NCBI RefSeq assembly: GCF_001889405.1
Contig: NZ_CP017921.1
Coordinates: 222,057-262,056 of the forward strand
Length of the DNA: 40,000 bases
Source: Methanohalophilus halophilus
GTDB taxonomy: Archaea; Halobacteriota; Methanosarcinia; Methanosarcinales; Methanosarcinaceae
Direction of reading: 5' to 3'
Part shown: piece after piece, positions 1 through 40,000 of the stretch
How the letters are laid out: each line of letters begins with the position of its first letter
Numbering within the stretch: the stretch's first letter is position 1
The notes under the pieces: generated by a model
What the model saw: only the letters and a program-made list of their open reading frames with translations
Databases searched by the model: none
What the model was told of the DNA's origin: nothing
Position numbers and translations under genes: made by a program

Positions 1-214
1 GATATGCAGCTGATAAAAAAGCAAATGCAGAGAGATTAAAAAGGCAACTTCAGAAGTAAATAAGATCATATTTATTAAATTATTATTGCCTTACCATTTG
101 TCGCCTTGTATGGATGAGTTTATATAAAATAGCGACCTTCAACCTCCCTCAAAATACGCATATAGTAGAAAATATATAATATACTGTGTGTTTTGGATGT
201 TGATTTAGGACATA

Positions 215-1108
215 TCATAAATGAACATAATCATATGACATCTGCATTAATCTCCTGATTATTTCTTCATTATCTACAAGATCTTTTTTTACCAAACGGA
301 TTCTTTGAAGCCCACTTCTACGGTTGTAATCCATAAGGTCTAAGCCTGATTCAAGAAGCTCGTTTTGGATATCTTCTGAGTCTTCTAGTTTTAATCGCAT
401 AATCAGGTAACTTTTCCTTGCCTTAAAACTTACAAAATTATCTGCTGAACCGTCTTTTGCCAAACCAATATAATATTTGTTATATTTGAGTTCAAAGGTG
501 GGATCGATCTCTTTGATTAATTGAAGTAAATTATCCGTCAGTTCCACTGTTTCTTTAGATCCTTTATTTTCCCAATAATACCTATCTACAACTTCAGTTA
601 CTTCCTCATCTTCATCGATGAGACCAAGTTCAAATTCATCCAGTATCTTTGTGAAAGTCAGAGCAAGGCCGGAAGTATTTTCCACTTCATAAGCATTCAT
701 TTGGATGGCAACAATAGGTATGTTGCCGTTAAAGAGCTGGATTACATTAAAAAATCGACTTGTAATATCCTCGGCTATAATCACAGCACAATGGTCATAT
801 TGTGGATATTTCTTTCTTTCATTATCCCAGTATTCTATAGTCCTTATTATGTGAGATTCATCTGTTTTACCTAATTGAATTTCAACTTCATATCTTTTTA
901 AAGAATCAGGGTCCTGAAGTAATAAATCAAGCCGACCAGCACCTCGATGATTGCGTTCTATATCTTTCAGAATCAAATCTCCAAACCCTAGTATTGAAGG
1001 ATCAGAAGATATTTGCTCCTGTATCCATTTTTCATTTATACCAGAATTTCGTTTCAAAGAAATCTTTTTAAGGTTTATTAAATGCACACCGACCACACCC
1101 CAATACAT
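215..1108 (-). CDS. PD-(D/E)xK nuclease-like protein (NucS/RecB-like core) with uncharacterised C-terminal domain
   Basis: 297-aa ORF. The N-terminal half carries a nuclease-fold style motif string (GRLDLLL ... YEVEIQLGK). The C-terminal half is unassigned. The family call rests on motif recognition only. Confidence 0.5.
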   Translation of the reverse strand: MYWGVVGVHLINLKKISLKRNSGINEKWIQEQISSDPSILGFGDLILKDIERNHRGAGRLDLLLQDPDSLKRYEVEIQLGKTDESHIIRTIEYWDNERKKYPQYDHCAVIIAEDITSRFFNVIQLFNGNIPIVAIQMNAYEVENTSGLALTFTKILDEFELGLIDEDEEVTEVVDRYYWENKGSKETVELTDNLLQLIKEIDPTFELKYNKYYIGLAKDGSADNFVSFKARKSYLIMRLKLEDSEDIQNELLESGLDLMDYNRRSGLQRIRLVKKDLVDNEEIIRRLMQMSYDYVHL

Positions 1109-1306
1109 TACTATAGAATAGATATGTGGAAGTCAAGATATAAAAATTATTTTTACCAAAATTCTGAACATGTCTAACAAAAACAGCATAAAATCATTAA
1201 ACTTTTAATTAACAAACATATTATAGATAAATACAATGATCCAGACCTATCCACAATTAATCTCCATATCCTAAAAAAATAAGTTTACTTCAGCGAGATC
1301 AAACGC

Positions 1307-4063
1307 ATGAGCCACAATCAAAAACCCGAACAAGTAGCCAGAGATCTTATAGATAAAAAGTTGGATGATTCGGGCTGGGCTGTGCAGGATAAGAATCGGC
1401 TCGACTGGAACGCTTCGACCGGTGTTGCGATAAAGGAATACCAGACCGAGGTGGGACCTGCAGACTATGTACTTTTTGTGAATCAGAAGCCTGTCGGAGT
1501 TATTGAAGCCAAAAGGGAAGAGGAAGGTCACCACCTTACTGTTGTTGAAGAGCAGTCAGCTGAATATGCTACGAGCAAGTTGAAGTACCTCAATAATGAA
1601 CCACTTCCTTTTGTGTATGAAAGTACGGGGAAAGTTACAAGATATACTGATTATCGGGACCCAAAGCCAAGATCCAGGCCTGCTTTCTCATTTCATCGTC
1701 CGGAAACATTTCTGCATTATCTCAAACAGGAGAAGAGTTTAAGGGAAAGACTCCTTGAAATGCCCGATTTTAAAACAGATGGATTACGTGATTGCCAGAT
1801 TCGGGCCATTTACAATCTTGAAGAATCTTTTAAAGAAAACCGTCCCCGTGCTCTGGTGCAGATGGCTACAGGATCGGGAAAAACCTATACTGCCATCACG
1901 TTCATTTACAGATTGCTGAAGTTTGCCGATGCTAAGAAAATACTTTTCCTTGTGGATACACGTAACCTGGGAGAACAGGCTGAACAGGAATTCATGGCCT
2001 ATGTACCCAATGATGATAACCGCAAATTTACCGAACTCTATAATGTCCAGCGCCTGACTTCCAATTATATTTCCTCGGATAGCCAGGTGTGCATCTCCAC
2101 TATACAGAGACTTTATTCCATACTGAAAGGTGAAGAACTGGACGAGGAATCAGAAGAGGAAAATCCGGCTGAAAAAGAGTGGAAACCAAAAGAACCCCTG
2201 CCGGTTGTATATAATGAGAATGTTCCCATAGAAGAATTTGACTTCGTGGTTATCGATGAGTGTCATCGCTCCATCTACAATCTGTGGCAGCAGGTGCTTG
2301 ATTACTTTGATGCTTTCCTGATCGGCCTGACGGCTACACCAGATAAACGTACCTTTGCTTTTTTCAATGAGAATGTGGTGAGCGAGTACAGTCATGAGGA
2401 AGCCGTGGCAGACGGGGTGAATGTGGGTTATGAGGTTTATACGATTGAGACCGAGATCACCAAAAACGGAGCAGAGATCAAGGCCGAGGAGTTTGTCGAT
2501 AAACGTGAGAAACTGTCCCGCAAAAAACGCTGGGAGCAGCTTGATGAAGATTTCACATATACTTCAAATAAACTGGATCGTGATGTGGTTAATCCCAGCC
2601 AGATAAGAAATGTGATTCGCACTTTCAAGAATAAACTTCCCGAGATTTTCCCGGGCAGAAAAGAGTTACCCAAGACCCTGATCTTTGCCAAGACGGACAG
2701 CCATGCGGATGATATTATCCAGATCGTGCGAGAAGAGTTCGGAGAGGGGAATGCTTTCTGCAAGAAGGTGACGTACAAGGTGGATGAAGACCCGAAATCC
2801 GTCCTGTCCCAGTTCAGGAATGATTACAATCCCAGAATAGCGGTTACTGTGGACATGATTGCTACCGGCACGGATGTCAAGCCGCTGGAATGCCTTATGT
2901 TCATGAGGGATGTGAAGAGCCGCAATTACTTCGAGCAGATGAAGGGACGCGGTACACGCACCCTGGATTTTGATGATTTGCAGAAGGTGACTCCCTCGTC
3001 AATCTCGGCCAAGACGCATTTTGTGATCGTGGATGCTGTGGGTGTTACCAAATCCATGAAGACCGACAGCCGGCCTCTGGAGCGCAAGAAGGGCATTCCT
3101 ATGAAGGATCTGCTTGGAGCGGTCACCTTCGGAGCAGAGGATGAGGACGTTTATGTTTCTTTGGCCAACCGGCTGGCAAGATTGGAAAAACAGATTACAC
3201 CACAGGAGCGGGAAACCTTTGCCGAGAAGACTGGCGGGAAAGAAATCAATGAGGCCATTAAGGATTTGCTCAATGCCCACAACCCGGATGTAATCGAGGC
3301 AAAGACGCAAATGATTCAGACAGAAGAGCCGGAAATGTCTGAAAATGAGGCCAGAAGGAAGGCACGGGAGAATTTATTCAGCACTGCAAGGGCTACCTTT
3401 ACCGGCCAGTTGAATGAGTATCTGGAAAATGTGCGCAAGGTCCATGAACAGATTATCGATACGGTAAATACGGATACAATCCTGAGAGCGGAATGGGACG
3501 AGGATGCTGTTATCAGGGCTGATGAGGTGGTAAGTGATTTCAAAACCTATCTGGAGGCAAACCGGGAGGAGATCACGGCCCTGAAGATTTTCTATAACCA
3601 GCCCTATCAGCGCAGGGATGTCACTTTCAGGATGATCAAGGATGTGCTGGAAAAACTAAAAGCTGAGAAGCCCTATCTGGCTCCGTTGAGGGTCTGGCAG
3701 GCCTACGAGCAGCTGGAGGAGGTCAACGGGAATTCCCCGAAGAACGAACTCACAGCCCTGATCTCCCTGATCCGCAGGGTTACCGAGATAGACCCGGTAC
3801 TGACTTCCTATGACTTAACCGTAAGCAGGAATTTCCAGAACTGGGTATTCGATAAGCAGGCCGGTACCCTGAAATTCAATGAAGACCAGATGGGCTGGCT
3901 GCGAATGATCAGGGATTACGTGGCTACCAGTTTCCATCTGGAAATCGATGACCTGGATTATCCTCCGTTCGATGCACTGGGAGGACGTGGCCGGATGTAC
4001 CAGCTCTTCGGAAATGAGATGAACACGATGATTGATGAATTGAATGAGGCACTGGCGGTTTGA
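1307..4063 (+). CDS. hsdR: Type I restriction enzyme R subunit (HsdR)
   Basis: 918-aa ORF. It has an N-terminal nuclease region (DKKLDDSGWAV ... VIEAKRE), SF2 helicase motif I (QMATGSGKT), motif II (VIDECHR), later helicase motifs (TATP, QMKGRGTR) and a long helical C-terminal domain typical of EcoEI-like HsdR. It lies in an operon with hsdS and hsdM. Confidence 0.95.
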   Translation: MSHNQKPEQVARDLIDKKLDDSGWAVQDKNRLDWNASTGVAIKEYQTEVGPADYVLFVNQKPVGVIEAKREEEGHHLTVVEEQSAEYATSKLKYLNNEPLPFVYESTGKVTRYTDYRDPKPRSRPAFSFHRPETFLHYLKQEKSLRERLLEMPDFKTDGLRDCQIRAIYNLEESFKENRPRALVQMATGSGKTYTAITFIYRLLKFADAKKILFLVDTRNLGEQAEQEFMAYVPNDDNRKFTELYNVQRLTSNYISSDSQVCISTIQRLYSILKGEELDEESEEENPAEKEWKPKEPLPVVYNENVPIEEFDFVVIDECHRSIYNLWQQVLDYFDAFLIGLTATPDKRTFAFFNENVVSEYSHEEAVADGVNVGYEVYTIETEITKNGAEIKAEEFVDKREKLSRKKRWEQLDEDFTYTSNKLDRDVVNPSQIRNVIRTFKNKLPEIFPGRKELPKTLIFAKTDSHADDIIQIVREEFGEGNAFCKKVTYKVDEDPKSVLSQFRNDYNPRIAVTVDMIATGTDVKPLECLMFMRDVKSRNYFEQMKGRGTRTLDFDDLQKVTPSSISAKTHFVIVDAVGVTKSMKTDSRPLERKKGIPMKDLLGAVTFGAEDEDVYVSLANRLARLEKQITPQERETFAEKTGGKEINEAIKDLLNAHNPDVIEAKTQMIQTEEPEMSENEARRKARENLFSTARATFTGQLNEYLENVRKVHEQIIDTVNTDTILRAEWDEDAVIRADEVVSDFKTYLEANREEITALKIFYNQPYQRRDVTFRMIKDVLEKLKAEKPYLAPLRVWQAYEQLEEVNGNSPKNELTALISLIRRVTEIDPVLTSYDLTVSRNFQNWVFDKQAGTLKFNEDQMGWLRMIRDYVATSFHLEIDDLDYPPFDALGGRGRMYQLFGNEMNTMIDELNEALAV

Positions 4064-4084
4064 ACTCTTATGGTCTTTCAATAA

Positions 4085-5587
4085 ATGAAGTTGTGTGATG
4101 GCATGAAAATTCTATATGATACTAATATTTTGATTCACATACAGGACCCGAAAATTCTTTCTCCAGATCTTCAAGAGTTACTTGCACTAATCAGAGAACA
4201 TAGTCATCAAGAGGTTATTCATCCTGCTTCTCTCAAGGATATAGAAAATGATAATGACGCTGAAAGAAGAGAGATGATTCTATCAAAACTTCATGGTTAT
4301 CCAATACTACCATCACCACCTCAACCAAATGATTCATTTGTGTCTTTGGTAGGCACACCTTCAAATTCACATGACATAAATGATAACGAAATACTGTATT
4401 CACTTTATAAAGATCTCGTAGATTTTATTATTACAGAAGATAAAGGAATACGGAGAAAAGCATTCCGACTGGATGTTGACGATCGCGTTTTTTCTATCTC
4501 TTCAGCACTTGACTATTTCAAAAGATTATATAAAAGGTACGAACCCAAACATACATTGTTAAAGCAATTATATGCTCATGAAATTGACATTGATCAACCC
4601 TTTTTTGATTCTCTAAAAAGAGATTATACCAATTTTCAGCAGTGGTGGACGGAAAAATGTGTGAAACAAAGTCGTAAATGTTGGATATATGAAGAGGAAG
4701 GGGAAATAAAGGGATTTCTGATGCTCAAAGAGGAAACTGAAGCAATAGACACATATCCTCCTCAACCTATTAAATCTCGGGTCAAAATAACAACTTTAAA
4801 AGTAGATTTGTCCGGTTCTAAAATGGGAGAACTGTTTCTAAAAATAGCATTTCAATACTGCATAAATAACAATTTCTTTGAGATATACCTCACCCATTTT
4901 GAAACAAACGATGATTCTCTAGTATATGTAATTGGAAATTATGGTTTTGAGAACATTGGAAAGAGAACCTCCAATGGTGAAGATGTATATTTAAAAAAAT
5001 TCAAAGTGGAAGACACAGGGTTAGAACCTCTTACGATTGCCAATCGATATTATCCATGTTTTAAAGATGATGAAAACATCAAAAAATTTATCATTCCAAT
5101 CCAACCAGACTATCACGATACTCTTTTTCCTGATTGTTCCAGAAGACAGTTGACTTTTGATGACTATACAAAAATAAACGTTCCTGGAAACGCAATTAAA
5201 AAAGCCTATTTGTCGTCCTCAAGAATAACAAAAATAACTCCGGGAAGTATAGTTCTGTTCTATCGCTCTAGAGATCAAAAAGCAATTACAGCTGTAGGTG
5301 TGGTCGATCAAGATCCAATTAGAACAACAGACCCCGCAGAACTGAAAAGAATTGTGGGAAAAAGAAGTGTGTATTCCGATGAAGAACTCATGGGATGGAC
5401 AAAGAAAAACGTATTTGTGATTCCATTTAAACACCATTTATATTTACCAAATCCCTTAAACTTAAACTATTTGAAGGAAAAAGGTATTCTTAAGAGCCAC
5501 CCCCAATCAATAACAGAAATAAACCATGAACGATATGTAGCCCTAAAAAGTGGTGGCAAACTCGATGAACGTTTTACTGTCAATTAA
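4085..5587 (+). CDS. PIN - GNAT acetyltransferase - PUA-like (EVE/ASCH-like) multidomain protein embedded in the type I R-M operon
   Basis: 500-aa ORF between hsdR and hsdS. The N-terminus has PIN-like acidic motifs (ILYDTNILI, DNEILY, ITEDKG). The middle looks like a GNAT fold (GELFLKIAFQYCINNNFFEIYLTHF ... NYGFENIGKR). The C-terminus has a beta-barrel-like signature (PGSIVLFYRSRDQKAITAVGVVD) reminiscent of EVE/ASCH PUA-like domains. The true start may be the second Met at 4103. Domain calls are motif-based. Confidence 0.6.
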   Translation: MKLCDGMKILYDTNILIHIQDPKILSPDLQELLALIREHSHQEVIHPASLKDIENDNDAERREMILSKLHGYPILPSPPQPNDSFVSLVGTPSNSHDINDNEILYSLYKDLVDFIITEDKGIRRKAFRLDVDDRVFSISSALDYFKRLYKRYEPKHTLLKQLYAHEIDIDQPFFDSLKRDYTNFQQWWTEKCVKQSRKCWIYEEEGEIKGFLMLKEETEAIDTYPPQPIKSRVKITTLKVDLSGSKMGELFLKIAFQYCINNNFFEIYLTHFETNDDSLVYVIGNYGFENIGKRTSNGEDVYLKKFKVEDTGLEPLTIANRYYPCFKDDENIKKFIIPIQPDYHDTLFPDCSRRQLTFDDYTKINVPGNAIKKAYLSSSRITKITPGSIVLFYRSRDQKAITAVGVVDQDPIRTTDPAELKRIVGKRSVYSDEELMGWTKKNVFVIPFKHHLYLPNPLNLNYLKEKGILKSHPQSITEINHERYVALKSGGKLDERFTVN

Positions 5588-7550
5588 ACCAGAATATGTT
5601 GATGAAATCCTAAAAGGAAAAAAGAAATTCGAGTTCAGGAAGTCCATTTTTAAAAGAAGAGATATCACCAAAGTCTTCATTTATTCAAGTTCACCAGTCA
5701 AAAAAATTGTTGCATCATTTGAAATTGCCGGCATCATCGAAGATTATCCCGAAAATATATGGGATCAATGCCATGAATATGGAGGTATTACCAAAAACGA
5801 TTTTTTTGACTATTTCAGTAATACTCAAATTGGTTATGCAATCAAGATTTGCAATCTCCATGAGTTCTCCAAACCAATCGATCCCTATCTGCTAAAAAAA
5901 GACTTCAGGCCACCTCAATCTTATTATTATCTGCCTTTAGATTATTTCAGAGATTATGAACCAGTATTAATGGAATCTGGTAACGAGTATCGTACTGAAA
6001 TGGACAGCAAATTAGATACGCAAAAAAACATGCTGAATAAGAATATTTTAAAATTTGAGGAGAAGTACGGGTGGAAAACAGTTCGTTTAGGTGATTTTGC
6101 CATATATAAAAAAGGAAAAAAACCAAAAAAACAACAATCAGAAGGGTCTGATGTATTCAAATATCCATATATCAATATCAGAGCTTTTGATAAAGGGGAA
6201 ATAAAATATTATACTGATGGAGAGAATTGTGTAATATGTGAAGAAGATGACCTAGTAATGGTTTGGGATGGGTCTCGTAGTGGTTATGTTGGAAAGGCAA
6301 TAAAAGGTGCATTAGGTAGCACCTTAATGCGTCTCAAGATCCAAGCTACAGAAAATAAATTTGCTTATTATTTTCTGAAATCTAAATATCTTGAAATTAA
6401 TACAAGAACAAAGGGAACAGGCACACCTCATGTTGACCCTGCTATCCTGTGGAATTATCAATTTCCCTTACCACCCCTCCCCGAACAACGCGCCATCGTT
6501 TCCAAAATCGAGCAACTCTTCAGCGAACTGGACAACGGCATAGCCAACCTCAAAAAGGCACAGGAGCAACTCAAAGTGTACCGGCAGGCGGTGCTGAAGA
6601 AGGCATTTGAGGGAGAACTTACGCGAGAGTGGCGACAGCAGCAGACTGACCTGCCGGATGCGGAGGAATTGTTGGAGCAGATTCGAAAGGAGAGGGAAGA
6701 AAGCTACAACAGGAAACTGGATGAATGGAAAGCGGCGGTTAAAGAGTGGGAAGATGGTGGAAAGAAAGAGAAGAAGCCTTCCAAACCAAAAATGAGCAAA
6801 GAAAACAATCTCCTATCTGAAAGTAAAATAAGTAACTTATCCAATTTACCAAAAAAATGGACATGGACAAAGATAAAGGAAATTTCAATTGTAGGAACTG
6901 GAATCACACCTCTAAAAAAAAGACGGGATTTCTACGAAAATGGAACAATTCCTTGGATTACTAGTGGAGCACTAAACAAATCCTATGTGAATCTACCATC
7001 TGGATACGTTACTGAAACTGCTTTAAATGAAACAAATCTGAAAATTTATCCTAAGCATACTCTACTTGTAGCTCTTTATGGAGAAGGAAAAACACGCGGT
7101 AAGTGCTCTGAATTGCTAATTGAAGCAACAACAAATCAAGCTATTGCTGCAATTGTTCAAGAAGGAACTGAAGAAAAAATAAGACCATATTTAAGATGGT
7201 TTTTGATGAAAAATTATGATGAAATTAGATTAAAATCTTCTGGCGGAGTGCAACCAAATCTAAATTTAGGAATTATAGAAAATACATTCGTACCTCTTTG
7301 CCACTTAAATGAACAACAAGCCATCGTCTCCGAAATCGAAACCCGCCTTTCAGTTTGCGATAAAGTTGAGCAGGACATCGAGGAAAATCTGGAAAAGGCA
7401 GAAGCGCTGCGCCAGAGCATCCTGAAAAAGGCCTTTGAGGGGAAACTGCTCAACCAGCAGGAACTGGAAGAGGTACACAATGCACCGGACTGGGAACCTG
7501 CAGAGGTGCTGCTGGAGAAGGTACAGGCGGAGATAGCCGGTGCGAAATAA
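5550..7550 (+). CDS. hsdS: Type I R-M specificity subunit (HsdS) with N-terminal ASCH (PUA-like) domain fusion
   Basis: 666-aa ORF, longer than a typical HsdS. The first ~115 aa (MNVLLSIKPEYVDEILKGKKKFEFRK ... ) match the ASCH-domain N-terminal signature. Two TRDs follow, each ending in the conserved HsdS region (LPPLPEQRAIVSKIEQLF ... LKKAFEGELT and LCHLNEQQAIVSEIETRL ... LKKAFEGKLL). The start overlaps the upstream gene by 23-38 nt. The likely start is 5565. Confidence 0.88.
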   Translation: MVANSMNVLLSIKPEYVDEILKGKKKFEFRKSIFKRRDITKVFIYSSSPVKKIVASFEIAGIIEDYPENIWDQCHEYGGITKNDFFDYFSNTQIGYAIKICNLHEFSKPIDPYLLKKDFRPPQSYYYLPLDYFRDYEPVLMESGNEYRTEMDSKLDTQKNMLNKNILKFEEKYGWKTVRLGDFAIYKKGKKPKKQQSEGSDVFKYPYINIRAFDKGEIKYYTDGENCVICEEDDLVMVWDGSRSGYVGKAIKGALGSTLMRLKIQATENKFAYYFLKSKYLEINTRTKGTGTPHVDPAILWNYQFPLPPLPEQRAIVSKIEQLFSELDNGIANLKKAQEQLKVYRQAVLKKAFEGELTREWRQQQTDLPDAEELLEQIRKEREESYNRKLDEWKAAVKEWEDGGKKEKKPSKPKMSKENNLLSESKISNLSNLPKKWTWTKIKEISIVGTGITPLKKRRDFYENGTIPWITSGALNKSYVNLPSGYVTETALNETNLKIYPKHTLLVALYGEGKTRGKCSELLIEATTNQAIAAIVQEGTEEKIRPYLRWFLMKNYDEIRLKSSGGVQPNLNLGIIENTFVPLCHLNEQQAIVSEIETRLSVCDKVEQDIEENLEKAEALRQSILKKAFEGKLLNQQELEEVHNAPDWEPAEVLLEKVQAEIAGAK

Positions 7551-7586
7551 AACGTTACAACTAAAAACATTATCAAAGGTCCAACA

Positions 7587-9098
7587 ATGTCAGAAAACAC
7601 ATCATCCATAGTATCCAAGGTATGGAGCTTCTGCAACGTCCTGCGTGACGGCGGGGTCAGTTACGGAGATTATCTGGAGCAGCTGACCTATCTTATTTTC
7701 CTGAAGATGGCCAGTGAGTATAACAAGCCGCCCTATAACCGGGATATCGGGATTCCTGAAGAATACTCATGGGAGGAATTGAAACAGAAACGGGGTGCAG
7801 AACTGGACACTCATTACAGGAAGCTGCTTGAGGAAATGGGGAAAAAGCCCGGTATGCTCGGCCAGATCTTCCTTAAAGCCCAGAACAAGATCAGTGACCC
7901 GGCAATGCTGTACAAGGTCATTGATATGATCGATAAGGAAAGCTGGGTCATGATGGGTGTGGACACCAAGGGAGAGATCTACGAAGGGCTCTTGCAGAAG
8001 AATGCGGAAGATACCAAAAGCGGTGCAGGCCAGTATTTCACACCCCGGCCTCTCATCAAGGTCATGGTGGAATGCCTGCAGCCCGAACCCCTCAAAACCA
8101 TCGGAGATCCCTGCTGTGGTACCGGTGGGTTCTTCCTGGCAGCCTATGACTTCCTCAAAAACCGGGAAGGAGGATTGAACCGGGAACAGAGCCGCTTTTT
8201 GAAAGACAAAACGTTTTCAGGCAACGAAATCGTGGCCGGGACACGCAGGCTGGCACTGATGAATCTCTTTTTGCACAACATCGGTGAGATCGACGGAGAA
8301 CCGATGATCGACAACACCGATGCACTGATTGCCGACGCAGGTAAACGCTACGACTACGTCCTCACCAATCCCCCTTTTGGAAAGAAGAGCAGCATGACCT
8401 TCACAAACGAAGTCGGGGAAATCGAAAAGCAGGATCTCACCTATAACAGGCAGGATTTCTGGGTCACTACAAGTAACAAACAGCTCAACTTCTTGCAACA
8501 CATCCGCACCATGTTAAAAGCCGCAGGTCAGGCAGCAGTGGTCCTTCCTGACAATGTTTTGTTTGAAGGCGGAGTTGGTGAAACTGTACGCAAAAAACTT
8601 CTTGAAACCAGCGATCTGCATACCATACTGAGATTGCCTACAGGCATCTTCTATGCAAACGGTGTGAAAGCAAACGTGCTTTTCTTTGAAGCAAAAAAGG
8701 CTGCTAAAGACCCCTGGACAAAAGAAGTCTGGATTTATGATTATCGTACCAATGTACATCATACCCTGAAAAAGAATCCGATGAAATACTCCGATCTTGA
8801 CGACTTCATCAGGTGCTATAATCCGGAAAACCGTTTCAACCGGGAAGAAACCTGGGGTGAAGACAATCCAGAGGGACGTTTCCGTAGATTCACCTACGAT
8901 GAAATTGTAGCACGGGACAAAACCAATCTGGATATATTCTGGCTCAAGGACGAAAGCCTCGCTGACCTTGACAACCTGCCTGAGCCTGACATTCTGGCAA
9001 ATGAAATTGTGGAGAATCTTGAATCAGCTCTTGAAAGCTTTCAGGAGATTATAACTACGGTTAATGTGCAGGATGAAAAACCAGATGAAGAGGGTTAA
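7587..9098 (+). CDS. hsdM: Type I R-M N6-adenine DNA methyltransferase subunit (HsdM)
   Basis: 503-aa ORF with an HsdM N-terminal domain (WSFCNVLRDGGVSYGDYLEQLTYLIFLKM), SAM motif I (GDPCCGTGGF) and catalytic motif IV (TNPPFG). Confidence 0.95.
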   Translation: MSENTSSIVSKVWSFCNVLRDGGVSYGDYLEQLTYLIFLKMASEYNKPPYNRDIGIPEEYSWEELKQKRGAELDTHYRKLLEEMGKKPGMLGQIFLKAQNKISDPAMLYKVIDMIDKESWVMMGVDTKGEIYEGLLQKNAEDTKSGAGQYFTPRPLIKVMVECLQPEPLKTIGDPCCGTGGFFLAAYDFLKNREGGLNREQSRFLKDKTFSGNEIVAGTRRLALMNLFLHNIGEIDGEPMIDNTDALIADAGKRYDYVLTNPPFGKKSSMTFTNEVGEIEKQDLTYNRQDFWVTTSNKQLNFLQHIRTMLKAAGQAAVVLPDNVLFEGGVGETVRKKLLETSDLHTILRLPTGIFYANGVKANVLFFEAKKAAKDPWTKEVWIYDYRTNVHHTLKKNPMKYSDLDDFIRCYNPENRFNREETWGEDNPEGRFRRFTYDEIVARDKTNLDIFWLKDESLADLDNLPEPDILANEIVENLESALESFQEIITTVNVQDEKPDEEG

Positions 9099-9165
9099 CC
9101 AGATAAACTCCTATGAAGCCTTGAACGCCCTCTGTGCCAATCCTCGGCGATATTGTGATTATGCT

Positions 9166-9765
9166 CTAGGCCCGCCTGCCCCAGTGGATACAGGATTATC
9201 GCAGTCAGATATATGCCACTACACCGGATACCCCATAGGAAGCCCACAGAAGGCCGTGACAAAGAGCAACCCTCAATCAATGTGTAGGCCCTGTCTACCC
9301 CTCTGCGCCTTGTGAGCGGGCTCTGTGTTAAGCCTCGTGGATATTTGGGCCTAACTCCCTTCTAGACTGTCAACCTATGCAGTTATGCGCACATATCCGC
9401 CAGCCCCCATGAATGACACCACTCATCCGTCAAAGAATTTCAACCCACAACCTGCTAAAAAATAACCAAAAAAGCCGCCTGTTGGTGGTTTGTACATCGC
9501 CGGTTATGCAATGACGGCACAAAACCGTTCCCTTGCTAGCGATAAGTCACAAAACCCTGTCAAAAGCCCTATTGTTTTATTACACGTATTTTTATTATTT
9601 CACGTATTAGGCCACCCTAATTTTAAATTTAAGTGTGTCGTATAGAGTTTTTTACCCTATAGAGGGGGGTTTGTGACGTATCGCTATATAGCGCCTTGTT
9701 TTAGTATGACATTAGTTTACCATCTAAATTTTTTTATGTCTAAAACACTAGCAGGCGGGCCCTAG
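9166..9765. repeat. GC-rich noncoding block bounded by 14/15-bp inverted repeats (MITE-like candidate)
   Basis: ctaggcccgcctgc at 9166-9179 and its reverse complement with a 1-nt indel (gcaggcgggccctag) at 9751-9765. A third partial copy (agcaggcggg) lies at 9839-9848. There is no convincing ORF inside, and CTAG/TAG sits at both outer edges. Confidence 0.3.
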
Positions 9766-10365
9766 GTTTTCGACAGTAAATTTTGGAGTTTGACGTCTTT
9801 AAAAACCAGTTAAGCCTAGAAGTAAATAATCATATATCAGCAGGCGGGTTATAATAATAAAGGATAATAAAACACAAAAAGTAAACAACAAGTTTATAAG
9901 GTAAAATAGTTTAAAATGTTAAAGTTTGACGGATTTGTGACGGCACTGTAAAAATTTATTTGAAAAATATGGTAGTGGTGAACACGGGCTTAGAATCATA
10001 TTGTCTGGAGTGACAGACCCGTGCTCATGGTAGTGGTGTGCCAGTGGAATTTGAAATCATTTAACAAAGGAAACAAAATCTTCAGATTATAACAATATAA
10101 TGGAAGTTGAAAAAAGTCTTTTAAATCTGAGTCAGAAACTGTTCATGTATGTCAGATCCAAAAAGATAAAAACGCATTAACAGTAATAGTTTTGTTGGGT
10201 TTAATAAAGAAGAAATATTGAAACATATTTTCACAAAAACAACCATTGATGGAAATACATCGCCTCCATTTATTTAATTTTTGTATCTCTAGCAGTTAAA
10301 TTGAATCATCAGAGACAGTGAATTGGTGGATAATTTTTCCGTAATGGAAAATATGATTGAATAGC

Positions 10366-11967
10366 TCATTCATAATCAAAACTATAATAAATATATTCAC
10401 CATAGGGTTCGTCTCCATCTGAATTACCTTCTTCATCTTTTATTTCAATCGGTGTTAATTGCTTATCTTCATCATAAAACGAGATATCATTCTCCTTCAG
10501 AACACTGAAATAATCATCATTATCTAAAAGACCTGAATCATTTGGCGTAATCCATCCTTTCATTGTTGCTTCATAAGTCAACAACCACTTATTTTCGTAT
10601 AGTGATTCTGATGTTAGTTCATCAGCTAAAAAAGATGTATCTAAATCTGAATCAAGTAAATTTTTGTTTATCAGATCCAACACCAAAACCTGTGGAATAA
10701 CATCATTAGAACGAAGAATCGTATTCGCAAAATTTGCTGGGATTTTTATTTCAAATGTCTTAGCCATCCATAAAATCCATGAAAGTTCATAAGAATGCTT
10801 TTTGTAAAGATGTTGACCAAGTAATGTATGAATCAGATCTTTTATTTTGTTTTGGTTTTTAAATTCCTTATAATACAATAAAATTTCTATAATTGGTTTT
10901 ATTGTTTTTGCATCCAATAAAGTGCATTTAAATAATAGCGATTCAAACAAATCCCAATTTGATTCATAAATTTCATATTCTTTTATTCTTCTGATCGCAT
11001 ACTTAAGTACATGTTCACTTCTGTGTTCATCGAACAAATCAAAGGCCAAATTAAAATATTTCCAAATATCTTTTTCTTGCATGGATTCGTTTTTCCTTAA
11101 AGAAAAAGTACTTAGAGATAAAACCCATGGATCATCATAAGCCATTGGATAATGATTAATAATTGTTTTTTGTTCGTTTAAGACTAATTGATACTCATTT
11201 AAAATAGATTGTAAATAGACAATAAGGTTGTCAACATGATCTCTGTTTGACAAATAGAAGCAATAATCATCATAGTACCTATAACCCTTAAGATCAGGGA
11301 ATTCTTCTTTAAGTTTTTGATCTATTGCACAAAGTATAATTTCAGCAATAATGTGAGAATTATCAGGCCCGGTAGGAATTCCATTTGTTTGGCCTGACTG
11401 ACACGCTCTCATATATTTATCTAGTACATTGCCATAATATCTTTGGTAATCATTACGATTGTTTTTTGCTTCCTCTTTGGTATGCAATGCCCACGGAATT
11501 GAATGTGTGTAAATAGAAGGGTAAAACCAGGAAATATCTGTTTTTAGTTCAAACATTCTATCATAAGAACAAGTAATACATTTCTTCTTATATTGCTGAA
11601 ATGAGTTTAGAGTTTGTATCGAACGTTTATTTTTTGGATTTTCAAAACAATTTTCGACGGGCCTGCTTGTAGAAAGTTCTGATTTACTACAATGAGCTTT
11701 TATTTCTGCCCAATTATCAATTATGAATTTTGATAAATAAAATTGAGATATGGGGTTCACAATACTTAGTTTTCTTCTAATATGATTCTTTTTAGGAATC
11801 AAGTAATCCGTAAGTTGTGTATTTGGTATTTTAGGAACATCATTTCTAGATGTCGGATTCCATTGTGAATCAATTATTTGATGTTTGCTTGCAAAAGATT
11901 CTGTTGAAAATGCAGGAGGTAGTTCTTTTGGAAAATATCCATTTTCAAGTAAATTTTTAAGATTCAT
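10366..11967 (-). CDS. Reverse transcriptase of the defence-associated UG/Abi type (AbiK/Abi-P2-like architecture: RT domain + helical-repeat C-terminus)
   Basis: 533-aa ORF. It has RT motif A (KTDISWFYPSIYTHSIPWAL), a motif B-like segment (NGIPTGPDNSHIIAEIIL) and motif C YxDD (GYRYYDDYCFY). The N-terminal GYFPKELPPAF motif and the ~250-aa helical C-terminal region match non-LTR, non-group-II, non-retron 'Abi' RTs. No maturase/X domain or En domain is visible. Confidence 0.8.
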   Translation of the reverse strand: MNLKNLLENGYFPKELPPAFSTESFASKHQIIDSQWNPTSRNDVPKIPNTQLTDYLIPKKNHIRRKLSIVNPISQFYLSKFIIDNWAEIKAHCSKSELSTSRPVENCFENPKNKRSIQTLNSFQQYKKKCITCSYDRMFELKTDISWFYPSIYTHSIPWALHTKEEAKNNRNDYQRYYGNVLDKYMRACQSGQTNGIPTGPDNSHIIAEIILCAIDQKLKEEFPDLKGYRYYDDYCFYLSNRDHVDNLIVYLQSILNEYQLVLNEQKTIINHYPMAYDDPWVLSLSTFSLRKNESMQEKDIWKYFNLAFDLFDEHRSEHVLKYAIRRIKEYEIYESNWDLFESLLFKCTLLDAKTIKPIIEILLYYKEFKNQNKIKDLIHTLLGQHLYKKHSYELSWILWMAKTFEIKIPANFANTILRSNDVIPQVLVLDLINKNLLDSDLDTSFLADELTSESLYENKWLLTYEATMKGWITPNDSGLLDNDDYFSVLKENDISFYDEDKQLTPIEIKDEEGNSDGDEPYGEYIYYSFDYE

Positions 11968-12112
11968 TGTGAAGTTTATACTATCGTATCAACATTTAAA
12001 TTTTTGTATTCATTTCAAAAAATTTTGCCGAATTCTAGTGTACTTATAACTAAAAAGAATAGGGCAGTATATAGTTAATAATAAAAAAAGCAAACACTTA
12101 GAAATTGTTTAT

Positions 12113-12587
12113 ATGACTTTACATTATGAGATAATTGCCGAAGAAAACATGTTGAAAATATTCCAGCCTTTATGCAATAACAAGATTGACTGCCACTACT
12201 TCCAATGTACTGGATAAATGCAAAGGTATTAATTATAACAAAGAACGGGAAGGACAGACCAAGCCATTAAGCAATACGATTCTTGAGTATGTGAATCATC
12301 CATAACATAAGTTTGAGGATTATATTGGTGTTCTTGAAAGGAAGCATATTGATATTGATGGTTTCGTGTATATTGGCAAAGAGGCCAATGAGATTGATGA
12401 GCAAACTATGGACGTTTCAAGGCCACAGAAATTCTTGAATAAGGGATATGTTATGCAGAAGATACTTGATTAATCTCAAAAACAGGATGAGGAATGGGGA
12501 GTAGATAGAAAGACGTTTCAGAGAATCAAGAAGAGGATAATTGAGAATAGTGACATTAAATTGAATACTGTTGCTGTAAAAAACTAA
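12113..12587 (+). pseudogene. Casposon PolB C-terminal fragment (frameshifted, internally deleted)
   Basis: Translations across frames give TLHYEIIAEE, SLYAITRLTATTSNVLDK, KPLSNTILEYVNHP*HKF and RKHIDIDGFVYIGKEANEIDEQTMDVSRPQKF. These are collinear with residues ~655-888 of the intact PolB at 21018-23684 (KLHYGIISEE, SLYAISQLTVSTSNVLDR, KPLSNTILEYIDHPEHKF, RKHIDIDGFVYIGKEANDIDEQELDVVRPQKF). The fragment contains stops, frameshifts and a large internal deletion. Confidence 0.85.
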
Positions 12588-12656
12588 CTTCATCTTTACT
12601 TAGTTAAAGTTAGTAATAAGAAAACGTTTTCTAATGTTAGAGATAATAAAAAAACT

Positions 12657-13532
12657 ATGACGCGGCTCAAAGAAAACACTATTAACCAATTATCACGCTT
12701 GATTTGTGGTGAGGATTTTGATTTTTTACCGTATCGCAAATCATCTCAATTAACTGATTTTTTTCAAGAGCTTGGTTTTGACTATACTCATGATGGATCT
12801 ACCCGAAGATATTGGGTAAGAGACGTGTTAAGCGAAATAAACACCGAAACACCTTCAGATTCCGTATTTCCGTCTCCAGAAATAATTGCTGTAATTGAAC
12901 ACATATTAAATCCAGTGAATTTTCTTGATCTTCCTGATTCTGAAGAAAAACAAAATTTAGGCATTGAACGTGTAAATAAGCTGTTATCTTTACAAGACTT
13001 GTTTGTTGAAAAAGAAGAAAACGGTGCTGTTCAACTTCATTCTAGAAAAGGTGACTTTGTATCTACATCAGTAAATAGGGATGAGAAAAAAAGAGTGATG
13101 ACTTTTTCTCCTTCTGTTTTTGAATTGCCTAAAGGTTCCACAATGAAAAACTGCGTTTCCATAATGATGCCTTTTTCGAAAGAATTTGATAATGTATATT
13201 CCGCAATAAAAGCAGCCTGTGTTAGCGAAGGAATACCCTTTCACAGAGCTGATGATTTCTGGAAAAATAGTGTCATAATTCAAGATATTTTTGAACTAAT
13301 ATGCCGTTCATCAATTGTTATTGTTGATTTTTCAAATAGAAATGAAAATGTATTTTATGAAGCTGGTATTGCCCATACTTTAGGAAAACATGTTATACCA
13401 ATAACTCAAAGTATCGACAGTATACCTTTTGATTTGAGACATCATCGGCATATAGTATATCTAAACAATGGCGAGGGTTTGAGAGGGTTAGAAAAAAAGT
13501 TGATTGACCGGCTAGCTTCTCTAAAAGAATAA
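12657..13532 (+). CDS. Two-domain protein: helical N-terminal domain + C-terminal TIR-like / nucleoside 2-deoxyribosyltransferase-like Rossmannoid domain
   Basis: 291-aa ORF. The C-terminal ~130 aa show the pattern VSIMMPFSKEFDNVY..I......G.PFHRADD...........I..SSIVIVDFSNRNENVFYEAGIAHTLGKHVIPI....D.IPFDL. This pattern is typical of TIR-like/deoxyribosyltransferase-like domains, with the conserved Glu in YEAG. Confidence 0.55.
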   Translation: MTRLKENTINQLSRLICGEDFDFLPYRKSSQLTDFFQELGFDYTHDGSTRRYWVRDVLSEINTETPSDSVFPSPEIIAVIEHILNPVNFLDLPDSEEKQNLGIERVNKLLSLQDLFVEKEENGAVQLHSRKGDFVSTSVNRDEKKRVMTFSPSVFELPKGSTMKNCVSIMMPFSKEFDNVYSAIKAACVSEGIPFHRADDFWKNSVIIQDIFELICRSSIVIVDFSNRNENVFYEAGIAHTLGKHVIPITQSIDSIPFDLRHHRHIVYLNNGEGLRGLEKKLIDRLASLKE

Positions 13533-13590
13533 GTTTTGGAGAGGCGATGTTATGAAAAAAGACAATTTCGTCTATAAAGGGGAGTAATAG

Positions 13591-13929
13591 ATGAGTCATG
13601 AAGAACATTCTAAAATAACAAACGGTATCTATGTGTCTTTTGGAGAATTTGTAATTAATTCTGAATTAGTTGTAGAAAATATGAAACTATGTATTTATGA
13701 AATGTTTAGTAAAAGAGTGCTTAGTAATACCTTTGAAGGGCAGCAGTACTTAAATCTACTTTTAGCAGATTTTACATCCGCCCCTGTCAGGATGAAAATG
13801 AGAGTACTCATGGTTGAATCCTATATTAAGTTATCCAGAGACAAAATTCTCTGGTTGTTTTTTATTATTCTGTATGAGAAATCAAAACAAAAAAATATAC
13901 AAAATATTCTCAAATGCAACCTTTCATAA
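13591..13929 (+). CDS. Hypothetical small protein
   Basis: 112-aa ORF preceded by a purine-rich SD-like ggggag about 8 nt upstream of the ATG. No recognisable motifs. Confidence 0.35.
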   Translation: MSHEEHSKITNGIYVSFGEFVINSELVVENMKLCIYEMFSKRVLSNTFEGQQYLNLLLADFTSAPVRMKMRVLMVESYIKLSRDKILWLFFIILYEKSKQKNIQNILKCNLS

Positions 13930-13990
13930 TACTCAATAATCTTCAGGCAATATAATTGTGAATTTTCCTATTTCGTTTATTGCAATATAG

Positions 13991-14156
13991 ATATTCTGCC
14001 GTATTCCACTGGGCAATTCTATCTCTCCTGCTGAAGCTAAAGAAATCGGGATTAATAGTAGGAGTACATTGAATAAATTGAAAAAATAGGGCGAAAGAAG
14101 GGCATTTTAATTTGAATACGAAGGAGATGAGGAAGATATCCTTAAGTTTAATTTAA
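13991..14156 (+). pseudogene. Second casposon PolB extreme C-terminal fragment (HTH tail), frameshifted
   Basis: Translation gives IPLGNSISPAEAKEIGINSRSTLNKLKK*. After a 1-nt frameshift it continues NRAKEGHFNLNTKEMRKISLSLI*. This aligns with the intact PolB tail ILGLTPEDARRIGIKHRSALAYLKKKAKEGELNFKSRNMERIMDAFM. Confidence 0.7.
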
Positions 14157-14176
14157 TTATTCTCTAATCTATTTAC

Positions 14177-15025
14177 TCAAATATGCTTATAAAGACCCAT
14201 TTTAATCTTCCCACCTTCACCGAATTCAAGCTCTGAAAAACTAACTCCTTCAAGAAAGGTCATATCTGAATCTTCATAGCGGATTATATCTGAAATCGGG
14301 AGCTTTTTTAGTTCCTTCCACAAATGAACTTCAGCAGTAAAACCTTTTAACTGATACATTTCAGTTTCAGAAATCTCCATTTTATAGATTTGGTCTTTAT
14401 CAGCAAATGCAACTTTCTTTTGAATTCGAATTCCATCTTCTGGAATATCTTTGAATATTTCACTTTGTTTTACAATTACTTCTTGATAGAACAGTTCGTT
14501 CAAAGATAACTTTTCATTATTGGACATGAATTTTTCTTCATCACTTTCAAATTTAATATTATTACCATTATAATCAACTAATTCAAAAGTAAGTATTTTT
14601 ATAATTTCATATTGCTTATGTATTACTGGTAGACAATCACCTAAAAACCAAGAATGGATATCTTCTTTGCCGATTTGACTTAACACTCGTGTTTCAATTC
14701 CATAATGTTTTGCCGTTGTTTTTGCTGGTTCTGTAAAATCGTTAGATGAAACAGCTATTACTTTTTGAACGTTGAGATTTTGACACTTTGTTGCTAATTG
14801 CTCAATCCACATTGAATCCTGTTTAGTATTTCGATCTCTGCATTCTATGATTATTGTTAAAGGTATGGAGCCAATGTTTGCTTTAATTGAGATATCAACT
14901 TCTCTTTGCTGCCCAGTAATTTTGTCGATTAGAAAATCTGGAGAGGTAATTTCATATTCGTCTTTTGTTAATATTTTATGTAGCAGAGAAACCGTTTCTT
15001 CTAATTCTTTCCCTTTTCGTGCCAT
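14177..15025 (-). CDS. Restriction-endonuclease-fold (Mrr-cat-like) protein with unknown C-terminal domain
   Basis: 282-aa ORF. The N-terminus reads GKELEETVSLLHKIL ... QREVDISIKA ... TIIIECRDRNTKQ ... VIAVSSNDFTEPAKTTAKHYGIE, which fits the D...(D/E)xK nuclease core of Mrr-type enzymes. The C-terminal ~140 aa are unassigned. Confidence 0.55.
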   Translation of the reverse strand: MARKGKELEETVSLLHKILTKDEYEITSPDFLIDKITGQQREVDISIKANIGSIPLTIIIECRDRNTKQDSMWIEQLATKCQNLNVQKVIAVSSNDFTEPAKTTAKHYGIETRVLSQIGKEDIHSWFLGDCLPVIHKQYEIIKILTFELVDYNGNNIKFESDEEKFMSNNEKLSLNELFYQEVIVKQSEIFKDIPEDGIRIQKKVAFADKDQIYKMEISETEMYQLKGFTAEVHLWKELKKLPISDIIRYEDSDMTFLEGVSFSELEFGEGGKIKMGLYKHI

Positions 15026-15180
15026 TAAAAATTAAATTAATTGTCATGGTTAAAAAAGTATCTGATAATGATTTCTTTTTAATGATAAATGTGGTTATTT
15101 GAGTTTTTTATTTTTGGGTAAAGGTGTACATTTTTTCTTAGGAAATTAAAAAAATGGTTGTGCGTACAGAGTGCAAAACG

Positions 15181-15211
15181 CCGTACACTTTTTTCGCGTT
15201 GTATATATCCC
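15181..15211. repeat. Degenerate casposon terminal inverted repeat (right end of decayed distal element)
   Basis: ccgtacacttttttcgcgttgtatatatccc aligns without gaps to the intact right TIR gcgtacaaaaaattggagataactatatccc (19/31 identical). The cgtaca block and the terminal tatatccc sit at the same spacing. It directly abuts a TSD copy. Confidence 0.6.
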
Positions 15212-15225
15212 AGAAAAATAGTGCG
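15212..15225. repeat. Target-site duplication copy 1 (agaaaaatagtgcg)
   Basis: Exact 14-bp match to 19588-19601 and 28530-28543. It lies between a TIR-like right end and a TIR left end. Confidence 0.85.
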
Positions 15226-15387
15226 GGGATATAGTTATCTTAGATTTTTTGTACGGTATCTGTATTCTTTGTTCTTACTTAAAATAGAATGATTTATTTT
15301 AATAGTGGTTTTATATATTTGACAATATATTAATTCAAAATATGTTTTGGTTTAAGAGAAATTATTTTGTACAAGTATATTTAATGA

Positions 15388-15750
15388 TTGGGTATGAAGA
15401 AAGATGAACTTTTTATTAGAGAGTTTATTGTTGGATTAGGCTTTGTAAGTGGTTTATGGATTGCTGTTGGAATAAATCCAGAATCCCTAATAATTGAACA
15501 ACTAGTAAAAATTGGGAATACATTAACACCAAAACATAATTTTGGGTTTCTATTAATACTACCAAGCATAACTACTTTAATATCAATTATAAGTGCGTGG
15601 TTTTATGGTGGAGTTTTGGGTATGATTGCTATATTACTTGCTTTTATTAGTGGCATACTAATAATTCATTTTACCATGATAGCATCTGTTTTTTTGATGC
15701 TTTCTTTATTATTGGCTTCATTATCTGTAGATAATAATTATACTTATTGA
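15388..15750 (+). CDS. Small integral membrane protein (about 3 TM helices)
   Basis: 120-aa ORF with hydrophobic stretches: VGLGFVSGLWIAVGI, FGFLLILPSITTLISIISAWFYGGVLGMIAILLAFISGILIIHFTMIASVFLMLSLLLASL. Confidence 0.55.
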   Translation: MGMKKDELFIREFIVGLGFVSGLWIAVGINPESLIIEQLVKIGNTLTPKHNFGFLLILPSITTLISIISAWFYGGVLGMIAILLAFISGILIIHFTMIASVFLMLSLLLASLSVDNNYTY

Positions 15751-15764
15751 ATTGATTCATGGCC

Positions 15765-16070
15765 TTAATAAACATAATTAATAAGATAGTTATTGAGATT
15801 AGATATGGTTTTGTATTGTAATTCTATTAAGTCAGGTAATTTTTTAACAATTGGTAGTTCTTGGCTATAAATACTTGTGGGATATATGACATTTCTAAGC
15901 CTTGATTTGCTATTACTTTTTGTTCTTATCGGATAACGTGATAATATTGAATGAGTTAGTGGGATTTTTGCTAAAACATAAAGTGGTCCCAATACACTTA
16001 TGAATTTAAGGGCCTGCAATATTATTTTTTTTATATCAATCGAAAGTTGCAGTAATTGTGAGTCATTCAA
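15765..16070 (-). CDS. Hypothetical protein downstream of the HEPN gene
   Basis: 101-aa ORF located 6 nt downstream of the HEPN gene stop on the same strand. It has no recognisable motifs and is not an MNT nucleotidyltransferase (no GS...D.D motif). Confidence 0.4.
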   Translation of the reverse strand: MNDSQLLQLSIDIKKIILQALKFISVLGPLYVLAKIPLTHSILSRYPIRTKSNSKSRLRNVIYPTSIYSQELPIVKKLPDLIELQYKTISNLNNYLINYVY

Positions 16071-16076
16071 TTCAGA

Positions 16077-16664
16077 TTAAATATTAACAGATCCCAATTG
16101 TTCTTTATCTATATATTCACATTTCTCAAAATTACTAACTAATTGATTTATATTGTCTTTCCATTGTTTTAGATCTATCGAAGATTGATCTAAGGATTCA
16201 ATACTTTTTTTAATAGAAATTTCTAATTCAGAGACACTCTGAAAAATATCATTTATCTCGCGGGTTGATAAGAAATAAGGATTACGCTTAGATTTTTGCA
16301 TCTTGCCAATTTCCCGCAAGCCATTTTCACAGTGTACTATATTTTCTTCAGGTGATATTTCAATCAAAGAAAATATTTCATTAATTTCTGGAATATGATT
16401 AAGTAATTTAGCAGATCTTTGATATTTTTCTTTTTGGTCAATAAGCATTCTTTTATATATTTCCATAGGATCGTGTCTGATTTCTAGCATGGATTCTTCA
16501 TCGAATTTTCCAGAAGATAAAGCAAGTGCTTTGTTTGCCTTTTCCACACTTTGGGCAAAGAAAAAGATTGATTGTGGATAACATTTATTTTCATATAATA
16601 CAACTGAAGATTTTAAATCAGATTTTGCGAGTTTTACAAATTCTTTTACATATTTCATACTCAT
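16077..16664 (-). CDS. HEPN domain protein
   Basis: 195-aa all-helical ORF. The N-terminal signature AKSDLKSSVVLYENKCYPQSIFFFAQSVEKANKALAL is the classic HEPN helix 1-2 pattern (A..DL..A........y.....a.Q..EKa.KA). Confidence 0.65.
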   Translation of the reverse strand: MSMKYVKEFVKLAKSDLKSSVVLYENKCYPQSIFFFAQSVEKANKALALSSGKFDEESMLEIRHDPMEIYKRMLIDQKEKYQRSAKLLNHIPEINEIFSLIEISPEENIVHCENGLREIGKMQKSKRNPYFLSTREINDIFQSVSELEISIKKSIESLDQSSIDLKQWKDNINQLVSNFEKCEYIDKEQLGSVNI

Positions 16665-16705
16665 TCTCTCGTATATAATTATGCCATATTTATACCTTCA
16701 CTCAA

Positions 16706-16786
16706 AAAACACAACAAATTTATAATTCATCATATAAATCTTACTGCATAATAATTGTGTGATAAATTATAAATTTGTTGTGTTTT
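16706..16786. promoter_or_regulatory. Perfect 22-bp inverted repeat in the divergent intergenic region (operator or RNA hairpin candidate)
   Basis: aaaacacaacaaatttataatt (16706-16727) and its exact reverse complement aattataaatttgttgtgtttt (16765-16786), separated by 37 bp. It lies between the divergently oriented HEPN gene and the 754-aa gene. Confidence 0.6.
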
Positions 16787-16958
16787 ATTAAGTGTGGGGA
16801 ACAGATTTCTATAGAAATTACTACCTCTGGATAAACAACACAGATAGATATTATAATGATAGATTTAAATGAAAAATGCTTAATAAAGACCTACAAAATA
16901 TATAATATGAAGAAGAATGAAATTTTAATTATGGAATATCAGATACAATTTACTTGGA

Positions 16959-19223
16959 TTGAATAGCATGGGCACATATAAAAAAGAGACGCATAGCAAA
17001 GACTTATATGAGCTATATAAGCATGCAGAGAAAAACACAAAATCCGATTTCATTTCTATTTTTCGATGGTTGCGTAATCAGAATCAAATACTTGGCATAA
17101 ACGATTTACTCAAACTTCAACAGTATAATTCTCCTAACTATGGACATTGGGAAGTACCACTTTCAGTTATCCAATTATACAATATATTGCTTAATTCGAG
17201 AAAGTCTAAAAATATTCTTGATCCAGTAGGGAAATTAGGTTTGTTAGGGGGCATAATCTCAGAAAATGAAAATGTTCAAAATGTCGACATTGTAAGCAGT
17301 TTGCATGAATCTGAAGAAATAATACAATCAGTAAATATGCCAAAAGTTTCGCTTACTATTGGAAATATTATTGATCTCAAAGATAATTTAAAAGATAACT
17401 ACGATGCAATAATAGGCATACCACCAATAAATAACAAGGGGGATGTCAATAATAATTTAGTGGAAACTGCAAAAATGTTGTCCAAGGAAGGAATAATTGC
17501 TTTTGTAGTACCACCTCGCATTGCTTGGGATAAAAGCAAAAAATCAATAAAAGTGTCTCTAGAAAACAACGGATTATACCTGTCAGCATTATTGCAATTC
17601 CGTCCGGGAACATTTACTACAACAAATATACCTTTTTATCTTGCAATTTTTGAAAAAGTCAATCATGATACTTTGTTCGTAGGGGAAGTTCCTGAAAAAT
17701 ATGATGAATATGATGAATTGATAAAATGCTTTTCAAAAAGAAAAGAGGGAGAAACTATAAATCAAGGAAGATTGGTAGACCCCAATAATTTTAATGGGAT
17801 CAAATCTCTCAAAGCAAAAGAAAGAGCAAAAAAACTTGCTTCAGAAAGAGGACTTAAACCCATTCCTTTTGATAAGGTAGTTCACACAATAAATACTCCT
17901 AAAAAGAGAGGAAAAGATTTTGAAAGATTTGATGAACACCCAGATGCGGTTTATTTGCCTCAAATGGCAACAACAGAAGCAAAAACTCATCAAAACGATC
18001 TATCTCCGAAATTGAAATCATATTTGCAACTGATAGTCAATCATGATGTTGTTTTACCTGAATATTTAGCTGAATGGCTTAATACAACATTGGGTATTGC
18101 CTTTCGGGAATCAGCAATGCAAGGAATAACTATACCCAGAATAAATAAGAGCAATCTTCTATTAAGTAACCTTTACTTGCCTTCTGTTATAGATCAGCGT
18201 AAGGCATTAGATGCTCTTCTTTCAATTCAAGAAATGAAGTCTGATCTAGATGAGCTTGGGTCCAAAATATGGTATCAACCTTTAAATGTGTCAGAGGTCA
18301 TAACATCTTTAGAAAAAATTAATAGAGAGGAAGTATTTGGCGATTGGATAGAATCTCTTCCATACCCCCTCGCTTCAATTCTTAGATCATATGATACAGT
18401 AGACCAAACAGACAAAGACAAATATGAACGGCTCTTGCTTTTTTATGAAGGATTTGCTGAATTTTGCGCAACGGTGCATATTAGTGCATTTAAGAAACAG
18501 CCAGCTATTTGGGAGCCATTGAAAAATAAAATAAAACAAGTAATGGCTGAGAATAATTTTTCATTTGAAAAACCAACTTTTGGTTTGTGGGCCTCTATAA
18601 CAAGTATATTGGCGAAAGAATTACGTTCAATGATTAATGGAAAACAAGATGATAAAGATGCTACAAATGCACTTTATGAAACAGCTGATTTAGAACCATT
18701 AGAAATATTGTCATCCAAATCTTTAGTTAATTTAATAAACGAAACTAATAAAAAACGCAATGATTGGAGTGGTCACACAGGGGCTGTTTCCCAAAAAGAA
18801 GCTCGTGAAAGACATGACCACCTGAAAAACCAACTATCAAATTTGCATAAAATAATAGGTGATCTCTTCCAACAATATAAGCTTGTGGAGGCCGAGCCAT
18901 CAGGAATTGATGCTTTGACAGAGTCAAAGTTTAAGTGTAAAGTTAAATTAGTAATGGGTTCAAATCCTCTTCTTGAACGTCAAACATTGCAATTGAGTAT
19001 GACGTTAATTACAGGGTCATTATATATGTATAACATTGGAAATGATAGGGTTCTTGAACTGGTCCCATTTATTCAGGTCACTGAATCTCCACAATCTGCT
19101 AGTTACTTCTATAATAGAGTGGAAAAAGAAGGGTTACGCCTTGTTTCTTATCAAGTTATTAATGAATCAGAAATATTTAGAAAAAATCAGTACCTAGAGG
19201 ATTTGATAAAAAGTTTTACTTAA
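16959..19223 (+). CDS. Fusion protein: degenerate N6-MTase-like domain + HsdS-like TRD + C-terminal helical domain with HEPN-like Rx5H motif
   Basis: 754-aa ORF (TTG at 16959, first ATG at 16968). It has a Rossmann-like ILDPVGKLGLLGG and an atypical motif IV, AIIGIPPIN (I instead of N/D/S before PP). An HsdS-like segment reads GITIPRINKSNLLLSNLYLPSVIDQRKALDALLSIQEM. The C-terminal helical region contains KKRNDWSGHTGAVSQKEARERH. Confidence 0.55.
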   Translation: MNSMGTYKKETHSKDLYELYKHAEKNTKSDFISIFRWLRNQNQILGINDLLKLQQYNSPNYGHWEVPLSVIQLYNILLNSRKSKNILDPVGKLGLLGGIISENENVQNVDIVSSLHESEEIIQSVNMPKVSLTIGNIIDLKDNLKDNYDAIIGIPPINNKGDVNNNLVETAKMLSKEGIIAFVVPPRIAWDKSKKSIKVSLENNGLYLSALLQFRPGTFTTTNIPFYLAIFEKVNHDTLFVGEVPEKYDEYDELIKCFSKRKEGETINQGRLVDPNNFNGIKSLKAKERAKKLASERGLKPIPFDKVVHTINTPKKRGKDFERFDEHPDAVYLPQMATTEAKTHQNDLSPKLKSYLQLIVNHDVVLPEYLAEWLNTTLGIAFRESAMQGITIPRINKSNLLLSNLYLPSVIDQRKALDALLSIQEMKSDLDELGSKIWYQPLNVSEVITSLEKINREEVFGDWIESLPYPLASILRSYDTVDQTDKDKYERLLLFYEGFAEFCATVHISAFKKQPAIWEPLKNKIKQVMAENNFSFEKPTFGLWASITSILAKELRSMINGKQDDKDATNALYETADLEPLEILSSKSLVNLINETNKKRNDWSGHTGAVSQKEARERHDHLKNQLSNLHKIIGDLFQQYKLVEAEPSGIDALTESKFKCKVKLVMGSNPLLERQTLQLSMTLITGSLYMYNIGNDRVLELVPFIQVTESPQSASYFYNRVEKEGLRLVSYQVINESEIFRKNQYLEDLIKSFT

Positions 19224-19587
19224 TGAAAGAAGGGAGTTATGAAGATTCTAACTATTACCAAATATAATATAAAAAGTACTCTTAGACAGTTTCCAAAAAA
19301 ACAATCATTAATGATGAAAATATATTCTTTTCATCAGCATTTCGAGTATCCATGCACAAAGTGATAAATGTATTTTGAGTAGTAGGTCCTTTCAAAAATA
19401 GATTAATGCAGTTTGGTCAAATGTTGCTTTTTATTAGTTAGTAAGTATAAAATACGAATTAATATAATTTTTTGGTGGTTGTATTTTTCAATTCTACCTA
19501 TAACCCCGATTTTATGTGTGAGTGATAAAATTCGAACCAAAACTTTCTAAAATTCTGAGTATCTTATTTTCAGGATACCTATATCCC

Positions 19588-19601
19588 AGAAAAATAGTGC
19601 G
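19588..19601. repeat. Target-site duplication copy 2 (agaaaaatagtgcg)
   Basis: Exact 14-bp repeat. It separates the right end of the non-autonomous element from the left TIR of the intact casposon. Confidence 0.85.
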
Positions 19602-19632
19602 GGGATATAGTTATCTCTAATTTTTTGTACGC
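19602..19632. repeat. Casposon left terminal inverted repeat
   Basis: See the casposon feature (19602-28529). This TIR matches the reverse complement of 28499-28529 at 30/31. Confidence 0.9.
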
Positions 19633-19845
19633 TAAGTATTTACAGACTTATTTAAATTAACTACTGGGTTAATCTTTTAAATTGAAACCCAGATAAATGT
19701 ACAGAACGTTCAATTCACATCTTCTTTTAAAAGAGTGTCACTTTTTCGCAAAAGGAACATTTTTATAATAAACGGTTTATGATCCATTATCATTATACTT
19801 TTTTATAAAATGATGTAATATATCATGTTAAATATAGTTTGATTA

Positions 19846-20787
19846 TTGGGTGGTATTATGTATTGCCATAATTGTGGTTCAGAAATAGATGATAATGATG
19901 CTGCATTTTGCTCAAAATGTGGAACTAAAATCAAAAAAATAGAAAAAGAAATATTGTCCTCTACACTTGATGTAAAAAATGAAGAAAGTAGGAAGGATGA
20001 ATCATATATTGAGTTAGATACAGCCAACCAAAATAACACATCTATTAAAAAAGAAAATCCAGATTCGTGGGTTTTTATAAAAATATGTGCATATATAATT
20101 TGTGCTGTGGTTATTTCTTCCTTATTTATAGGCCTGTATAATATTGGTAGTGATTTTTATGGGGGTGAGGGAGCGTTTGTACAAGGTGAAGGTGGAGAAG
20201 GATTCGTTGCTTCAAATTCTGATATTACCCATAGCTTAACACAAGAACAAAAAAACACTCAAATTTGTGAAGAAATTGTACAAAACTACTATGAAACCCA
20301 TACATACGTATCGGATGATGTTTTTGATTGCGATAACATGGCAATGGATGTTTGGAATTTAGTAGAAAGTAAAGGAATAAATGCTGAAATTGCCGTGGGT
20401 AATGTAGATATGAAGGATGCAAATTTAGAAGATATCAATCATGCTTGGGTAATAGCAGAAGTTTCACCACAAAATTGGGTAGCTATAGAATGTACCAGTG
20501 GTTATCTTACATATGATGATGTGTATTATTCGGGTTGGTTCTTTGACAACCCTAAAAACTATCAAAGTTTTTTAAATGTATATACCACTTGGGAATATAA
20601 ATATCAAGAATATGAAAATTATAGATTATATTATAATGAATTGGTTGAACAGTTTAATGAGGCTGATGCCTATGAGCAAGCCTCACTAAGAAGTGGTCTT
20701 GAAATTGCAAGAGAAAATCTTCATCAAAAAGAAAGAGATTTTTTACAGGCTAAAACCGAATTAAATGCATTATTAGAATATGGGTAA
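19846..20787 (+). CDS. Zinc-ribbon / TM / transglutaminase-like cysteine-protease-fold protein (casposon cargo)
   Basis: 313-aa ORF whose likely true start is the ATG at 19858 (MYCHNCGSEIDDNDAAFCSKCG zinc ribbon). It has one TM helix (WVFIKICAYIICAVVISSLFIGLY). A Cys...His...Glu/Asp arrangement (FDCDNMAMDVWNLVESKGINAEIAVG ... INHAWVIAEV ... WVAIECTSG) resembles the transglutaminase-like core. Confidence 0.6.
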   Translation: MGGIMYCHNCGSEIDDNDAAFCSKCGTKIKKIEKEILSSTLDVKNEESRKDESYIELDTANQNNTSIKKENPDSWVFIKICAYIICAVVISSLFIGLYNIGSDFYGGEGAFVQGEGGEGFVASNSDITHSLTQEQKNTQICEEIVQNYYETHTYVSDDVFDCDNMAMDVWNLVESKGINAEIAVGNVDMKDANLEDINHAWVIAEVSPQNWVAIECTSGYLTYDDVYYSGWFFDNPKNYQSFLNVYTTWEYKYQEYENYRLYYNELVEQFNEADAYEQASLRSGLEIARENLHQKERDFLQAKTELNALLEYG

Positions 20788-21017
20788 ATATCATTATGAA
20801 ATTGAATATATTTCAAAAACATCTTTCCAGAAAACTTCAAGGACTGCAACAATTAAAATTACAGTTTCATCGCGAAAAGCTTTATTGTTTAAATTATTGA
20901 TTTTTTCAAAATTTATTTCAAATGCTTTGTTAATATCTTGTATTCATGGATTTTATCATTTTGAGACATAAACAAAATAATGTATGTCAACACTTATTGT
21001 TTTATTGATTCAGAGCT

Positions 21018-23684
21018 TTACATAAAAGCATCCATAATTCTCTCCATATTCCTACTCTTAAAATTCAACTCTCCTTCCTTTGCTTTTTTCTTCAAGTAAG
21101 CCAAAGCACTCCTATGTTTAATTCCAATCCTTCTGGCATCTTCAGGAGTTAAACCAAGAATAAACTTCTCCACTGCTTTTCCATCAATGAACTTTTGAGG
21201 TCTTACAACATCCAACTCCTGCTCATCAATATCATTGGCCTCTTTACCAATATACACAAACCCATCAATATCAATATGTTTTCTTGCAAGAGTGCCAGTA
21301 TCACCCCCAAACTTATGCTCTGGATGATCTATATACTCAAGAATCGTATTGCTTAATGGCTTGAAATAGTAAGATCCTTGCCTGACTTCTCCAGTCTGAT
21401 AATCAATAAAAGACTCATAAACTATCTTCTGATAATCCTTAGTAAAAGGTGCTAAAGGCTTGACAACCTTGTCATTTTCTTCTGTTGTCTGAAACCCAAC
21501 CAGAAAGAAATTGAATGGTTTGATCTGTTCTCTCCATTCCTTGACAGCATTAAGATCCTTGAATCTATCCAATACATTGGAAGTACTGACAGTAAGCTGA
21601 GAGATTGCATACAGGCTAGAATATTTCTCAACAATATCTTCCTCAGAAATAATCCCATAATGTAACTTGAGTATATCTTGCCAAATTTCAGCCTGCCAAT
21701 CTTCAACATCCTTTGGAAACGGATTTGTTAAATGACCAAGCCCATGAAGTTTGTAAGATCTCTCTCCTTCCATGAACTCAATTTTATCCTTGTTTAAGTT
21801 GTAGAGTGCATATCTCTTGGAAGAGATCCCATAAAACCACATATCCTCTTTCTCAGGCTTCAATAAAGGAATATCCAGAGCATAAGGATTCAATGGCTGG
21901 AAATAATCAACTATCTCCTGTGCATTTTCAGGAGGAACAAAGATTGAATCTGTATCCATATAAGCATGAGTTCCACCAAGTTCTTTGAGTCTGGCTTCAG
22001 CCATAGCCAGAAAAAGCCTTGAACCTGCTGTAATCATGACTGCCACAAAAGGATGATAGAAATTACCTGGCTTTTCAAACCTATTCTCTGAAGTACTGAA
22101 ATCATCAAGCCCATAAACCTGAATATCACTTTTCTTATCTTCTGGATTAAGTTCAATAAAGATCCCATAACTCATTGCGTTAACAAGAATCTTGATGGCC
22201 TGTGCTCTGCTCTTTAGATGTTGATATTCAGGATCTTTTTTATCAAGACTTTTCATATCCTGTTTTATCTTTTGCCTTTCCTCAACCATTATCTTGGTTA
22301 GGCTTTCTTTGGATGGATCAATATTTATTCCAAGTATCTCCTGAATGTTCAAGTCATCCTGAATCCCAACAGGAACAAACTTGACAGCCTCTATGATCTC
22401 AGGGGTCTTTCCAGTTAATAGGACAGAACCGATAACATCAGGCAAAGCATACCATAAACCATCTTTAGAACTTACATGATTTAATCCAACATTATAACTC
22501 TCATTCTTGCCTTTGTAATCCATCCTTACAGGCAATATATCCTCATCTGGTTTCAATTTAACAAGGATATTGAAATGAGGCCAGTTATCTGGATTTTGTA
22601 AATAATCAAGATCTATATTGGAAAGAATCTTTTTTGCTTCCTCTGTTGCATCTTCAGTCTCAATCCTGTCAGCAATCAAAAATGGCCAGAGATCCAACAT
22701 TAAAGTAATAGTAGGATACATACTGGTAAAATCAAGAACTGTAACTTGGGTTGGTGTTTTCCTGATCTTGCATTCACACCTGCCACCAAAATAAGCAGTC
22801 ATTATATTTCCTAACATCTCAGGAGAGAAATCAGGATTCTTTTCTAAAAATGGGTTTATTCCAATTTGTTTCATGGCATGTTTACCAAGAGAAGCAGCAC
22901 TAAACACTCTGGTTATGGGTATATCAATACCATAAAGATCCAGTTCTTTCACAAGTTCCCTGTAAACTTCAAAAGTAGTTTTGACATCAGTTACAAGATA
23001 GTCAATATACTTCTCAGTAACTCGGCCATGTTTTATATTCTTCTTTTTCTTAATGTTGGTATTGAGCCTCTCTCCTACCTTATCAAGTGAAATATGATTC
23101 TTTGATTGAAGGAGTACTTCAGCCAGTTTTTGAGCATCTAAAAAGTATCCCCCAAAATACTCTTTACCCTTGTTTTGCTTGGTTGTTGTGAATTTGAAGG
23201 AATAAGCAGTACCAAGTTTTTTGATAACAATTGGGGGTTTAACTCTATCATCTGACAGAGTAAGAGTAAACCCACCTTTGTTTTTCCCTCTGGAATTTCC
23301 AGATCTCTTGGCTATCCTGCTTATATCAAAGGCCAGATTGAATCCAACACATAAAGTTTGGAAATCATATACCTCTGTATAGAACACATTATCTACAAAA
23401 TCAGATAGAGTATAGATAGATATAGTATGTCTAGATGCATAGATATTCAAGGCTCTTGTTTCCCTTACATCCAGCATTGAAGGATCATAAAATAACCCTT
23501 CATGCTGAATATAGCCATCCTGATATATCTGGAAATATCCAATTTTCATGTTTTGGTACTGGTCTGTTGTAGTCTCAGTATCAAAGACCAATACTCTATC
23601 ATGTCTCAAAGGTGTGGTTGGAGTTTCACCCTTCCATGCTTTCTTTTCTTTGTGGGTGTATCCCCTCACAGCAACCTTAGTCAT
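21018..23684 (-). CDS. polB: Protein-primed family B DNA polymerase (casposon PolB)
   Basis: 888-aa ORF with Exo I (VLVFDTETT), Exo II (GFNLAFDISRI), Pol motif B (KILVNAMSYGIF), Pol motif C (HAYMDTDSIFV) and a C-terminal HTH-like tail. Confidence 0.93.
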   Translation of the reverse strand: MTKVAVRGYTHKEKKAWKGETPTTPLRHDRVLVFDTETTTDQYQNMKIGYFQIYQDGYIQHEGLFYDPSMLDVRETRALNIYASRHTISIYTLSDFVDNVFYTEVYDFQTLCVGFNLAFDISRIAKRSGNSRGKNKGGFTLTLSDDRVKPPIVIKKLGTAYSFKFTTTKQNKGKEYFGGYFLDAQKLAEVLLQSKNHISLDKVGERLNTNIKKKKNIKHGRVTEKYIDYLVTDVKTTFEVYRELVKELDLYGIDIPITRVFSAASLGKHAMKQIGINPFLEKNPDFSPEMLGNIMTAYFGGRCECKIRKTPTQVTVLDFTSMYPTITLMLDLWPFLIADRIETEDATEEAKKILSNIDLDYLQNPDNWPHFNILVKLKPDEDILPVRMDYKGKNESYNVGLNHVSSKDGLWYALPDVIGSVLLTGKTPEIIEAVKFVPVGIQDDLNIQEILGINIDPSKESLTKIMVEERQKIKQDMKSLDKKDPEYQHLKSRAQAIKILVNAMSYGIFIELNPEDKKSDIQVYGLDDFSTSENRFEKPGNFYHPFVAVMITAGSRLFLAMAEARLKELGGTHAYMDTDSIFVPPENAQEIVDYFQPLNPYALDIPLLKPEKEDMWFYGISSKRYALYNLNKDKIEFMEGERSYKLHGLGHLTNPFPKDVEDWQAEIWQDILKLHYGIISEEDIVEKYSSLYAISQLTVSTSNVLDRFKDLNAVKEWREQIKPFNFFLVGFQTTEENDKVVKPLAPFTKDYQKIVYESFIDYQTGEVRQGSYYFKPLSNTILEYIDHPEHKFGGDTGTLARKHIDIDGFVYIGKEANDIDEQELDVVRPQKFIDGKAVEKFILGLTPEDARRIGIKHRSALAYLKKKAKEGELNFKSRNMERIMDAFM

Positions 23685-24018
23685 GTTTCATCAACTCATG
23701 TCCATAACTGAGCAACTGATCCCCTATACCCCTGAGTAATGCACCAACTGAGATAAACCAAAATCCCCTCTGTTCAATAGGTTTGGCCTTTTTTGACCTT
23801 TTTTTAGGACTTACCTTGTTCTGTTCTGCTGTAGTTTTGAAATGGCAGCTCTTGCATAGAGGAATTGTTTCATCAGAATTGCATCTACCATAAACATGAT
23901 GCATCTCTATGACAGAAAGATCATCCTCTCCACATTCAACACAACAAAGAGATGTTTGCTTGTTTCTCTTCTGCTTCCTTGTAGCCTTTAGATATGTTTC
24001 TTTATCCATCTGTATCAC
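23677..24018 (-). CDS. HNH endonuclease
   Basis: 113-aa ORF with CCVECGEDDLSVIEMHHV ... TIPLCKSCHFKT (HNH/zinc-finger signature). It overlaps the PolB start by 8 nt, which suggests translational coupling. Confidence 0.85.
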   Translation of the reverse strand: MIQMDKETYLKATRKQKRNKQTSLCCVECGEDDLSVIEMHHVYGRCNSDETIPLCKSCHFKTTAEQNKVSPKKRSKKAKPIEQRGFWFISVGALLRGIGDQLLSYGHELMKHD

Positions 24019-24023
24019 CTCCT

Positions 24024-24665
24024 TTAGCTCTTGTAAATCTCCAGAAATTCAGGTTCTTCAATAGTTTCTCCAATTTCATACAGTCTCTCAAGGCTGGTCT
24101 CAAGTCTGTACTCGTTACCATCAGCATCCTTTATCTTCATATCCTTGAACTTCTCAAGACCTGAAGGATCTCCTGTTTTCAAGGCCTTCTGTACAGCAGC
24201 AAAATATTTTCCAATCCTTGATCTATCTCTGGAATTGGTGACAACAATACTGGTTACTCCTTCATCTTCAGAGTAGATCAGCATTTCAGACTGAATAGAA
24301 TCAGTTTTTGTGACCTGCCATCTGCCACCCTCTTTTTCCAGATGTGTTCCAAGATGCTTGAGAGCAAACTGTTTGTTTACTCCAAGTTTACTGGTGGCCT
24401 CACTCAGAGTTTTACCATGTCTCATTTTCCTCAAAATTTCAAGGGATAGGTTTCTATCCCTTTTCTGACTTGAAGACAGGTTTTGCCATACTGTATTGCT
24501 GAGGTCATAATCACTTATCTTCAGATTCCTTAATTGCTTCAGACTTTTATCAGGGGAATACTGATGTTTCCTGATTATCCCCTTTGCATACCTGGAAGTC
24601 CTTGATTGAGCATTGAGCCACTCACCATAGGTTCTGTGCTTTCTGGAGAAACGTGGTCTTCCCAT
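24024..24665 (-). CDS. HTH DNA-binding protein (casposon core-associated)
   Basis: 213-aa ORF with an HTH-like segment KTLSEATSKLGVNKQFALKHLG. It is in the same operon as HNH and PolB. Confidence 0.6.
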   Translation of the reverse strand: MGRPRFSRKHRTYGEWLNAQSRTSRYAKGIIRKHQYSPDKSLKQLRNLKISDYDLSNTVWQNLSSSQKRDRNLSLEILRKMRHGKTLSEATSKLGVNKQFALKHLGTHLEKEGGRWQVTKTDSIQSEMLIYSEDEGVTSIVVTNSRDRSRIGKYFAAVQKALKTGDPSGLEKFKDMKIKDADGNEYRLETSLERLYEIGETIEEPEFLEIYKS

Positions 24666-24805
24666 TATTTCTCAGCCTCCCAGAGTTTCAGTAATGCTAT
24701 CCTGATAACTTCAGCCTGAGAGCATCCAAACTTATCTGACAACTGTACAAGTGTCTCCTTGAGATAAGGAGAAAGTGTTGTTATTATTCTTTCACTTTCA
24801 TTCAT
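24665..24805 (-). CDS. Small ribbon-helix-helix (CopG-like) protein, absent from the supplied ORF track
   Basis: Manual translation of the minus strand gives MNESERIITTLSPYLKETLVQLSDKFGCSQAEVIRIALLKLWEAEK* (46 aa). This is a beta-strand followed by two helices with the typical S..EVIR.AL pattern. Its TAA overlaps the ATG of the next gene by 1 nt (ATAATG). Confidence 0.5.
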   Translation of the reverse strand: MNESERIITTLSPYLKETLVQLSDKFGCSQAEVIRIALLKLWEAEK

Positions 24806-24939
24806 TGGTTTTCACCAATAGACTGTATGTACAGCCATACTGATATTAACAATGATATTGATTTTAATACTAAAATGAGCATTAATGATATAAACCATAA
24901 CAAATATGATATTATATTAGATAGTGAGAGGTAGAAATA

Positions 24940-25848
24940 TTGATACAAAATGAGGCTGATTTTGAGGAGGAAGTTGTTCAGTATTTAAACAAGAATGGCA
25001 AGATGCGAAGAGAGCAGTTGATTAAAGTACTTATTGAGGCGCATACACAAACAAACGAAAAAGGAGACAAATTTGTAGATGGTGGATATAGTAAACCCAC
25101 AATTAATAGAAAACTTGGAGATATGCTTGGATCTGGTAAAATCATAAGATTGAATTACCACCAGCTTAAAAACTATGGCTTTTCTGAAGATGATGGGAGG
25201 GCAACATATCTGTTTACTGAGGAAGGGCTACGATTGAAGACACATATTGATGAGGTACTCAAGCTTCTTGCTTCAGATGATGAAATTGATAAACAGATTG
25301 CTTTGAAAGAATTAAACCGATACAGTGAAATTTACTCTTTTGATGAAACTCAGCTAGATTTAATCGTGCAAAATCTAGCCTCCAAGAACGCAGAATTGAC
25401 AAACAAGTTTCTTACTACTCTCAAAAATTACATCATCAACAGAGGAAAAGAGCCGACGGATAAAAAAGCCTTGTTGAACGCTCTAAAGATCGTGCTGGAG
25501 AAGCATGGAGAACCAGCCGGAAAAAACAAGGTCACTAGAGAAGTGGCCATCCTTTTACTTAGCCACTATAAAGACGAATATGTACTTGACCAGCTCATCA
25601 AAGATGCAAATGCCTTGGATAATCCTCTAGAAGTAGAAGAGGATTATGCCCATGACCCTTCGATGATTGCTGATATTATCATAAAAAATCCTTCAAGACT
25701 ATTTGAGGCTGAAAGGCAATTGACAAAAGAAGGAAAATATGATGCTTCTCAGTTCATTTCAAATATAAGGGGTCGGTGCATGAGGGCATTTCGAATGAAT
25801 GATGCTGAAAAAGCAGAGATTCAGAAAAAACTAGAAGAGGAGTTATAA
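24940..25848 (+). CDS. Hypothetical protein, N-terminal winged-helix-like domain + helical repeats
   Basis: 302-aa ORF with a TTG start preceded by gagagg. The N-terminus reads VVQYLNKNGKMRREQLIKVLIEA ... YSKPTINRKLGDMLGSGKIIRL, which is wHTH-like. Its stop overlaps the Cas1 start (TAATG). Confidence 0.5.
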   Translation: MIQNEADFEEEVVQYLNKNGKMRREQLIKVLIEAHTQTNEKGDKFVDGGYSKPTINRKLGDMLGSGKIIRLNYHQLKNYGFSEDDGRATYLFTEEGLRLKTHIDEVLKLLASDDEIDKQIALKELNRYSEIYSFDETQLDLIVQNLASKNAELTNKFLTTLKNYIINRGKEPTDKKALLNALKIVLEKHGEPAGKNKVTREVAILLLSHYKDEYVLDQLIKDANALDNPLEVEEDYAHDPSMIADIIIKNPSRLFEAERQLTKEGKYDASQFISNIRGRCMRAFRMNDAEKAEIQKKLEEEL

Positions 25849-27050
25849 TGAAACTCCTTTTATTGAATGGTCATGGAATCGATATGCGGGTGAGCGGGGC
25901 AAAACTGCATATCAAGGATGGTAGGTTCACTACTGCTGAAGATCCTCAGAAGTATGTATTCCATCCCAAAAGGGTAGATGTGGATAATGTTGTTATCTAT
26001 GGGCAGAGTGGCAATCTTACAATTGAGGCTATCAGATGGTTGATCAAACATAATGTTCAAATTACAGTTCTGGATTGGAATGGAAAACTCCTTACTACAA
26101 TGTTACCTTCTGAAAGTACCAATGTCAAAACCAAGTTTGCTCAGTATCATGCTTTTGAAGATGAACAAACCAGAGTTAAACTGGCAAGGAAGTTTATTGA
26201 GGCCAAGATCTCCAAATCTGAGAGTGTTCTTGAGTATTTAAAACAGAGATATCCTGAGATTGAGTTTGATTTTTCAGAAGATCTTGATAAACTTAAAAAG
26301 ACAAAATCTGTCAGGGAAATTCTTGGTATTGAGGGTGGAGTTGCATGGAAGTACTGGAAAGAGTATGCTAAAGCAATTCCTGAAAAATATGAGTTTAATT
26401 CAAGGGTTGATGAATACAGGAGGCCTGTGGCAGCAGGAGATAAGGTTAATGTAATGCTGAATTATGGTTACTCACTCCTTGAGGCTGAATGTTTAAGAGC
26501 CATTAATACTGCTGGTCTTGATGGACATGTAGGCTTCTTGCATGAAATGAATCCAAGTAAATACAGTTTAGCCTATGACCTTCAAGAGCCTTTCAGATTC
26601 CTTGTTGAACTTACAGTTCTGAATTTGATTGAAAGAGATGTGATGGATAAACAGGATTTTATCAGAACTGAGAACTATGGTTTAAGGTTTAAACCGACTG
26701 GTGCTAGAAAATTAACCTCTGAGTTTAACGTTATGTTAAACAGGAGTTTAACGTATAAAGGTAAAAACTCATCATGGAGTTATATCTTGTTGTTGAAAAC
26801 AAGAGAACTGGCTTTTTATCTTACGGGTAGAAGGAAGACTTTGGAGTTTGTCGATCCAGTCTATAAGGTTGAAAGGGATGATTCTGAGGAGTTGAGGCAG
26901 AAGATCCTCTATATGCCTTACTCTGAGTGGAAGAAGATGGGTTTTTCTAAGGGTACTCTTCATTACATGAAGCAGAATGCTAAGTCTGGTAAGCCTTTTA
27001 GTTTAAATGCCCATGTGAGGGAGAGGTTGGAGATGTGGGAAGTACATTAA
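25848..27050 (+). CDS. cas1: Cas1-family integrase (casposase) with C-terminal HTH
   Basis: 400-aa ORF with Cas1 signatures: GIEGGVAWKYW (catalytic Glu region), NVMLNYGYSLLE, GLDGHVGFLHEM (His) and SLAYDLQEPFR (Glu/Asp). A C-terminal HTH-like tail (WKKMGFSKGTLHYMKQNAKSG) is typical of casposases. No cas2, other cas genes or CRISPR array are present in the window. Confidence 0.92.
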   Translation: MKLLLLNGHGIDMRVSGAKLHIKDGRFTTAEDPQKYVFHPKRVDVDNVVIYGQSGNLTIEAIRWLIKHNVQITVLDWNGKLLTTMLPSESTNVKTKFAQYHAFEDEQTRVKLARKFIEAKISKSESVLEYLKQRYPEIEFDFSEDLDKLKKTKSVREILGIEGGVAWKYWKEYAKAIPEKYEFNSRVDEYRRPVAAGDKVNVMLNYGYSLLEAECLRAINTAGLDGHVGFLHEMNPSKYSLAYDLQEPFRFLVELTVLNLIERDVMDKQDFIRTENYGLRFKPTGARKLTSEFNVMLNRSLTYKGKNSSWSYILLLKTRELAFYLTGRRKTLEFVDPVYKVERDDSEELRQKILYMPYSEWKKMGFSKGTLHYMKQNAKSGKPFSLNAHVRERLEMWEVH

Positions 27051-27163
27051 TTAAGTATATTTTTTTACACAAAAAGGTGAATATAAGCAACTATATTTTT
27101 TATATAATTTTATATCTTATAGACTACAAAAATGATTTATAGAATTTTGTTTCATTTATACAT

Positions 27164-27838
27164 ATGCATAGTTTGGAAGTAGTCACTCTTTTTTTACAAG
27201 CAATTGTAACTCTGTATGCATTTTTCTTTGCAGTATATGCGCTTGGGATAAAAAAATATGCTAAAAATATTACTTATCATTCTTATTTTGACGCAATATC
27301 ATTAGCAGTTTTAAGTTCTATATTTATATATACTTTAATGCTGTTCATTTATTCACAAGATTTAAATTTATTATCTTTTTATATTCATATCAATATATTA
27401 GAAATTATATTGAGTTTTATAGAACGTTCAAATATTAATTATTTTAATGTTGCATATAGTATATTCATTTTTATAATCGGATTGATGTTTATATATGCAA
27501 AGATTTTACTGGATTTGAATAAGTCAGAAGAAAGATTTTCCCAAAAAATAAGTAATATTCAGCTAGAAAAGGGGAAGGTAAAACCATTATTTAAAATAAC
27601 TTATTACATCTTTAAATATTACTTGTCTAACATGGGGATCTATGGAAATTTAGTATTTATTTTAATGTTAATTTTTCTTGTTTTACAATTTCCAGAGATA
27701 TCCTTTTTCGGATTAATTACATTTATTATTGGAGTTTATTTGTTTTTAGGGGCTTTTATTTTTATAACAACATTAATCATATTTTGTGTTTCATTTTGTA
27801 AAGTAAGACTACTCCAAAATAGACTGAAGCATCTCTGA
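27164..27838 (+). CDS. Polytopic membrane protein (casposon cargo)
   Basis: 224-aa very AT-rich ORF with at least 5 hydrophobic helices. No family assignment. Confidence 0.5.
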   Translation: MHSLEVVTLFLQAIVTLYAFFFAVYALGIKKYAKNITYHSYFDAISLAVLSSIFIYTLMLFIYSQDLNLLSFYIHINILEIILSFIERSNINYFNVAYSIFIFIIGLMFIYAKILLDLNKSEERFSQKISNIQLEKGKVKPLFKITYYIFKYYLSNMGIYGNLVFILMLIFLVLQFPEISFFGLITFIIGVYLFLGAFIFITTLIIFCVSFCKVRLLQNRLKHL

Positions 27839-28048
27839 GGCCACATAAACATAAAAAGAACTTACATAGTATAATTATTTTTAATTATGCAGATGCTTTG
27901 AAAACGTATTATTCTTGTTCAATTACTTAAATAATATTTGAGATAATATTACAAAATCTAGTGCTTTTAAAGATAACTTTAAGTAAAATATTATTTCTAA
28001 AAATATTACAAAAGATTCAAATAAATTCTTATAAAAATATATTAGATA

Positions 28049-28435
28049 TTATTCTGCTCGAACTTTATCAATTTTTAGGTTGATTTTTCCATTTTTACTT
28101 TTTAATTCATGCCATTCGCTGTTTGTTAAAGTTACAGAATGAGTTCTTTTCTTTTGCACATTCGCCCCATCCCTAACTGTACCAAAATATATTGTATTCG
28201 TTTCTAAGATTCTATTATCGAAAAGAAGTGAATAATCAACCTGGACATTATCAGCATCCATTGTGCCAATATTTGTAGTATCGAAATAACATTCCACAAT
28301 TATATTGTCATTTGATAATGTGTTATATTCATAAGTGTTTTGTCCATCAACAATAACTTCATAATTACCTGTACAACCTGATATAAATACTATGCAAATA
28401 ATGGATAGAATGAGTGTCGTTTTATTACAAAACAT
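28049..28435 (-). CDS. Putative secreted/lipobox protein (casposon cargo)
   Basis: 128-aa ORF with an N-terminal signal-like helix ending in FISGCTG (lipobox-like Cys). Confidence 0.5.
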   Translation of the reverse strand: MFCNKTTLILSIICIVFISGCTGNYEVIVDGQNTYEYNTLSNDNIIVECYFDTTNIGTMDADNVQVDYSLLFDNRILETNTIYFGTVRDGANVQKKRTHSVTLTNSEWHELKSKNGKINLKIDKVRAE

Positions 28436-28498
28436 ATATTTTTAATATGTACTCCTAATATATATATTTTTTATATGCCCTAGATTTTACATAAAATA

Positions 28499-28529
28499 GC
28501 GTACAAAAAATTGGAGATAACTATATCCC
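28499..28529. repeat. Casposon right terminal inverted repeat
   Basis: gcgtacaaaaaattggagataactatatccc is the reverse complement of 19602-19632 with one mismatch. Confidence 0.9.
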
Positions 28530-28543
28530 AGAAAAATAGTGCG
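28530..28543. repeat. Target-site duplication copy 3 (agaaaaatagtgcg), overlapping the tRNA-Leu 3' end
   Basis: Exact 14-bp repeat. Positions 28540-28543 are the last 4 nt (CGCA on the gene strand) of tRNA-Leu. Confidence 0.88.
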
Positions 28544-28624
28544 AGGGGTGGGATTCGAACCCACGGACTCCTACGAGAATGGGTCCTAAGCCCATCGCCT
28601 TTGGCCTGGCTGGGCAACCCTCGC
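28540..28624 (-). tRNA. tRNA-Leu (anticodon UAG)
   Basis: Manual cloverleaf of the 85-nt minus-strand sequence GCGAGGG-TT-GCC..GGC-G-ATGGG-CTTAGGA-CCCAT-(14-nt variable arm TCTCGTAGGAGTCC)-GTGGG-TTCGAAT-CCCAC-CCCTCGC-A. The long variable arm and TAG anticodon indicate Leu. CCA is not encoded. Confidence 0.9.
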
Positions 28625-28719
28625 CCGATTGATGTTGGTTAAATACATACCTTACATATTAAATTGACGGATTATTGAAAGCAAATTTGTGGAAAACAAT
28701 ATGCAGCCCTATGAATATA

Positions 28720-28761
28720 GTCCTAAGCCCTGCGCCTTTGGCCTGGCTGGGCAACCCCCGC
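28720..28761 (-). pseudogene. Orphan 5' half of a second tRNA-Leu(UAG)-like gene
   Basis: The minus-strand sequence GCGGGGGTTGCCCAGCCAGGCCAAAGGCGCAGGGCTTAGGAC matches tRNA-Leu positions 1 to ~41 with 3 substitutions. Similarity stops just after the anticodon loop. No matching 3' half (no gcggggg on the plus strand) occurs in the 95 bp before the intact tRNA. Confidence 0.7.
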
Positions 28762-28878
28762 AAGAAGATTGAAAATTGTTCTGCATACTTCCGGCATCAC
28801 AACCCGTACCTGATGATACGGCTGTGCGGGAAGTGGTCTTACATGGGCGCACACAGATATTAATGTTGCGCAAAAATG

Positions 28879-29385
28879 TCATTCAATCCTGATACCAATC
28901 TCATGGCGTTTCAAAAAATTCGGAACCCAGGGCGGGTCATAACTTAGCCGGAAAAATTTGCCTGTGCGGATGTACTCATGGGAATCCAGGAACTGTTCAA
29001 GGTAACTGCGTTTATGGGAGATGATGGCATCGGATATGCTGCCCCTGAACTTAACCACCGCAATCCTGCGAGGGGACAGTGTTTGCAGGGCCACTTCCTT
29101 TGAAAAAGGAGCAGGCGGTTTTGTGGAAGTAAATTCGCCAGGTAGCACAAAAGCCATCTCCACTTCCTTCTCCTGAGGATAACATGTTATCACAGGAGTG
29201 GTCATTGAAATCTTCAGCCGATTTTCATTGGAGCCGAAGATGTATGCAGCTATTTTCCTGAAAGCCTCATTAGAACTCGATGCATTAGTCCTGGCGACTA
29301 TCATTTCCGGATAATAACGAATTTCGATATCATCAGCCGGCTTCTCCAATATATCATATTCAGCAGTAGGAACCCCCATAATCAA
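28879..29385 (-). CDS. SOUL heme-binding family protein
   Basis: 168-aa ORF. The N-terminal YDILEKPADDIEIRYYPEMIVART and the overall length fit the SOUL/HBP family pattern. Confidence 0.7.
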   Translation of the reverse strand: MIMGVPTAEYDILEKPADDIEIRYYPEMIVARTNASSSNEAFRKIAAYIFGSNENRLKISMTTPVITCYPQEKEVEMAFVLPGEFTSTKPPAPFSKEVALQTLSPRRIAVVKFRGSISDAIISHKRSYLEQFLDSHEYIRTGKFFRLSYDPPWVPNFLKRHEIGIRIE

Positions 29386-29432
29386 ACCCCATTATACATG
29401 GGCAGCAAACATTGATCACTGTTTCGAACCAA

Positions 29433-30131
29433 TCAAGGATTCTTAGCAGCCTTGCGGTTAAGTCTTTCCAGAACCTTTTCACTGCGAAGTTGCCGCAGAG
29501 CATCCGAAGCAATCCAGCCGGCACTTTTCGAATCAATATCTCCTACACGTTCAGCACATTCTATGGCCCTGTTATTAAGGTACAGACTGCGTTTTCCTAT
29601 CTGACGCAGAGCCCAGTTTACAGCCTTTTTCACCATATTGCGCCCGTCGACAGCTTCACGTTCAATTACAGGGAAAAAAGCAAGAAAGTTTTCATCAGTA
29701 GCCTGTTTATCGCTTACAGCCAGCCGGGCCATCATAACAAACCCGGCCCTTTTGACAAACTCCTCATGTTTGCCACTCCACTCGAAAGCCTTCTTCCAGG
29801 CAAGAGAGGTCTTTTCAAACAGGTTCATGCAACACTGATCGCAGATCTCCCAGTAATCAAAATCCCTTGCCCACCGATCCATCTGTTCTGTCGTGACCTT
29901 TGAAGGTTCATCCATCATACTGGCAAGAATACGAGTCTCCCTCAAATCGATATTCCAAAGCTCAAGGGCCAGTTCATGATTTGTTCCTATCTCCTTTGCA
30001 ATGCTGCGCAGAATCGGTATTGAAATTCCCAATGCCTCAGATGGCGTGATACCATAATTTTTCATACCATCCACAGCAGTGGGATTGGCATTCTCATACA
30101 ATTTTTCAAGAATAGTATCTGTTGTTGTCAT
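29433..30131 (-). CDS. DNA alkylation repair protein (AlkD-like HEAT-repeat family)
   Basis: 232-aa helical-repeat ORF with YGITPSEALGISIPILRSIAKEIGTNHELALELW ... ETRILASMM ... WEICDQCCMNLF, characteristic of the DNA alkylation repair enzyme family. Confidence 0.75.
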   Translation of the reverse strand: MTTTDTILEKLYENANPTAVDGMKNYGITPSEALGISIPILRSIAKEIGTNHELALELWNIDLRETRILASMMDEPSKVTTEQMDRWARDFDYWEICDQCCMNLFEKTSLAWKKAFEWSGKHEEFVKRAGFVMMARLAVSDKQATDENFLAFFPVIEREAVDGRNMVKKAVNWALRQIGKRSLYLNNRAIECAERVGDIDSKSAGWIASDALRQLRSEKVLERLNRKAAKNP

Positions 30132-30196
30132 GAAAAGACATCAAATACTTAAACATAAATATCTTTGTCCAAAAAAAGATTGTAAGAAAAAGAGAA

Positions 30197-30268
30197 TGCG
30201 TCGACCGGGATTCGAACCCGGGTTTAGGGCTTGGAAGGCCCCAGTCATAGCCACTAGACCATCAACGC
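30197..30268 (-). tRNA. tRNA-Gly (anticodon UCC)
   Basis: 72-nt minus-strand sequence GCGTTGA...GGGGC-CTTCCAA-GCCCT...CCGGG-TTCGAAT-CCCGG-TCGACGC-A. The acceptor stem pairs 7/7 (one G-U) and the anticodon is TCC. Confidence 0.9.
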
Positions 30269-30358
30269 TCACTGCAACCTCTTGATAGTATTTTTCAGAT
30301 ATAACCCTTTCGGCCATGCCATTTATGAATACACGGTATTGCCACCAGCAAAATACAA

Positions 30359-32335
30359 TTAGAGAGAATAGGTTTCCCTCATTTCCCTGATAGCATCCCT
30401 CAGACGAGCTGCTTCCTCGAATTCCAGGTTGCGGGCAGCCTCATGCATCTCCGCCTCCATATCAATGAGCATGCTGTTGGCCTCCATTTTGGAAAGACCC
30501 ATGTCAACTCCGGTAGCAGGAGTGGATACTTCTTCAGCCTCCACGATTTCACGCTGAATTTCCTTCATGATACTGGTCGGTGTAATGTTATGCTTGCGAT
30601 TGAATTCCAGTTGCAGATTACGTCTCCTTTCCATCTCACCCATTGCACGGGACATTGAACCGGTAATCCTGTCCGCATACATAATAGCATAAGCATCCAC
30701 ATTCCGCGAAGCCCGGCCAATCGTCTGGATGAGAGAGCGTTCCGAACGCAGGAAACCTTCCTTATCTGCATCAAGTATTGCCACAAGAGCGACCTCGGGA
30801 ATGTCCAATCCCTCACGTAACAGGTTGATCCCCACAAGCACATCAAAGGTACCCTTACGCAATTCCCGCACGATCTCGGCCCGCTCCAGGGTATCGATGT
30901 CCGAATGCATATACCGCACCCTGATACCCATCTCCAACAGGTAGTCGGTCAGGTCCTCAGCCATTTTCTTAGTCAGAGTTGTCACAAGAGTCCTGTAACC
31001 TCTTTCCGATATCTTCCGGACTTCTTCCATCAGGTCATCGATTTGATTGGCCACAGGCCTGACCTGGACCGGTGGATCAACCAGCCCTGTAGGACGAATG
31101 ATCTGCTCCACTACCTGATCACTCAATCCCAGCTCATAATCCGCAGGTGTGGCGGAAACATAAACCGCCTGATTGATCCTCTCCTCGAATTCCCTGTAAT
31201 TCAGAGGCCGGTTATCGAAAGCCGAAGGCAGACGGAACCCATATTCAATGAGGGATTTTTTGCGTGCCCGATCCCCGTTATGCATCCCCCCTATCTGCGG
31301 GATAGTCACATGGGATTCATCGATGATGAGTAAATAATCATCCGGAAAGAAATCCAGCAGTGAAGAAGGAGCCTCGCCTGGTTTGCGCCCGTCAAAATGA
31401 CGGGAATAATTTTCAATACCACTGCAGTACCCAAGCTCTTCTATCATTTCAATATCAAACCTTGTGCGTTGCATTATACGCTGGGCTTCCAGTAATTGAC
31501 CCTGTTTTTCAAATTCGGAAACTGTATCCTTCAATTCCTCTTCAATAGCTACAAGGGCACGATCAATCTGTGACTGGGGCATAACAAAATGTTTGGCAGG
31601 ATAAATCACAACCTGCATATCATCTTCCACTTCACGTACAACCTTTCCGGTCAGGGGTTCAAAATAAGAAATCCTGTCAATCTCATCACCGAACATTTCT
31701 ACCCGCACTGCTACATTATCCTGCGCCGGGAAGATCTCAACAGTGTCCCCACGGGCACGAAAAGTACCCTGGGTGAATTCCACATCATTCCTTTCATACT
31801 GGATATCTACAAGTTTACCGAATATCCAGCTCCTGTCAACCTCATCTCCCGGTTTCAGGAAAAGGGACATTTCCTGCCATTCCTTGGGTGAACCCAGGTT
31901 GTAGATGCATGAAACACTGGATACAACAATTACGTCCCTGCGTTCCATAAGCGACTTGGTGGCAGACAATCTCAGCCTGTCTATCTCTTCATTTATGGAA
32001 GAATCCTTTTCAATGTAGGTATCCGTTGTGGGGAGATAGGCCTCTGGCTGGTAATAATCGTAATAACTAACAAAATATTCCACCGCGTTGTCCGGGAAAA
32101 AGTCGCGGAATTCTGAAAACAACTGGGCTGCAAGGGTTTTGTTATGAGCAATTACAAGGGTCGGTCTCTGCACATTTTGAATGACATTTGCCATTGTGAA
32201 AGTCTTACCTGATCCGGTCACACCCAGCAGTGTCTGGTGCCTAAAATCACCGATTATACCATTCGAGAGGTTTTCGATCGCCTGTGGCTGGTCACCACGA
32301 GGACTGTAGTTTGATACAAGTTCAAACTCCGGCAT
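30359..32335 (-). CDS. uvrB: Excinuclease ABC subunit B
   Basis: 658-aa ORF with [17 protein letters not shown], Walker [17 protein letters not shown], the beta-hairpin region and a C-terminal UVR domain ([12 protein letters not shown]). Confidence 0.97.
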
Positions 32336-32368
32336 ATTACATCCTATCTGTTGTGAAAACGTATATAA

Positions 32369-32695
32369 TTATACCAATATTACCATCAAAAGGTAAATCA
32401 GCATCAGAATGAGGGCAAGCAACATCGCCTTTTTAGAAGTGTTGCTATCTGAGCCAAAAATTATCGGCAGGGGACCGATCATTATCACTCCTCCACTATT
32501 CACATCGGAGCGAAAATAATCTCCCTCATCACCTGTTTGAACTCCATTCACAGTACCATGTGTATGTGATGACGGCTGTTTTTTGTGAAATGCGTGTTGT
32601 TCACGGACACCCCGTATTATCAGGAAAAGGCCAAGCCCGATAAGGGTCATTCCTCCGTAAACGAGTAAATTCCCGATCAACGGTTGGTCCTCCAT
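32369..32695 (-). CDS. DUF131/TIGR00304-like small membrane protein
   Basis: 108-aa ORF with two TM helices and the conserved GGVIMIGPLPIIFGS motif. It is a paralogue of the adjacent gene. Confidence 0.65.
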   Translation of the reverse strand: MEDQPLIGNLLVYGGMTLIGLGLFLIIRGVREQHAFHKKQPSSHTHGTVNGVQTGDEGDYFRSDVNSGGVIMIGPLPIIFGSDSNTSKKAMLLALILMLIYLLMVILV

Positions 32696-32925
32696 AACAA
32701 AATGTAAATCGCAAATATTAAAAGTCCTAATAAAAGCATTGAATAGGAAACACCTTCAGAAGAACCTATAACAATTGGAATAGGACCTATCAGCACAAGC
32801 CCGCCAAATTCTGACTGGGTTCCATTTTCATCAATCACTTTTGTAATAAGACCTAAAAACAATAAAAAAAAGCCGATTGCAGTCAGCACGAAACCCTTTG
32901 TTATAGAATTCTCTGCTGAGCTCAT
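32677..32925 (-). CDS. DUF131/TIGR00304-like small membrane protein
   Basis: 82-aa ORF with the GGLVLIGPIPIVIGS motif. It overlaps the downstream paralogue by 19 nt. Confidence 0.65.
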   Translation of the reverse strand: MSSAENSITKGFVLTAIGFFLLFLGLITKVIDENGTQSEFGGLVLIGPIPIVIGSSEGVSYSMLLLGLLIFAIYILLWRTNR

Positions 32926-32955
32926 GAGAAAAGATAGGGATTCAGATTTTAAATA

Positions 32956-33699
32956 TCATGTCCTCTGGATATAACCTGGAGAAAAGGACTGATGAACTGA
33001 AGATTGCTCTTCCATATCGCCCACATAAAGATACTCCCGGTTGGTGCGATTGCCCCGTCTCTGGAGGAGGTCTTTACGATACATCCGGGAAAGGTATGTG
33101 GATACAGTGCTCAGTTTGATTGGGCCATATACCTGCTCATACTGATGCTGTATTTCCTGTGAAGTACCCCACATACGTGGGAACTCGTATTTCAGGAACA
33201 ATTCAAGTCTTTCACTTATTGTCAACGAGGGATCTGGTTTTGATTTATTCACCTGTTGAGAAGGAAAAGACCGGTTTACGCTACCACCTTGCTTTCCTTG
33301 CTGGACATGAGGTGGCTGGGACATCGATGGTGCTTGGGTGGTGGGTTGCATGGGAGGTAAGGGTTGTGGCATCATCGACGGGTAGTAAACCGGTGGGTAA
33401 TACATTGGATTATAGTAATGTTGTGCTGGCATAGGCGGATAATTTGGAGGAACCATCTGTGGCGGAACCTGTTGCTGCTGTGGTGTATATTGAACACCGG
33501 CATGTGAAGGCGTGTTTACTTCATGACTGTTTTGTGATTGTGAAGAAAGGTTAAAAGATGAAGATTCTTCCGATTGAGGTTGCGCCTCACCGAACATGTT
33601 GATAAACTGGATCGAGCGATTTTGCCAAGTATCTCCTTCAAATTGGACTCTGGCAACCTCGTTATCATCATCATCGAATAACTCGAGTCGAATTTTCAT
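32956..33699 (-). CDS. Q/P-rich low-complexity protein with C-terminal winged-helix-like domain
   Basis: 247-aa ORF. The central ~110 aa are rich in Pro/Gln/Tyr/Met (QQQQVPPQMVPPNYPPMPAQHYYNPMYYPPVYYPSMMPQPLPPMQP). The C-terminus reads TISERLELFLKYEF ... LSTVSTYLSRMYRKDLLQRRG, which is wHTH-like. Confidence 0.6.
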   Translation of the reverse strand: MKIRLELFDDDDNEVARVQFEGDTWQNRSIQFINMFGEAQPQSEESSSFNLSSQSQNSHEVNTPSHAGVQYTPQQQQVPPQMVPPNYPPMPAQHYYNPMYYPPVYYPSMMPQPLPPMQPTTQAPSMSQPPHVQQGKQGGSVNRSFPSQQVNKSKPDPSLTISERLELFLKYEFPRMWGTSQEIQHQYEQVYGPIKLSTVSTYLSRMYRKDLLQRRGNRTNREYLYVGDMEEQSSVHQSFSPGYIQRT

Positions 33700-33719
33700 C
33701 CTTTAGCCTCTGCATAAGT

Positions 33720-33771
33720 CCATTCATCCCCTCAGATGCAATGGAGTGCAAAGCCATTCATCCCCTCAGAT
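33720..33771. promoter_or_regulatory. Two perfect 18-bp direct repeats upstream of the Q/P-rich wHTH gene
   Basis: ccattcatcccctcagat occurs at 33720-33737 and 33754-33771 (34-bp period). The copies begin 21 nt upstream of the minus-strand start codon at 33699. Confidence 0.55.
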
Positions 33772-34204
33772 TTATGGTTTGCATTGTTTAGATTGATTTG
33801 TGAAGTGTTATCACAGTTTCACACACATCCATTATATGCAATATTTGATATGATAAGATCATATATAAGTCTTTTGTTATATATTTGTTTTAAACTGTTT
33901 TTTACTTGTGAAAAACAATAAAATAAAAGTAAACAATTTAAAAATCCATATTCTCCCCCTATTCACAACAAAGAAAGAGAACAAAGTGATATAAATATTA
34001 CCATAACTTGCCTATTGTTCCAGCGGAAACAAGGGGGTTGTTTTTATCTGTATAGAAGTGTGAAACAAGACATATAACAAGATAATATGCGTAAAAACAC
34101 AGATAAGAGTCATAAAAACATAGGTAAAAATACATATAACACGCCCAGATAATACCCGAAAACAGGAGTGGATTTATATTCGATGATATGCATAGGGACG
34201 CATT

Positions 34205-35431
34205 ATGTCCGATGCAACTGCAAATACTCCTATTGAAAATACCAATAATAATGTCGATACTGCGGAGGAGATGGACTCTGAGATCGAATCACTCAAAAAG
34301 GAAAATGAGGAACTCCGAGTCCAGAGTGAATCAATGAGAGCAAAGCTTCTTGAAGCCAATATGCTGGCAAACAACTACCTCGAGGAAATGGAAAAACTCA
34401 AGGAGCAACTCGAGCGTATTACATCACCCCCCCTTTTCATTGCAACTGTCATGGAAACAGAAGATGACATGGCACTTATCCGCCAGCATGGTAACAATCA
34501 GGAAGTAGTTACACAGATTCCCGCGGAGTTCAAGGAAGAAATCGAACCAGGAGTGCGTGTATCAATCAATGCTGCATTTTCTATTGTATCAATAATGCGA
34601 AAAGCAACCGACATGCGCGCCCAGATTATGGAAGTAATCAACTCCCCTGATGTAGATTATGATATGATAGGCGGCCTGGATGACGTACTCAACGAGGTAA
34701 TCGAATCCGTAGAGATGCCCCTTACCGAACCCGAACTATTCGATAAGATCGGTATCGAACCCCCATCCGGCGTCCTTATGTATGGCGACCCTGGCACAGG
34801 AAAAACACTGATTGCCAAAGCAGTGGCATCCCGTGCGCATGCAAGTTTCATACGCATGTCTGGTTCGGACCTGGTCCAGAAATTCATCGGAGAAGGAGCA
34901 AGGCTTGTGAAAGATGTATTCCAGATGGCCCGGGATAAATCCCCATGCATCCTGTTTATTGATGAGATTGATGCCGTGGGCGGAATGCGTACCCACGACG
35001 GCACCACAGGTTCTGCAGAAGTAAATCGTACAATGCTGCAACTGTTGTCCGAAATGGATGGATTCGAGCCACGCGGCCAGGTCAAGATCATAGCGGCCAC
35101 AAATCGTATTGACCTGCTTGACCCGGCACTTCTCCGCCCGGGAAGGTTTGACAGGGTAATCGAGGTACCAATACCCGATGAGAAAGCGCGCGAGGACATC
35201 CTCAGGATCCACACCCGCCATATGAATCTTGCAGATGATGTGGACATGACCAAACTCGCCAAGATGGCAAACGGACTGAGTGGAGCAGACCTCAAGATCA
35301 TTGTCAAGGAGGCAGGGATGTTTGTCCTGCGTCGCAGGGGCGAACAAATCACCATGAAGGATCTGACTGAAGCCTTCAACAAGGTCACAACTGAAGAAGA
35401 ACAGAGCACAGCAAGCGGGATGTTTGCCTAA
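34205..35431 (+). CDS. pan: Proteasome-activating nucleotidase (AAA+ ATPase)
   Basis: 408-aa ORF with an N-terminal coiled coil, an OB region, Walker A GDPGTGKT, Walker B ILFIDEID and second-region-of-homology motifs. The C-terminal hydrophobic-Tyr/Phe-X-like tail (GMFA) is consistent with proteasome docking. Confidence 0.95.
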   Translation: MSDATANTPIENTNNNVDTAEEMDSEIESLKKENEELRVQSESMRAKLLEANMLANNYLEEMEKLKEQLERITSPPLFIATVMETEDDMALIRQHGNNQEVVTQIPAEFKEEIEPGVRVSINAAFSIVSIMRKATDMRAQIMEVINSPDVDYDMIGGLDDVLNEVIESVEMPLTEPELFDKIGIEPPSGVLMYGDPGTGKTLIAKAVASRAHASFIRMSGSDLVQKFIGEGARLVKDVFQMARDKSPCILFIDEIDAVGGMRTHDGTTGSAEVNRTMLQLLSEMDGFEPRGQVKIIAATNRIDLLDPALLRPGRFDRVIEVPIPDEKAREDILRIHTRHMNLADDVDMTKLAKMANGLSGADLKIIVKEAGMFVLRRRGEQITMKDLTEAFNKVTTEEEQSTASGMFA

Positions 35432-35502
35432 CCCCGCTTCTTGTTTTTACAAAAGCTTAATATAACATAAATTGCTTTAGAATTGTGCCCTCATGGCAAT
35501 GC

Positions 35503-35577
35503 GCTCCGATAGTGTAGCACGGCCAATCATACAGGACTCTCACTCCTGTGACTCGGGTTCGAATCCCGATCGGAGCA
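35503..35577 (+). tRNA. tRNA-Glu (anticodon CUC)
   Basis: 75-nt sequence GCTCCGA...CAGGA-CTCTCAC-TCCTG-TGAC-TCGGG-TTCGAAT-CCCGA-TCGGAGC-A. The acceptor stem is perfect and the anticodon is CTC. Confidence 0.9.
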
Positions 35578-35617
35578 CCTATTTTTCACCACCAAAATAA
35601 AAATACAGCAAAATGCA

Positions 35618-37213
35618 TCAGTAGTTAAAATTAATCGAACCAACTTTTTCCAGAGTGTCAACTTCAGGAGAATAATGCACATTATCCCCTGTTACAACCC
35701 TTTTCGAGATCTCAATCTCCATTTGCCTCATGAACTCATCCACGGTATTACCCATAAGGATAACAGGCAATCCTATCCCGACCATTTCATCAAGCACTTC
35801 TGCCGGATCAGCCTCGGCGCTGAATTGGCGGGTAGGCGCCCTGATATTCCTGGCAAAAGCCTTTGTGGTGCGGCCACCCATGAAAACCTCATCAATGTAA
35901 TCTTTTTCAAAAAGGTGGTTCAGATATTTCACAAAAGAATATGACCTACCCCTTCTTTCATCCCGCAAGTAAACAAAGGGCAGAATCTTCTCTTTACCTG
36001 CAAGCTGCTGACGTATCATTTCCGTGCTTTCCACATCATTCACTTCAGCAGCATTAAAAAGTACACCCGATTCAAGCTCCAGCCACCGAGGTTGCATTGA
36101 CTGCAGATAGGAATCCAACTCTTCATCAGGGATAGGGTCACTGCCAATTTCAGCAAGCACATAATTTAACCCATAAACGGTTTCAGCACCAAGTAAACCC
36201 CTGTGCGTTTCCGGTATTTCTACATTTATTGCAGTAGCCCCACGTTTTTCAATTTCTTTTTTAATATAATCCTGCAACACAGGATTCTGTTCACAGTTAA
36301 TAACCACAGTATTTCTGGGAACTGAACGTGCAAAGGACCTCGCAATCTCACGCTTATCCCTGCCCAGGGTGGAAAGATGGTCCTGTCGCACATTGGTGAT
36401 CACGATAATACGTGGTTTCACAAAAATCTCATTAACCATTCTTGTGGTATATTCAGTTATCGCCTGATTTTCAATGATGACAACGTCCTGCCTTTCATCA
36501 GGAGTATAGGACTCTATTACAGGTACAAATTCCTTGTATCCATGGATGTTTTCATACAACATGACATTTGGACCCAAACGTTCAATCGGTATTGCATAAC
36601 CATTAATTATAAGGTGGGGACGATTGCCGGTAACCTTGGCCAATGTATTATAACCACGCCTTATTAGTATCTCAGAAAGACGACTAACTGTAGAAGATTT
36701 ACCACGAATCCCGACAACATCAATACGTATGTCCGTCATTTCCAGCAGGTCACGATGCTTAATACCTCTTTTAAGAAAACATTTGAAACATTTCAGGGGA
36801 CTGCGTTCTCCTACTTTGATAGTCAGCAGGTCATCACTTTCATCCATTACAAAGCTTTTTTCTGCACCCATCATGTCCATTAACAATGATTGGCGCATTT
36901 TCTCCGCTTCTTCAGATAACTCGAAGTGTTTGGCGCTACATGCAAGCGTATTTCCGGAACAGAAGCTCAATTGCCAGTCCTCTGCATCGGCATGGGCAAC
37001 TTCCATGGAAGGCACTTCATTCAGAGGTACTTCCCTGTATGCATCCACCCCGGCAAGTTTTGATGCCATGGCACGCACCCGGTCCACTTCCCCCCAGGCT
37101 TCCGAGGATAATGAAAACATTTTCCCACTGTAAGCAAGAATGTCTTCATCACTGCGCAATCTCCAGGTCCATTTCCCATTTTTGTTATATATTTCATAAA
37201 TAGCCCGCCTCAT
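35618..37213 (-). CDS. DUF1508(YegP-like) x2 + PgsB/CapB-like Mur-ligase-family amide ligase
   Basis: 531-aa ORF. The N-terminus has two YegP-like repeats (IYEIYNKNGKWTWRLRSDEDILAYSGKMFSLSSEA and WQLSFCSGNTLACSAKHFELSEEA). The core reads IDVVGIRGKSSTVSRLSEILIRRGYNTLAKVTGN ... VVIIENQAI ... IIVITNVRQDHL, collinear with the poly-gamma-glutamate synthase PgsB/CapB P-loop and downstream motifs. Confidence 0.65.
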   Translation of the reverse strand: MRRAIYEIYNKNGKWTWRLRSDEDILAYSGKMFSLSSEAWGEVDRVRAMASKLAGVDAYREVPLNEVPSMEVAHADAEDWQLSFCSGNTLACSAKHFELSEEAEKMRQSLLMDMMGAEKSFVMDESDDLLTIKVGERSPLKCFKCFLKRGIKHRDLLEMTDIRIDVVGIRGKSSTVSRLSEILIRRGYNTLAKVTGNRPHLIINGYAIPIERLGPNVMLYENIHGYKEFVPVIESYTPDERQDVVIIENQAITEYTTRMVNEIFVKPRIIVITNVRQDHLSTLGRDKREIARSFARSVPRNTVVINCEQNPVLQDYIKKEIEKRGATAINVEIPETHRGLLGAETVYGLNYVLAEIGSDPIPDEELDSYLQSMQPRWLELESGVLFNAAEVNDVESTEMIRQQLAGKEKILPFVYLRDERRGRSYSFVKYLNHLFEKDYIDEVFMGGRTTKAFARNIRAPTRQFSAEADPAEVLDEMVGIGLPVILMGNTVDEFMRQMEIEISKRVVTGDNVHYSPEVDTLEKVGSINFNY

Positions 37214-38373
37214 TCATCACCCTCCGAGAACAGAGAAGCATCCCATACATTTTTTTCCATGGGTTTGCCTACCCAGTTAATTTTTACAAAAGCTATCGAT
37301 ATAACAGCGGCCAGCAAAGCCAGAAGTATCTGATAAATACCCACTTCATGGAACAAACCCGTCGATTGTCCCTCCCCCAGGATCCCGGCCAGTATTATGA
37401 GAGGGGCCAGAATGGATATCTGTAGAGGAATGAACAATTTCCTCTCAGCAGGAGGAGTGACATGTAGATTATAAGCATTTAGACCGGCAATCAAACCCAG
37501 GAAAAAGATGGACAAACCACGAGATACCGGGAAAATGAATACAAAGGGAATTGTTAACGCAAGAGAGATAGAAGTTCCAAGCCCAATGAGATTCCTTCCA
37601 TAAAGCAGAGTTGCTTTCTGGATTATGGTTATGCCTATGAAGGAAGCAAGCAGGTTGAAAAAGTAAAGCATCAGGAACCACTTGTTTTCCAGACTGAAGA
37701 TAGCCAGGATGGCCATTGAAACAACACCTACACGAATTCCATAGGACTGCCTGACAATTTCGGAAAATGCCAGAGAAACGATGAACAGGACAAAAGCAGA
37801 AAAACGGTTCATAATGGAAGAGGCAGGATAAACGTCCACTGCAACCTGTTTTAGTAAAGCTATATCTGACTTCGGGCTGAAAAGAATTGGCGGGGTGAGA
37901 CTGCCAATTGTTTCAGCTATAAAAGGATTGATCAACAACCAGGCTGCTGCGATCAGCCCCAGAAAAATACCCACAGAAGTCAATATATCCGCTACCCTGT
38001 ATTGAGGCTTTAGACGGGAATAATTATAAGCCGCCAGCCCGGGAAGAATACTACCAAAGAATACAACTTCAGTGAAATCGTAACCAAGTCCCTTCAGGGA
38101 AAAAAGACCCACCACAGGAAATACCGAACCTATCAGTAATGTGGCAACAAGTTCATTTCTTCCATATATCATTGTATTCTTCTGCAAGTAGAGAAGGCCC
38201 ATGTAAGCAATAATAACACCTACAATGAATAATGGCAACATTAAGAAATTTTTGCAGGTGTAGATGGCAAGCACAGGAACAACAATCACACCTCCCAGAC
38301 GGTAACCAAATAACTGGGTCAATATGATTACTTCCAGAATTCCAATTATAGCCAGGATTACCGCAATGAGCAT
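37210..38373 (-). CDS. Internally duplicated PgsC/CapC-like membrane protein
   Basis: 387-aa polytopic ORF. Both halves contain PgsC-like signatures (GYRLGGVIVVPVLAIY ... MIYGRNELVATLL ... ILPGLAAY, and GIRVGVVSMAILAIF ... LLYGRNLIGLG). Its stop overlaps the start of the PgsB-like gene by 4 nt. Confidence 0.6.
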   Translation of the reverse strand: MLIAVILAIIGILEVIILTQLFGYRLGGVIVVPVLAIYTCKNFLMLPLFIVGVIIAYMGLLYLQKNTMIYGRNELVATLLIGSVFPVVGLFSLKGLGYDFTEVVFFGSILPGLAAYNYSRLKPQYRVADILTSVGIFLGLIAAAWLLINPFIAETIGSLTPPILFSPKSDIALLKQVAVDVYPASSIMNRFSAFVLFIVSLAFSEIVRQSYGIRVGVVSMAILAIFSLENKWFLMLYFFNLLASFIGITIIQKATLLYGRNLIGLGTSISLALTIPFVFIFPVSRGLSIFFLGLIAGLNAYNLHVTPPAERKLFIPLQISILAPLIILAGILGEGQSTGLFHEVGIYQILLALLAAVISIAFVKINWVGKPMEKNVWDASLFSEGDE

Positions 38374-38588
38374 AGATAATATATTGCGTTAAATATATAT
38401 TAGTCTTTCCAAACGATTAATGCAGACAGTTACCTGCATTACCATATACACATTTACCCATAGTGGAACACAACCGCCATAAAATAAATAAAATATATAT
38501 TACAAAAATTATATATGCATATAAGGCTTACTAATAAATAGATAGGGAGCAAGAAGACATCCATCCATTAAAAGGGAAAAGGTACTGA

Positions 38589-39815
38589 ATGCTACTTACA
38601 TATAAAATCCGACACAAAAAGGACTTTTCAGAAGAGATTCGGAAAGCCCGCAAAATTGCCGAATTATGCATCAGGGATCAGATTTCCTCCCGAAATGCTT
38701 CATCTCCCGTGCAAAATGAAAATTCTATACCTTCCTTCCCTCTAACTTCTCAAGAACCCCTCTTTTTTACCCCTATTCCTTCTTTGACCCATCCCCAATC
38801 TTTTTCCAAAACTGGAAATAAACCGATTATGACCTATGATGACGTGAAACACATTGGCCTAAAATCCATTATTTCCAACCAGATACTGAAAAAATATTCG
38901 AAAAATAAAGGGATGAAGAATGTAAAAAATGTCAAACTGGTGATACCAGAACAGGGCATAAAACTAGATAAAAAGCAAAAGGTCCTTTGGATACCATCCA
39001 TTAAATTCAAACTGGAATACCACTTTGATAATAGTTTCAAAAGAATTACCCAGATTGAAGTAGACAATGAATTTGCCCATATCGCGATTGTTTACCCCGA
39101 AAAAGAAACGGAATACCCTGATTCCTACATAGGCGTGGATCGCAACACCCGTGGACATATTGCAGTGGTAGCCCATCCTGAAACAGGAAAAGTGTGGAAA
39201 TTCGGTAAAAACCGGATGCACACACACAAGAAATATGAAAATATGAAAAGACAAGTTGAAAAAAAGGGTAAATTCAAGAAACTCAAAGCACTCAAAGTTC
39301 GTGAAAAGCGAAAGATAAAGGACATGAACCACAAGATCAGTCACAAGATCGTGGATATTGCAATCAGAAATAATAGTGGCATTAAACTGGAAAACCTGAG
39401 TGGCAATAAGAAAAAACCCAGGATTACTAAAGAATACTCCCTGAACAGCTGGTCCTTCCATCAATTACAGCAATTCATAGAATATAAGGCCAGGCTGCAT
39501 GGAGTAAAAATTGCCTATATTGATCCACATTCAACGAGCAAGAATTGCAGCCTTTGTGGACTTACAGGCAAGCGCCACAGTAAAAATTTTGAATGCCCAC
39601 ATTGTGGACATGTTGACCATGCTGATGTCAATGCTTCCTTTAATATCGCATTGAAGAAAAATAGCATAGGTCAATTCACTGCAGAAAGAGATGCAGTGAA
39701 AGGGAGCACTGATGCCCCTCGAATGGCCCTGGCAAGGAACCTCAAAAGGACCCGCAAAGCCAACCATAAAACACCCATACAATATGCATGGGAAGTATGT
39801 CAGTTTTTACCCTAA
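38589..39815 (+). mobile_element. tnpB: IS200/IS605-family TnpB (IS1341-like RNA-guided nuclease gene), no TnpA
   Basis: 408-aa ORF with a RuvC-I Asp (YIGVDRN), a RuvC-II Glu (GIKLENL), a zinc finger (CSLCG ... CPHCGH) and a RuvC-III Asp (HADVNASFNIAL). No Y1 transposase ORF is adjacent. Confidence 0.88.
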
Positions 39816-39822
39816 CAACTTA

Positions 39823-40000
39823 TCAGACAAAATTAGAATACATTTGATCGAAATCTTTGCCTGAAATCGATTCAATTATTGAAATATGATCAGAAGTATC
39901 CACATTACCGGAGGCCAGCAACTTCCTGTTGGCAATTTGCATTCTTTCAAAGCCAACTTTTTCATAAATATCCGATACGAAAACAAAAGATTTACTGTAA
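39823..40000 (-). CDS. Partial CDS (C-terminal 58 codons), possibly GNAT-like; continues beyond the window
   Basis: Manual minus-strand translation gives ...YSKSFVFVSDIYEKVGFERMQIANRKLLASGNVDTSDHISIIESISGKDFDQMYSNFV*. The Y.K.GF pattern resembles the end of GNAT motif A/B. The ORF is truncated by the window edge. Confidence 0.3.
   Translation of the reverse strand, partial: YSKSFVFVSDIYEKVGFERMQIANRKLLASGNVDTSDHISIIESISGKDFDQMYSNFV

Follow-up and report, generated by a model that had tools for sequence, protein, structure and literature searches.

[quoted passage not shown] In the 40,000-nucleotide stretch of DNA analysed here (the window), the genes follow the order hsdR, a PIN-GNAT-PUA gene, an ASCH-HsdS fusion and hsdM, all on the forward strand (Table 1). 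The locus is a member of the known PDC-M11, or (PIN)-GNAT-EVE + ASCH, kind, and its architecture is not new. Sequence comparisons show that the fusion is genuine and that it has been maintained in Methanosarcinaceae.

Operons of PIN-GNAT-EVE and ASCH genes and their link with type I R-M were described by Bell, Wolf and Koonin in 2020 (PMC7641849), who explicitly noted the ASCH-HsdS fusion in Methanohalophilus and, from comparative genomics, gave the pair a TA-like or defence assignment. PADLOC lists it as PDC-M11A/B, a phage defence candidate (Payne et al. 2024 preprint), the PDC systems being defined by their embedding in R-M, BREX and DISARM systems. To this we add the spread of the fusion across four named genera, the turnover of its TRDs, the lack of an internal AUG in some fusions, an invariant ASCH octapeptide, and a sequence link to the ASCH protein of Zymomonas mobilis (ZmASCH).

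Organization of the operon

[quoted passage not shown] The GC content of the cassette is 31-39%, against 42-53% in hsdR and hsdM, a difference that speaks for its insertion. A GGTGG sequence lies 8 nt 5' of the ASCH-HsdS ATG and, taken with the 23-nt overlap between the two genes of the module, makes their translational coupling likely. This overlap, and the passage of the ASCH reading frame into a complete two-TRD HsdS with no stop codon between the two, agree with the sequence-only reading that preceded this work.

Table 1. Features of the operon and of the proteins encoded by the module (window coordinates)
Feature	Position	Strand	Basis and remarks
hsdR, type I restriction subunit, 918 aa	1307..4063	+	Pfam HSDR_N, ResIII, SWI2_SNF2, Helicase_C, EcoEI_R_C; PADLOC REase_I
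PIN-GNAT-EVE gene (PADLOC PDC-M11A)	4103..5587	+	494 aa from ATG 4103, the start going by homologues; alternative ATG 4085 gives 500 aa
Predicted PIN-like nuclease domain, aa 1-145	4103..4537	+	Domain-only model, Foldseek, conservation
Predicted GNAT acetyltransferase domain, aa ~150-300	4550..5002	+	Foldseek, sequence profile
Predicted C-terminal PUA-like (EVE/ASCH-type) beta-barrel, aa ~318-490, with PGSIVLFYRSRDQKAITAVGVVD	5054..5572	+	Foldseek
ASCH-HsdS ORF	5550-7550	+	666 aa; homologue-supported ATG 5565 gives 661 aa
Overlap of the PIN-GNAT-EVE gene end with the ASCH-HsdS ATG	5565..5587	+	23 nt, read from sequence
ASCH domain (PDC-M11B), aa 1-130 of fusion	5565..5954	+	PADLOC, Pfam, ZmASCH match
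Linker, polar, variable, 39 aa	5955..6071	+	38-70 aa in other fusions (alignment)
HsdS proper: TRD1, central conserved region, TRD2, C-terminal conserved region	6072..7550	+	Pfam, PADLOC, alignment
hsdM, type I methyltransferase, 503 aa	7587..9098	+	Pfam HsdM_N + N6_Mtase; PADLOC MTase_I E 7.8e-197

[quoted passage not shown]

PADLOC identified the 500-aa protein as PDC-M11A (E 3.5e-152, residues 7-499 against profile positions 1-500 of 501) and returned PDC-M11A models only; its 1155 homologues have lengths of about 490-500 aa. Pfam and NCBIfam gave nothing usable on this protein, and the domain calls were therefore taken from structure prediction, using an AF2 model of the whole protein (pLDDT 81.5) searched with Foldseek and a separate model of the N-terminal region alone (pLDDT 88). 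These models confirm a composition of PIN, GNAT and PUA-like barrel, the same three elements that had been proposed from the sequence.

The N-terminal model matched mostly PIN folds, among them VapC, SSO1118, the RNA-free RNase P 7OG5, SMG6 and Utp24, with TM values of 0.5-0.63 and a best E of 2e-3. Within this domain D6, D94 and D113 are invariant and T111 nearly so. The sequence profile of the region gave marginal matches in the PDB (E at least 0.07, three of the six PIN-like), insufficient by themselves for the assignment. For the middle domain, Foldseek found Nat enzymes, PaiA and AtaT/TacT at E of about 1e-5, the sequence profile led to Naa50 (E 4e-4), and the motif R226..G238xKxG242ELxLK is conserved; PF00583 is annotated on some homologues. 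The C-terminal barrel matched ZmASCH (5GUQ, E 7e-7, target-normalised TM 0.74-0.78) and the NMR structure 2GBS (Rpa0253). Pfam EVE (PF01878) is recorded on several homologues and falls below threshold on the window protein.

The ASCH domain and its relatives

An ASCH domain had been read at the start of the 666-aa ORF, and both profile libraries find it there: Pfam ASCH (PF04266) covers residues 10-77 with 23.4 bits, above the cut-off of 21.2, and the PDC-M11B profile of PADLOC covers residues 3-129 of the fusion (E 2.9e-49). ZmASCH (5GUS/5GUQ) is its closest solved homologue, with E 1.9e-11 over residues 4-123. The octapeptide GxKxxExR of the window domain (G18/K20/E23/R25) places it in the GKER subgroup of PF04266, which has Glu at the third key position. 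All 79 sequences compared have K20, E23, R25 and Y40, and 73 of them (92%) have S119. By these alignments, the putative catalytic or binding residues of both the PIN and the ASCH domain are intact, and those of ASCH coincide with residues of importance in characterised proteins.

The K/E dyad required for tRNA ac4C deacetylation has its counterparts in K20 and E23, and many ASCH proteins have been demonstrated to be tRNA ac4C erasers. ZmASCH is inactive on the ac4C nucleoside and leaves tRNA ac4C in vivo without significant change; it has been reported as a weak Mg2+-dependent ssRNA nuclease, and it binds both ssRNA and ssDNA. Elsewhere the same type of ASCH domain is fused to HNH, RHH, wHTH/HATPase_c_4 and pPIWI-associated nucleases, and such fusions to DNA-directed domains favour DNA rather than RNA as its ligand.

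The ASCH-HsdS fusion

The HsdS part contains two Methylase_S stretches (Pfam) and a Specificity_I match over residues 173-663 (PADLOC), and along its entire length it aligns with ordinary HsdS proteins, its first residues lying against their N-termini. The identical fusion protein occurs on 3 contigs and another, sharing 73% identity with it, on 29, which excludes a sequencing frameshift; this recurrence in other genomes, which the sequence-only reading had named as a check to make, and the alignment leave no place for an artefactual fusion. Searching with the full-length protein, we obtained 12 other distinct fusions, 13 with that of the window; a query made of ASCH and linker brought up short proteins only, which reflects the reach of that query and says nothing against the existence of fusions. 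The named hosts are Methanohalophilus, Methanococcoides, Methanosarcina and Methanolobus, all Methanosarcinaceae, and metagenome sequences complete the set.

Among the 13 fusions, mean pairwise identity is 81% for the ASCH domain, the same as for the conserved regions of HsdS; it is 30-47% for the TRDs, which are shuffled among the fusions, and 32% for the linker. The linker of 4 of the 13 has no Met, so that HsdS cannot begin at its own AUG in these proteins, and a conserved internal AUG as a start of its own for HsdS was consequently rejected for the clade, a conclusion that concerns AUG starts and not non-AUG starts or proteolysis. No additional free ASCH copy was found in the fused loci examined, and therefore ASCH function must come from the fusion there. 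[quoted passage not shown] T82-4 it is broken by a frameshift.

The gene pair outside R-M operons

The pair of PIN-GNAT-EVE and ASCH genes is kept in 73 of 80 genome loci of archaea and bacteria, and 36 of these 73 show the identical 23-nt overlap. ASCH is unfused to HsdS in 70 of the 73, nearly always as a free protein of 125-170 aa that adjoins the PIN-GNAT-EVE gene, usually with no R-M genes nearby. An MTase- or HsdR-like gene was found within 10 kb in only about 25 of the 80 loci; these neighbour counts are crude lower bounds, an iterative HsdS HMM having been discarded after it drew in ASCH proteins through the fusions. Since most members of the family lie away from R-M genes, coupling to R-M cannot be the general mode of action of the module. 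The pair is an autonomous, probably translationally coupled module, a passenger embedded in the R-M operon and not one of its intrinsic parts, and in this the sequence-only reading needs correction.

Possible functions of the module

The explanation that we prefer, while holding it tentatively and at somewhat less than even confidence, is that a PDC-M11 module was inserted between hsdR and hsdS of a type I operon, that in the Methanosarcinaceae its ASCH partner came to form the N-terminal domain of HsdS, and that the module would comprise an RNA-directed effector and an ASCH controlling partner tethered to the R-M complex. The effector would be the 494-aa protein, with tRNA or aminoacyl-tRNA as its most likely target; it would join a PIN RNase, whose acidic site is intact, to a GNAT acyl-transferase and would use an EVE-type barrel to dock on a modified nucleotide. 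The ASCH domain would be the cognate control partner, either binding the same nucleic acid or undoing the acylation as an amidohydrolase, and because it is covalently part of HsdS, control of the effector would depend on how intact or how abundant the R-M complex is. Once restriction fails or is inhibited, the module would come in as a second line, abortive or back-up in kind, with a likeness to PrrC-EcoprrI that is one of logic and not of homology. Against this preferred reading stand the many family members that are not beside R-M genes, the possibility that the fusion is neutral, GNAT fold matches that fit tRNA-acetylating toxins and protein N-acetyltransferases alike, the fusion of this ASCH type elsewhere to DNA-directed domains, and the inactivity of ZmASCH, the nearest characterised ASCH protein, on ac4C nucleoside together with its lack of a significant effect on tRNA ac4C in vivo.

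A more specific proposal, which we regard as very improbable, makes the R-M complex a guard platform. The ASCH domain in an intact M2S or R2M2S complex would neutralise the effector, by binding it or by reversing its acylation; a viral anti-restriction protein that sequesters or disrupts the complex would free the effector, tRNA would be acetylated and/or cleaved, and translation would be shut down. Such an arrangement would parallel the PrrC-EcoprrI-Stp circuit, but in an archaeon and with covalent wiring.

The ASCH domain of HsdS might instead bind a modified DNA base and make type I targeting modification-dependent, with the PIN-GNAT-EVE protein brought as an accessory to the same modified nucleic acid (Bell et al. 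2020). This has been stated for Methanohalophilus (PMC7641849), and it fits the role of HsdS as the DNA-recognition subunit, the fusions of this ASCH type to HNH, pPIWI-associated nucleases, RHH and wHTH/HATPase_c_4, and the binding of ssDNA as well as ssRNA by ZmASCH. However, sequence specificity is already supplied by the HsdS part, in which both TRDs are complete and which can be aligned over its whole length with ordinary HsdS; 70 of the 73 pair loci have ASCH unfused to HsdS, mostly with no R-M nearby; and the K/E/R octapeptide, invariant here, serves as the catalytic motif in ASCH amidohydrolases. We consider this explanation unlikely, if far from negligible. The idea of ASCH as a modification reader, also part of the sequence-only reading, needs widening in any case: with the catalytic residues of characterised ASCH enzymes invariant here, the domain is probably not only a reader.

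The module could also be independent of R-M and a passenger for co-transfer or co-expression, the fusion having arisen once by loss of a stop codon and been inherited since then, as HsdS tolerates the added N-terminal stretch. Confinement to a single cassette clade, the poorly conserved linker of variable length, the frameshift in Methanolobus sp. T82-4 and the missing R-M neighbours of most family members are all in keeping with this. A neutral fusion would nevertheless have had to survive in at least four named genera while TRDs were extensively exchanged, with an ASCH part conserved as strongly as the HsdS core and with no free ASCH copy in the fused loci examined, which makes it a rather doubtful account.

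Finally, an enzymatic toxin-antitoxin or marking system, in which GNAT would acylate a nucleobase or aminoacyl moiety (giving N4-acetylcytidine in tRNA, N-acetyl-aminoacyl-tRNA or, following the proposal of Iyer et al. 2013, an acetylated DNA base) and an ASCH amidohydrolase would remove the mark, draws on the invariance of K20 and E23 (79/79), the conserved acetyl-CoA-type motif of the partner GNAT and the DNA-base acetylation idea credited to Iyer et al. by Bell et al. (PMC7641849), but is improbable, since ZmASCH (E 1.9e-11) neither hydrolysed ac4C nucleoside nor lowered tRNA ac4C in vivo, being reported as a weak ssRNA nuclease instead, and the PIN domain and the HsdS fusion are left with no role.

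The modification-sensing layer and the fail-safe effector offered by the sequence-only reading are plausible, and are essentially hypotheses of PMC7641849. If either is true, two immune layers would be physically coupled via one polypeptide, and the newly reported RNA-deacetylase chemistry of ASCH could be connected to antiviral defence. The obligatory ASCH-HsdS fusion of Methanohalophilus, Methanosarcina and their relatives is a well-defined experimental target.

Comparison with known systems

PrrC has an ABC-ATPase-like N-domain and an anticodon-nuclease C-domain. The window resembles PrrC/EcoprrI in having the gene of an RNA-directed effector, as proposed here, nested among type I R-M genes on the same strand, and PrrC has been cited as almost exclusively embedded in type I R-M. 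However, PrrC is encoded by one gene and is fused to no R-M subunit, whereas the module has two genes and an ASCH domain fused to HsdS, and experiments have shown that the R-M complex silences PrrC, while such silencing of the module is conjectured. Membership in the PrrC family was rejected on the PADLOC result for the 500-aa protein, and membership of the module in the VapBC family was likewise rejected.

With TacAT, AtaRT and ItaRT the module shares two overlapping genes and a GNAT fold matching TacT and AtaT, with fold scores to these toxins that do not exceed those to protein N-acetyltransferases. The toxins of these systems have a single domain and about 160-175 aa, and their RHH/DUF1778 antitoxins are encoded upstream, whereas the GNAT domain of the window is flanked by PIN and EVE and its partner is the downstream ASCH protein. 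A TA system of the TacT/AtaT type was rejected on this middle position, on the downstream ASCH partner and on the lack of an RHH/DUF1778 gene in the operon.

YqfB-type and other ASCH ac4C amidohydrolases have the ASCH fold and a Lys-containing octapeptide in common with the window domain, but the YqfB variant is GK(T/S)R and that of the window is GKER; membership in the YqfB type was rejected because E23 stands where Thr or Ser is expected. ZmASCH (5GUQ/5GUS) is closer, with the GKER octapeptide conserved and also Y47, K53 and S128. It stands on its own, with about 147 aa and no fusion to HsdS, and has been reported as a weak ssRNA nuclease. The closest likeness is to PDC-M11, or (PIN)-GNAT-EVE + ASCH, which has the same three-domain protein, an adjacent ASCH gene and an association with type I R-M, with full-length HMM matches; the sole difference is that in the window the second protein continues into HsdS.

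Operon layout and gene starts

The two genes that concern us lie between hsdR and hsdM in a type I restriction-modification (R-M) operon (Table). Alignment with homologues places the true start of the 500-aa ORF at ATG 4103 (MKILYDTNIL), giving a PIN-GNAT-EVE protein of 494 aa, and that of the 666-aa ORF at ATG 5565 (MNVLLSIKPEY), giving an ASCH-HsdS protein of 661 aa, so that the two genes overlap by 23 nt; a GGTGG motif is found 8 nt 5' of the second ATG in the window sequence. Pfam and PADLOC recognize a complete HsdS with two target-recognition domains (TRDs) in residues 173-663 of the 666-aa ORF, and the window sequence has no stop codon between this part and the N-terminal 130 residues. 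HsdR and HsdM share 97% identity with those of a metagenome contig carrying the same operon. The GC content of the two-gene cassette is 31-39%, versus 42-53% for hsdR and hsdM, which is consistent with the insertion of a foreign module.

A DUF5655 protein is encoded divergently just 5' of hsdR, and in another lineage a database protein, P0383, carries a DUF5655 domain fused to the same ASCH type as that of the window, which hints at a recurrent link of DUF5655 to the PIN-GNAT-EVE and ASCH module. Just 3' of the operon, a low-GC stretch (about 30%) holds a defence-type reverse transcriptase gene, and further defence-like genes occupy 14177-19223 of the same island. Beyond them, about 8.9 kb (GC 23-38%) are taken up by a casposon-like element, whose flanking direct repeats abut the 3' end of a tRNA-Leu gene; a 42-nt stretch of this gene is repeated 137 nt away with 93% identity, and may be the remnant of an earlier integration at the same tRNA.

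Table. Positions of the operon and of neighbouring elements in the window
Feature	Position	Strand	Remarks
DUF5655 protein	215-1108	-	297 aa
hsdR	1307-4063	+	Pfam, PADLOC
500-aa ORF	4085-5587	+	PIN-GNAT-EVE
666-aa ORF	5550-7550	+	ASCH part, then HsdS part
hsdM	7587-9098	+	Pfam, PADLOC
Reverse transcriptase	10366-11967	-	533 aa; Drt4 E 2e-194, Drt6 E 4e-173 (PADLOC); RVT_1 (Pfam)
Mrr_cat restriction-endonuclease-domain protein	14177-15025	-
HEPN-domain protein	16077-16664	-
754-aa protein	16959-19223	+	weak matches: mad2 methyltransferase, type I specificity models
Casposon-like element	19574-28546
Direct repeats, 31 nt	19574-19604, 28516-28546
Terminal inverted repeats, 33 nt	19602-19634, 28497-28529		97% complementary
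Family-B DNA polymerase	21018-23684	-	Pfam DNA_pol_B_2
Solitary Cas1	25848-27050	+	E 4.6e-68
tRNA-Leu	28539-28624	-
tRNA-Leu stretch and its repeat	28583-28624, 28720-28761

[quoted passage not shown]

Pfam gave no matches on the 500-aa protein, and its domains were assigned mainly from AlphaFold2 models compared with the PDB by Foldseek. In the model of the whole protein, built with 25 homologues as input (mean pLDDT 81.5), the middle domain is a GNAT, with matches that include Nat enzymes, PaiA and AtaT/TacT (E about 1e-5), and the family profile also matches Naa50 on sequence (E 4e-4). A PUA-like barrel forms the C-terminal domain, with ZmASCH (5GUQ, E 7e-7) as top match, followed by 2GBS (Rpa0253). 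The N-terminal 150 residues, modelled separately (pLDDT 88), match mainly PIN domains, among them VapC toxins, SSO1118, RNA-free RNase P (7OG5), SMG6, Utp24 and PAE0151, with TM-scores of 0.5-0.63 and a best E of 2e-3; residues D6, D94 and D113 are invariant both in 25 close homologues and in 28 diverse ones. Since sequence-only evidence for this domain is marginal, the PIN assignment is based on fold and motif. All three domains had been proposed by the sequence-only reading of this locus, and these results bear them out.

In PADLOC the 500-aa protein corresponds over its full length to PDC-M11A (E 3.5e-152) and the ASCH part to PDC-M11B (E 2.9e-49); the PDC systems are 145 'phage defence candidates' defined by their embedding in BREX, DISARM or type I R-M systems. 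The architecture is already known. The PIN-GNAT-EVE class was reported by Bell, Wolf and Koonin (BMC Biol 2020, PMC7641849), with a second PUA-like protein, ASCH, encoded in almost all of its operons, and a passage of that article credits Iyer et al. 2013 with an earlier description. The locus is therefore a correct re-discovery: what had been observed in it stands, and its interpretation as a modification-sensing or fail-safe layer is partly sustained and not original.

The ASCH domain and its partners

Residues 10-77 of the 666-aa ORF match ASCH above the Pfam threshold, and a sequence search with the first 130 residues matched ZmASCH (PDB 5GUS/5GUQ, E 1.9e-11). Numbered from ATG 5565, the octapeptide GxKxxExR corresponds to G18, K20, E23 and R25. 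Among 79 sequences of this ASCH type, 78 from fetched loci and the window's own, K20, E23, R25, Y40, W66 and Y83 are invariant or almost so, and P117-Q118-S119 is strongly conserved. Window residues Y40, K46 and S119 are the counterparts of ZmASCH Y47, K53 and S128, mutants of which bind nucleic acids more weakly, Y47F also showing reduced RNA cleavage.

Fusion partners of this ASCH type in other lineages are HNH, pPIWI-associated nuclease domains, RHH, HATPase_c_4 with wHTH, DUF5655 and GNAT-EVE. A Methanolobus MAG encodes, 3' of its PIN-GNAT-EVE gene, a 565-aa ASCH-GNAT-EVE protein (L021:11505-13202, P0371), which joins the ASCH partner to another copy of the effector architecture, this one lacking the PIN domain.

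An autonomous gene pair

Across 80 genome loci from many archaeal and bacterial phyla, an ASCH gene lies directly 3' and on the same strand in 73, and 36 of these 73 paired loci have the identical 23-nt overlap. ASCH stands alone, as a protein of 125-170 aa, at nearly all loci. Within the 10-kb flanks, only about 25 of the 80 loci contain an N6-MTase-like or HsdR-like gene, a crude lower bound. Immediate neighbours at the 69 non-Methanosarcinaceae loci are heterogeneous: a few are N6_Mtase, ResIII, GmrSD, Methylase_S, Fic or DUF1016/YhcG, and many are housekeeping genes. The PIN-GNAT-EVE and ASCH gene pair is thus autonomous.

A genuine, maintained ASCH-HsdS fusion

A contig with a 93%-identical PIN-GNAT-EVE protein has a 662-aa ASCH-HsdS gene at the same place, and the full-length query retrieved 12 more distinct fusions (less than 90% identity, 628-684 aa, 99-100% query coverage) from Methanohalophilus, Methanococcoides seepicolus, Methanosarcina siciliae, Methanolobus psychrotolerans and, for the remainder, metagenome sequences; the closest named one is 'MULTISPECIES ... 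Methanohalophilus'. A genome scan added three fused loci, L004-L006. The in-frame fusion read from the window alone is accordingly confirmed. Mean pairwise identities among 13 fusions are 81% in the ASCH part, 81-82% in the conserved regions of HsdS, 47% in TRD1, 30% in TRD2 and 32% in the linker of 38-70 aa. Four of the 13 linkers contain no methionine, which makes an AUG-initiated separate HsdS impossible in those four. In Methanolobus sp. T82-4 a frameshift breaks the fusion, and the remnant, a 189-aa ASCH protein, still carries the first ~30 residues of HsdS.

Several HsdS homologues of 664-716 aa (P0261, P0262, P0283 and P0289) have only 70-74% query coverage, and their extensions, whether N-terminal or internal, may be of a kind other than ASCH. 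Related operons hold additional embedded genes (L001:7131-9365, L002:11223-12707, L002:6512-7861): between hsdS and hsdM, a GmrSD_N protein at the first of these positions and a SLFN_AlbA_2/HATPase_c_4 protein in T82-4 (L002), and, also in T82-4, a 449-aa gene with no Pfam match between hsdR and the PIN-GNAT-EVE gene. The R-M operon looks like a hotspot of embedded modules.

Discussion

We tentatively regard the 494-aa protein as an RNA-directed effector with ASCH as its cognate controlling partner. The published suggestion of a modified-DNA reader, by which ASCH on HsdS would alter the targeting of the R-M system, seems to us rather unlikely, and still less probable is an independent passenger module whose fusion is functionally neutral. 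A GNAT/ASCH writer-eraser pair is the most doubtful reading: a 2026 preprint describes many ASCH proteins that deacetylate tRNA ac4C via the same Lys/Glu dyad, but the nearest relative that has been assayed, ZmASCH, performed poorly. None of these readings excludes the others.

If the protein is an effector controlled by ASCH, this control would in Methanosarcinaceae be tied to the R-M complex, since ASCH is there covalently joined to HsdS. The outcome might be a back-up or abortive layer, and the likeness of the module to PrrC-EcoprrI would then be one of logic.

Follow-up and report, generated by a model that had tools for sequence, protein, structure and literature searches.

An intact reverse transcriptase of the DRT6 (UG12) family, probable passenger of a decayed casposon at a tRNA-Leu gene of Methanohalophilus halophilus

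The stretch of DNA analysed here, 40,000 nucleotides of the archaeon Methanohalophilus halophilus (contig NZ_CP017921.1; the window in what follows), harbours an intact gene for a reverse transcriptase (RT) next to the remains of several casposons. We understand it, with a probability of about 0.73, as coding for a functional member of the DRT6 (UG12) family that would have entered this organism as the TIR-proximal passenger of a casposon of the family 2 type. Its likely function, by analogy with its studied relatives, would be protein-primed, untemplated synthesis of single-stranded DNA (ssDNA) in the service of abortive infection. Casposons are transposons akin to the machinery of CRISPR adaptation, and only a handful of UG/Abi RTs are archaeal in the published surveys, while DRT6 and DRT4 have, to our knowledge, been studied only in bacteria. 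The locus reveals no new kind of enzyme or system; it displays a DRT6 kept intact in an archaeon, whose way of arrival can be traced: it is a conserved terminal cargo of casposons.

Architecture and family placement

The 533-aa frame noticed in a preliminary description of this DNA is present on the minus strand, uninterrupted, with its RT motifs A, B and C (DISWFYPSIY, GIPTGPDNSHIIAE and YYDD). The catalytic residues are D144 and the group Y231-Y-D233-D234 (YYDD codons at 11266-11277), and RVT_1 is the only domain that Pfam matches in the protein. Its AlphaFold model (pLDDT 93.3) has helices throughout the C-terminal half, from about residue 280 to 492, which bears out the helical extension of some 250 residues proposed earlier, and the structures of DRT6 and DRT4 can be aligned to this domain from end to end. 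The acidic tyrosine-rich tail GDEPYGEYIYYSFDYE is likewise found at the C-terminus, where it is predicted to be disordered.

The PADLOC model of Drt6, PDLC03748, matches residues 1-520 (E 4e-173, 574.9 bits), with lower scores for the UG15-derived Drt4 model PDLC03752 (299 bits), UG30 (283), UG14 (187) and AbiK (184). The top scorer, PDLC02177, matches the full length (645 bits, E 2e-194) and bears a Drt4 label, which makes the nomenclature of the RT ambiguous. The Drt4 equivalog of NCBIfam, NF041749, gives 267.6 bits, under its cut-off of 450. It is the solved structures that settle the choice between Drt6 and Drt4: phmmer retrieves the DRT6 structure 9wy8 at E 6.6e-92, DRT4/UG15 at about 1e-31, and AbiK and Abi-P2 at 1e-20 to 1e-23. 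Identity to the DRT6 of Sphingopyxis sp. is about 34-35%, collinear over the full length (35% for locus L050), and Foldseek superposes the AlphaFold model on 9wy8_A with TM scores of 0.88/0.95 and an rmsd of 2.0 Å over 507 columns. By sequence and by predicted structure, the protein is a DRT6/UG12 member of the class 1 UG/Abi RTs. The earlier assignment to the AbiK/Abi-P2/UG class was therefore right at the level of the class, and DRT6 (UG12) is the more precise name; the profile search that had been advised finds its best full-length agreement with UG12/DRT6, the Drt4-labelled PDLC02177 apart, while the advised comparison of an AlphaFold model with AbiK and Abi-P2 does recover the same class 1 architecture, but with TM scores of only 0.54-0.74, DRT6 being far closer.

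A tandem array of casposons at tRNA-Leu

The window contains a tandem array of elements, D, C, B and A, that stems from repeated casposon integration at the 3' end of a tRNA-Leu gene (Table 1). The archaeal casposon graveyard suspected from the bare letters is thus real, its host being Methanohalophilus halophilus. The 14-bp TSD, AGAAAAATAGTGCG (28530-28543), overlaps the 3' end of the tRNA gene and recurs at 15212 and 19588. Element A displays the features of a family 2 casposon: Cas1 and PolB, TIRs, a 14-bp TSD and insertion at a tRNA 3' end. Element D is the oldest: it has lost its PolB/Cas1 core and kept the RT, the promoter and a decayed TIR. Since a decayed TIR and a TSD-like copy are all that it retains of the transposon, we call it a remnant rather than a casposon. 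Its left TIR and remnants of its PolB and Cas1, sought in 9100-10450 and further left, returned noise only.

Several side observations may be recorded here. A weak candidate for the left TIR of element D, at 9846-9859, is indistinguishable from chance. The 291-aa protein of element C has a weak match to a TIR effector. More generally, the surroundings of the RT are rich in defence functions (type I R-M, Mrr, HEPN).

Table 1. Features of the RT locus and of the casposon array (window coordinates; aa, residues of the protein concerned)
Feature	Position	Strand	Basis or remark
DRT6/UG12-family class 1 UG/Abi reverse transcriptase gene, intact	10366..11967	-	ORF, PADLOC, PDB 9wy8 match, Foldseek, dN/dS
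RT fingers/palm domain, aa 1 to about 280	11128..11967	-	Pfam RVT_1 at aa 141-271
All-helical C-terminal domain, alpha-repeat-like, aa about 281-510	10438..11127	-	AlphaFold secondary structure, pLDDT >90
Acidic Tyr-rich C-terminal tail, predicted disordered, aa 514-533, ends DYE	10369..10428	-	pLDDT <50
TTTAAAT element, conserved, 27-33 nt upstream of the ATG	11994..12000	-	sequence and relatives
Decayed TIR of the RT's own casposon (element D), tip mutated	12012..12049	-	homology to L001, L002
Degenerate TSD copy between elements D and C, approximate assignment	12050..12061		aligns to the L001 TSD and to AGAAAAATAGTGCG of verified junctions
Element C, internally deleted casposon with PolB remnant	12062..15211		right TIR and 14-bp TSD at 15175-15225
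Decayed left TIR of element C (GGGCAGTATATAGTTAAT...)	12062..12097	+	exact 9-mer ATATAGTTA at 12069-12077
PolB C-terminal pseudogene, element C	about 12116-12590	+	aa about 674-870 of the intact 888-aa PolB (21018-23684), tblastn E 4.5e-28
Element C cargo: 291-aa protein	12657-13532	+	
Element C cargo: 112-aa ORF	13591-13929	+	
Element C cargo: Mrr-like nuclease	14177-15025	-	Mrr_cat match
Element B, non-autonomous casposon derivative	15226..19587		both TIRs and TSDs; without Cas1, PolB
Element B cargo: HEPN protein and 754-aa ORF			
Element A, intact family-2-type casposon	19602..28529		33-nt TIRs, 97% complementary
Element A core: PolB	21018-23684	-	Pfam
Element A core: Cas1 casposase	25848-27050	+	Pfam
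Target tRNA-Leu(UAG) gene, 28539-28624	28530..28624	-	ARAGORN

A conserved place beside the TIR

The three closest relatives of the RT, at 60-82% identity, share one module: a tRNA-Leu gene or a TIR, then the RT, then a convergent PolB. In L001 the order is tRNA-Leu, TSD, TIR, RT, intact PolB, HNH, HTH and Cas1, and this casposon, with its left TIR, TSD and core genes, appears complete to the end of the 6.35-kb contig. L002-4 has a tRNA-Leu remnant, TSD, TIR, RT and a PolB fragment; L092 has a TIR, the RT and the C-terminus of PolB. Together with the RT of the window, these make four casposon-linked RTs that are monophyletic. A metagenome scan for further casposon-linked RTs returned best matches at no more than 45% identity, with no casposon genes nearby. 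A synteny comparison of the window with L002 was set aside, the RT alone being closely related, so that these are independent graveyards.

Among the four linked loci synonymous sites are saturated (dS 1.4-1.8), and the TIR-RT-PolB linkage persists. We consider it improbable that an archaeal casposon lineage kept a DRT6-type RT in the TIR-proximal slot through this long divergence with the RT working for the self-synthesizing transposon itself. If this were true, the RT would be no casual hitch-hiker; it might, for example, stabilise the casposon as an abortive-infection or anti-competitor module, or add protein-primed DNA synthesis to its replication, and the casposon would be the first route shown for the spread of a bacterial-type DRT among archaea. 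The maintained linkage and the fixed position beside the TIR could also be read, in general terms, as those of an RT that serves the casposon, through protein-primed synthesis or end processing in replication or transposition, or as an addiction or competition module. Yet most casposons, element A included, do without an RT and carry other cargo in the slot, the RT of element D is under purifying selection after the loss of the core, and the closest of its characterised relatives are defence genes that stand alone: we see this reading as very unlikely, and prefer that of a passenger acting in defence.

The junction between RT and PolB

The start of the RT and the break in the neighbouring PolB face each other about 150 bp apart. 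This had been understood as the trace of a single event, in which an RT cassette was inserted in a casposon PolB and replaced its first ~655 codons. A PolB remnant does adjoin the RT, although about 673 codons are missing rather than ~655; stops interrupt its frame, and it aligns to the intact PolB in two nucleotide blocks (82% and 74%), between which some 150 bp have been deleted. The replacement, for its part, has to be given up. The spacer between the two genes holds a junction of TIR, TSD-like copy and TIR. Indeed, blastn aligns positions 110-1718 of L001 to 12038-10431 of the window at 83.7%, a match that starts inside the L001 TIR and spans the RT, and pairwise alignments of the decayed TIR region of element D match the TSD and TIR of both L001 and L002. 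The 9-mer ATATAGTTA has four copies in the window, where chance would give 0.56; of these, three coincide with verified TIR tips and one lies in the left TIR assigned to element C. A generic HMM of casposon ends found five clear ends and left the decayed junction at about 12050 undetected; we hold to that junction because of the direct homology to L001 and L002 and of the 9-mer test.

The leader and the TIR remnant have homologues in other casposons, within their tRNA-Leu-TSD-TIR-RT module, which speaks against an origin of the RT by replacement of PolB. In the relatives the RT is flanked by the TIR on one side and, on the other, by the 3' end of a convergent PolB, and is not placed at a break in that gene. 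Furthermore, the remnant is closer to the PolB of element A (55%) than to the PolBs linked to the RT clade (38%), and its truncation is explained by internal deletion in element C, the element to which the stub belongs. There is little chance, in our view, that a one-event replacement took place.

Selection, and the significance of the tail

Across 248 members of the family D144 and D233 are 100% conserved and D234 99%; R64, K168 and Q193 are likewise invariant, and the M. halophilus RT retains all family-invariant residues. The catalytic triad, whose lack of conservation had been named beforehand as a mark of a decaying gene, is thus kept. The dN/dS ratio is 0.16 against the closest relative, L001 (82% identical), and the values span 0.15-0.23. 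By this measure the reading frame is under purifying selection and has persisted after the loss of the casposon core.

One might still suppose, in surroundings as decayed as these, where PolB is a pseudogene, the TIRs are degenerate and the core is gone, that the RT is a non-functional relic of the graveyard in which disabling mutations have yet to accumulate. We lend this hardly any credence, in view of the full-length frame with its complete set of invariant residues, of the dN/dS value just given, of the conserved TATA-like element, and of the finding that the same gene is identical in independent assemblies and read sets of M. halophilus.

Acidic tails with an aromatic tip occur in 36% of the family as against 2% of control windows. 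A tyrosine stands among the last five residues in 108 of the 117 closest homologues and in 91 of 170 proteins of the wider family. The C-terminal tyrosine was considered as a universal primer and rejected as such because of this last proportion, and because the DRT6 of Sphingopyxis, which is biochemically active, ends in GDIFE. The tyrosines that are 100% conserved in the 248 relatives are Y153 and Y465 (also present in DRT4), and Y498 reaches 96%. The disordered acidic, aromatic-tipped tail probably serves to dock a partner or to regulate the enzyme.

A gene that stands alone

A AATTTAAAT(A) element is found at equal distance in L001 and L002, and a similar one in L092; TTTAAAT is probably the archaeal TATA box of a leaderless or short-leader RT transcript. 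A scan for bacterial promoters and terminators was uninformative, the host being archaeal. The upstream 146 bp, formerly taken as plain noncoding DNA, contain the TATA-like box, the decayed TIR, the TSD-like copy and, from the adjoining element, the tip of a TIR; in the downstream flank, formerly described as repeat-rich, Tandem Repeats Finder reports no repeat, and we note a single small hairpin with a 12-nt direct repeat on its two sides.

It is highly improbable that the RT, as a class 2-like or retron-like system, copies an ncRNA from its long flanks, even though the preliminary description left room for a flanking ncRNA, long ORFs are missing from the 146 bp before the gene and the roughly 1.27 kb after it, and the ncRNA-dependent systems DRT2, DRT3 and DRT9 exist: Rfam yields no family on 8900-12800 at E<=1, Intron_gpII and D1-D4 included; the flanks fold like their shuffles, with no excess structure (z-scores +0.29, -1.04 and +1.27); in a survey of the relatives, flank conservation goes no further than the TIR and promoter; in L001 and L092 the stop codons of RT and PolB adjoin or overlap, which leaves zero 3' intergenic space; and sequence and fold group the RT with the ncRNA-free DRT6 and DRT4.

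The earlier statement that maturase, endonuclease and retron features are lacking agrees with the profile searches, where RVT_1 stands alone. The group II RT/maturase model TIGR04416 reaches 34.7 bits against a cut-off of 300, on the RT core only, and structural matches to group II intron RTs are weak (TM about 0.35). The retron St85 model reaches 30 bits against a cut-off of 235, and no retron ncRNA family is found in 8900-12800. A group II intron fragment was considered in the GC-rich stretch 9100-9650, with GTGCG on the minus strand, and discarded: Rfam gives no match there even at E<=10, the folding z-score is +1.27, and the RT ORF is not enclosed by the stretch, which follows it downstream. 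A search for conserved neighbours of the RT other than casposon parts found none. As far as its sequence can tell, the RT is a stand-alone gene, for which neither an ncRNA nor a maturase domain nor an intron came to light.

Proposed mechanism and implications

Members of the DRT6 family are single-gene systems with protein-primed, template-independent synthesis (PMC12783706), and UG12 provides active-site-dependent anti-phage defence in E. coli (PMC9226505). DRT4, also a single gene, makes random ssDNA by protein priming and shares with DRT6 a logic involving ORF55 and an exonuclease (PMC12783706); protein-primed untemplated synthesis is known of AbiK and Abi-P2 as well. Transposed from DRT6 and DRT4 to M. 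halophilus, the process would run as follows. The RT would form a hexamer and prime DNA synthesis from a tyrosine of its own, with neither an RNA template nor a nucleic-acid primer, the random ssDNA product staying covalently bound to it. In the uninfected cell host 3'-5' exonucleases would clear this DNA; upon infection a viral protein that binds ssDNA ends would shield it, and the ssDNA that builds up would lead to death or arrest of the infected cell, hence to abortive infection. The trigger and the safeguard known for DRT4 and DRT6, ORF55 of phage T5 and ExoI/SbcB respectively, are bacterial, which counts against a straightforward transfer of the model to an archaeon.

The locus may therefore be taken as a test case for abortive infection by untemplated ssDNA against archaeal viruses, and for archaeal stand-ins for ExoI and ORF55. 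It is also an example of how casposons could act as vehicles and then, after their decay, as seeds of defence islands. Finally, it may offer a corrected annotation for the 'retron-like' RTs earlier listed in casposons.

Comparison with known systems

The closest counterpart is the Sphingopyxis DRT6 (9WY8), a hexamer with covalently attached DNA product (PMC12783706; the hexamer also figures in the PDB title of 9WY8). It shares with the M. halophilus RT the RT and helical C-terminal architecture, the invariant catalytic residues, the disordered acidic tail and the condition of a single gene without ncRNA. The two differ in the end of the tail (...YYSFDYE here, ...DEDGDIFE in Sphingopyxis), in residue Tyr11, which is Phe in the bacterial protein, and in host and context, the one being archaeal and casposon-borne whereas the other belongs to a bacterial defence island. 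The DRT4 of E. coli (UG15; 9VDO, 9LTM, 9L9S) agrees with our RT in its fold and in the order of its domains (TM about 0.78-0.79), with only 24% identity. Its priming residue Tyr125, in the palm subdomain, is absolutely conserved in 174 DRT4 systems (PMC12783706); it aligns to Leu120 of the M. halophilus RT, and tyrosine is absent from the commonest residues at that column among the 248 relatives. AbiK and Abi-P2 (7R06/7R07 and 7R08) have the class 1 UG/Abi architecture in common with our RT, and are far more distant from it by the E values and TM scores given above; their priming tyrosines lie in a fingers loop (Tyr44, Tyr61; PMC12783706), and their oligomer geometry is unlike that of DRT6.

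As for the array, the family 2 casposons of Methanosarcina show the same core of Cas1, PolB and HNH/HTH, TIRs of about 30-60 bp and a 14-bp TSD, the same target at the 3' end of tRNA-Leu, tandem copies separated by the TSD only, older PolBs that are inactivated, and a variable cargo that includes HEPN and an RT (PMC4779613). One of them, Met2HT1A3-C1, carries a 'retron-like RT (cd03487)' (Krupovic et al., 2016; PMC4779613). The present array belongs to another genus, Methanohalophilus, and adds to that work the identification of the RT as a DRT6-family enzyme, in a conserved TIR-proximal slot, at four loci.

An intact reverse transcriptase gene of the DRT6 family

The annotation of Methanohalophilus halophilus (Methanosarcinaceae) lists exactly the protein encoded by the reverse transcriptase (RT) gene, and a further assembly of the species contains this locus as well. 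The RT carries, as first described, the motifs DISWFYPSIY, GIPTGPDNSHIIAE and YYDD and the C-terminal end GDEPYGEYIYYSFDYE, with no maturase or endonuclease domain, its sole Pfam match being RVT_1. The assignment to the AbiK/Abi-P2/UG class proposed in the preliminary description can be kept and narrowed, as profile, solved-structure and Foldseek matches agree on the DRT6 family. The PADLOC Drt6 (UG12) model matches the whole length (E 4e-173) and a model labelled Drt4 also matches (E 2e-194), while the UG15-derived Drt4 model, UG30, UG14, AbiK and Abi-P2 score much more weakly. That the protein could be DRT4 proper is dismissed by the NCBIfam Drt4 equivalog, at 267.6 bits for a cut-off of 450. 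Among solved structures compared by sequence, the DRT6 9wy8 comes first (E 6.6e-92, aa 3-507), then DRT4/UG15 (~1e-31), Abi-P2 (1e-23) and AbiK (~2e-20). A Sphingopyxis sp. gene found by genome scan, 35% identical to the RT, gives the same statistics as 9wy8, and the experimentally validated DRT6 comes from Sphingopyxis.

An AlphaFold model built from 79 homologues (mean pLDDT 93.3, pTM 0.91) bears out the helical C-terminal extension, as an all-helical domain (aa ~280-492) following the RT domain. Searched with Foldseek, it retrieves first the "Cryo-EM structure of the hexameric DRT6" (TM 0.88/0.95, rmsd 2.0 A, 34% identity), then UG15/DRT4 (TM 0.78-0.79), AbiK (0.67-0.74) and Abi-P2 (0.54-0.62), with group II intron, retron, DGR and DRT2/DRT9 RTs ranking far lower. 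Across 248 non-redundant relatives there is no variation at D144, D233, R64, K168 or Q193, and D234 is conserved in 99%; dN/dS against an 82%-identical relative is 0.16. The gene is therefore intact and under selection, and belongs to the DRT6 family.

A casposon array and its oldest member

A 14-nt sequence, AGAAAAATAGTGCG, overlaps the 3' end of the tRNA-Leu gene and recurs at 19588 and 15212, each copy being flanked by GGGATATAGTTATCT-type inverted repeats; this defines three elements, A to C (see the table). The architecture is that described for Methanosarcina family 2 casposons, which have 14-bp target-site duplications (TSDs) at tRNA-Leu and form tandem copies with only the TSD in between, PolB being inactivated in older copies (PMC4779613). 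Element B looks like a non-autonomous, cargo-only derivative, which element A could mobilise in trans.

Features of the casposon array and its surroundings, with the loci of the closest RT relatives
Feature	Position (strand)	Remarks
Type I R-M operon	1307-9098	Complete (hsdR, hsdS, hsdM), directly left of array; HsdS with N-terminal ASCH-like domain (Pfam E 1e-4)
ORF between hsdR and hsdS	4085-5587	500 aa, no family match
GC-rich segment	9100-9650	~50% GC, between hsdM and AT-rich casposon DNA; no ORF >83 aa; no Rfam match; folding no better than shuffles (z +1.27)
TIR-like GGGTTATAATAATA	9846-9859	Weak, indistinguishable from chance
Direct repeat ATGGTAGTGGTG	9969-9980, 10027-10038	12 nt, around imperfect hairpin GAACACGGGC ... 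GACCCGTGCTC (9969-10038)
RT gene	10366-11967 (-)	533 aa, ATG start
Element C	~12062-15211	Right end 15211
291-aa protein (C)	12657-13532 (+)	C-terminal part weakly matches a TIR-type effector model of PADLOC (E 1.4e-5); nothing in Pfam, NCBIfam or among PDB sequences
Second, tiny PolB remnant	14021-14086 (+)	C-terminal, aa ~845-866, E 0.19; adjoins Mrr-like gene
282-aa protein (C)	14177-15025 (-)	Mrr_cat-like
Element B	15226-19587	Both casposon TIRs, flanking 14-bp TSDs; without Cas1/PolB; also two small ORFs
HEPN-domain protein (B)	16077-16664 (-)
754-aa ORF (B)	16959-19223 (+)	No family match
Element A	19602-28529	33-nt TIRs, 97% complementarity; intact PolB; Cas1 casposase
Intact PolB (A)	21018-23684 (-)	888 aa
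tRNA-Leu gene	28539-28624
Partial tRNA-Leu copy	28720-28761	42 nt, 93% identical to 5' half (28583-28624), 137 nt upstream of real gene
L001 (82% identity to RT)		tRNA-Leu (1-86), TSD, TIR, RT (+), intact 905-aa PolB (-), HNH-like, HTH-like, Cas1 (+)
L002-L004 (60%)		Degenerate tRNA-Leu, TSD, TIR GGGATATATATAAATC..., RT (+), convergent PolB fragment aa 697-875
L092 (63%)		Starts within TIR (TATACAACTCAAATTATGGCAACG); PolB C-terminus (GIKHRSTL...) convergent with RT, overlapping
PolB remnant in L002	6655-6795	aa 838-884, E 3e-5; directly after Mrr_cat gene

A truncated PolB does lie beside the RT, as a C-terminal pseudogene on the opposite strand, ~150 bp beyond the RT start. The intact PolB of element A, used as tblastn query, matches it at 12156-12536 (E 4.5e-28); in translation, which shows in-frame stops, the match starts at ~12116 (codon ~674; LHYEIIAEEN against LHYGIISEED), and the nucleotide sequence aligns to the intact gene in two blocks, 82% and 74% identical, with ~150 bp absent in between. 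It had been proposed from this juxtaposition that the RT cassette replaced most of the polymerase gene. That view is not supported. The 9-mer of the terminal inverted repeat (TIR) tip, ATATAGTTA, has four copies in the 40-kb window, where 0.56 would be expected; three copies are verified left or right TIR tips, and the fourth (12069-12077), in left-TIR orientation, lies within the RT-PolB spacer, so that element C starts at ~12062. Furthermore, the stub is nearer to the PolB of element A (55% identity over 96 aa) than to RT-linked PolBs (38%). As the stub directly follows the TIR, element C has been internally deleted from just inside this TIR to PolB codon ~674, and the arrangement fits two distinct elements lying end to end rather than the replacement of one gene by another.

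The three closest RT relatives (L001, L002-L004 and L092), all traced to contigs, indicate where the RT came from. Read on the reverse strand, window positions 12061 to 11968 align with the TSD, TIR and leader of L001 and L002 (TATTCTTTTTAG / TTATAAGTACA-CTAGAATTCGGCAA...), the outermost bases of this RT-side TIR being mutated. In a neighbour-joining tree the four RTs form one clade, nested in an eight-member group with one Methanosarcina sp. protein and three from unassigned metagenome contigs; relatives outside this group are at most 45% identical, and bacterial where the source is named. Around ~165 more distant loci no casposon genes were found near the RT. With the TIR-RT-PolB layout of the relatives, this makes the RT most likely a TIR-proximal passenger of a casposon lineage. 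The RT of the window has outlived the core of a fourth element, D, the oldest of the array; no PolB or Cas1 traces of this core were found at 9100-10450. A sharp fall in GC content at ~9650-9850 may mark the left border of the array.

Other cargo deserves mention. That of element C (the 291-aa protein, a 112-aa ORF and the Mrr-like nuclease) fills the stretch from the PolB 3' end to the right TIR, and its 291-aa and Mrr_cat-like genes may be defence genes in the slot held by the RT in other casposons. The tiny PolB remnants of the window and L002 suggest more layers of decayed casposons; the partial tRNA-Leu copy could have arisen by partial duplication of the tRNA, or be a trace left there by a further integrative element. 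On L002 (JGI 3300042272, a 119-kb archaeal contig), 3699-17560 forms a casposon graveyard and defence island of its own, with a tyrosine integrase, Mrr_cat, the degenerate tRNA-Leu-TSD-TIR, RT, the PolB fragment, HEPN and a type I R-M system with a Bro-N gene. Between it and the window only the RT is closely related (60%; HEPN 33%, hsdM 27%), and like kinds of cargo were therefore assembled independently.

The flanks of the RT gene

An associated non-coding RNA, considered at the outset, now appears improbable. Rfam yields nothing at E<=1 over 8900-12800 and noise alone at E<=10 over 9050-10400. Neither the 146-nt upstream spacer (z +0.29), the AT-rich 716 nt downstream (z -1.04) nor the GC-rich 381 nt further on (z +1.27) folds better than shuffles, and nucleotide homology with L001 is limited to the coding region and ~70 bp upstream of the ATG. 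As 3 nt separate the RT and PolB stops in L001, while the genes overlap in L092, there is no space for a 3' RNA. What is conserved upstream is a TTTAAAT box at 27-33 nt from the ATG, presumably an archaeal TATA box. Nor is the downstream flank repeat-rich: Tandem Repeats Finder reports nothing there, and the direct repeat with its hairpin is the sole repeat-like feature.

The C-terminal tail

The acidic, tyrosine-rich tail is real, and disordered in the AlphaFold model (aa 514-533). A tyrosine stands among the last five residues in 108 of the 117 closest homologues, against 91/170 when the family is taken more widely, and the active DRT6 of Sphingopyxis has ...DEDGDIFE as its C-terminus; a universal C-terminal tyrosine primer is thereby excluded. 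Among the 248 family members, 50% of tails are net acidic and 76% have an aromatic final residue; an acidic tail with aromatic tip characterizes 36%, against 2% of control windows. Some, mostly assigned to Proteobacteria, end in ...DDYDPDDDPF, ...SLWDDIPL or ...EEFDDFSDF (...DDFSDF) (L039, L040, L045, L058, L068, L163 and others). We take such ends to resemble the C-terminal tip of bacterial SSB, a docking site for ExoI and further partners. As ExoI/SbcB keeps the toxicity of DRT4 and DRT6 in check, a speculative lead is that the DRT6 tail might recruit this exonuclease.

Relation to known systems

The enzyme family is known from the literature, as are its structure and mechanism; of UG/Abi RTs, "only a few examples" are reported in Archaea (PMC9226505). 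Earlier work on casposon cargo in Methanosarcina sp. 2.H.T.1A.3 already named a "retron-like RT (cd03487)" (PMC4779613), and a published count of PADLOC-annotated defence genes covers 48 casposons. What is new is the identification of such a casposon-borne RT as DRT6-family, its conserved TIR-RT-PolB placement at four loci, and its maintenance under purifying selection after casposon decay in M. halophilus.

Hexameric DRT4 synthesizes random ssDNA with neither a template nor a primer, Tyr125 being the starting point; the host 3'-5' exonuclease ExoI/SbcB removes this product unless phage T5 ORF55 binds its 3' end, whereupon ssDNA builds up and the cell dies (PMC12783706). DRT6 behaves alike: its synthesis needs no template and leaves the product covalently attached, ORF55 activates it, and it shows sbcB dependence and abortive infection (PMC12783706). 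UG12 protects E. coli in an RT-dependent manner (PMC9226505). By homology, the archaeal RT would likewise synthesize random, covalently attached ssDNA without template or primer, a host 3'-5' exonuclease would clear it, and a viral trigger guarding its 3' end would cause accumulation and abortive infection. The priming tyrosine of DRT4 has no counterpart here: Tyr125 aligns to Leu120 of the RT, in a column whose commonest residues in the family include no tyrosine. Y153 and Y465 are 100% conserved in the 248 relatives and also present in DRT4, and Y498, part of the FYD motif specific to DRT6, is conserved at 96%.

Follow-up and report, generated by a model that had tools for sequence, protein, structure and literature searches.

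In Methanohalophilus halophilus, the 3' end of tRNA-Leu(UAG) very likely anchors a tandem casposon array that grew by leader-proximal insertion and was eroded by deletion. The window, i.e., the whole stretch of 40,000 nucleotides analyzed, holds at least five casposons: one, element A, is intact, and at least four more are present as remnants. The three-element model of the earlier note is too simple for these elements with their differing terminal inverted repeats (TIRs). Five TIR subtypes are found in the window ('TTTTTTGTACG', 'GATACT', 'ACAACC', 'TATATA' and a weak 'GCAAAC' end); at least five are found across the loci compared (designated L below), where intact elements always bear a matched pair. 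The tRNA and the copies of the target-site duplication (TSD) are located as follows:

28720-28761, minus strand: tRNA-Leu(UAG) relic of 42 nt, spanning positions 1-42 (5' half) and lying 95 bp upstream of the intact gene
28539-28624, minus strand: tRNA-Leu(UAG), found by ARAGORN, with the T-arm and CGCA junction readable directly
28530-28543: TSD copy 1, tRNA-proximal, exact match
19588-19601: TSD copy 2, exact match
15212-15225: TSD copy 3, exact match

As the earlier note held, the 14-bp target is present three times, bracketed each time by casposon ends. Exactly three copies of AGAAAAATAGTGCG are found in the window, at 15212, 19588 and 28530, and casposon termini touch all of them, forming the order ...TATATCCC, TSD, GGGATATAG.... 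No further copies are found in the window at up to two mismatches, where shuffled sequences predict 0.42, and the extra matches found with three mismatches allowed are at chance level only, so a fourth TSD copy is absent. Its reverse complement, CGCACTATTTTTCT, agrees with the published target consensus of Methanosarcina mazei, which is CGCA followed by an AT-rich stretch. At the junctions 15204-15240 and 19580-19616, the order is TIR end, TSD and TIR start, and the 37 bp of TATATCCC-TSD-GGGATATAGTTATCT are identical at 15204 and 19580. Adjacent elements are separated by one common TSD copy alone, as in a tandem array. The three TSD copies are still identical although the distal elements are wrecks, which means either that decay proceeded mostly by deletion or that the whole series is young.

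[quoted passage not shown] Read on the tRNA strand, the proximal TSD copy is GGTTCGAATCCCACCCCT followed by CGCACTATTTTTCT, whereas the distal copies read ...TAACTATATCCC followed by CGCACTATTTTTCT, with the T-arm absent and a TIR end in its place. The leader requirement of the casposase is taken from the literature: in vitro, the M. mazei casposase requires the TSD and 30 bp of tRNA-Leu, while that of Aciduliprofundum boonei requires the TSD and 18 bp (PMC5137440; PMC6977970). The earlier note had asked whether tRNA sequence is needed and is missing at the distal copies; published casposases do need it, and it is missing there.

Element A, directly next to the tRNA, comprises the following features:

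19602-28529: element A, intact family-2 casposon of 8,928 bp with TIRs and core genes, adjoining tRNA-Leu(UAG)
19602-19634 and 28497-28529: TIRs of element A, an inverted-repeat pair
19846-20787, 27164-27838 and 28049-28435: cargo ORFs
21018-23684, minus strand: PolB, core gene
23677-24018, minus strand: HNH-position gene, assigned by position and homology
24024-24665, minus strand: conserved 213-aa gene, core gene
24940-25848, plus strand: conserved 302-aa gene at the HTH/HEAT position, assigned by position and homology
25848-27050, plus strand: Cas1 casposase, assigned by Pfam

The claim that an intact casposon lies nearest to tRNA-Leu is borne out. The Cas1 of element A is an uninterrupted protein of 400 aa (Pfam Cas_Cas1, E = 4.6e-68) that shares 74% identity with Methanococcoides casposases and keeps all columns that are invariant in 18 homologues. 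PolB is also uninterrupted, with 888 aa (DNA_pol_B_2, E = 6.8e-15). The TIRs, 33 nt in length, are complementary at 97% of positions, the TSD is an exact repeat of 14 bp, and its copy at 28530-28543 overlaps the end of tRNA-Leu (28539), as family-2 insertion requires. The HNH-position gene is a Cys-rich ORF with no significant match to Pfam HNH (E = 0.34), and a Pfam search gave no match for the 302-aa gene; identity to same-position genes in other casposons is 30-36% for the latter and higher for the former, and the gene order and homology of element A agree with those of more than 20 other casposons. With its casposase, PolB and core genes, TIRs and TSD and its site at a tRNA 3' end, element A is a family-2 casposon. 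A relative with about 90% nucleotide identity is found at another tRNA-Leu (L087-L090). No second identical copy of element A is found in the genome, where the other Cas1 relic is 91% identical at the nucleotide level. By its sequence, element A is intact and is predicted to be a working self-replicating transposon.

Between TSD copies 3 and 2 lies a unit of different composition:

15226-19506: B-main, core-less remnant with heterotypic TIRs, identified by TIR typing, Pfam and tblastn
15226-15259: left TIR of B-main, 'TTTTTTGTACG' subtype
15388-15750, plus strand: membrane ORF, 120 aa
15765-16070, minus strand: 101-aa ORF
16077-16664, minus strand: HEPN
16959-19223, plus strand: 754-aa MTase/S-like fusion
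19477-19506: right TIR of B-main, 'ACAACC' subtype
19507-19520, minus strand: 14-nt TSD-like sequence CACACATAAAATCG, after the pseudo-leader
19521-19539, minus strand: pseudo-leader, decayed tRNA T-arm/acceptor-like, GGTTCGAATTTTATCACT
19540-19587, minus strand: solo TIR of 48 nt, 'GATACT' subtype

This unit had been described as a cargo-only element. Casposon core genes are indeed not detected in 15226-19587 by tblastn or tblastx, but the unit is a composite, with mismatched TIRs, an orphan R-M gene and an 81-bp insert. A non-autonomous casposon has a matched TIR pair; here the subtypes differ, and an extra inner TIR is found at 19506. The HEPN pair of B-main is homologous to cargo of the casposon L014. 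As homologues of the 754-aa protein are usually embedded in type I R-M operons, and such operons are carried by the large casposons L014, L016, L042 and L087, B-main is best read as the remnant of a larger element, and its 754-aa MTase/S gene is an orphaned R-M accessory gene. The 81-bp insert (19507-19587) consists of the solo TIR, the pseudo-leader and the TSD-like sequence. Homology of the solo TIR with other GATACT-subtype ends stops exactly at nt 48, and the second array of M. halophilus contains a TIR with 89.6% identity to it; the same architecture is found in L007, L017 and L061.

The zone beyond TSD copy 3 contains:

15181-15211: TIR of R3, 'TATATA...GTGTACG'
14018-15211: R3, proximal end of a second-lineage casposon, recognized by its TIR and PolB relic
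14177-15025, minus strand: Mrr-like nuclease gene of R3
14018-14161, plus strand: PolB type-2 C-terminal fragment of R3, with 80-84% nucleotide identity to the PolB 3' ends of L009, L019, L020, L042 and L056
12113-13929, plus strand: R4, PolB type-1 pseudogene fragment and two ORFs
13591-13929, plus strand: 112-aa ORF of R4
12657-13532, plus strand: 291-aa ORF of R4, with weak TIR-effector similarity only
12113 to about 12600, plus strand: PolB type-1 fragment of R4, matching aa 672-870 of the intact PolB
12062-12095, plus strand: candidate degenerate TIR GGGCAGTATATAGTTAATAATAAAAAAAGCAAAC, weak, matching at 12 of 14 positions in a relaxed scan for termini
10366-11967, minus strand: DRT4/UG-class antiviral reverse transcriptase (RT; PADLOC Drt4, E = 2e-194; Pfam RVT_1)
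10066-10329: non-coding stretch, 74% identical to internal sequence of a decayed L012 casposon

Distal to element A, no core genes are found except two PolB pseudogene fragments. The earlier note was right to place such fragments here, but those in R4 and R3 come from two different lineages, not one kind, and both are opposite in orientation to the intact PolB. In the R4 fragment, the reading frame is broken by one frameshift and two stop codons, and 51 aa are deleted; over its C-terminal half, the 291-aa protein shares 58% identity with a gene from a casposon remnant in L078. The '19/31 degenerate TIR' at 15181-15211 does match the TIR of element A at 19 of 31 positions, but it is not degenerate, as it matches the TIR of another casposon lineage (e.g., L047 at 16619, L016 and L009) at 29 of 31. 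The supposed rise of decay with distance from the tRNA is largely a difference in lineage combined with big deletions that fused neighboring elements. No TSD lies beside the candidate TIR at 12062-12095. Because 10066-10329 matches the casposon interior in L012, the array reaches to the left of 12113, where it had been thought to begin. The GC content is 27-38% over 10 to 28.5 kb vs. 41-47% in the flank, and the DRT4-like RT, within this low-GC island, is probably old casposon cargo; an RT as casposon cargo is already in the literature (PMC4779613).

Known defence genes are clustered at the locus, which makes it a defence island: the DRT4-like RT (2e-194), a type I R-M system with PDC-M11A (3.5e-152), Mrr_cat (1.9e-05) and HEPN (9.7e-06). 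The stack had been said to double as such an island, and the RT, Mrr-like, HEPN and R-M genes agree with this; the RT, however, lies outside the interval 12113-28543 given for the stack, and the TIR-effector-like match of the 291-aa protein is weak (1.4e-05 across 66 aa).

The position of the intact element is shared with other genomes. In all 12 mixed arrays compared, from Methanosarcinales/Methanomicrobiales genomes and metagenomes (the window, L005, L007, L008, L009, L011, L014, L015, L016/L038, L017, L042 and L087), intact copies, whether one or several, lie next to the leader and decayed ones distal to them, and the estimated probability of this under random position is less than about 5e-4. 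The locus itself agrees with a newest-is-leader-proximal rule on the basis of a single M. halophilus strain; no second strain is found in the collections, where all matches are 100% identical. The claim that each insertion used the tRNA-proximal copy is supported by the newest, intact element being proximal and by the 12 arrays, but the second, decayed leader and TSD at 19507-19587, distal to element A, is not predicted by simple proximal stacking. Since that unit lies inside the composite, at least one event did not occur simply at the tRNA-proximal copy. Nor is the locus the clean chronological record once envisaged, given the heterotypic-TIR composite and this internal unit; the mismatched ends, the orphan R-M gene and the 81-bp insert indicate that the record was scrambled by deletions and fusions. 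The only tandem event reported in vivo, a single event from 2023, is the entry of a mini-casposon at the 'left TSD' of MetMaz-C1. As the right TSD of MetMaz-C1 reads ...TGCG, the 'left TSD' may be the leader-distal copy, and this insertion may have used it.

The anatomy of the locus, its distinct lineages, the pseudogenization and the polarity across genomes were observed directly. We propose that the casposase, a Cas1 homologue, would recognize the tRNA T-arm/acceptor 'leader' together with the adjoining 14 bp, which its staggered strand transfers would duplicate. After insertion, only the TSD copy still attached to the tRNA would be a full target, so that the next casposon would land between the tRNA and the resident and push the latter outward. 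In the order of events and the deletion history that we infer, at least five casposons of differing TIR subtypes would have arrived serially, with element A as the youngest and intact one, while the older ones would have lost their Cas1/PolB modules via internal and junction-spanning deletions, leaving behind chimeras with heterotypic TIRs, solo TIRs and stubs of the PolB C-terminus. Their surviving cargo comprises HEPN, the Mrr-like nuclease, the MTase/S fusion, the DRT4-like RT and, as a possible further item, the type I R-M system, and with it the tail functions as a defence island.

Could a single insertion and its target have been duplicated segmentally or in tandem, with the copies diverging later? 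The identical 37-bp junctions would fit, but the units have no common sequence outside the TIR termini and the TSD, their TIR subtypes are unlike, the sole internal similarity is an inverted PolB fragment with 74-87% identity to the PolB of element A, and the second PolB relic is from another lineage. This evidence argues for the serial integration that the earlier note had proposed; duplication is barely credible and effectively already refuted. It is also highly improbable that casposons enter any TSD copy and that element A is proximal by chance, given the leader-proximal intact copies in 12 of 12 independent arrays and the absence from the distal copies of the sequence required in vitro, even though a single locus cannot separate chance from rule, the in vivo tandem of M. 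mazei arose at the 'left' and perhaps leader-distal TSD, and in vitro integration by de-tagged casposase is of low specificity. Rather unlikely, too, is that 15226-19587 is a functional non-autonomous casposon that moved whole via its heterotypic ends instead of being wrecked in situ. Its flanking TSDs are identical, as expected in any array, and both outer termini start with GGGATATAG; the L017 element has perfect outer TIRs and the same inner TIR/TSD-like/pseudo-leader unit, and cargo-only elements with matched TIRs are known (L087, 10805-13564; L092, from M. halophilus, 8184-11855). Intact elements, however, always have matched TIR pairs, the MTase/S gene is an operon orphan, and neither another copy among 90 related loci nor a close gene relative (the best 754-aa homologue is 48% identical) is found.

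Somewhat unlikely is the import of most of the stack, which would have been assembled with its tRNA-Leu allele in another genome and have entered M. halophilus as one block via an event at the anticodon loop of its native tRNA-Leu, so that the record would be largely that of the donor lineage. Synteny with L094, from a related organism (92% nucleotide identity), ends exactly at tRNA position 42. By eye, the relic at 28720-28761 is identical over its 42 nt to the native tRNA of L094, whereas the intact tRNA is divergent: its region is 84% identical over 115 nt (tRNA, TSD and TIR start), or roughly 87% by count for the tRNA alone, with compensatory stem changes. L094 has only one small remnant at its tRNA, and the same 42-nt duplication flanks a 6.3-kb integrase-bearing element in L005. 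An integrase element that duplicated tRNA positions 1-42 and was later cut to 95 bp would explain the relic equally well, though, with no import of the array; the 3' half of the native tRNA is not found in the window nor the donor in a metagenome scan, and element A, for its part, still has the appearance of a recent, separate insertion. As the anchor tRNA is unlike the apparently ancestral allele, of which just the 5' 42 nt are left, part of the array could have been imported pre-assembled, and some of the locus history may predate the M. halophilus lineage.

The tandem array that we favor is not a new idea: such layering had been predicted, and in part described, for related archaea. Tandem family-2 casposons at tRNA-Leu were reported in Methanosarcina sp. 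2.H.T.1A.3/.6/.8/.15 (Krupovic et al., 2016, PMC4779613), an array recovered here as L015. Shared with them are the common 14-bp TSD that alone parts adjacent elements, the target at the tRNA-Leu 3' end (CGCA and an AT-rich stretch), the inactivation of one copy, and the RT and other cargo. The M. halophilus array differs in its host genus, in a Cas1 just 67% identical, in having at least five layers vs. two or three, and in the mixture of TIR lineages among these layers, of which the older are down to cargo and stubs. That each new casposon lies upstream of the previous one, with the analogy to the CRISPR leader-repeat, was proposed in 2016 (Beguin et al., 2016, PMC5137440), and in 2023 a tandem was shown to form in vivo. 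As in the leader-dependent model (PMC5137440; Hickman et al., 2020, PMC6977970), the target here is the TSD and upstream tRNA sequence; those papers provide biochemistry and prediction, whereas the natural arrays at this and 11 further loci show the predicted polarity. The pseudo-leader junctions fall outside that model. It is quite unlikely, in our view, that Methanosarcinales/Methanomicrobiales arrays are both strictly polar by rule and furnished at some junctions with a portable unit, for which the candidates are a solo TIR of about 50 nt, a decayed tRNA-like leader and a 14-nt target (19507-19587 of the window, L007, L017 and L061). If such a unit existed, casposons could take leader-target units along, or copy them, to other sites, and the unit would represent a natural step between the target site of a transposon and a leader-repeat array.

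The analogy of casposon accumulation with Tn7 was drawn by Krupovic et al. (2016, PMC4779613). Like Tn7 at attTn7, casposons insert repeatedly and site-specifically by a conserved gene, and old copies and cargo build an island; unlike Tn7, they use an unrelated transposase, a Cas1 homologue, are self-synthesizing via PolB and target a tRNA 3' end. With CRISPR growth by Cas1-Cas2, the array shares a homologous integrase, a short repeat duplicated with each insertion and leader-proximal specificity that results in polar order. Casposons, however, insert 3-16 kb with TIRs vs. spacers of about 30 bp, and their arrays are without Cas2 and transcript-guided interference, with a record eroded by deletions. 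The locus is not a CRISPR array, as its 14-bp repeats are 4.4-8.9 kb apart and the casposase is its only cas gene; it is a deeper, defence-laden further example of the known tandem casposon array.

The earlier note had described an identical 14-bp target occurring three times and bracketed by casposon ends, and both the exact copies and the termini were confirmed. The target-site duplication (TSD), AGAAAAATAGTGCG, is found exactly three times in the window (15212, 19588 and 28530), and casposon termini adjoin all three copies in the order ...TATATCCC / TSD / GGGATATAG.... No near-matches with two or fewer mismatches were found in the window, where 0.42 are expected; the window also lacks a fourth copy that would close the array distally, as allowing three mismatches yielded chance-level matches only. 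On the tRNA strand the TSD reads CGCACTATTTTTCT, consistent with the published M. mazei casposon target, in which CGCA and then an AT-rich stretch overlap the last nucleotides of tRNA-Leu (Krupovic et al., 2016, PMC4779613; Hickman et al., 2020, PMC6977970). The features are as follows (TIR, terminal inverted repeat).

28539-28624, minus strand: tRNA-Leu(UAG)
19602-28529: element A, with core genes in the order PolB (888 aa), HNH-position gene, 213-aa gene, 302-aa gene, Cas1 (400 aa)
19540-19587: solo TIR of 48 nt, 'GATACT' subtype
19521-19539: decayed T-arm-like sequence behind the 'GATACT' solo TIR
19507-19520: TSD-like 14-mer behind the 'GATACT' solo TIR
15226-19506: B-main, ending in 'TTTTTTGTACG' plus 'ACAACC', with no core genes
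14018-15211: R3, with a 'TATATA...GTGTACG'-subtype TIR, an Mrr-like gene and a second-lineage PolB end
12113-13929: R4, with a first-lineage PolB pseudogene (aa 672-870) followed by two ORFs
10366-11967: DRT4-like RT, left of the region 12113-28543

Element A has TIRs of 33 nt that are 97% complementary and a complete family-2 core in canonical order with every gene uninterrupted; the HNH-position and 302-aa genes, which have no significant Pfam match, were assigned from position and homology. Its closest named relatives are in Methanococcoides, with Cas1 only 74% identical, while a casposon about 90% identical to element A in nucleotides (amino-acid identity 94% for Cas1 and 90% for PolB) is found on metagenome contigs L087-L090, at another tRNA, tRNA-Leu(UAA).

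Within M. halophilus, the 21.6 kb retrieved from assembly GCA_003722055.1 (RJJG01000001.1; L082) agree with the window at 100% identity, contigs from four public sequencing runs, which end at repeats, are likewise 100% identical, and the window proteins have M. halophilus accessions in three assemblies, apparently of one strain. Every contig recovered by look-ups with AlkD and RT was 100% identical to the window and belonged to M. halophilus; these contigs break at the tRNA copies and, inside the PolB relic, at position 12289. Nothing matched exactly when the SOUL protein, Cas1, PolB or the 754-aa protein was looked up, and a metagenome scan for the tRNA 3' end plus TSD was likewise negative. 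Arrays from genomes fetched with a Cas1 profile and from metagenome contigs served as a stand-in for strain data. In 12 of the 12 arrays that mix intact and decayed elements (the window, L005, L007, L008, L009, L011, L014, the published Methanosarcina array L015, L016/L038, L017, L042 and L087), the intact copy or copies adjoin the tRNA or a tRNA-like leader, with fragments behind, a polarity whose probability under random position is estimated to be below about 5e-4. The order in L009 is intact, intact, deleted, and no intact element was found behind a decayed proximal one in L023, L043, L054, L056 or L078.

On the tRNA strand, a TIR end stands in place of the T-arm ahead of the distal TSD copies. 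In published work the TSD alone is a poor casposase target: 30 bp of tRNA-Leu are needed in addition to the TSD by the M. mazei enzyme, and 18 bp by that of A. boonei (Beguin et al., 2016, PMC5137440; Hickman et al., 2020, PMC6977970). Segmental duplication was ruled out, the units having only their termini and the TSD in common. The sole tandem event reported in vivo, in M. mazei, used the 'left' TSD, possibly the leader-distal copy. Serial insertion next to the tRNA, the mechanism put forward in the earlier note, is very probably right in outline, given the 12 arrays and the distal TSDs without a T-arm, though it is simplified, does not predict the pseudo-leader unit at 19507-19587 and had already been published in 2016 (Beguin et al., PMC5137440). 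A separate case is L006 (10001-12916), where the leader-proximal element has an intact Cas1 and PolB was undetected in the 10 kb upstream.

At least five casposons are represented at the locus, so the three-element model of the earlier note is too simple for the distal zone. The TIRs collected at about 90 related loci have GGG(A/T)(A/T)ATAG(G/T)TA as their common terminus; beyond it at least five subterminal subtypes are found, and in intact elements the TIR pair is matched in every case. The TIR previously read as 19/31 degenerate belongs to R3, and 29 of the 31 positions agree with the 'TATATA...GTGTACG' subtype. The R3 PolB relic comprises the final ~40 codons, with 80-84% nucleotide identity to the PolB 3' ends of L009, L019, L020, L042 and L056, and the R4 pseudogene is disrupted by two stop codons, a frameshift and a deletion of 51 aa. 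Both relics lie on the strand opposite the element A PolB, and casposons at tRNA-Leu are known in both orientations (Krupovic et al., 2016, PMC4779613). Compared for possible orthology, the PolB fragments of R4 and of the single remnant in the related contig L094 are 81% identical and in the same orientation, whereas the adjacent cargo differs (NERD versus a 291-aa ORF); a TIR domain in the 291-aa protein is unsupported by Pfam. Left of 12113, positions 10066-10329 match a decayed casposon interior in L012, and the low-GC island extends from ~10 kb to 28.5 kb of the window. The heterotypic ends and the PolB stubs beside foreign cargo are best explained by deletions across element junctions.

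In the 81-bp unit at 19507-19587, which has counterparts in three other loci, a solo TIR is followed by a second, decayed leader and target. The recurrent order is a ~50-nt solo TIR, decayed T-arm/acceptor-like sequence, a 14-nt TSD-like sequence and the TIR of the next element:

window 19507-19587: junction unit
L007 1066-1151: junction unit
L017 13956-14040: junction unit
L061 3502-~3590: junction unit

The pseudo-leader is not an intrinsic part of the 'GATACT' TIR, as conservation among ten aligned ends is lost at nt 48, exactly where the leader starts. Candidate origins of the unit are nested insertion into a pseudo-target and capture of an outer end. Casposon ends away from functional tRNAs are preceded by GGTTCRAAT...CCCTCGCA-like relics or by decayed whole tRNA-Leu genes (L005, L008, L011, L013, L021, L022, L044, L047, L050, L052, L057, L061 and L078), so that casposon targets classed as 'intergenic' in these genomes resemble remnants of tRNA 3' ends.

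Synteny with L094 (92% identity) ends at position 42 of the L094 tRNA-Leu(UAG), and a 42-nt relic of tRNA-Leu positions 1-42, identical to the native L094 tRNA over the 42 nt compared, is found at 28720-28761, 95 bp (28625-28719) upstream of the intact tRNA. The native 3' half (GTGGGTTCGAATCCCACTCCCCGCA) is absent from the window, and the intact tRNA-Leu is an allele that differs from that of L094, with compensatory stem changes. Nor is the pseudo-leader this missing half: only ~15 of 26 positions agree, against complete identity for the 5' relic. Together these features are the signature either of an imported tRNA or of an event of the integrase type at the anticodon loop. One possibility is that an integrase element formerly occupied the site; in L005 the same 42-nt duplication, here of tRNA-Gly positions 1-42, forms direct repeats around a 6.3-kb element (13049-19406) that bears an archaeal phage-type integrase and lies on the opposite side of a tRNA region that also holds a casposon. 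The other is that tRNA-Leu was imported along with part of the array. A 42-nt duplication of tRNA positions 1-42 is also found in L008.

A second M. halophilus array (L092, FNMU01000002.1 1-13092) is wholly decayed. Three of its junctions carry the TSD CGCACCAAATTCTT, and it also contains a HepT/MNT toxin-antitoxin pair and a Cas1 fragment with 92% identity to the element A Cas1. Two clean cargo-only derivatives, with TIR pairs ~90% matched, were identified:

L092 8184-11855: 3.7 kb, without Cas1/PolB, flanking TSDs nearly identical
L087 10805-13564: 2.8 kb, without Cas1/PolB, flanking TSDs identical

No description of natural non-autonomous casposons was found in the literature searched. Type I R-M operons are cargo of the large casposons L014, L016, L042 and L087, so the R-M system at 1307-9098 of the window may also be old casposon cargo. 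These operons are complete in the 15-16 kb elements of L014, L016/L038, L042 and L087; the L042 element has intact core genes and heterotypic TIRs. B-main encodes a 754-aa MTase/S fusion whose homologues are located within type I R-M operons; as the gene is orphaned in B-main, this unit is best read as the remnant of a larger element. Between hsdR and hsdS of the window's type I R-M operon, a 500-aa gene (4085-5587) is a hit to PDC-M11A, a PADLOC candidate defence family (E = 3.5e-152), and the host flank holds a TnpB/Cas12f-like (IS200/IS605-type) gene (38589-39815). Dead casposons are one source of archaeal defence islands because cargo outlasts the transposition module.

Tandem casposons at tRNA-Leu with one copy inactivated, solo TIRs, RT cargo and cohabiting integrase elements were all described in 2016 (Krupovic et al., PMC4779613), structural work in 2020 demonstrated the leader requirement (Hickman et al., PMC6977970), and tandem formation was shown in vivo in 2023; no paper linking casposons to M. 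halophilus was found in the literature searched. The observation is real and the locus is an unusually deep array, and its main idea is already published, so current understanding is left unchanged. Some novelty lies only in the polarity found by comparing arrays and in the pseudo-leader junctions. These junctions and the relic half-tRNA hint at further hot-spot processes, such as nested insertion, end capture and cohabiting integrase elements. The locus is a natural multi-layer case of the predicted leader-proximal stacking of casposons. Comparative support for that prediction comes from this locus and the 11 other arrays, and with it the mechanistic connection of casposition with CRISPR adaptation is strengthened.

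Follow-up and report, generated by a model that had tools for sequence, protein, structure and literature searches.

Positions 12053-15225 of the 40,000-nucleotide stretch of Methanohalophilus halophilus DNA analysed here (henceforth the window) are very probably the old end of a tandem casposon array at the gene for tRNA-Leu(tag), a confidence that we attach to the reading of four elements, A to D, as a whole. This end holds two PolB pseudogene fragments that we take to be the leftovers of two different older casposons. The fragments are probably functionless fossils, and the ancestral casposons that they record, two at the least and probably four or five in number, are of three TIR and PolB-tail types. 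Casposons of all three types have used this one tRNA site.

The array is laid out along an exact 14-nt TSD that occurs three times in the window, starting at 15212, 19588 and 28530. The first copy (AGAAAAATAGTGCG, 15212-15225, an exact 14-mer) is common to elements C and B, the second (19588-19601) to elements B and A, and the third (28530-28543) overlaps the 3' end of the minus-strand tRNA-Leu(tag) gene (28539-28624), with which it forms the integration target (28530-28624). On the strand of the tRNA the 14-bp TSD reads CGCACTATTTTTCT and starts with CGCA. The junctions of the array read TIR/TSD/TIR, with pairs of TIRs found, and the motif TCGAATC stands exactly 8 bp upstream of the window's TSD; in A. 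boonei, the leader motif TCAAATC lies 8 bp upstream of the TSD (PMC6614799). Three tRNAs were the sole matches of an Rfam scan of the whole window, and a scan of 9000-12200 gave no match. A gene for a Drt4-type reverse transcriptase adjoins the region.

Next to the tRNA lies element A (19602-28529), an intact family-2 casposon with the exact 14-nt TSD on both sides and TIRs of 33 nt that show 97% complementarity. It has a casposase with a C-terminal HTH, encoded on the plus strand (25848-27050; Pfam Cas_Cas1, E 4.6e-68), whose C-terminal tail (WKKMGFSKGTLHYMKQNAKSGKPFSLN) is kept across relatives, an 888-residue PolB, likewise with a C-terminal HTH, on the minus strand (21018-23684; Pfam DNA_pol_B_2, E 6.8e-15), small core genes beside PolB (ORFs of 113, 213 and 302 aa, kept in 24-37 loci) and a zinc-ribbon ORF between PolB and the TIR (19846-20787), and thus carries the full set of genes and ends by which a family-2 casposon is recognised. 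Its PolB has 898 homologs, chiefly in Methanosarcinales; the best match among the genome-collection loci is 69% identical, and a look-up found no contig on record with a PolB identical to the window's.

At the far end of the array, the plus-strand fragment 1 (12119-12587) is a genuine PolB relic with the stops, frameshifts and large internal deletion that the first-pass annotation had described. By tblastn, 12156-12536 matches residues 687-867 of the intact PolB (E 4.5e-28), and a PolB profile that left out the window's own protein could be aligned as far as the C-terminus, reaching position 886 of its 887 (E 1.3e-37). The collinearity claimed for residues ~655-888 holds as far as the C-terminus is concerned, but the alignment places the 5' truncation near codon 672, so that codons ~672-888 are represented; homology to casposon PolB at the DNA level spans ~12119 to 12608. 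Further lesions in the alignment are two TAA stop codons, two small deletions that shift the frame (2 nt near 12150 and 1 nt in the last A-run) and an in-frame loss of 159 nt (53 codons). The fragment is mosaic in its sequence, its body being of clade 1 and its tail of type 3. It is 87.8% identical over 180 nt to the PolB of the metagenome locus L074 as against 82% for the window's own PolB, with 86.9% identity to L074 in the body (12269-12436), whereas the tail (12437-12587) is 88.7% identical to locus L004 and just 47-50% identical to L074 and the window PolB. The best tail matches are the casposon lineages L004 and L153.

Just upstream of fragment 1, on the plus strand, 12053-12106 may hold the left end of its element, element D, in the form of a degenerate TSD remnant (AAAAGAATAGGGC) followed by a type-3 TIR (the AAAAAACCGAACTC type). 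Gapped local alignment of this stretch to the TSD plus type-3 TIRs scored 41 (L003) and 38 (L008a), and the maxima for 86 reversed low-GC 6.2-kb control chunks were 36 and 38, respectively; the candidate is thus marginally above noise and suggestive only. Scans with the window TIRs and with 18 TIRs of all types recognised no right TIR of element D. Likewise, nothing above noise emerged within 12590-14025, which includes the positions 13930-14000 where the first-pass annotation had envisaged a residual TIR or TSD, when the stretch was scanned with three window TIRs, with the same set of 18 TIRs and, allowing up to 3 mismatches, with the TSD. A TSD-like match at 14080-14093 (3 mismatches) was rejected, as it falls inside the A-run of fragment 2 and is at chance level (7 hits against 4.9 expected). 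The PolB sequence of element D is of the casposon type.

Fragment 2 (14018-14156, plus strand) comprises the last ~45 codons of PolB, that is, the HTH tail, here of type 2 and of a divergent clade, with a single frameshift in an A-run, as had been proposed. The frameshift is due to one extra A in TTGAAAAAATAGGG, where relatives have TTG-AAGGATAGGG. A PolB-tail profile searched against the 1861 stop-to-stop segments of the window picked out its two halves, which are adjacent and collinear, at E 3.1e-5 and 4.9e-4, the next best segment standing at E 0.74. The homology starts abruptly at about 14024. At the DNA level, 14025-14138 and the 3' end of PolB in Methanolobus sp. WCC5 (L030) show 82.5% identity over 114 nt (E 3.9e-25), the protein match to PolB is 68% over 44 residues (E 3.6e-19), and the best tail matches are L030, L025 and L024. 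Since the C-terminal HTH of the casposase is homologous to the PolB tail, a likeness also stated in PMC4046053, and the window's own Cas1 tail reaches 42.7 bits when scored against the PolB-tail profile, fragment 2 could in principle derive from a casposase HTH, from another HTH protein or from a chance match, the more so as its match to the window's own PolB is marginal (joint E 0.019). We regard this as highly improbable and as refuted by the profile scores and best hits: fragment 2 scores 43.9 bits on the PolB-tail profile and 22.9 on the Cas1-tail profile, on which a true Cas1 tail reaches 111, its best protein and DNA hits are all C-termini of full-length PolBs, and the E values of the collinear halves are window-wide.

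Fragment 2, as a PolB tail, is followed by an intact gene for an Mrr-like restriction endonuclease on the minus strand (14177-15025; Pfam Mrr_cat, E 1.9e-5) and by a type-2 TIR, also on the minus strand (GGGATATATACAACGCGAAAAAAGTGTACGGCG, 15147-15211), and the three together make up what is left of an eroded casposon, element C, at its right end, with the nuclease gene as terminal cargo. A homolog of the nuclease (58% aa and 73.6% nt identity) is the terminal cargo of a Methanococcoides sp. SA1 casposon, where it lies on the Cas1 side, 162 nt from the TIR tip. The TIR before 15212, described as degenerate by the first-pass annotation, proved to be well conserved: its outer 30 nt (15182-15211) are 93-97% identical to the divergent-clade TIRs of L018, L024 and L008, the likeness to L038 runs on for 62-80 nt, and it directly abuts the exact TSD at 15212-15225. 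Nor is the TIR (15178-15211) an end common to both fragments, as it belongs solely to the element of fragment 2. The distance from the stop of fragment 2 to the TIR tip is 1055 nt, compared with 946-3936 nt in 16 intact relatives. Element C has a casposon-type PolB and a TIR of the matching clade next to a TSD, but 1-19601 holds no remnant of a casposase or of any other core gene and only this one TIR of type 2, so that we call it a relic and not a complete casposon; in that interval, tblastx against 19 elements gave just the two PolB fragments and TIRs.

Do the two fragments stem from separate elements? Both run along the plus strand, against the direction of the intact PolB, as had been observed, they are 1.4 kb apart and both represent the PolB C-terminus, as would be expected if a local duplication of the 3' end of one old PolB had produced the pair. 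However, where the tails overlap only 11 of 37 residues (~30%) are alike, the DNA is not alignable, and the best relatives of the tails, L004 for fragment 1 (88.7%) and L030 for fragment 2 (82.5%), represent two distinct tail types. These findings refute a local duplication, to which we assign next to no likelihood, and bear out the first-pass annotation in treating the fragments as independent relics. Counting that of the intact PolB, the window holds three PolB tails, each of a different tail lineage. Short PolB-tail relics of this kind recur elsewhere, with 35 such segments in 73 PolB loci from other genomes.

Between the fragments lie two plus-strand ORFs that had been put forward as cargo of fragment 1. 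The first (12657-13532) is intact and encodes a 291-aa protein with weak TIR-domain similarity: residues 202-267 match the PADLOC TIR effector model (E 1.4e-5), and Pfam, NCBIfam and PDB sequence searches gave no match. A look-up recorded no cluster-mate at 90% identity or above. The second ORF (13591-13929, 112 aa) has no family hit and no homolog among any of the fetched loci. The proposal gains no support from our data, because no TIR bounds these genes and the 64 metagenome loci that carry homologs of the TIR-like gene are free of casposon genes; the TIR-like ORF may be cargo of element D or an unrelated insertion, and the small ORF may be element D cargo. The broader notion that the PolB-distal end is a variable cargo slot stood in part. 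In 16 TIR-bounded relatives the stretch from the PolB stop to the TIR (946-3936 nt) has no ORFs common between elements, but cargo varies at the Cas1 end too (L074 and L150), and variable casposon gene content has already been published. Among the 73 PolB loci, homologs of the cargo ORFs are absent save for the HEPN pair in L014.

Element B (15226-19587) is bounded by TIRs, with exact TSDs on both sides, and lacks Cas1, PolB and the other core genes. One of its products is a HEPN protein; another, of 754 aa, resembles methyltransferases and specificity domains. The TIR on the left is of type 1, the one on the right is like that of L016, which is of type 3, and the two agree over the first 14 nt alone. 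As to whether the right TIR might be a degenerate type 1, a hand count of bases was ambiguous (21 against 22 matches of 34), whereas its BLAST match to the TIR region of L016 speaks for type 3. With a type-1 left and a type-3-like right TIR, element B is probably a fusion of two elements.

The array would have grown and decayed as follows. A casposase would insert a casposon at the 14-bp target overlapping the tRNA 3' end, duplicating the target, and the sole reusable target would be the copy that still lies behind the tRNA "leader", so that newer elements would adjoin the tRNA and older ones would be pushed away. We infer this insertion order from in-vitro work on another casposase. Along it, element A is still intact and element B keeps its TIRs without core genes, while element C survives as a right end with a PolB tail, an intact Mrr-like gene and a preserved TIR, the tail and TIR being typical of the divergent clade, and element D as the 3' part of a PolB of a third lineage, riddled with deletions and stops. 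Deletions spanning the junction would have taken the right end of D together with the left TIR, Cas1 and most of the PolB of C, and B probably came about when two elements were fused in the same manner. Defence-like cargo would have been kept intact during this decay.

The mismatched outer TIRs of D plus C, with the type-3 candidate at 12066-12106 and the type-2 TIR at 15211, could instead mark a fused composite with both PolB relics that moved as a single non-autonomous unit, mobilised in trans; alternatively, recombination could have supplied the whole array along with its tRNA-Leu allele. The TIRs of element B are mismatched as well (type 1 and type-3-like), the TIR tip GGGATATAG is common to all types, the casposase HTH is nearly invariant across them, and mini-casposons without core genes integrate in vivo (PMC10359463). 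Furthermore, the tRNA-Leu allele of the window differs from that of a close relative, with changes paired on both stem strands, a spare 5' half of a relative-type tRNA-Leu is left at 28720-28761, and synteny with other Methanohalophilus genomes ends at 9089, within the end of hsdM. The allele and the spare half suggest that the array, in part or in full, may have taken shape elsewhere before it came to this site. Yet a second copy of the composite is absent from every fetched locus, its left TIR candidate is weak, and the junctions at 15211/15226 and 19587/19602, with exact TSDs, look like ordinary tandem junctions, and we consider transfer as a unit unlikely. On this unlikely account, too, the fragments would still come from two ancestral casposons, without counting insertions at the site. 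Of the at least two further ancient insertions that had been deduced from the fragments, two ancestral elements stand, but not necessarily insertions at this site: as relics could be fused, or the whole array could move as a unit, the relic count is one of ancestral elements.

Our preferred reading, an aged tandem array, has close precedents. Tandem casposons with a common TSD at tRNA-Leu, inactivated PolB, solo TIRs and variable cargo have already been published. Methanosarcina sp. 2.H.T.1A.x has tandem family-2 casposons with a common TSD at tRNA-Leu, one tandem casposon has a PolB inactivated by stop codons, and solo TIRs occur in M. mazei (Krupovic et al. 2016, PMC4779613). As in the window, the Methanosarcina target is the tRNA-Leu 3' end with a 14-bp TSD starting CGCA, the PolB (L022) is of the same family and 66% identical to the window's, and inactivated PolB and remnants are left behind. 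The present case differs in its host, Methanohalophilus halophilus, in having at least four elements instead of two closely related copies, in remains that represent three TIR and PolB-tail types, and in decay that has gone much further, down to a 45-codon tail and a 5'-truncated fragment, with neighbouring relics that appear fused. In vivo, a mini-casposon integrates in tandem in M. mazei Go1 (PMC10359463); devoid of Cas1 and PolB, it enters the TSD of the resident casposon in a layout matching that of element B, although that construct is engineered and element B is natural, with defence-like genes and two TIR types. Pile-ups of Tn7-like elements at attTn7 and the leader-proximal growth of CRISPR arrays also combine repeated site-specific insertion with inactivated older members, the newest being expected beside the recognition sequence; this analogy is one of mechanism alone, and the age order in the window is our deduction.

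The region thus offers a worked example of an ageing site-specific casposon array, in which internal and junction-spanning deletions would have stripped the core genes and left TIR-proximal ends and intact defence-like cargo, namely the Mrr-like nuclease, the TIR-like protein, the HEPN protein and the methyltransferase-like protein. Such a case is useful for annotation because the short PolB tails and the "odd" TIR would otherwise be missed or misread. The current picture of casposons is unchanged by these results.

The best lead to emerge is that the C-terminal HTH tail of PolB appears to track the TIR sequence type. TIRs fall into three subterminal types (..TTTTTTGTACGC, ..AAAAAAGTGTACGC and ..AAAAAACCGAACTC). 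A tree of the PolB tails of 15 elements groups exactly by these types, whereas a tree of the PolB bodies of 15 elements does not: there, the type-1 elements L002 and L001 fall with elements of other types, L002 as sister to the type-2 L021 and L001 in a group with the type-3 L016. The relics conform, as fragment 2 has a type-2 tail beside a type-2 TIR and the L153 relic a type-3 tail beside a type-3 TIR. Tentatively, and with the balance tilted somewhat against it, the ~45-residue tail might be exchanged between elements as a module and recognise the subterminal stretch of the element's own TIR, for example as a reader of the replication origin, with the casposase HTH reading the invariant tip. 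Were this true, the array would record how casposons that differ in tail and TIR type invaded one after another. The link between tail and TIR is an idea, open to experiment, on how the casposon polymerase finds its template.

A relic of like kind in a close relative fits the reading of the array: at the same tRNA-Leu, contig L153, whose flank is 89-92% identical, has a PolB 3' tail together with a single cargo gene and a TIR of type 3. A flavodoxin/Fer4 flank is also seen there, and its relic is 81% identical to fragment 1, with no lesions in common and different cargo. L074 resembles element A in its PolB (90% identity), Cas1 (94%) and TIRs (31 of 34 positions), in its tRNA-Leu target and in a tandem junction at the far end, but its orientation to the tRNA is opposite and its cargo is unrelated at both ends, where the PolB slot holds a 326-aa ORF and the Cas1 side encodes an Mrr_cat protein of 363 aa.

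The intact casposon of the window (element A, 19602-28529) is bounded by 33-nt terminal inverted repeats (TIRs) with 97% complementarity and encodes a Cas1 casposase (25848-27050, plus strand per the feature list; Pfam E 4.6e-68) and an intact 888-residue family B polymerase (PolB; 21018-23684, minus strand; Pfam DNA_pol_B_2) that ends in the tail IGIKHRSALAYLKKKAKEGELNF. The first-pass annotation had proposed two further PolB C-terminal fragments from independent copies, and both proved real. When the intact PolB was compared with the window by tblastn, fragment 1 (12119-12587) gave a strong plus-strand match at 12156-12536 to residues 687-867 (E 4.5e-28), and a profile of 109 homologs, with the window's own protein left out, aligned it up to the PolB C-terminus; its DNA matches that of the intact gene at 74-82% identity. 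Fragment 2 (14018-14156, plus strand) gave a weak two-piece match at 14021-14138 to residues 845-883 (joint E 0.019). Its halves were the sole non-trivial matches to a PolB-tail profile among the window's 1861 stop-to-stop segments (E 3.1e-5 and 4.9e-4; next best E 0.74), and the DNA of 14025-14138 matches the PolB 3' ends of four other loci at 80-82.5% identity (L030, L025, L046, and L024; lowest E 3.9e-25, against L030). The frameshift reported in its A-run is indeed a single additional A. The resulting tail, IGINSRSTLNKLKK-RAKEGHFNLNTKEMRK, is 68% identical to that of L030 (Methanolobus sp. WCC5), whose PolB as a whole shares only 44% identity with that of the window.

The casposase ends in an HTH with homology to the PolB tail, as Krupovic et al. 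2014 had already noted (PMC4046053). We rejected fragment 2 as a Cas1 tail, as the PolB-tail profile gives it 43.9 bits and the Cas1-tail profile only 22.9 bits, where a genuine Cas1 tail reaches 111 bits. PolB homology begins abruptly at about 14024, and the stop codon lies 1055 nt from the tip of the next TIR, compared with 946-3936 nt in 16 intact relatives. This TIR, which ends at 15211 and reads GGGATATATACAACGCGAAAAAAGTGTACGGCG, had been called degenerate, but is 93-97% identical to TIRs of a divergent clade with type-2 TIRs (L018, L024, L008, L025, and L023), and its likeness to L038 spans 62-80 nt. Since the TIR and the best PolB matches of fragment 2 point to one clade and the spacing is within range, fragment 2, the TIR, and the intervening Mrr-like gene (14177-15025, minus strand per the feature list; Pfam Mrr_cat) constitute the right end of a single eroded casposon (element C), with the Mrr-like gene as its cargo, as had been proposed. 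A homolog of this gene (58% identical in amino acids, 73.6% in nucleotides) is the terminal cargo of a Methanococcoides sp. SA1 casposon, 162 nt from the TIR tip, though on the Cas1 side, and a second homolog was found in a provirus-like contig.

Alignment of fragment 1 with its relatives upheld the reported collinearity, stops, frameshifts, and large deletion, but placed the 5' end near codon 672 rather than residue ~655. The lesions comprise 2 nt deleted near 12150, an in-frame loss of 159 nt, two TAA stops, and 1 nt missing from the last A-run. Its upstream part (12269-12436) is 86.9% identical to the metagenome casposon L074, whereas its 3' part (12437-12587) is 88.7% identical to Methanococcoides alaskense L004 and just 47-50% to L074 or element A; the tail, EEWGVDRKTFQRIKKRIIENSDIKLNTVAVK, is 82% identical to that of L004. 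Judged by these identities, fragment 1 is a mosaic of two sources. Just 5' of it, positions 12053-12106 score 41 and 38 when aligned to a target site duplication (TSD) followed by a type-3 left TIR; the maxima among 86 composition-matched controls were 36 and 38. The TIR type agrees with the fragment 1 tail but the statistics are weak, so this candidate left end of element D, the relic with fragment 1, is only suggestive. TIR and TSD scans of 12590-14025, which covers the 13930-14000 interval where residues had been suspected, found neither a TIR of any type nor a TSD. The simplest reading is that one deletion took the right end of element D together with the left TIR, Cas1, and most of the PolB of element C. 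An ORF for a protein with TIR-domain similarity (12657-13532; PADLOC TIR effector E 1.4e-5) had been taken as fragment 1 cargo; for it and a 112-aa ORF, no casposon link was found in 73 PolB loci or in 64 metagenome loci with homologs of the TIR-domain-like protein.

Could both fragments have arisen by local duplication? We rejected this origin, as their tails share 11 of 37 residues, have no alignable DNA, and match different lineages best. On this comparison, the window's three PolB tails are of three lineages. In a comparison of these tails (21018-21155, 12437-12587, and 14018-14156) with loci L001-L030, the tail tree groups exactly by the three subterminal TIR types, but the tree of the PolB body does not. 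Because the tail tracks TIR type while the body does not, and both the casposase HTH and the TIR tip (GGGATATAG) hardly vary, these data suggest a role for the PolB tail as a module for TIR-specific recognition that is exchangeable between lineages. The link between tail and TIR type may be new.

The 14-mer AGAAAAATAGTGCG occurs exactly three times in the window, at 15212, 19588, and 28530, each time flanked by TIRs. The third copy runs into the 3' end of tRNA-Leu(tag) (28539-28624); read on the tRNA strand it is CGCACTATTTTTCT, in agreement with the TSD pattern of M. mazei (14 bp starting with CGCA; PMC4779613), in which tandem integration has been demonstrated in vivo (PMC10359463). Element B (15226-19587) carries no core genes, neither Cas1 nor PolB, but has TIRs and is bounded by exact TSDs. 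The left TIR is of type 1 and the right end is similar to the type-3 TIR region of L016, so element B may be a fusion of two elements. Its cargo includes a HEPN protein (16077-16664) and a partner of 101 aa, which also occur as a pair in L014, and a 754-aa protein with similarity to a methyltransferase and a type I specificity domain. The A. boonei casposase needs TCAAATC as a leader motif, placed 8 bp upstream of the TSD (PMC6614799). The tRNA T-loop supplies TCGAATC at exactly this distance, whereas a TIR precedes the internal TSD copies in place of the motif, and new insertions are therefore expected beside the tRNA. By this analogy, element A would be the youngest and D the oldest, an order that agrees with the gradient of decay.

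Synteny of the host, Methanohalophilus halophilus, with other Methanohalophilus genomes, along a type I R-M operon, breaks off at 9089, in the last part of hsdM. A G+C-rich stretch follows (~9100-9560), whose only ORFs are short and overlap (9064-9315 and 9095-9280), none exceeding 83 aa; the DNA beyond it is AT-rich, and an Rfam search of 9089-10365 was without match. In other Methanohalophilus genomes a gene for a 744-aa GmrSD_N protein lies between hsdS and hsdM (L142, 7736-9970), and the window's operon lacks it at the corresponding place (7550-7590). In a close host relative (L153, ENA metagenome contig, 10343-11828), the flank is 89-92% identical to the window, and the same tRNA-Leu(tag) bears a single relic, made up of a type-3 TIR, a gene for a NERD-domain protein, and a piece of the PolB 3' end; this piece shares 81% identity with fragment 1, but the lesions are independent and the cargo differs. 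Host flavodoxin and ferredoxin genes, both absent from the window, directly follow that relic. The window's tRNA-Leu allele differs from that of L153 by paired changes on both stem strands, and a 42-nt copy of the tRNA 5' half (28720-28761 versus 28583-28624), which is located 96 nt upstream of the intact tRNA gene and directly adjoins the conserved flank, is of the L153 type. Given the synteny break, the differing tRNA allele, and the leftover 5' half, the array or parts of it may have been assembled elsewhere, and tRNA and array may have been replaced or imported by recombination. Adjoining the truncated fragment 1 is an intact gene for a 533-aa reverse transcriptase in the antiviral Drt4 class (10366-11967, minus strand; PADLOC Drt4 E 2e-194; NCBIfam Drt4 267.6 bits, under the model's 450-bit cut-off). 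An assignment to group II intron enzymes was rejected, and the 73 PolB loci contain no homolog of it.

Earlier publications (PMC4779613 and PMC4046053) already describe tandem casposons with a common TSD at tRNA-Leu, PolB copies that are inactivated, solo TIRs, variability in gene content, and the HTH that Cas1 and PolB share; the present array is a new instance, marked by further decay and greater heterogeneity. The casposon closest to element A, L074 (PolB 90%, Cas1 94% identical), likewise sits at tRNA-Leu with a tandem junction, but in opposite orientation and with unrelated cargo at both ends. Consistent with the proposed variable cargo slot at the PolB-distal end, no ORF is common to any two of 18 PolB-to-TIR stretches (16 intact elements, element C, and the putative D). 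The 73 PolB loci of other genomes hold 35 short PolB-tail relics, and for about half of these a TIR-tip motif lies no more than 4.5 kb away on the side where it is expected, in many cases within 1-2 kb; decay thus commonly leaves a PolB tail, cargo, and a TIR. Short relics of the Cas1 C-terminus, ~47-49 aa long and sharing 79-84% identity with the casposase of the window, lie near other casposons (L003, 2697-2868 and 17546-17692; L009, 3153-3293), indicating that Cas1-side ends survive as PolB-side ends do.

Follow-up and report, generated by a model that had tools for sequence, protein, structure and literature searches.

A two-domain gene beside casposon remnants of Methanohalophilus halophilus: a candidate one-protein defence module with a TIR/NDT-like domain

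Described relatives and how the present gene compares

Fusions of an AbiJ-NTD1 domain with a 'flavodoxin-fold nucleoside deoxyribosyltransferase' were predicted by Anantharaman, Makarova, Burroughs, Koonin & Aravind in 2013 (Biol Direct 8:15, PMC3710099), who listed kinase, HEPN, REase, HKD and 'nucleoside deoxyribosyltransferase' effectors behind this N-terminus. The gene described here lies in a 40,000-nucleotide stretch of the M. halophilus genome (the window) and has the same design: a mostly helical Abi-type N-terminus of ~140 aa is followed by a domain like those of nucleoside deoxyribosyltransferases (NDT). The inferred logic is also the same, in that a sensor would gate a toxic enzyme, and so is the sharing of the N-terminal domain with a Stk2-type kinase. 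However, the fusions of 2013 are a catalogue entry without experiments. The window copy is archaeal and casposon-associated. Since the design was predicted then, the window copy is a good specimen of it and not the discovery of a new kind. With AbiJ-NTD-type Abi proteins in general, its family shares modular N-termini and the lack of an obligatory partner gene. The Stk2 kinase of staphylococci (PADLOC PDLC02375) is likewise a single-protein Abi design, and positions 2-128 of its model, that is, the start of the profile, match ~130 N-terminal residues of the window protein (aa 5-133). The effector of Stk2, though, is a Ser/Thr kinase instead of a TIR/NDT-like enzyme, and the similarity is weak (E 1.1e-3).

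The C-terminal domain can be compared with two groups of enzymes. NDT, DNPH1 and MilB (PF05014, DrHyd) have the same fold and an aligned Glu in the context [WY]-E-x-G-x-A...G-K-x-[VI], but their strand-1 motif is A-G-P-x-F, whereas the window protein has M-M-P-F and stays below the Pfam cut-off. The TIR NADase effectors (SARM1, SPARTA TIR-APAZ, TIR-STING, CBASS TIR) also have the same fold (Z 13.5-12); the window protein, in contrast, lacks both the W-x-x-x-E context and any Pfam TIR match, and no cyclase, Argonaute or NLR module accompanies its gene. NADase effectors are known with TIR as well as with DrHyd domains, and TIR enzymes can also be signal generators (PMC9503650). In retron Ec86 an NDT-like domain serves as the antiphage effector and depletes adenine derivatives, but the window gene is outside any retron.

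As for the genomic setting, the closest described elements are the family-2 casposons of Methanosarcina, which occur at tRNA-Leu and can form tandem arrays in which some copies are inactivated (Krupovic et al. 2016, PMC4779613). The target (the 3' end of tRNA-Leu), the 14-bp target site duplication (TSD) shared by adjacent units, the internal stops in PolB of older copies and the variable passengers including a reverse transcriptase (RT) are all as in the window. On the other hand, an NDT/TIR-like passenger is not mentioned for these elements, and the unit that contains the 291-aa gene lacks Cas1, its left end and the greater part of PolB.

An intact two-domain reading frame

The gene is an intact open reading frame that starts with ATG and encodes 291 aa (Table 1). 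A sequence-only reading of this DNA had proposed an effector candidate here, and its reading frame and every motif it quoted are present in the translation: LICGEDFDFLPYRKSSQLTDFFQELGFDY occupies aa 15-43, MPF 171-173, RAD 197-199, IVIVDFS 220-226, NVFYEAG 231-237, GKHVI 243-247 and PFD 257-259. Given a G+C content of ~32% around the gene, 291 codons without a stop mean a frame open far beyond chance; in the adjacent PolB remnant, stop codons abound. The start is correct because homologues align from residue 1, and the recorded gene call P0001 (235 aa) is too short. The gene is under purifying selection: dN/dS against the closest homologue, at locus L143, is 0.15 overall, 0.22 in the N-terminal and 0.10 in the C-terminal domain. 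All 45 invariant positions of the family are kept in the window protein (alignment A1), and its AF2 model has a mean pLDDT of 86.5.

Table 1. Features of the gene and its surroundings (window coordinates)
Feature	Position	Strand	Basis
Two-domain gene: AbiJ-NTD-type + linker + TIR/NDT-clade	12657..13532	+	ORF, A1, AF2, dN/dS
N-terminal domain, aa 1-~132, six helices + beta-hairpin	12657..13052	+	AF2, PADLOC, ESM Atlas
Linker, aa ~133-160, then F150-x-P152-x-x-F155-x-x-P158 lead-in to the enzyme domain	13053..13136	+	AF2, A1
C-terminal TIR/NDT (DrHyd)-clade domain, aa ~161-291, predicted N-glycosidase	13137..13529	+	Foldseek, VIA, hhalign, PADLOC
Codon of E235, predicted catalytic Glu, motif N-V-F-Y-E-A-G-I-A-H-T-L-G-K	13359..13361	+	hhalign, conservation
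PolB 3'-terminal pseudogene (remnant A), equivalent to aa 687-867 of intact casposon PolB	12156..12536	+	Repeat, tblastn
112-aa ORF (orf112), downstream, no family	13591..13929	+	No Pfam, NCBIfam or PADLOC match
Short PolB 3' fragment B	14021..14140	+	tblastn, aa 845-866, E 0.19 (weak)
Mrr_cat (PD-(D/E)xK) nuclease-fold gene, 282 aa, last before the element end	14177..15025	-	Pfam E 1.9e-5, above cut-off
Degenerate right terminal inverted repeat + TSD	15178..15225	+	Sequence, alignment of element ends
Intact reference casposon, 33-nt terminal inverted repeats 97% complementary	19602..28529	.	Repeats, TSD, genes

The N-terminal domain is presumed to be a sensor or regulator. Modelled alone by AF2, it has a pLDDT of 91.8 and a pTM of 0.87. 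It resembles the N-termini of Stk2 and AbiJ (AbiJ-NTD type), the link being weak for the window sequence itself (see above). Among the 45 close homologues, the PADLOC Stk2 model matches 10 (best 3.3e-7), the AbiJ model one, and Pfam AbiJ_NTD3 one, weakly (0.02), while the nearest clusters in the ESM Atlas carry the name 'AbiJ N-terminal domain-containing'. Matches to a defence kinase and to AbiJ back the suggestion of the sequence-only reading that the N-terminus could be a sensor, and an NTD1 identity in particular is taken from the Stk2/AbiJ HMM matches only. When searched with the N-terminal domain only, databases returned close relatives alone, and its fusions with other effectors are therefore read from the HMM matches. 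Comparison with PDB folds gave no match (Foldseek E>0.6, best VIA Z 4.7). A death-fold/CARD identity, which many VIA rows named, was dropped because all have Z<=4.7, below the stated noise level; a PANGU/NAP preprint considered as a lead to a shared sensor turned out to be irrelevant. The N-terminal domain is joined to the enzyme domain by a linker with pLDDT <50 over aa 133-146 (AF2), followed by the lead-in whose F150, P152, F155 and P158 are invariant in A1.

The C-terminal domain superposes on the flavodoxin-like three-layer fold of NDT, DNPH1 and MilB. Foldseek against PDB found NDT 8pqp, DNPH1 8rpt, SPARTA TIR and SARM1 TIR (E ~3e-4, prob 1.0). VIA over aa 161-291 gave TIR 4w8h at Z 13.5, 5uzb at Z 12.9 and SARM1 TIR 9hq0 at Z 12.1, together with MilB 4ohr at Z 13.3 (124 aligned, rmsd 2.6) and NDT 6evs at Z 13.0 (115 aligned, rmsd 2.2); chains of these three kinds range over Z 11-13.5, compared with ~Z 10 for generic flavodoxin/receiver folds. 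By hhalign the domain matches 30 archaeal TIR_2 domains at 95.4% (E 1.8e-8, 121 columns) and 28 archaeal PF05014 (NDT) proteins at 94.0% (E 1.4e-7), and TIR_2 and NDT match each other at 97%. A choice of TIR over NDT was considered and given up, as the fold scores are tied and the profile-profile scores are 95% versus 94%. Judged from profiles and the modelled fold, the domain is a separate branch between TIR and NDT. In addition, the PADLOC model of the CBASS 'Effector TIR' (PDLC00733) matches all 45 homologues, with a best value of 1.5e-11.

Single-family models gave a different picture. The window protein has no match at E<=1 to PF05014 or to TIR-family Pfam models and does not reach the Pfam cut-off of either (28.8 bits, gathering, for PF05014). 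A six-frame search of its genome with PF05014 found two other true members but not this gene, and the same genome has no PF13676 match at E<=1e-8. PF05014 matches 11 of the 45 homologues weakly (best E 0.002), and TIR-family Pfam models match none of them at E<=0.05. Pfam, NCBIfam and PDB-sequence searches produced no usable match for either the protein or the 45-sequence profile. Because Nuc_deoxyrib_tr and TIR_2 miss the window protein, its TIR/NDT assignment rests on profile-profile and fold evidence. This evidence agrees with the earlier description of a TIR-like or NDT-like domain; an unrelated housekeeping family, which had been named as the outcome that would speak against it, is not what the searches gave.

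The predicted catalytic Glu, E235, begins the helix that follows strand three. In hhalign alignments it is paired with the Glu that archaeal NDTs conserve (G-T-A-W-E-A-G-Y-A) and with that of TIR_2 (W-V-T-E-E-L), and D224 with the Asp of the NDT 'LDG'. As had been anticipated from the motif, this Glu is conserved: it is invariant in the 45 close homologues (A1) and present in 146 of 150 aligned diverse representatives. The domain keeps a dense set of invariant polar residues; family-specific invariants are R197, W202, Q209-D210, N229, N231, H240, Q251, R264 and Y268.

Family distribution and casposon setting

The family has 3665 homologues and 25,178 representative clusters, both at E<=1e-3. 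It is spread patchily over archaea and many bacterial phyla, has no Pfam model, and its members are labelled 'hypothetical' almost everywhere. The enzyme domain stands behind at least 8 different N-termini, with TPR, PP2C, integrase, metallophosphatase, CHAT, CDC48_N and AbiJ_NTD5 among them. A search of 60 genomes of Methanosarcinaceae found only one other full-length copy, and the 291-aa gene was not found in the 5 other genomes of the genus. The gene is accessory and patchily distributed. Around 49 full-length members, no neighbour family recurs in more than three loci; ThsA, a CD-NTase or a short pAgo partner is not recurrent in these loci, nor is any of them beside the window copy. When neighbours were clustered de novo, the only recurrent groups were shadow ORFs on the antisense strand and the shared gene order of one set of close relatives, the Spirosoma/Cytophagales group. 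As the immediate neighbours of homologues are mostly housekeeping genes and only a minority are defence or mobile genes, the family as a whole gives no more than a modest 'defence island' signal. Bacterial full-length homologues at L008 (Stutzerimonas), L012 (Idiomarina) and L036 (Flavobacterium) are 45-49% identical. The closest homologues are 70-76% identical; at L143, the one whose genomic context was read, homology with the window stops at the ends of the CDS.

The neighbours to which the sequence-only reading had drawn attention, namely a PolB remnant, an RT and an REase-fold gene, are real; the RT is of the DRT type (10366-11967). The hypothesis of a partner gene did not hold: the adjacent 112-aa ORF (orf112) had no tblastn match in 80 genome loci and 71 metagenome/family loci with homologues. 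Neither orf112 nor the Mrr-like gene nor the RT is a conserved partner at these ~150 loci.

The casposon that serves as a reference is intact (Table 1) and carries PolB (21018-23684, minus strand), the only Cas1 in the window (25848-27050) and a passenger gene of 313 aa (19846-20787) between the 3' end of PolB and the terminal inverted repeat; tRNA-Leu(tag) lies beside it (28539-28624). PolB remnant A forms an inverted repeat with 21189-21665 of the intact PolB (74-82% nucleotide identity; 41% amino acid identity in tblastn, E 4.5e-28, with in-frame stops). It ends ~120 nt before the ATG of the 291-aa gene, which accordingly occupies the slot of the passenger gene in the intact copy. Downstream, a right terminal inverted repeat (...CGTACA...TATATCCC) ends at 15211 and is followed by an exact 14-bp TSD, AGAAAAATAGTGCG, at 15212-15225. 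Exactly three copies of this TSD exist, at 15212, 19588 and 28530; a left terminal inverted repeat or a fourth TSD for the unit of the 291-aa gene was not found, and a candidate at 14080-14093 (3 mismatches) was rejected as lying inside PolB-derived sequence. The stack at tRNA-Leu consists of three tandem casposon units, with the 291-aa gene in the oldest part. Fragment B, collinear with the 3' end of intact PolB over ~115 nt in a DNA alignment, is a weak hint that two casposon copies lie wrecked within 12113-15211.

A second case comes from a Methanosarcinaceae MAG (L055), in which the same enzyme domain, with another N-terminus, is located in another decayed casposon at tRNA-Leu. The N-terminus of the L055 protein is unrelated, but the protein shares the F-x-P-x-x-F-x-x-P motif ahead of its enzyme domain. 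The cargo is on the Cas1 side there and on the PolB side in the window. In both cases the next real gene towards the element end encodes an Mrr_cat protein, but the two Mrr_cat genes could not be taken as relatives: they have no pairwise similarity, and their architecture and strand differ. The cargo slot by the PolB 3' end, the right end and the L055 case speak for the earlier claim that the gene is casposon-borne. The gene is, however, outside the intact casposon: the unit around it is older and eroded and no longer has a left end, and the term is therefore derived from position and from L055. Most likely, it was a family-2 casposon, inserted at tRNA-Leu and decayed since, that brought the gene in as cargo.

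Proposed function and alternative explanations

The reading that we favour, with moderate confidence, is that the gene encodes a defence module that works by abortive infection ('sense and kill') and is complete in one protein. This is supported by its location in mobile DNA, the defence genes nearby, its accessory distribution, the modular N-termini of the family and purifying selection. In the resting state, the N-terminal domain would keep the enzyme inactive. A cue from a virus or plasmid, which by analogy with Stk2 is most likely a protein, might then change the state of this domain, and the change would probably lead to a dimer or oligomer. NDT and TIR enzymes alike need a dimer or oligomer for a complete active site. 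Once assembled, the predicted enzyme would cleave the N-glycosidic bond of an abundant nucleotide, the candidates being NAD+, as for TIR enzymes, and adenine or deoxynucleotides, as for NDT-like effectors. With the pool depleted, the infected cell would stop growing.

It might be argued instead that the gene serves the casposon, either as a toxin of the addiction type or as a weapon turned on competing mobile elements, favouring retention of the element over protection of the host. The presence of the same enzyme domain in two independent casposon remnants at tRNA-Leu fits this explanation, as do the integrase fusions and the common occurrence of the domain on plasmids (69 records, 33 of them conjugative). 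However, there is no antitoxin-like conserved partner, most full-length homologues are chromosomal and away from casposon genes, and the 291-aa gene has outlived its own element, so we regard a selfish role as unlikely. Another reading, which looks improbable, makes the protein part of a multi-gene system, in which the TIR-like domain would make (as ThsB) or sense a nucleotide signal, and a neighbour, orf112 or the Mrr-like nuclease, would be the real effector or antitoxin. Signal generation by TIR enzymes (PMC9503650) and the position of Mrr_cat genes in both casposon-linked cases could be cited in its favour. Yet none of the three neighbours (orf112, the Mrr-like gene, the RT) occurs at any other homologue locus, no relation between the two Mrr_cat proteins can be detected outside the domain, and in the window a PolB fragment separates the Mrr gene from the 291-aa gene.

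The gene could also be a functionless relic in the host strain, intact by luck or recent arrival, and silent or irrelevant in a decaying element. Its place beside pseudogenes in the most eroded part of the stack and its absence from the other searched genomes of the genus would agree with this, but 291 codons have remained open at 32% G+C next to a PolB riddled with stops, and both the complete set of invariant positions and the low dN/dS (0.15) speak against it; we see little room for this explanation. Least probable is a housekeeping enzyme of nucleoside/nucleotide salvage, a true NDT or a DNPH1/MilB-like hydrolase. This would account for the label 'nucleoside 2-deoxyribosyltransferase' that JGI gives to some homologues, for the weak PF05014 matches in 11 of 45 and for the resemblance of [WY]-E-x-G-x-A...G-K-x-V to NDT/DNPH1. 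However, two ordinary, bona fide PF05014 genes are already present elsewhere in the genome, and PF05014 is found in 8/8 family genomes searched, whereas the 291-aa gene is sporadic, has an Abi-type N-terminus, falls below the Pfam cut-off and resides in mobile DNA.

One biochemical finding, on the nucleotide that is cleaved and on the need for E235, would be enough to annotate thousands of genes and would also show how far the TIR and NDT chemistries overlap. To our knowledge, archaeal abortive-infection genes are almost unstudied. Taken together, the window copy and L055 would be concrete evidence that casposons can carry innate-immunity passengers, which bears on the movement of defence genes in methanogens. 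It is tempting to go further and to speculate, as a tentative and rather doubtful proposal, that casposons of Methanosarcinales repeatedly gain and spread single-protein immune genes, and that the enzyme domain makes up a third, as yet unnamed branch within the TIR-DrHyd clade, with a substrate of its own, captured at least twice with different sensor N-termini. If so, Cas1-driven transposons would be vehicles of innate immunity in archaea, the lineage where casposons are thought to have seeded CRISPR adaptation.

The open frame and the identity of its enzyme domain

An open frame of 291 codons is not a chance event here, since stop codons are frequent at the local G+C content of ~0.32; the PolB-derived DNA just upstream carries stops throughout every frame. 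The gene call on record P0001 gives 235 aa, or 81% of the open frame, and homologues start 56 residues earlier. Because their alignment begins at residue 1, the correct product is the 291-aa one from the upstream ATG, and the P0001 call is too short. All motifs quoted in the sequence-only reading were found in this translation where it had placed them.

That reading took the C-terminal domain to be TIR-like or nucleoside 2-deoxyribosyltransferase (NDT)-like, an assignment upheld by structure, profile-profile and PADLOC comparisons, whereas direct searches of the protein against Pfam, NCBIfam and PDB sequences gave no match. We modelled the protein with AlphaFold2 from A1, an alignment of 45 homologues (mean pLDDT 86.5; confidence is low in the linker, aa 133-146). 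The top ranks of a Foldseek search against PDB comprised the NDT 8pqp, DNPH1 (8rpt, 4fyh), SPARTA TIR-APAZ (8qlp, 8oz6) and the SARM1 TIR (6o0u), with E-values of ~3e-4 to 2e-3 and probability 1.0. For aa 161-291 the Foldseek-independent VIA search gave Hydra TRR-2 TIR (Z 13.5), MilB (13.3), Bacillus NDT (13.0), MAL TIR (12.9), RPS4 TIR (12.8), TIR-STING (12.7) and SARM1 TIR (12.1), with generic flavodoxin/receiver folds at ~Z 10. With hhalign, reference sets of 28 archaeal proteins above the PF05014 (NDT) cut-off and 30 above the PF13676 (TIR_2) cut-off aligned to the domain at 94.0% (E 1.4e-7) and 95.4% (E 1.8e-8, 121 columns), respectively, and to each other at 97%. E235 falls on the conserved catalytic Glu in both alignments, and D224 on the Asp ending the NDT 'LDG' strand. 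The PADLOC CBASS 'Effector TIR' model PDLC00733 matches 45/45 homologues (best 1.5e-11), and Nuc_deoxyrib_tr matches 11 of them weakly. The local motif Y-E-x-G-x-A-x-x-x-G-K-x-V-I is closer to NDT/DNPH1, whereas TIR_2 covers the whole domain better. We read the domain as an unnamed branch of its own within the TIR-DrHyd clade, which Aravind's group defined (PMC9503650), and its catalytic apparatus as intact.

The Glu regarded earlier as conserved is indeed so among homologues. A1 has 45 invariant columns, among them M170, P172, R197, W202, Q209, D210, D224, N229, N231, Y234, E235, G237, H240, G243, K244, P248, Q251, P257, R264 and Y268. In a diverse set of 152 aligned domains from 147 representatives, the Glu column retains E at 146 of the 150 residues aligned there, and the D224 column retains D at 148.

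A mobile module and its N-terminal partner

Of the 3665 relatives that a word-indexed search returned at E<=1e-3, the best 120 mostly measure ~290 aa, with 45-76% identity, and come from Methanosarcinales, Methanoperedens, Heimdallarchaeia and unnamed metagenome contigs. Among their source names are, in a few cases, 'AbiJ N-terminal domain-containing protein' or 'nucleoside 2-deoxyribosyltransferase'. When 1.84 billion cluster representatives were searched with a profile, 25,178 matched at the same threshold, most of them over aa ~145-291 only, within proteins of 170-865 aa. In ten of them TPR, PP2C/SpoIIE, tyrosine-integrase, metallophosphatase, CHAT, CDC48_N or PMT domains precede the module, and in two it stands in tandem with a region matching Pfam Nuc_deoxyrib_tr. 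This variety marks the C-terminal part as a mobile enzyme module joined to many different N-termini. The unusual fusions to tyrosine integrases, CHAT protease, metallophosphatase, PP2C phosphatase and the CDC48 N-domain (P0165, P0175, P0216, P0197, P0157, P0140) possibly point to further triggers or uses.

Modelled alone, the N-terminal domain folds into six helices and a beta-hairpin (pLDDT 91.8, pTM 0.87), for which no structural relative was found (Foldseek E >0.6; best VIA Z 4.7). Its sub-threshold VIA neighbours (12657-13052; Z 3.6-4.7) are mostly death-fold domains (CARD, DD, PYD and the bacterial death-like 8ss1); although within the tool's noise, they would be compatible with a role in assembly or as an adaptor. 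Residues 5-133 match positions 2-128 of the PADLOC Stk2 model (E 1.1e-3), which matches 10/45 homologues, down to 3.3e-7; AbiJ matches one. In the ESM Atlas, the closest clusters bear the name 'AbiJ N-terminal domain-containing', and in some of them Pfam AbiJ_NTD5 stands before what, judged by size and shared features, appears to be the same enzyme domain. AbiJ-NTD1, a mostly helical domain of ~140 aa, has been described in fusion with AbiJ/HEPN, S/T/Y kinase, REase, HKD and 'flavodoxin fold nucleoside deoxyribosyltransferase', and AbiJ-type N-terminal domains have been proposed as sensors restraining a toxic enzyme (Anantharaman et al. 2013, PMC3710099). The present architecture was therefore already predicted, and the idea of an N-terminal helical sensor gains support from the Stk2/AbiJ matches.

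Casposon setting

There are exactly three copies of the 14-bp AGAAAAATAGTGCG (15212, 19588, 28530), each directly following a ...TATATCCC end, and therefore the elements form a tandem stack of an intact unit, a 4.4-kb unit and an older remnant. The target lies in the oldest part and, as had been noticed, directly after a PolB remnant, which ends ~120 nt before its ATG. Since the intact unit carries a passenger gene between its PolB 3' end and terminal repeat, the target occupies the equivalent cargo position. The claim of casposon cargo thus holds as to position; however, neither a left terminal inverted repeat nor a fourth target-site duplication for the remnant holding the target was found in the window. 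A second PolB fragment suggests two wrecked copies between 12113 and 15211, so that the repeat at 15211 may be the end of the Mrr-bearing copy and not the target's.

Features of the window and of the second casposon locus, L055
Locus	Feature	Position	Strand	Remarks
Window	reverse transcriptase (RT)	10366-11967		
Window	PolB 3' pseudogene	12156-12536		aa 687-867; 41% identity, E 4.5e-28; 74-82% at DNA level
Window	target	12657-13532	+	ATG start, 291 residues
Window	112-aa ORF	13591-13929	+	3' of target
Window	second short PolB 3' fragment	~14021-14140		
Window	Mrr-like gene	14177-15025	-	Mrr_cat domain
Window	older remnant	ends at 15211		degenerate terminal inverted repeat
Window	cargo-only unit	15226-19587		4.4 kb; terminal inverted repeats present; without Cas1 and PolB
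Window	complete casposon	19602-28529		33-nt terminal inverted repeats, 97% complementary
Window	passenger gene of intact unit	19846-20787		slot between PolB 3' end and terminal inverted repeat
Window	PolB of complete casposon	21018-23684	-	
Window	Cas1 of complete casposon	25848-27050		
Window	tRNA-Leu(tag)	28539-28624		abuts complete casposon
L055	frameshifted Cas1 remnant	6808-7351		
L055	341-aa protein gene	7476-8501		after Cas1 remnant
L055	304-aa Mrr_cat protein gene	8685-9599		after 341-aa gene
L055	casposon right terminal inverted repeat	9674-9706		nearly identical to window's; tRNA-Leu(cag) next

Methanosarcina is known to have casposons in tandem at tRNA-Leu in which PolB is inactivated, and also an RT as passenger (PMC4779613). 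The RT of the window occupies the expected place of the eroded PolB body and matches PADLOC Drt4 (2e-194) and Drt6 (4e-173) with nearly equal scores. The divergent HEPN and 754-aa methylase-like genes of the cargo-only unit flank a 38-nt inverted repeat (16706-16786) that is 87% complementary and has a 5-nt spacer.

At tRNA-Leu(cag) of L055 (= L208), a Methanosarcinaceae MAG, region 6808-9907 contains a second family-2 casposon, also decayed. Residues 176-333 of its 341-aa protein share 58% identity with target aa 136-290, and the N-terminus is unrelated; the same module thus appears to have entered casposons at least twice. In both loci an Mrr_cat domain is encoded by the final gene ahead of the terminal repeat, a pairing that may recur or may have arisen by chance. 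No similarity was seen between the two proteins in a pairwise comparison; they carry the domain at opposite ends, and their genes differ in strand.

A candidate defence protein and its rivals

The observation made from sequence is confirmed and its interpretation supported. We regard as moderately probable a growth-arrest defence protein in which the N-terminal domain gates an N-glycosidase. Domain identity, conservation of catalytic residues, modularity, solitary and accessory status and the mobile-element context are the demonstrated parts of this model. The N-terminal domain would auto-inhibit the enzyme until a viral or plasmid cue activates the protein, probably through oligomerisation; the enzyme would then cleave the N-glycosidic bond of NAD+ or another nucleotide, leading to growth arrest. 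Precedents come from TIR/DrHyd NADase effectors (PMC9503650) and from retron Ec86, whose NDT-like effector depletes adenine derivatives. The target is a gene of a predicted kind, and its archaeal, casposon-linked setting adds interest.

The target might instead be part of a multi-gene system, with the 112-aa ORF, the Mrr-like gene and the RT close by. Across 80 genome loci and 71 metagenome or family loci carrying homologues, tblastn found no relatives of these three beside them, and ORF clustering within 4 kb of 49 full-length homologues gave no family in more than three loci, antisense shadows aside. The 90 immediate neighbours are mostly housekeeping genes, with a minority of SIR2, BrxH/DruE-like helicases, a type I S subunit, several PADLOC candidate systems, integrases and a transposase. 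A silent relic would suit the decayed surroundings; in comparison with L143, the closest relative whose DNA was available (74% aa), similarity is confined to the CDS, and dN/dS is 0.15 overall, with 0.22 in the N-terminal domain and 0.10 in the C-terminal one. The L143 homologue adjoins a tRNA-like sequence, recognised by eye.

A housekeeping salvage enzyme is a further rival, given the NDT-like catalytic motif. The host has two ordinary PF05014 genes elsewhere, and PF05014 was matched in 8/8 genomes of the family searched; the target is single-copy in the 2.02-Mb genome, was not found in the five other genomes of the genus, and was found in full-length form in only 1/60 genomes of the family. 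Finally, the protein could be a selfish toxin stabilising the mobile element, which the presence of the enzyme domain in two casposon remnants would suit. The enzyme domain also occurs on 69 plasmids, always annotated 'hypothetical protein', and, as weak matches, in seven phage records.

Elsewhere in the window, a type I restriction operon has, between its hsdR (1307-4063) and hsdS (5550-7550) genes, a 500-aa ORF without Pfam match (4085-5587), possibly an accessory or defence gene embedded there. The specificity subunit has a weak N-terminal ASCH match (E 1e-4, aa 10-77) before its Methylase_S repeats.

Follow-up and report, generated by a model that had tools for sequence, protein, structure and literature searches.

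The window, a 40,000-nucleotide stretch of Methanohalophilus halophilus DNA, contains a tandem array of three casposon-type members that ends at a tRNA-Leu(tag) gene (Table 1): a decayed remnant (A), a cargo-only segment (B) and an apparently intact, family-2-type casposon (C). Segment B spans positions 15226-19587 (4362 bp) and is bounded on both sides by the exact 14-bp repeat AGAAAAATAGTGCG, a third and equally exact copy of which lies between casposon C and the tRNA gene. Remnant A, which ends at 15211 and had been missed in the first-pass annotation, is itself a decayed casposon. The sequence left of 15212 is a casposon end, which places segment B in the middle of a three-member array. 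The region is AT-rich, with 30% GC.

Table 1. Features of the array and of its tRNA-Leu target, in window coordinates
Feature	Position	Strand	Basis or remark
Remnant A, right-hand part, inverted orientation	12119-15211	-	PolB fragment, cargo ORFs, terminal inverted repeat
PolB C-terminal fragment (A)	12119-12536	+	tblastn
Cargo ORF, 291 aa (A)	12657-13532		
Cargo ORF, 112 aa (A)			
Mrr_cat nuclease (A)	14177-15025		Pfam Mrr_cat match
Terminal inverted repeat (A)	reverse complement of 15181-15211		GGGATATATACAACGCGAAAAAAGTGTACGG
Target-site duplication, copy 1	15212-15225	no strand	AGAAAAATAGTGCG, reverse complement CGCACTATTTTTCT
Left terminal inverted repeat (B)	15226-15256	+	GGGATATAGTTATCTTAGATTTTTTGTACGG
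118-aa hydrophobic (membrane) protein gene (B)	15394-15750	+	called gene in public assembly
HEPN-family gene, about 297 codons, interrupted (B)	15765-16664	-	Pfam PF05168
751-aa three-part protein gene (B)	16968-19223	+	AlphaFold2, Foldseek, PADLOC, alignment
Right end (B)	19541-19587	-	terminal 14 nt are the inverted repeat
Target-site duplication, copy 2	19588-19601	no strand	exact match to other copies
Casposon C, family-2-type, apparently intact	19602-28529	+	Cas1, PolB, inverted repeats
PolB (C)	21018-23684	-	Pfam DNA_pol_B_2
Cas1 (C)	25848-27050	+	Pfam Cas_Cas1, E 4.6e-68, nearly full profile
Target-site duplication, copy 3	28530-28543	no strand	overlaps last bases of tRNA-Leu(tag)
tRNA-Leu(tag)	28539-28624	-	

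Neighbours of segment B

The PolB fragment of remnant A matches aa 687-867 at 41% identity (E 2e-28, tblastn), with 82% nucleotide identity over 180 nt, and its terminal inverted repeat is identical at 28 of 31 positions to a repeat type present at many metagenomic casposon junctions. Casposon C is framed by 33-nt inverted repeats that are 97% complementary. The neighbouring casposon whose ends segment B had been reported to share is present and apparently intact, so that an autonomous partner with matching ends lies adjacent in the same genome, and casposon C is a candidate source of casposase acting in trans on segment B.

Boundaries and ends of segment B

At the two junctions of segment B the exact repeat extends to 37 nt (15204-15240 equals 19580-19616) and takes in the last 8 nt of the preceding element, the whole duplication and 15 nt belonging to the left inverted repeat. 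Aligned with either end of casposon C, the left end is identical at 27/31 positions; the right end, read as the reverse complement of the sequence ending at 19587, agrees at 20/31 overall and at 13/14 in the terminal 14 nt, past which it diverges from the casposon inverted repeat. The first 9 nt are the same at all four ends, both of segment B and both of casposon C. Both ends of segment B begin GGGATATAG and carry the terminus 5'-TATATCCC-3', which is what the M. mazei casposase binds in the co-structure (PMC6977970). The duplication, read as CGCACTATTTTTCT, is exact on both sides of segment B and again at tRNA-Leu, and it starts with CGCA, a motif carried by Methanosarcina casposon targets (PMC6977970, PMC4779613).

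Could these repeat- and end-like sequences around 15212-19601 be a coincidence in ordinary island DNA, given its composition and a right end of merely 20/31? When the AT-rich island was shuffled 2000 times, at least 20/31 was reached with a probability of 1.4e-5 per position and at least 13/14 with 4e-7, so that chance levels of roughly 1e-5 to 4e-7 apply to sites whose place the duplication dictates. Either threshold is passed in the unshuffled window by the four ends and by nothing else, the 23-nt junction motif would be expected 0 times by chance, and the right end of segment B is conserved in four other loci. The shuffle test and the junction-motif expectation effectively refute the chance reading, to which we attach almost no weight.

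The likeness between the left end of segment B and the right end of casposon C (27/31, with 88% complementarity over 34 nt), together with the same duplication flanking the outer ends, could also mean that B and C form, or once formed, a single composite casposon of 13.3 kb (15226-28529) with B as its left-arm cargo. At 19574-19634, however, an exact internal copy of the duplication has a right-end terminus on one side and a complete left repeat on the other, an arrangement that marks two separate integrations rather than internal cargo, and we regard a composite element as very improbable.

Several statements of the first-pass annotation hold at this level: the exact 14-bp repeat bounding a 4362-bp segment is there, the end similarities of 27/31 on the left and 20/31 on the right are reproduced by end alignment, and the right end withstands the comparison with shuffled AT-rich sequence that had been proposed as a check. 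The described lack of a casposase and a polymerase is likewise confirmed. Cas1, PolB and six other proteins of casposon C gave no match to 15226-19587 (tblastn, E ≤ 1), nor did the ORFs of 21 metagenomic casposon loci match segment B (tblastx, tblastn), and a Pfam search of the segment returned no Cas1 and no PolB. Segment B has neither the Cas1 casposase nor the family B DNA polymerase of an autonomous family 2 casposon.

Cargo genes

The 118-aa protein reaches Kyte-Doolittle 19-residue means of up to 2.8 and had no match in Pfam, PADLOC or NCBIfam. The next two ORFs, a 101-aa "hypothetical" and a 195-aa HEPN protein, had been listed as separate genes, a division that does not survive: they form a single HEPN-family gene split by an in-frame TAA at 16077-16079 (codon 196), and homologues of 284-289 aa align in a single frame from 16658 to 15771. 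The HEPN ORF matches PF05168 over residues 7-53 (E 9.7e-6; 26.2 bits against a cut-off of 22). Its product is limited to the N-terminal 195 aa, and the invariant H...RYP block of the family falls behind the stop. Judged from its reading frame, the HEPN gene is a pseudogene, and the proposed "immunity module" is therefore partly decayed. The divergent intergenic region between this gene and the 751-aa gene holds a near-perfect palindrome (16706-16786; 38-nt arms, 5-nt loop, 87% complementary), which may be a putative operator.

The 751-aa protein was modelled by AlphaFold2 with a mean pLDDT of 88.3 and consists of three parts: an N6-adenine-methyltransferase fold of Rossmann type with a target-recognition domain (aa about 60-430), then an all-alpha domain (aa about 440-636) in which R597-N-x4-H603 is invariant, and finally a beta domain (637-740). 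Its top Foldseek matches in the PDB were HsdM, M.TaqI, CamA and M.BseCI (E 1.8e-13 to 1e-6), PADLOC matches to type I S subunits cover aa 308-433, and the Pfam and PADLOC matches are weak. In an alignment of 41 sequences of the family, R597 and H603 are invariant and N598 is nearly so, and the motif IV consensus is xxPPxG, with no N/D or aromatic residue. In the window's protein this motif reads GIPPINN. Because motif IV departs from the catalytic (D/N)PP(Y/F/W), the protein is probably no active methyltransferase. The C-terminal model (pLDDT 92) had no significant Foldseek match in the PDB, and this domain may be called HEPN-like by its RNx4H motif. Of the fusion described in the first-pass annotation, the methyltransferase fold and the recognition domain are thus upheld, and the HEPN-like part reduces to that motif. 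We infer that the protein is a DNA-sensing abortive-infection-type effector. The claim that segment B carries defence-type cargo is borne out, with its HEPN part decayed.

Homologues of the cargo and of the right end

Homologues of the cargo were found in seven independent loci, in or beside type I restriction-modification (R-M) operons. Five further distinct contexts were examined for the 751-aa protein, and in four of them its homologue is placed between hsdS and hsdR; for the HEPN protein two contexts were examined, each with the homologue next to a type I R-M operon. Whereas the homologues are found within or next to hsdRMS operons, the genes of segment B are enclosed by casposon ends, and the closest hsd gene in the window is 6 kb away. 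We infer that the HEPN and 751-aa genes of segment B are satellites of type I R-M systems. The 751-aa family, which has no family of its own in PADLOC, NCBIfam or Pfam, is a recurrent, unannotated satellite of these operons and a candidate new defence gene. It had been suggested that homologous cargo always found outside an inverted-repeat and duplication context would speak against a casposon vehicle; casposon ends are absent at six of the seven loci, and the seventh, the metagenome contig L042, has the right-end type of segment B.

About 48 nt of this right end are conserved elsewhere, with about 80% identity over 43-69 nt to L042 (7514-7561), where the end type adjoins hsdRMS and the closest HEPN homologue, and to the metagenome contig L017 (unit ending 2754), where it adjoins hsdM. 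Its outer 21 nt match the repeat beside tRNA-Leu in L016 at 20/21 and are near-identical in M. mahii, both of which have an older, different remnant at their tRNA-Leu. The ends of segment B thus represent two lineages, the left like casposon C and the right of the L042/L017 type, contigs that end too early to show whether this lineage belongs to Cas1-encoding elements.

A metagenome scan for the tandem-junction pattern gave 21 loci; the majority are genuine casposon junctions, and their end types are mixed. Short internally deleted units occur in L017 and L035, and Cas1 or PolB C-terminal fragments persist in decayed units of L016 and L017 (2769-3999, 4014-5621 and 5636-6910), as they do in remnant A. 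A second cargo-only unit, L025 8707-13190 (4484 bp), carries TPR and unknown genes between exact duplications next to tRNA-Leu.

Origin of segment B

On balance we favour, with some reserve, the reading that segment B is a natural non-autonomous casposon-derived unit in the middle of the A/B/C array, and a probable in-place chimera. Repeated casposase integrations into one 14-bp target at the 3' end of tRNA-Leu would have built the three-member array, and deletion or recombination between array members would then have produced segment B. Its left piece (left inverted repeat and small membrane-protein gene) resembles the left end of casposon C, and its right piece (HEPN gene, 751-aa gene and 48-nt end) resembles the other end lineage with its type I R-M genes. 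Because segment B joins ends of two lineages, exactly this structure would result from a deletion in which two former members of the array were fused, and segment B is probably a chimera of two such members. The scenario draws on how gene order and end types resemble one another rather than on a known parent element. Both termini retain the short stretch required by casposases, and integration by the casposase of casposon C in trans would therefore be possible.

Segment B may alternatively have arrived as it is, a cargo-only element put in by a casposase in trans, either that of casposon C or an earlier one, between remnant A and the tRNA gene before casposon C. This is the model of the first-pass annotation, with casposon ends as the vehicle of defence cargo, and we judge it the less probable course, if one to be taken seriously. 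The exact duplications on both sides and termini that fit known casposase requirements agree with it, although identical duplications are expected for any array member, whatever its history. Segment B has no core-gene remnants, whereas most decayed array units keep Cas1 or PolB C-terminal fragments, and the cargo-only unit of L025, also with exact duplications, is tRNA-proximal in its array and presumably the latest insertion there. In M. mazei an engineered mini-casposon behaves in just this way: it integrates in vivo without core genes of its own and forms tandems (PMC10359463). Two end lineages, however, are unlike a simple internal-deletion derivative of one casposon, and a second copy, an empty site and close relatives of the cargo are all lacking. 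Exact copies of the segment B proteins occur solely in M. halophilus assemblies and runs, at the same locus, and no relatives above 48% identity were found among 5.8 billion clusters. Sequence look-ups found neither an empty site nor a second-site copy, viral scans gave no match, and no presence/absence polymorphism was found, one genome-collection scan giving one related locus. Segment B is a singleton, and the suggestion that it moved as an independent unit finds no sign in these searches.

With M. mazei casposase, 17-bp ends, and even 8-nt single-stranded ends, were integrated in vitro (PMC6977970). Because such 17-bp ends suffice, integration of segment B by the casposase of casposon C is plausible. 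It is unproven because segment B is a singleton and is accounted for just as well by a deletion inside the array.

Implications and comparison with known systems

Casposons are thought to replicate themselves through PolB and presumably gave rise to the CRISPR adaptation machinery; to our knowledge, the forms known so far are the autonomous element, its inactivated copies and the solo inverted repeat. If segment B is a cargo-only unit with both ends and duplications, Cas1-type integrases would support a parasitic or hitch-hiking layer like other transposases, and strict tRNA-gene target sites could grow into arrays of accessory and defence genes. That natural "cargo casposons" such as segment B and L025 8707-13190 form a class loaded into tRNA-Leu-linked arrays by the casposase of the resident element is a tentative proposal, which we think rather unlikely at present. 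On that proposal casposase target sites would serve as arrays of defence and accessory genes that can be extended, a transposon-level analogue of leader-proximal spacer acquisition, and Cas1-based integration would gain a role in shuttling immunity genes. Two defined ends, a target and a neighbouring casposase offer a testable substrate for relaxation of casposase end requirements in vivo.

PrrC is one defence gene embedded in type I R-M operons. GmrSD in VPI-2 of Vibrio cholerae is another (PMC11411939), and the homologues of the segment B cargo are hsdRMS satellites in the same manner, but the two genes of segment B stand apart from any hsdRMS operon.

The non-autonomous DNA transposons of the Ac/Ds type and the MITEs also lack a transposase and have partner-matching ends and the same target duplication, but these families normally comprise many dispersed copies, and segment B is single, at its partner's strict target. 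Tn7-like elements at attTn7 likewise insert site-specifically by a conserved gene, reuse their site, include inactivated elements and carry defence cargo, yet they use TnsB rather than Cas1 and have another end architecture (PMC8649781); the Tn7 analogy has been drawn for casposons before (PMC4779613).

A close likeness is to the family 2 casposons of Methanosarcina (MetMaz1FA1A3-C2), which have the same TATATCCC terminus and a 14-bp CGCA duplication overlapping the tRNA-Leu 3' end, and to the tandem pairs of Methanosarcina sp. 2.H.T.1A.3, whose integrations are separated by one shared duplication, as here (PMC4779613, PMC6977970). Tandem arrays in which some copies are inactivated or reduced to solo inverted repeats, and variable cargo near the ends, such as reverse transcriptase, TPR proteins and methyltransferases, are already described in that genus (PMC4779613, PMC6977970), as are casposons with HEPN, methyltransferase, reverse transcriptase and nuclease cargo (PMC6563490, PMC4779613). 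Segment B differs in its host, Methanohalophilus, and in having ends of two lineages. The described inactive copies keep core genes (PolB with stop codons) or shrink to a solo repeat (PMC4779613, PMC6977970), whereas segment B combines both ends and duplications with long cargo ORFs and no trace of Cas1 or PolB. In this it resembles the engineered mini-casposon of M. mazei Go1, cargo-only between casposon inverted repeats and duplications, which was integrated by the chromosomal Cas1solo in tandem with the resident casposon at its duplication; that element is artificial and carries a resistance marker, whereas segment B is natural, carries defence-type genes and has predicted mobility (PMC10359463).

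Results

An array of three casposon-type units at tRNA-Leu

The exact 14-bp target-site duplication AGAAAAATAGTGCG occurs three times in the window, at 15212, 19588 and 28530, and the last copy overlaps tRNA-Leu(tag) at its 3' end. Read as the reverse complement, CGCACTATTTTTCT, the duplication opens with a CGCA motif. These copies border the 4362-bp cargo-only unit (B, 15226-19587) and its neighbour, an apparently intact casposon (C). A further casposon end of 31 nt, overlooked in the first-pass annotation, finishes at 15211 (15181-15211, GGGATATATACAACGCGAAAAAAGTGTACGG) and belongs to a type recurrent at many metagenomic casposon junctions. Since cargo ORFs and a PolB C-terminal fragment lie behind this end, the locus is a three-member tandem array in the order casposon remnant (A), B, C and tRNA-Leu, in which every element terminates in …TATATCCC-3', and it arose through casposase integrating repeatedly at a single target. 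Neither a left end of A nor a fourth duplication was found when allowing up to 3 mismatches or in 31-mer profile scans. The window comes from Methanohalophilus halophilus and is 100% identical to contig RJJG01000001 of GCA_003722055.1.

Farther left than these parts of A, in the region 9300-15211, lies a 533-aa defence reverse transcriptase (10366-11967), which matches the PADLOC Drt4 model with an E-value of 2e-194, yet stays under the NCBIfam Drt4 cut-off. A 408-aa ORF (38589-39815) with a Cas12f1-like/TnpB TNB domain (E 1e-22) is probably an IS200/IS605-family TnpB.

Features of the array and its surroundings (window positions)
Feature	Position	Strand	Remarks
Type I R-M operon	1307-9098	+	HsdS with ASCH domain at N-terminus
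hsdR	1307-4063	+
PDC-M11A-type gene	4085-5587	+	candidate defence gene embedded between hsdR and hsdS (PADLOC E 3.5e-152)
hsdS	5550-7550	+
hsdM	7587-9098	+
A: PolB C-terminal fragment	12119-12536		inverted orientation; 41% aa identity to PolB of C, 82% nt over 180 nt
A: 291-aa protein	12657-13532		cargo; weak TIR-effector match
A: Mrr_cat nuclease	14177-15025		cargo
B: 118-aa hydrophobic protein	15394-15750
B: HEPN-family gene	16658-15771		PF05168; position is the stretch over which homologues of 284-289 aa align in a single frame
B: 751-aa protein	16968-19223		AlphaFold2 pLDDT 88
C: apparently intact casposon	19602-28529		33-nt inverted repeats, 97% complementary; full-length Cas1 (25848-27050; E 4.6e-68); 888-aa PolB
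tRNA-Leu(tag)	28539-28624	-
Conserved host genes	28720 onward		SOUL-family protein, DNA-alkylation repair protein, UvrB, others

The ends of B are genuine element ends

The first-pass annotation had delimited B by the exact 14-bp repeat and reported casposon-like termini, and these observations stand, the exact repeat common to both junctions extending even to 37 nt. Compared with the ends of C, the left end of B is identical at 27/31 positions and the right end at 20/31, including 13/14 over the terminal 14 nt. Shuffling the island 2000 times gave a per-position chance of 1.4e-5 for at least 20/31 and of 4e-7 for at least 13/14, and a scan of the whole real window attained either value only at the four ends. 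The concern that the right-end similarity might not exceed that of shuffled AT-rich sequence, and with it a chance likeness, is thereby ruled out. Neither end pattern had a match in viral contigs.

The right end recurs in other loci. A contig from SRR17165204 (L042) stops 13 nt beyond a sequence that shares about 80% identity with the final 48 nt of B, and the body behind it comprises a 310-aa ORF as well as the closest homologue of the HEPN gene of B (39-40% aa identity) and hsdR-hsdS-hsdM. In Ga0206328_164 (L017), a unit whose last gene is hsdM is closed by a B-type right end, and the outer 21 nt of this type directly follow tRNA-Leu in two relatives, M. mahii DSM 5219 (CP001994) and the metagenome-assembled genome L016. 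This occurrence in four loci makes the right end of B a genuine element end whose lineage is not that of C, and sequence comparison recurrently links this lineage to type I R-M cargo. In L016 (1763-3330), a gene for a 391-aa membrane protein and a C-terminal piece of PolB come after the end at tRNA-Leu(tag), forming a decayed remnant, while in M. mahii (L041, 10706-10750) a solo repeat alone is left directly after tRNA-Leu(tag). Because both genomes carry a casposon end at tRNA-Leu(tag), casposon remnants at this site seem ancestral in Methanohalophilus.

A stretch within B (19476-19567) that resembled a "fossil" right repeat, duplication and 3' half of tRNA-Leu initially scored as significant against the junction in Ga0209163_1000031 (L025; score 22; 0/3000 shuffles). 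This signal was cut back, as 19541-19567 is conserved end-family sequence common to L042 and L017. The rest, 19476-19540, comprises a decayed end-like sequence (reverse complement GGGTTATAGGTAGAATTGAAAAATACAACC), a duplication-like 14-mer and a ATTCGAACC-containing stretch resembling the tRNA-Leu 3' end; with a score of 15, reached in 2/3000 shuffles and 6/1000 real-sequence controls, it is a weak candidate that may represent the fossil of an older junction carried within B.

B carries a partly decayed cargo related to type I R-M loci

As first proposed, B contains neither casposase nor polymerase: tblastn, tblastx and the ORFs of 21 casposon loci revealed no Cas1 or PolB remnants, and none of its small ORFs resembled an ORF of the casposon loci retrieved, nor were casposon-typical genes found. 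Of the four ORFs originally listed, the membrane protein, the HEPN protein and the MTase-like/TRD protein are present, and the ORF entered as a "hypothetical protein" is the C-terminal portion cut off from the HEPN gene, leaving three genes. An in-frame TAA at 16077-16079 truncates the HEPN gene after codon 195, before the invariant H…RYP block, so that the cargo of B is partly decayed. A palindrome at 16706-16786 (38-nt arms, 87% complementary, 5-nt loop) lies in the intergenic region from which the broken HEPN gene and the gene for the 751-aa protein diverge, and may be an operator.

The proposed methyltransferase/recognition-domain/HEPN-like fusion holds for its first two parts: AlphaFold2 and Foldseek assign to the 751-aa protein an HsdM/M.TaqI/CamA-like methyltransferase fold and a recognition domain. 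The catalytic (D/N)PP(Y/F) is absent from the family alignment, which has PPxG instead. In the same alignment, R597 and H603 are invariant and N598 nearly so (RNx4H) within an all-alpha domain, which is followed by a beta domain; the all-alpha domain may be HEPN-like, judging by this motif only, and a PDB search with the C-terminal model (pLDDT 92) yielded no significant neighbour.

The family comprises 46 clusters with 25-48% identity, and its architecture, in proteins of about 775 aa, consists of the methyltransferase fold without motif IV, the recognition domain, the RNx4H helical domain and the beta domain. Of the five other distinct contexts examined, four have the homologue between the hsdS and hsdR genes of a type I R-M operon, a placement recurrent in bacteria and archaea (L006-L015). 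No dedicated Pfam, NCBIfam or PADLOC model exists for the family, which is a candidate for an uncharacterised R-M-linked defence effector. Two contexts were examined for HEPN homologues, L042 and Methanohalophilus sp. WG1-DM (L038), and in each the homologue directly adjoins a type I R-M operon. The first-pass annotation would have seen its proposal refuted by homologous cargo always occurring outside a terminal-repeat context; casposon-type ends are absent from six of seven cargo-homologue loci, and the exception is L042, with its B-type right end.

Comparable arrays in metagenomes

Scanning metagenomes for tandem junctions with the pattern TATATCCC-N10/11-TGCG-GGGATATA returned 21 loci, most of them true casposon-casposon junctions in which end types are mixed. 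Short units with internal deletions, which retain C-terminal fragments of Cas1 or PolB and one cargo gene, occur in some of the arrays. L017 (1-9919) is an array in which at least five units derive from casposons and the duplications differ. Two of these units, each about 1.2 kb long (2769-3999 and 5636-6910), combine a Cas1 C-terminal fragment with one cargo gene, which encodes a FilR1-like regulator in one unit and a GNAT acetyltransferase in the other. A 200-bp mini-unit with two ends adjoins tRNA-Leu(cag) in L035 (1223-1422).

L025 holds a second cargo-only unit (8707-13190), 4484 bp long, which directly adjoins tRNA-Leu. Inverted repeats form both of its ends, and exact copies of the 14-bp duplication AAAAAATTAGTGCG flank it. 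Besides a TPR protein, the unit encodes two unknown proteins, and it shows no trace of Cas1 or PolB. Its neighbour carries a 1084-aa TPR protein with an LmuB/ABC-ATPase-like head and a 487-aa LmuB-like protein, and its distal neighbour presents a Cas1 C-terminus where the locus is cut off.

Discussion

The AT-rich island reaches 28719, with a GC content of about 30% vs about 45% in the host genes to its right. Synteny with M. mahii (92% nucleotide identity) ends exactly at 28720. Positions 28720-28761 contain, as an orphan half, the 5'-most 42 nt of the resident tRNA-Leu; this half is identical to the tRNA-Leu of L016, and both lie as far from the SOUL gene as synteny would have it. Located 95 nt to the left of the orphan half, the functional tRNA-Leu is another allele (acceptor GCGAGGG vs GCGGGGG). 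Given the synteny break, the orphan half and the different functional allele, the island of at least 28.7 kb, its own tRNA-Leu and casposon array included, appears to have come in from outside and to have taken the place of the resident tRNA gene's 3' half, and the array may thus have been assembled elsewhere. A strain-level empty site was not found, the genome-collection scan with the flanking SOUL protein giving one locus only (L016).

Efficient integration by the casposase requires the duplication and about 30 bp of tRNA (PMC6977970), so that new insertions would be tRNA-proximal and A would have been inserted first, then B, then C. The first-pass annotation regarded B as mobilisable in trans by the neighbouring casposase. 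Because casposase integrates 17-bp ends and even 8-nt single strands (PMC6977970), the termini of B would be acceptable substrates for the enzyme of C, and tandems do form in vivo with an engineered mini-casposon that carries cargo only (PMC10359463). That B was inserted in trans as a ready-made cargo-only unit nevertheless seems rather unlikely to us, as no independent copies were found and B is a singleton. Logan contigs L002-L005, considered as such copies, were rejected because they represent the locus itself; their breaks fall exactly at the point where the junction repeat, at 37 nt, is longer than k=31, and they therefore carry no independent information.

The two ends of B are of different lineages. 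Its left piece, the left repeat and the small membrane-protein gene, mirrors the left end of C (repeat and membrane/zinc-ribbon gene), and the counterpart of its right piece is L042. A deletion that fused two former array members into B, in place or before arrival, would therefore be the simplest origin. We somewhat favour the reading that B is a non-autonomous unit derived from a casposon, probably a chimera that a deletion created.

Tandem casposons, inactivated copies and solo repeats have been described (PMC4779613), HEPN, OLD, methyltransferase and reverse transcriptase genes are known as casposon cargo (PMC6563490, PMC4779613), and an artificial mini-casposon has been reported (PMC10359463). 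Full-text literature searches on non-autonomous or MITE-type casposons retrieved no description of a natural cargo-only derivative. In the casposon system of M. mazei, which has been characterised by both biochemistry and structure, the duplication is 14 bp long and has 4 bp in common with tRNA-Leu (PMC6977970; PMC4779613); both the CGCA at the start of the reverse-complemented duplication and the …TATATCCC-3' termini of the present array agree with that system.
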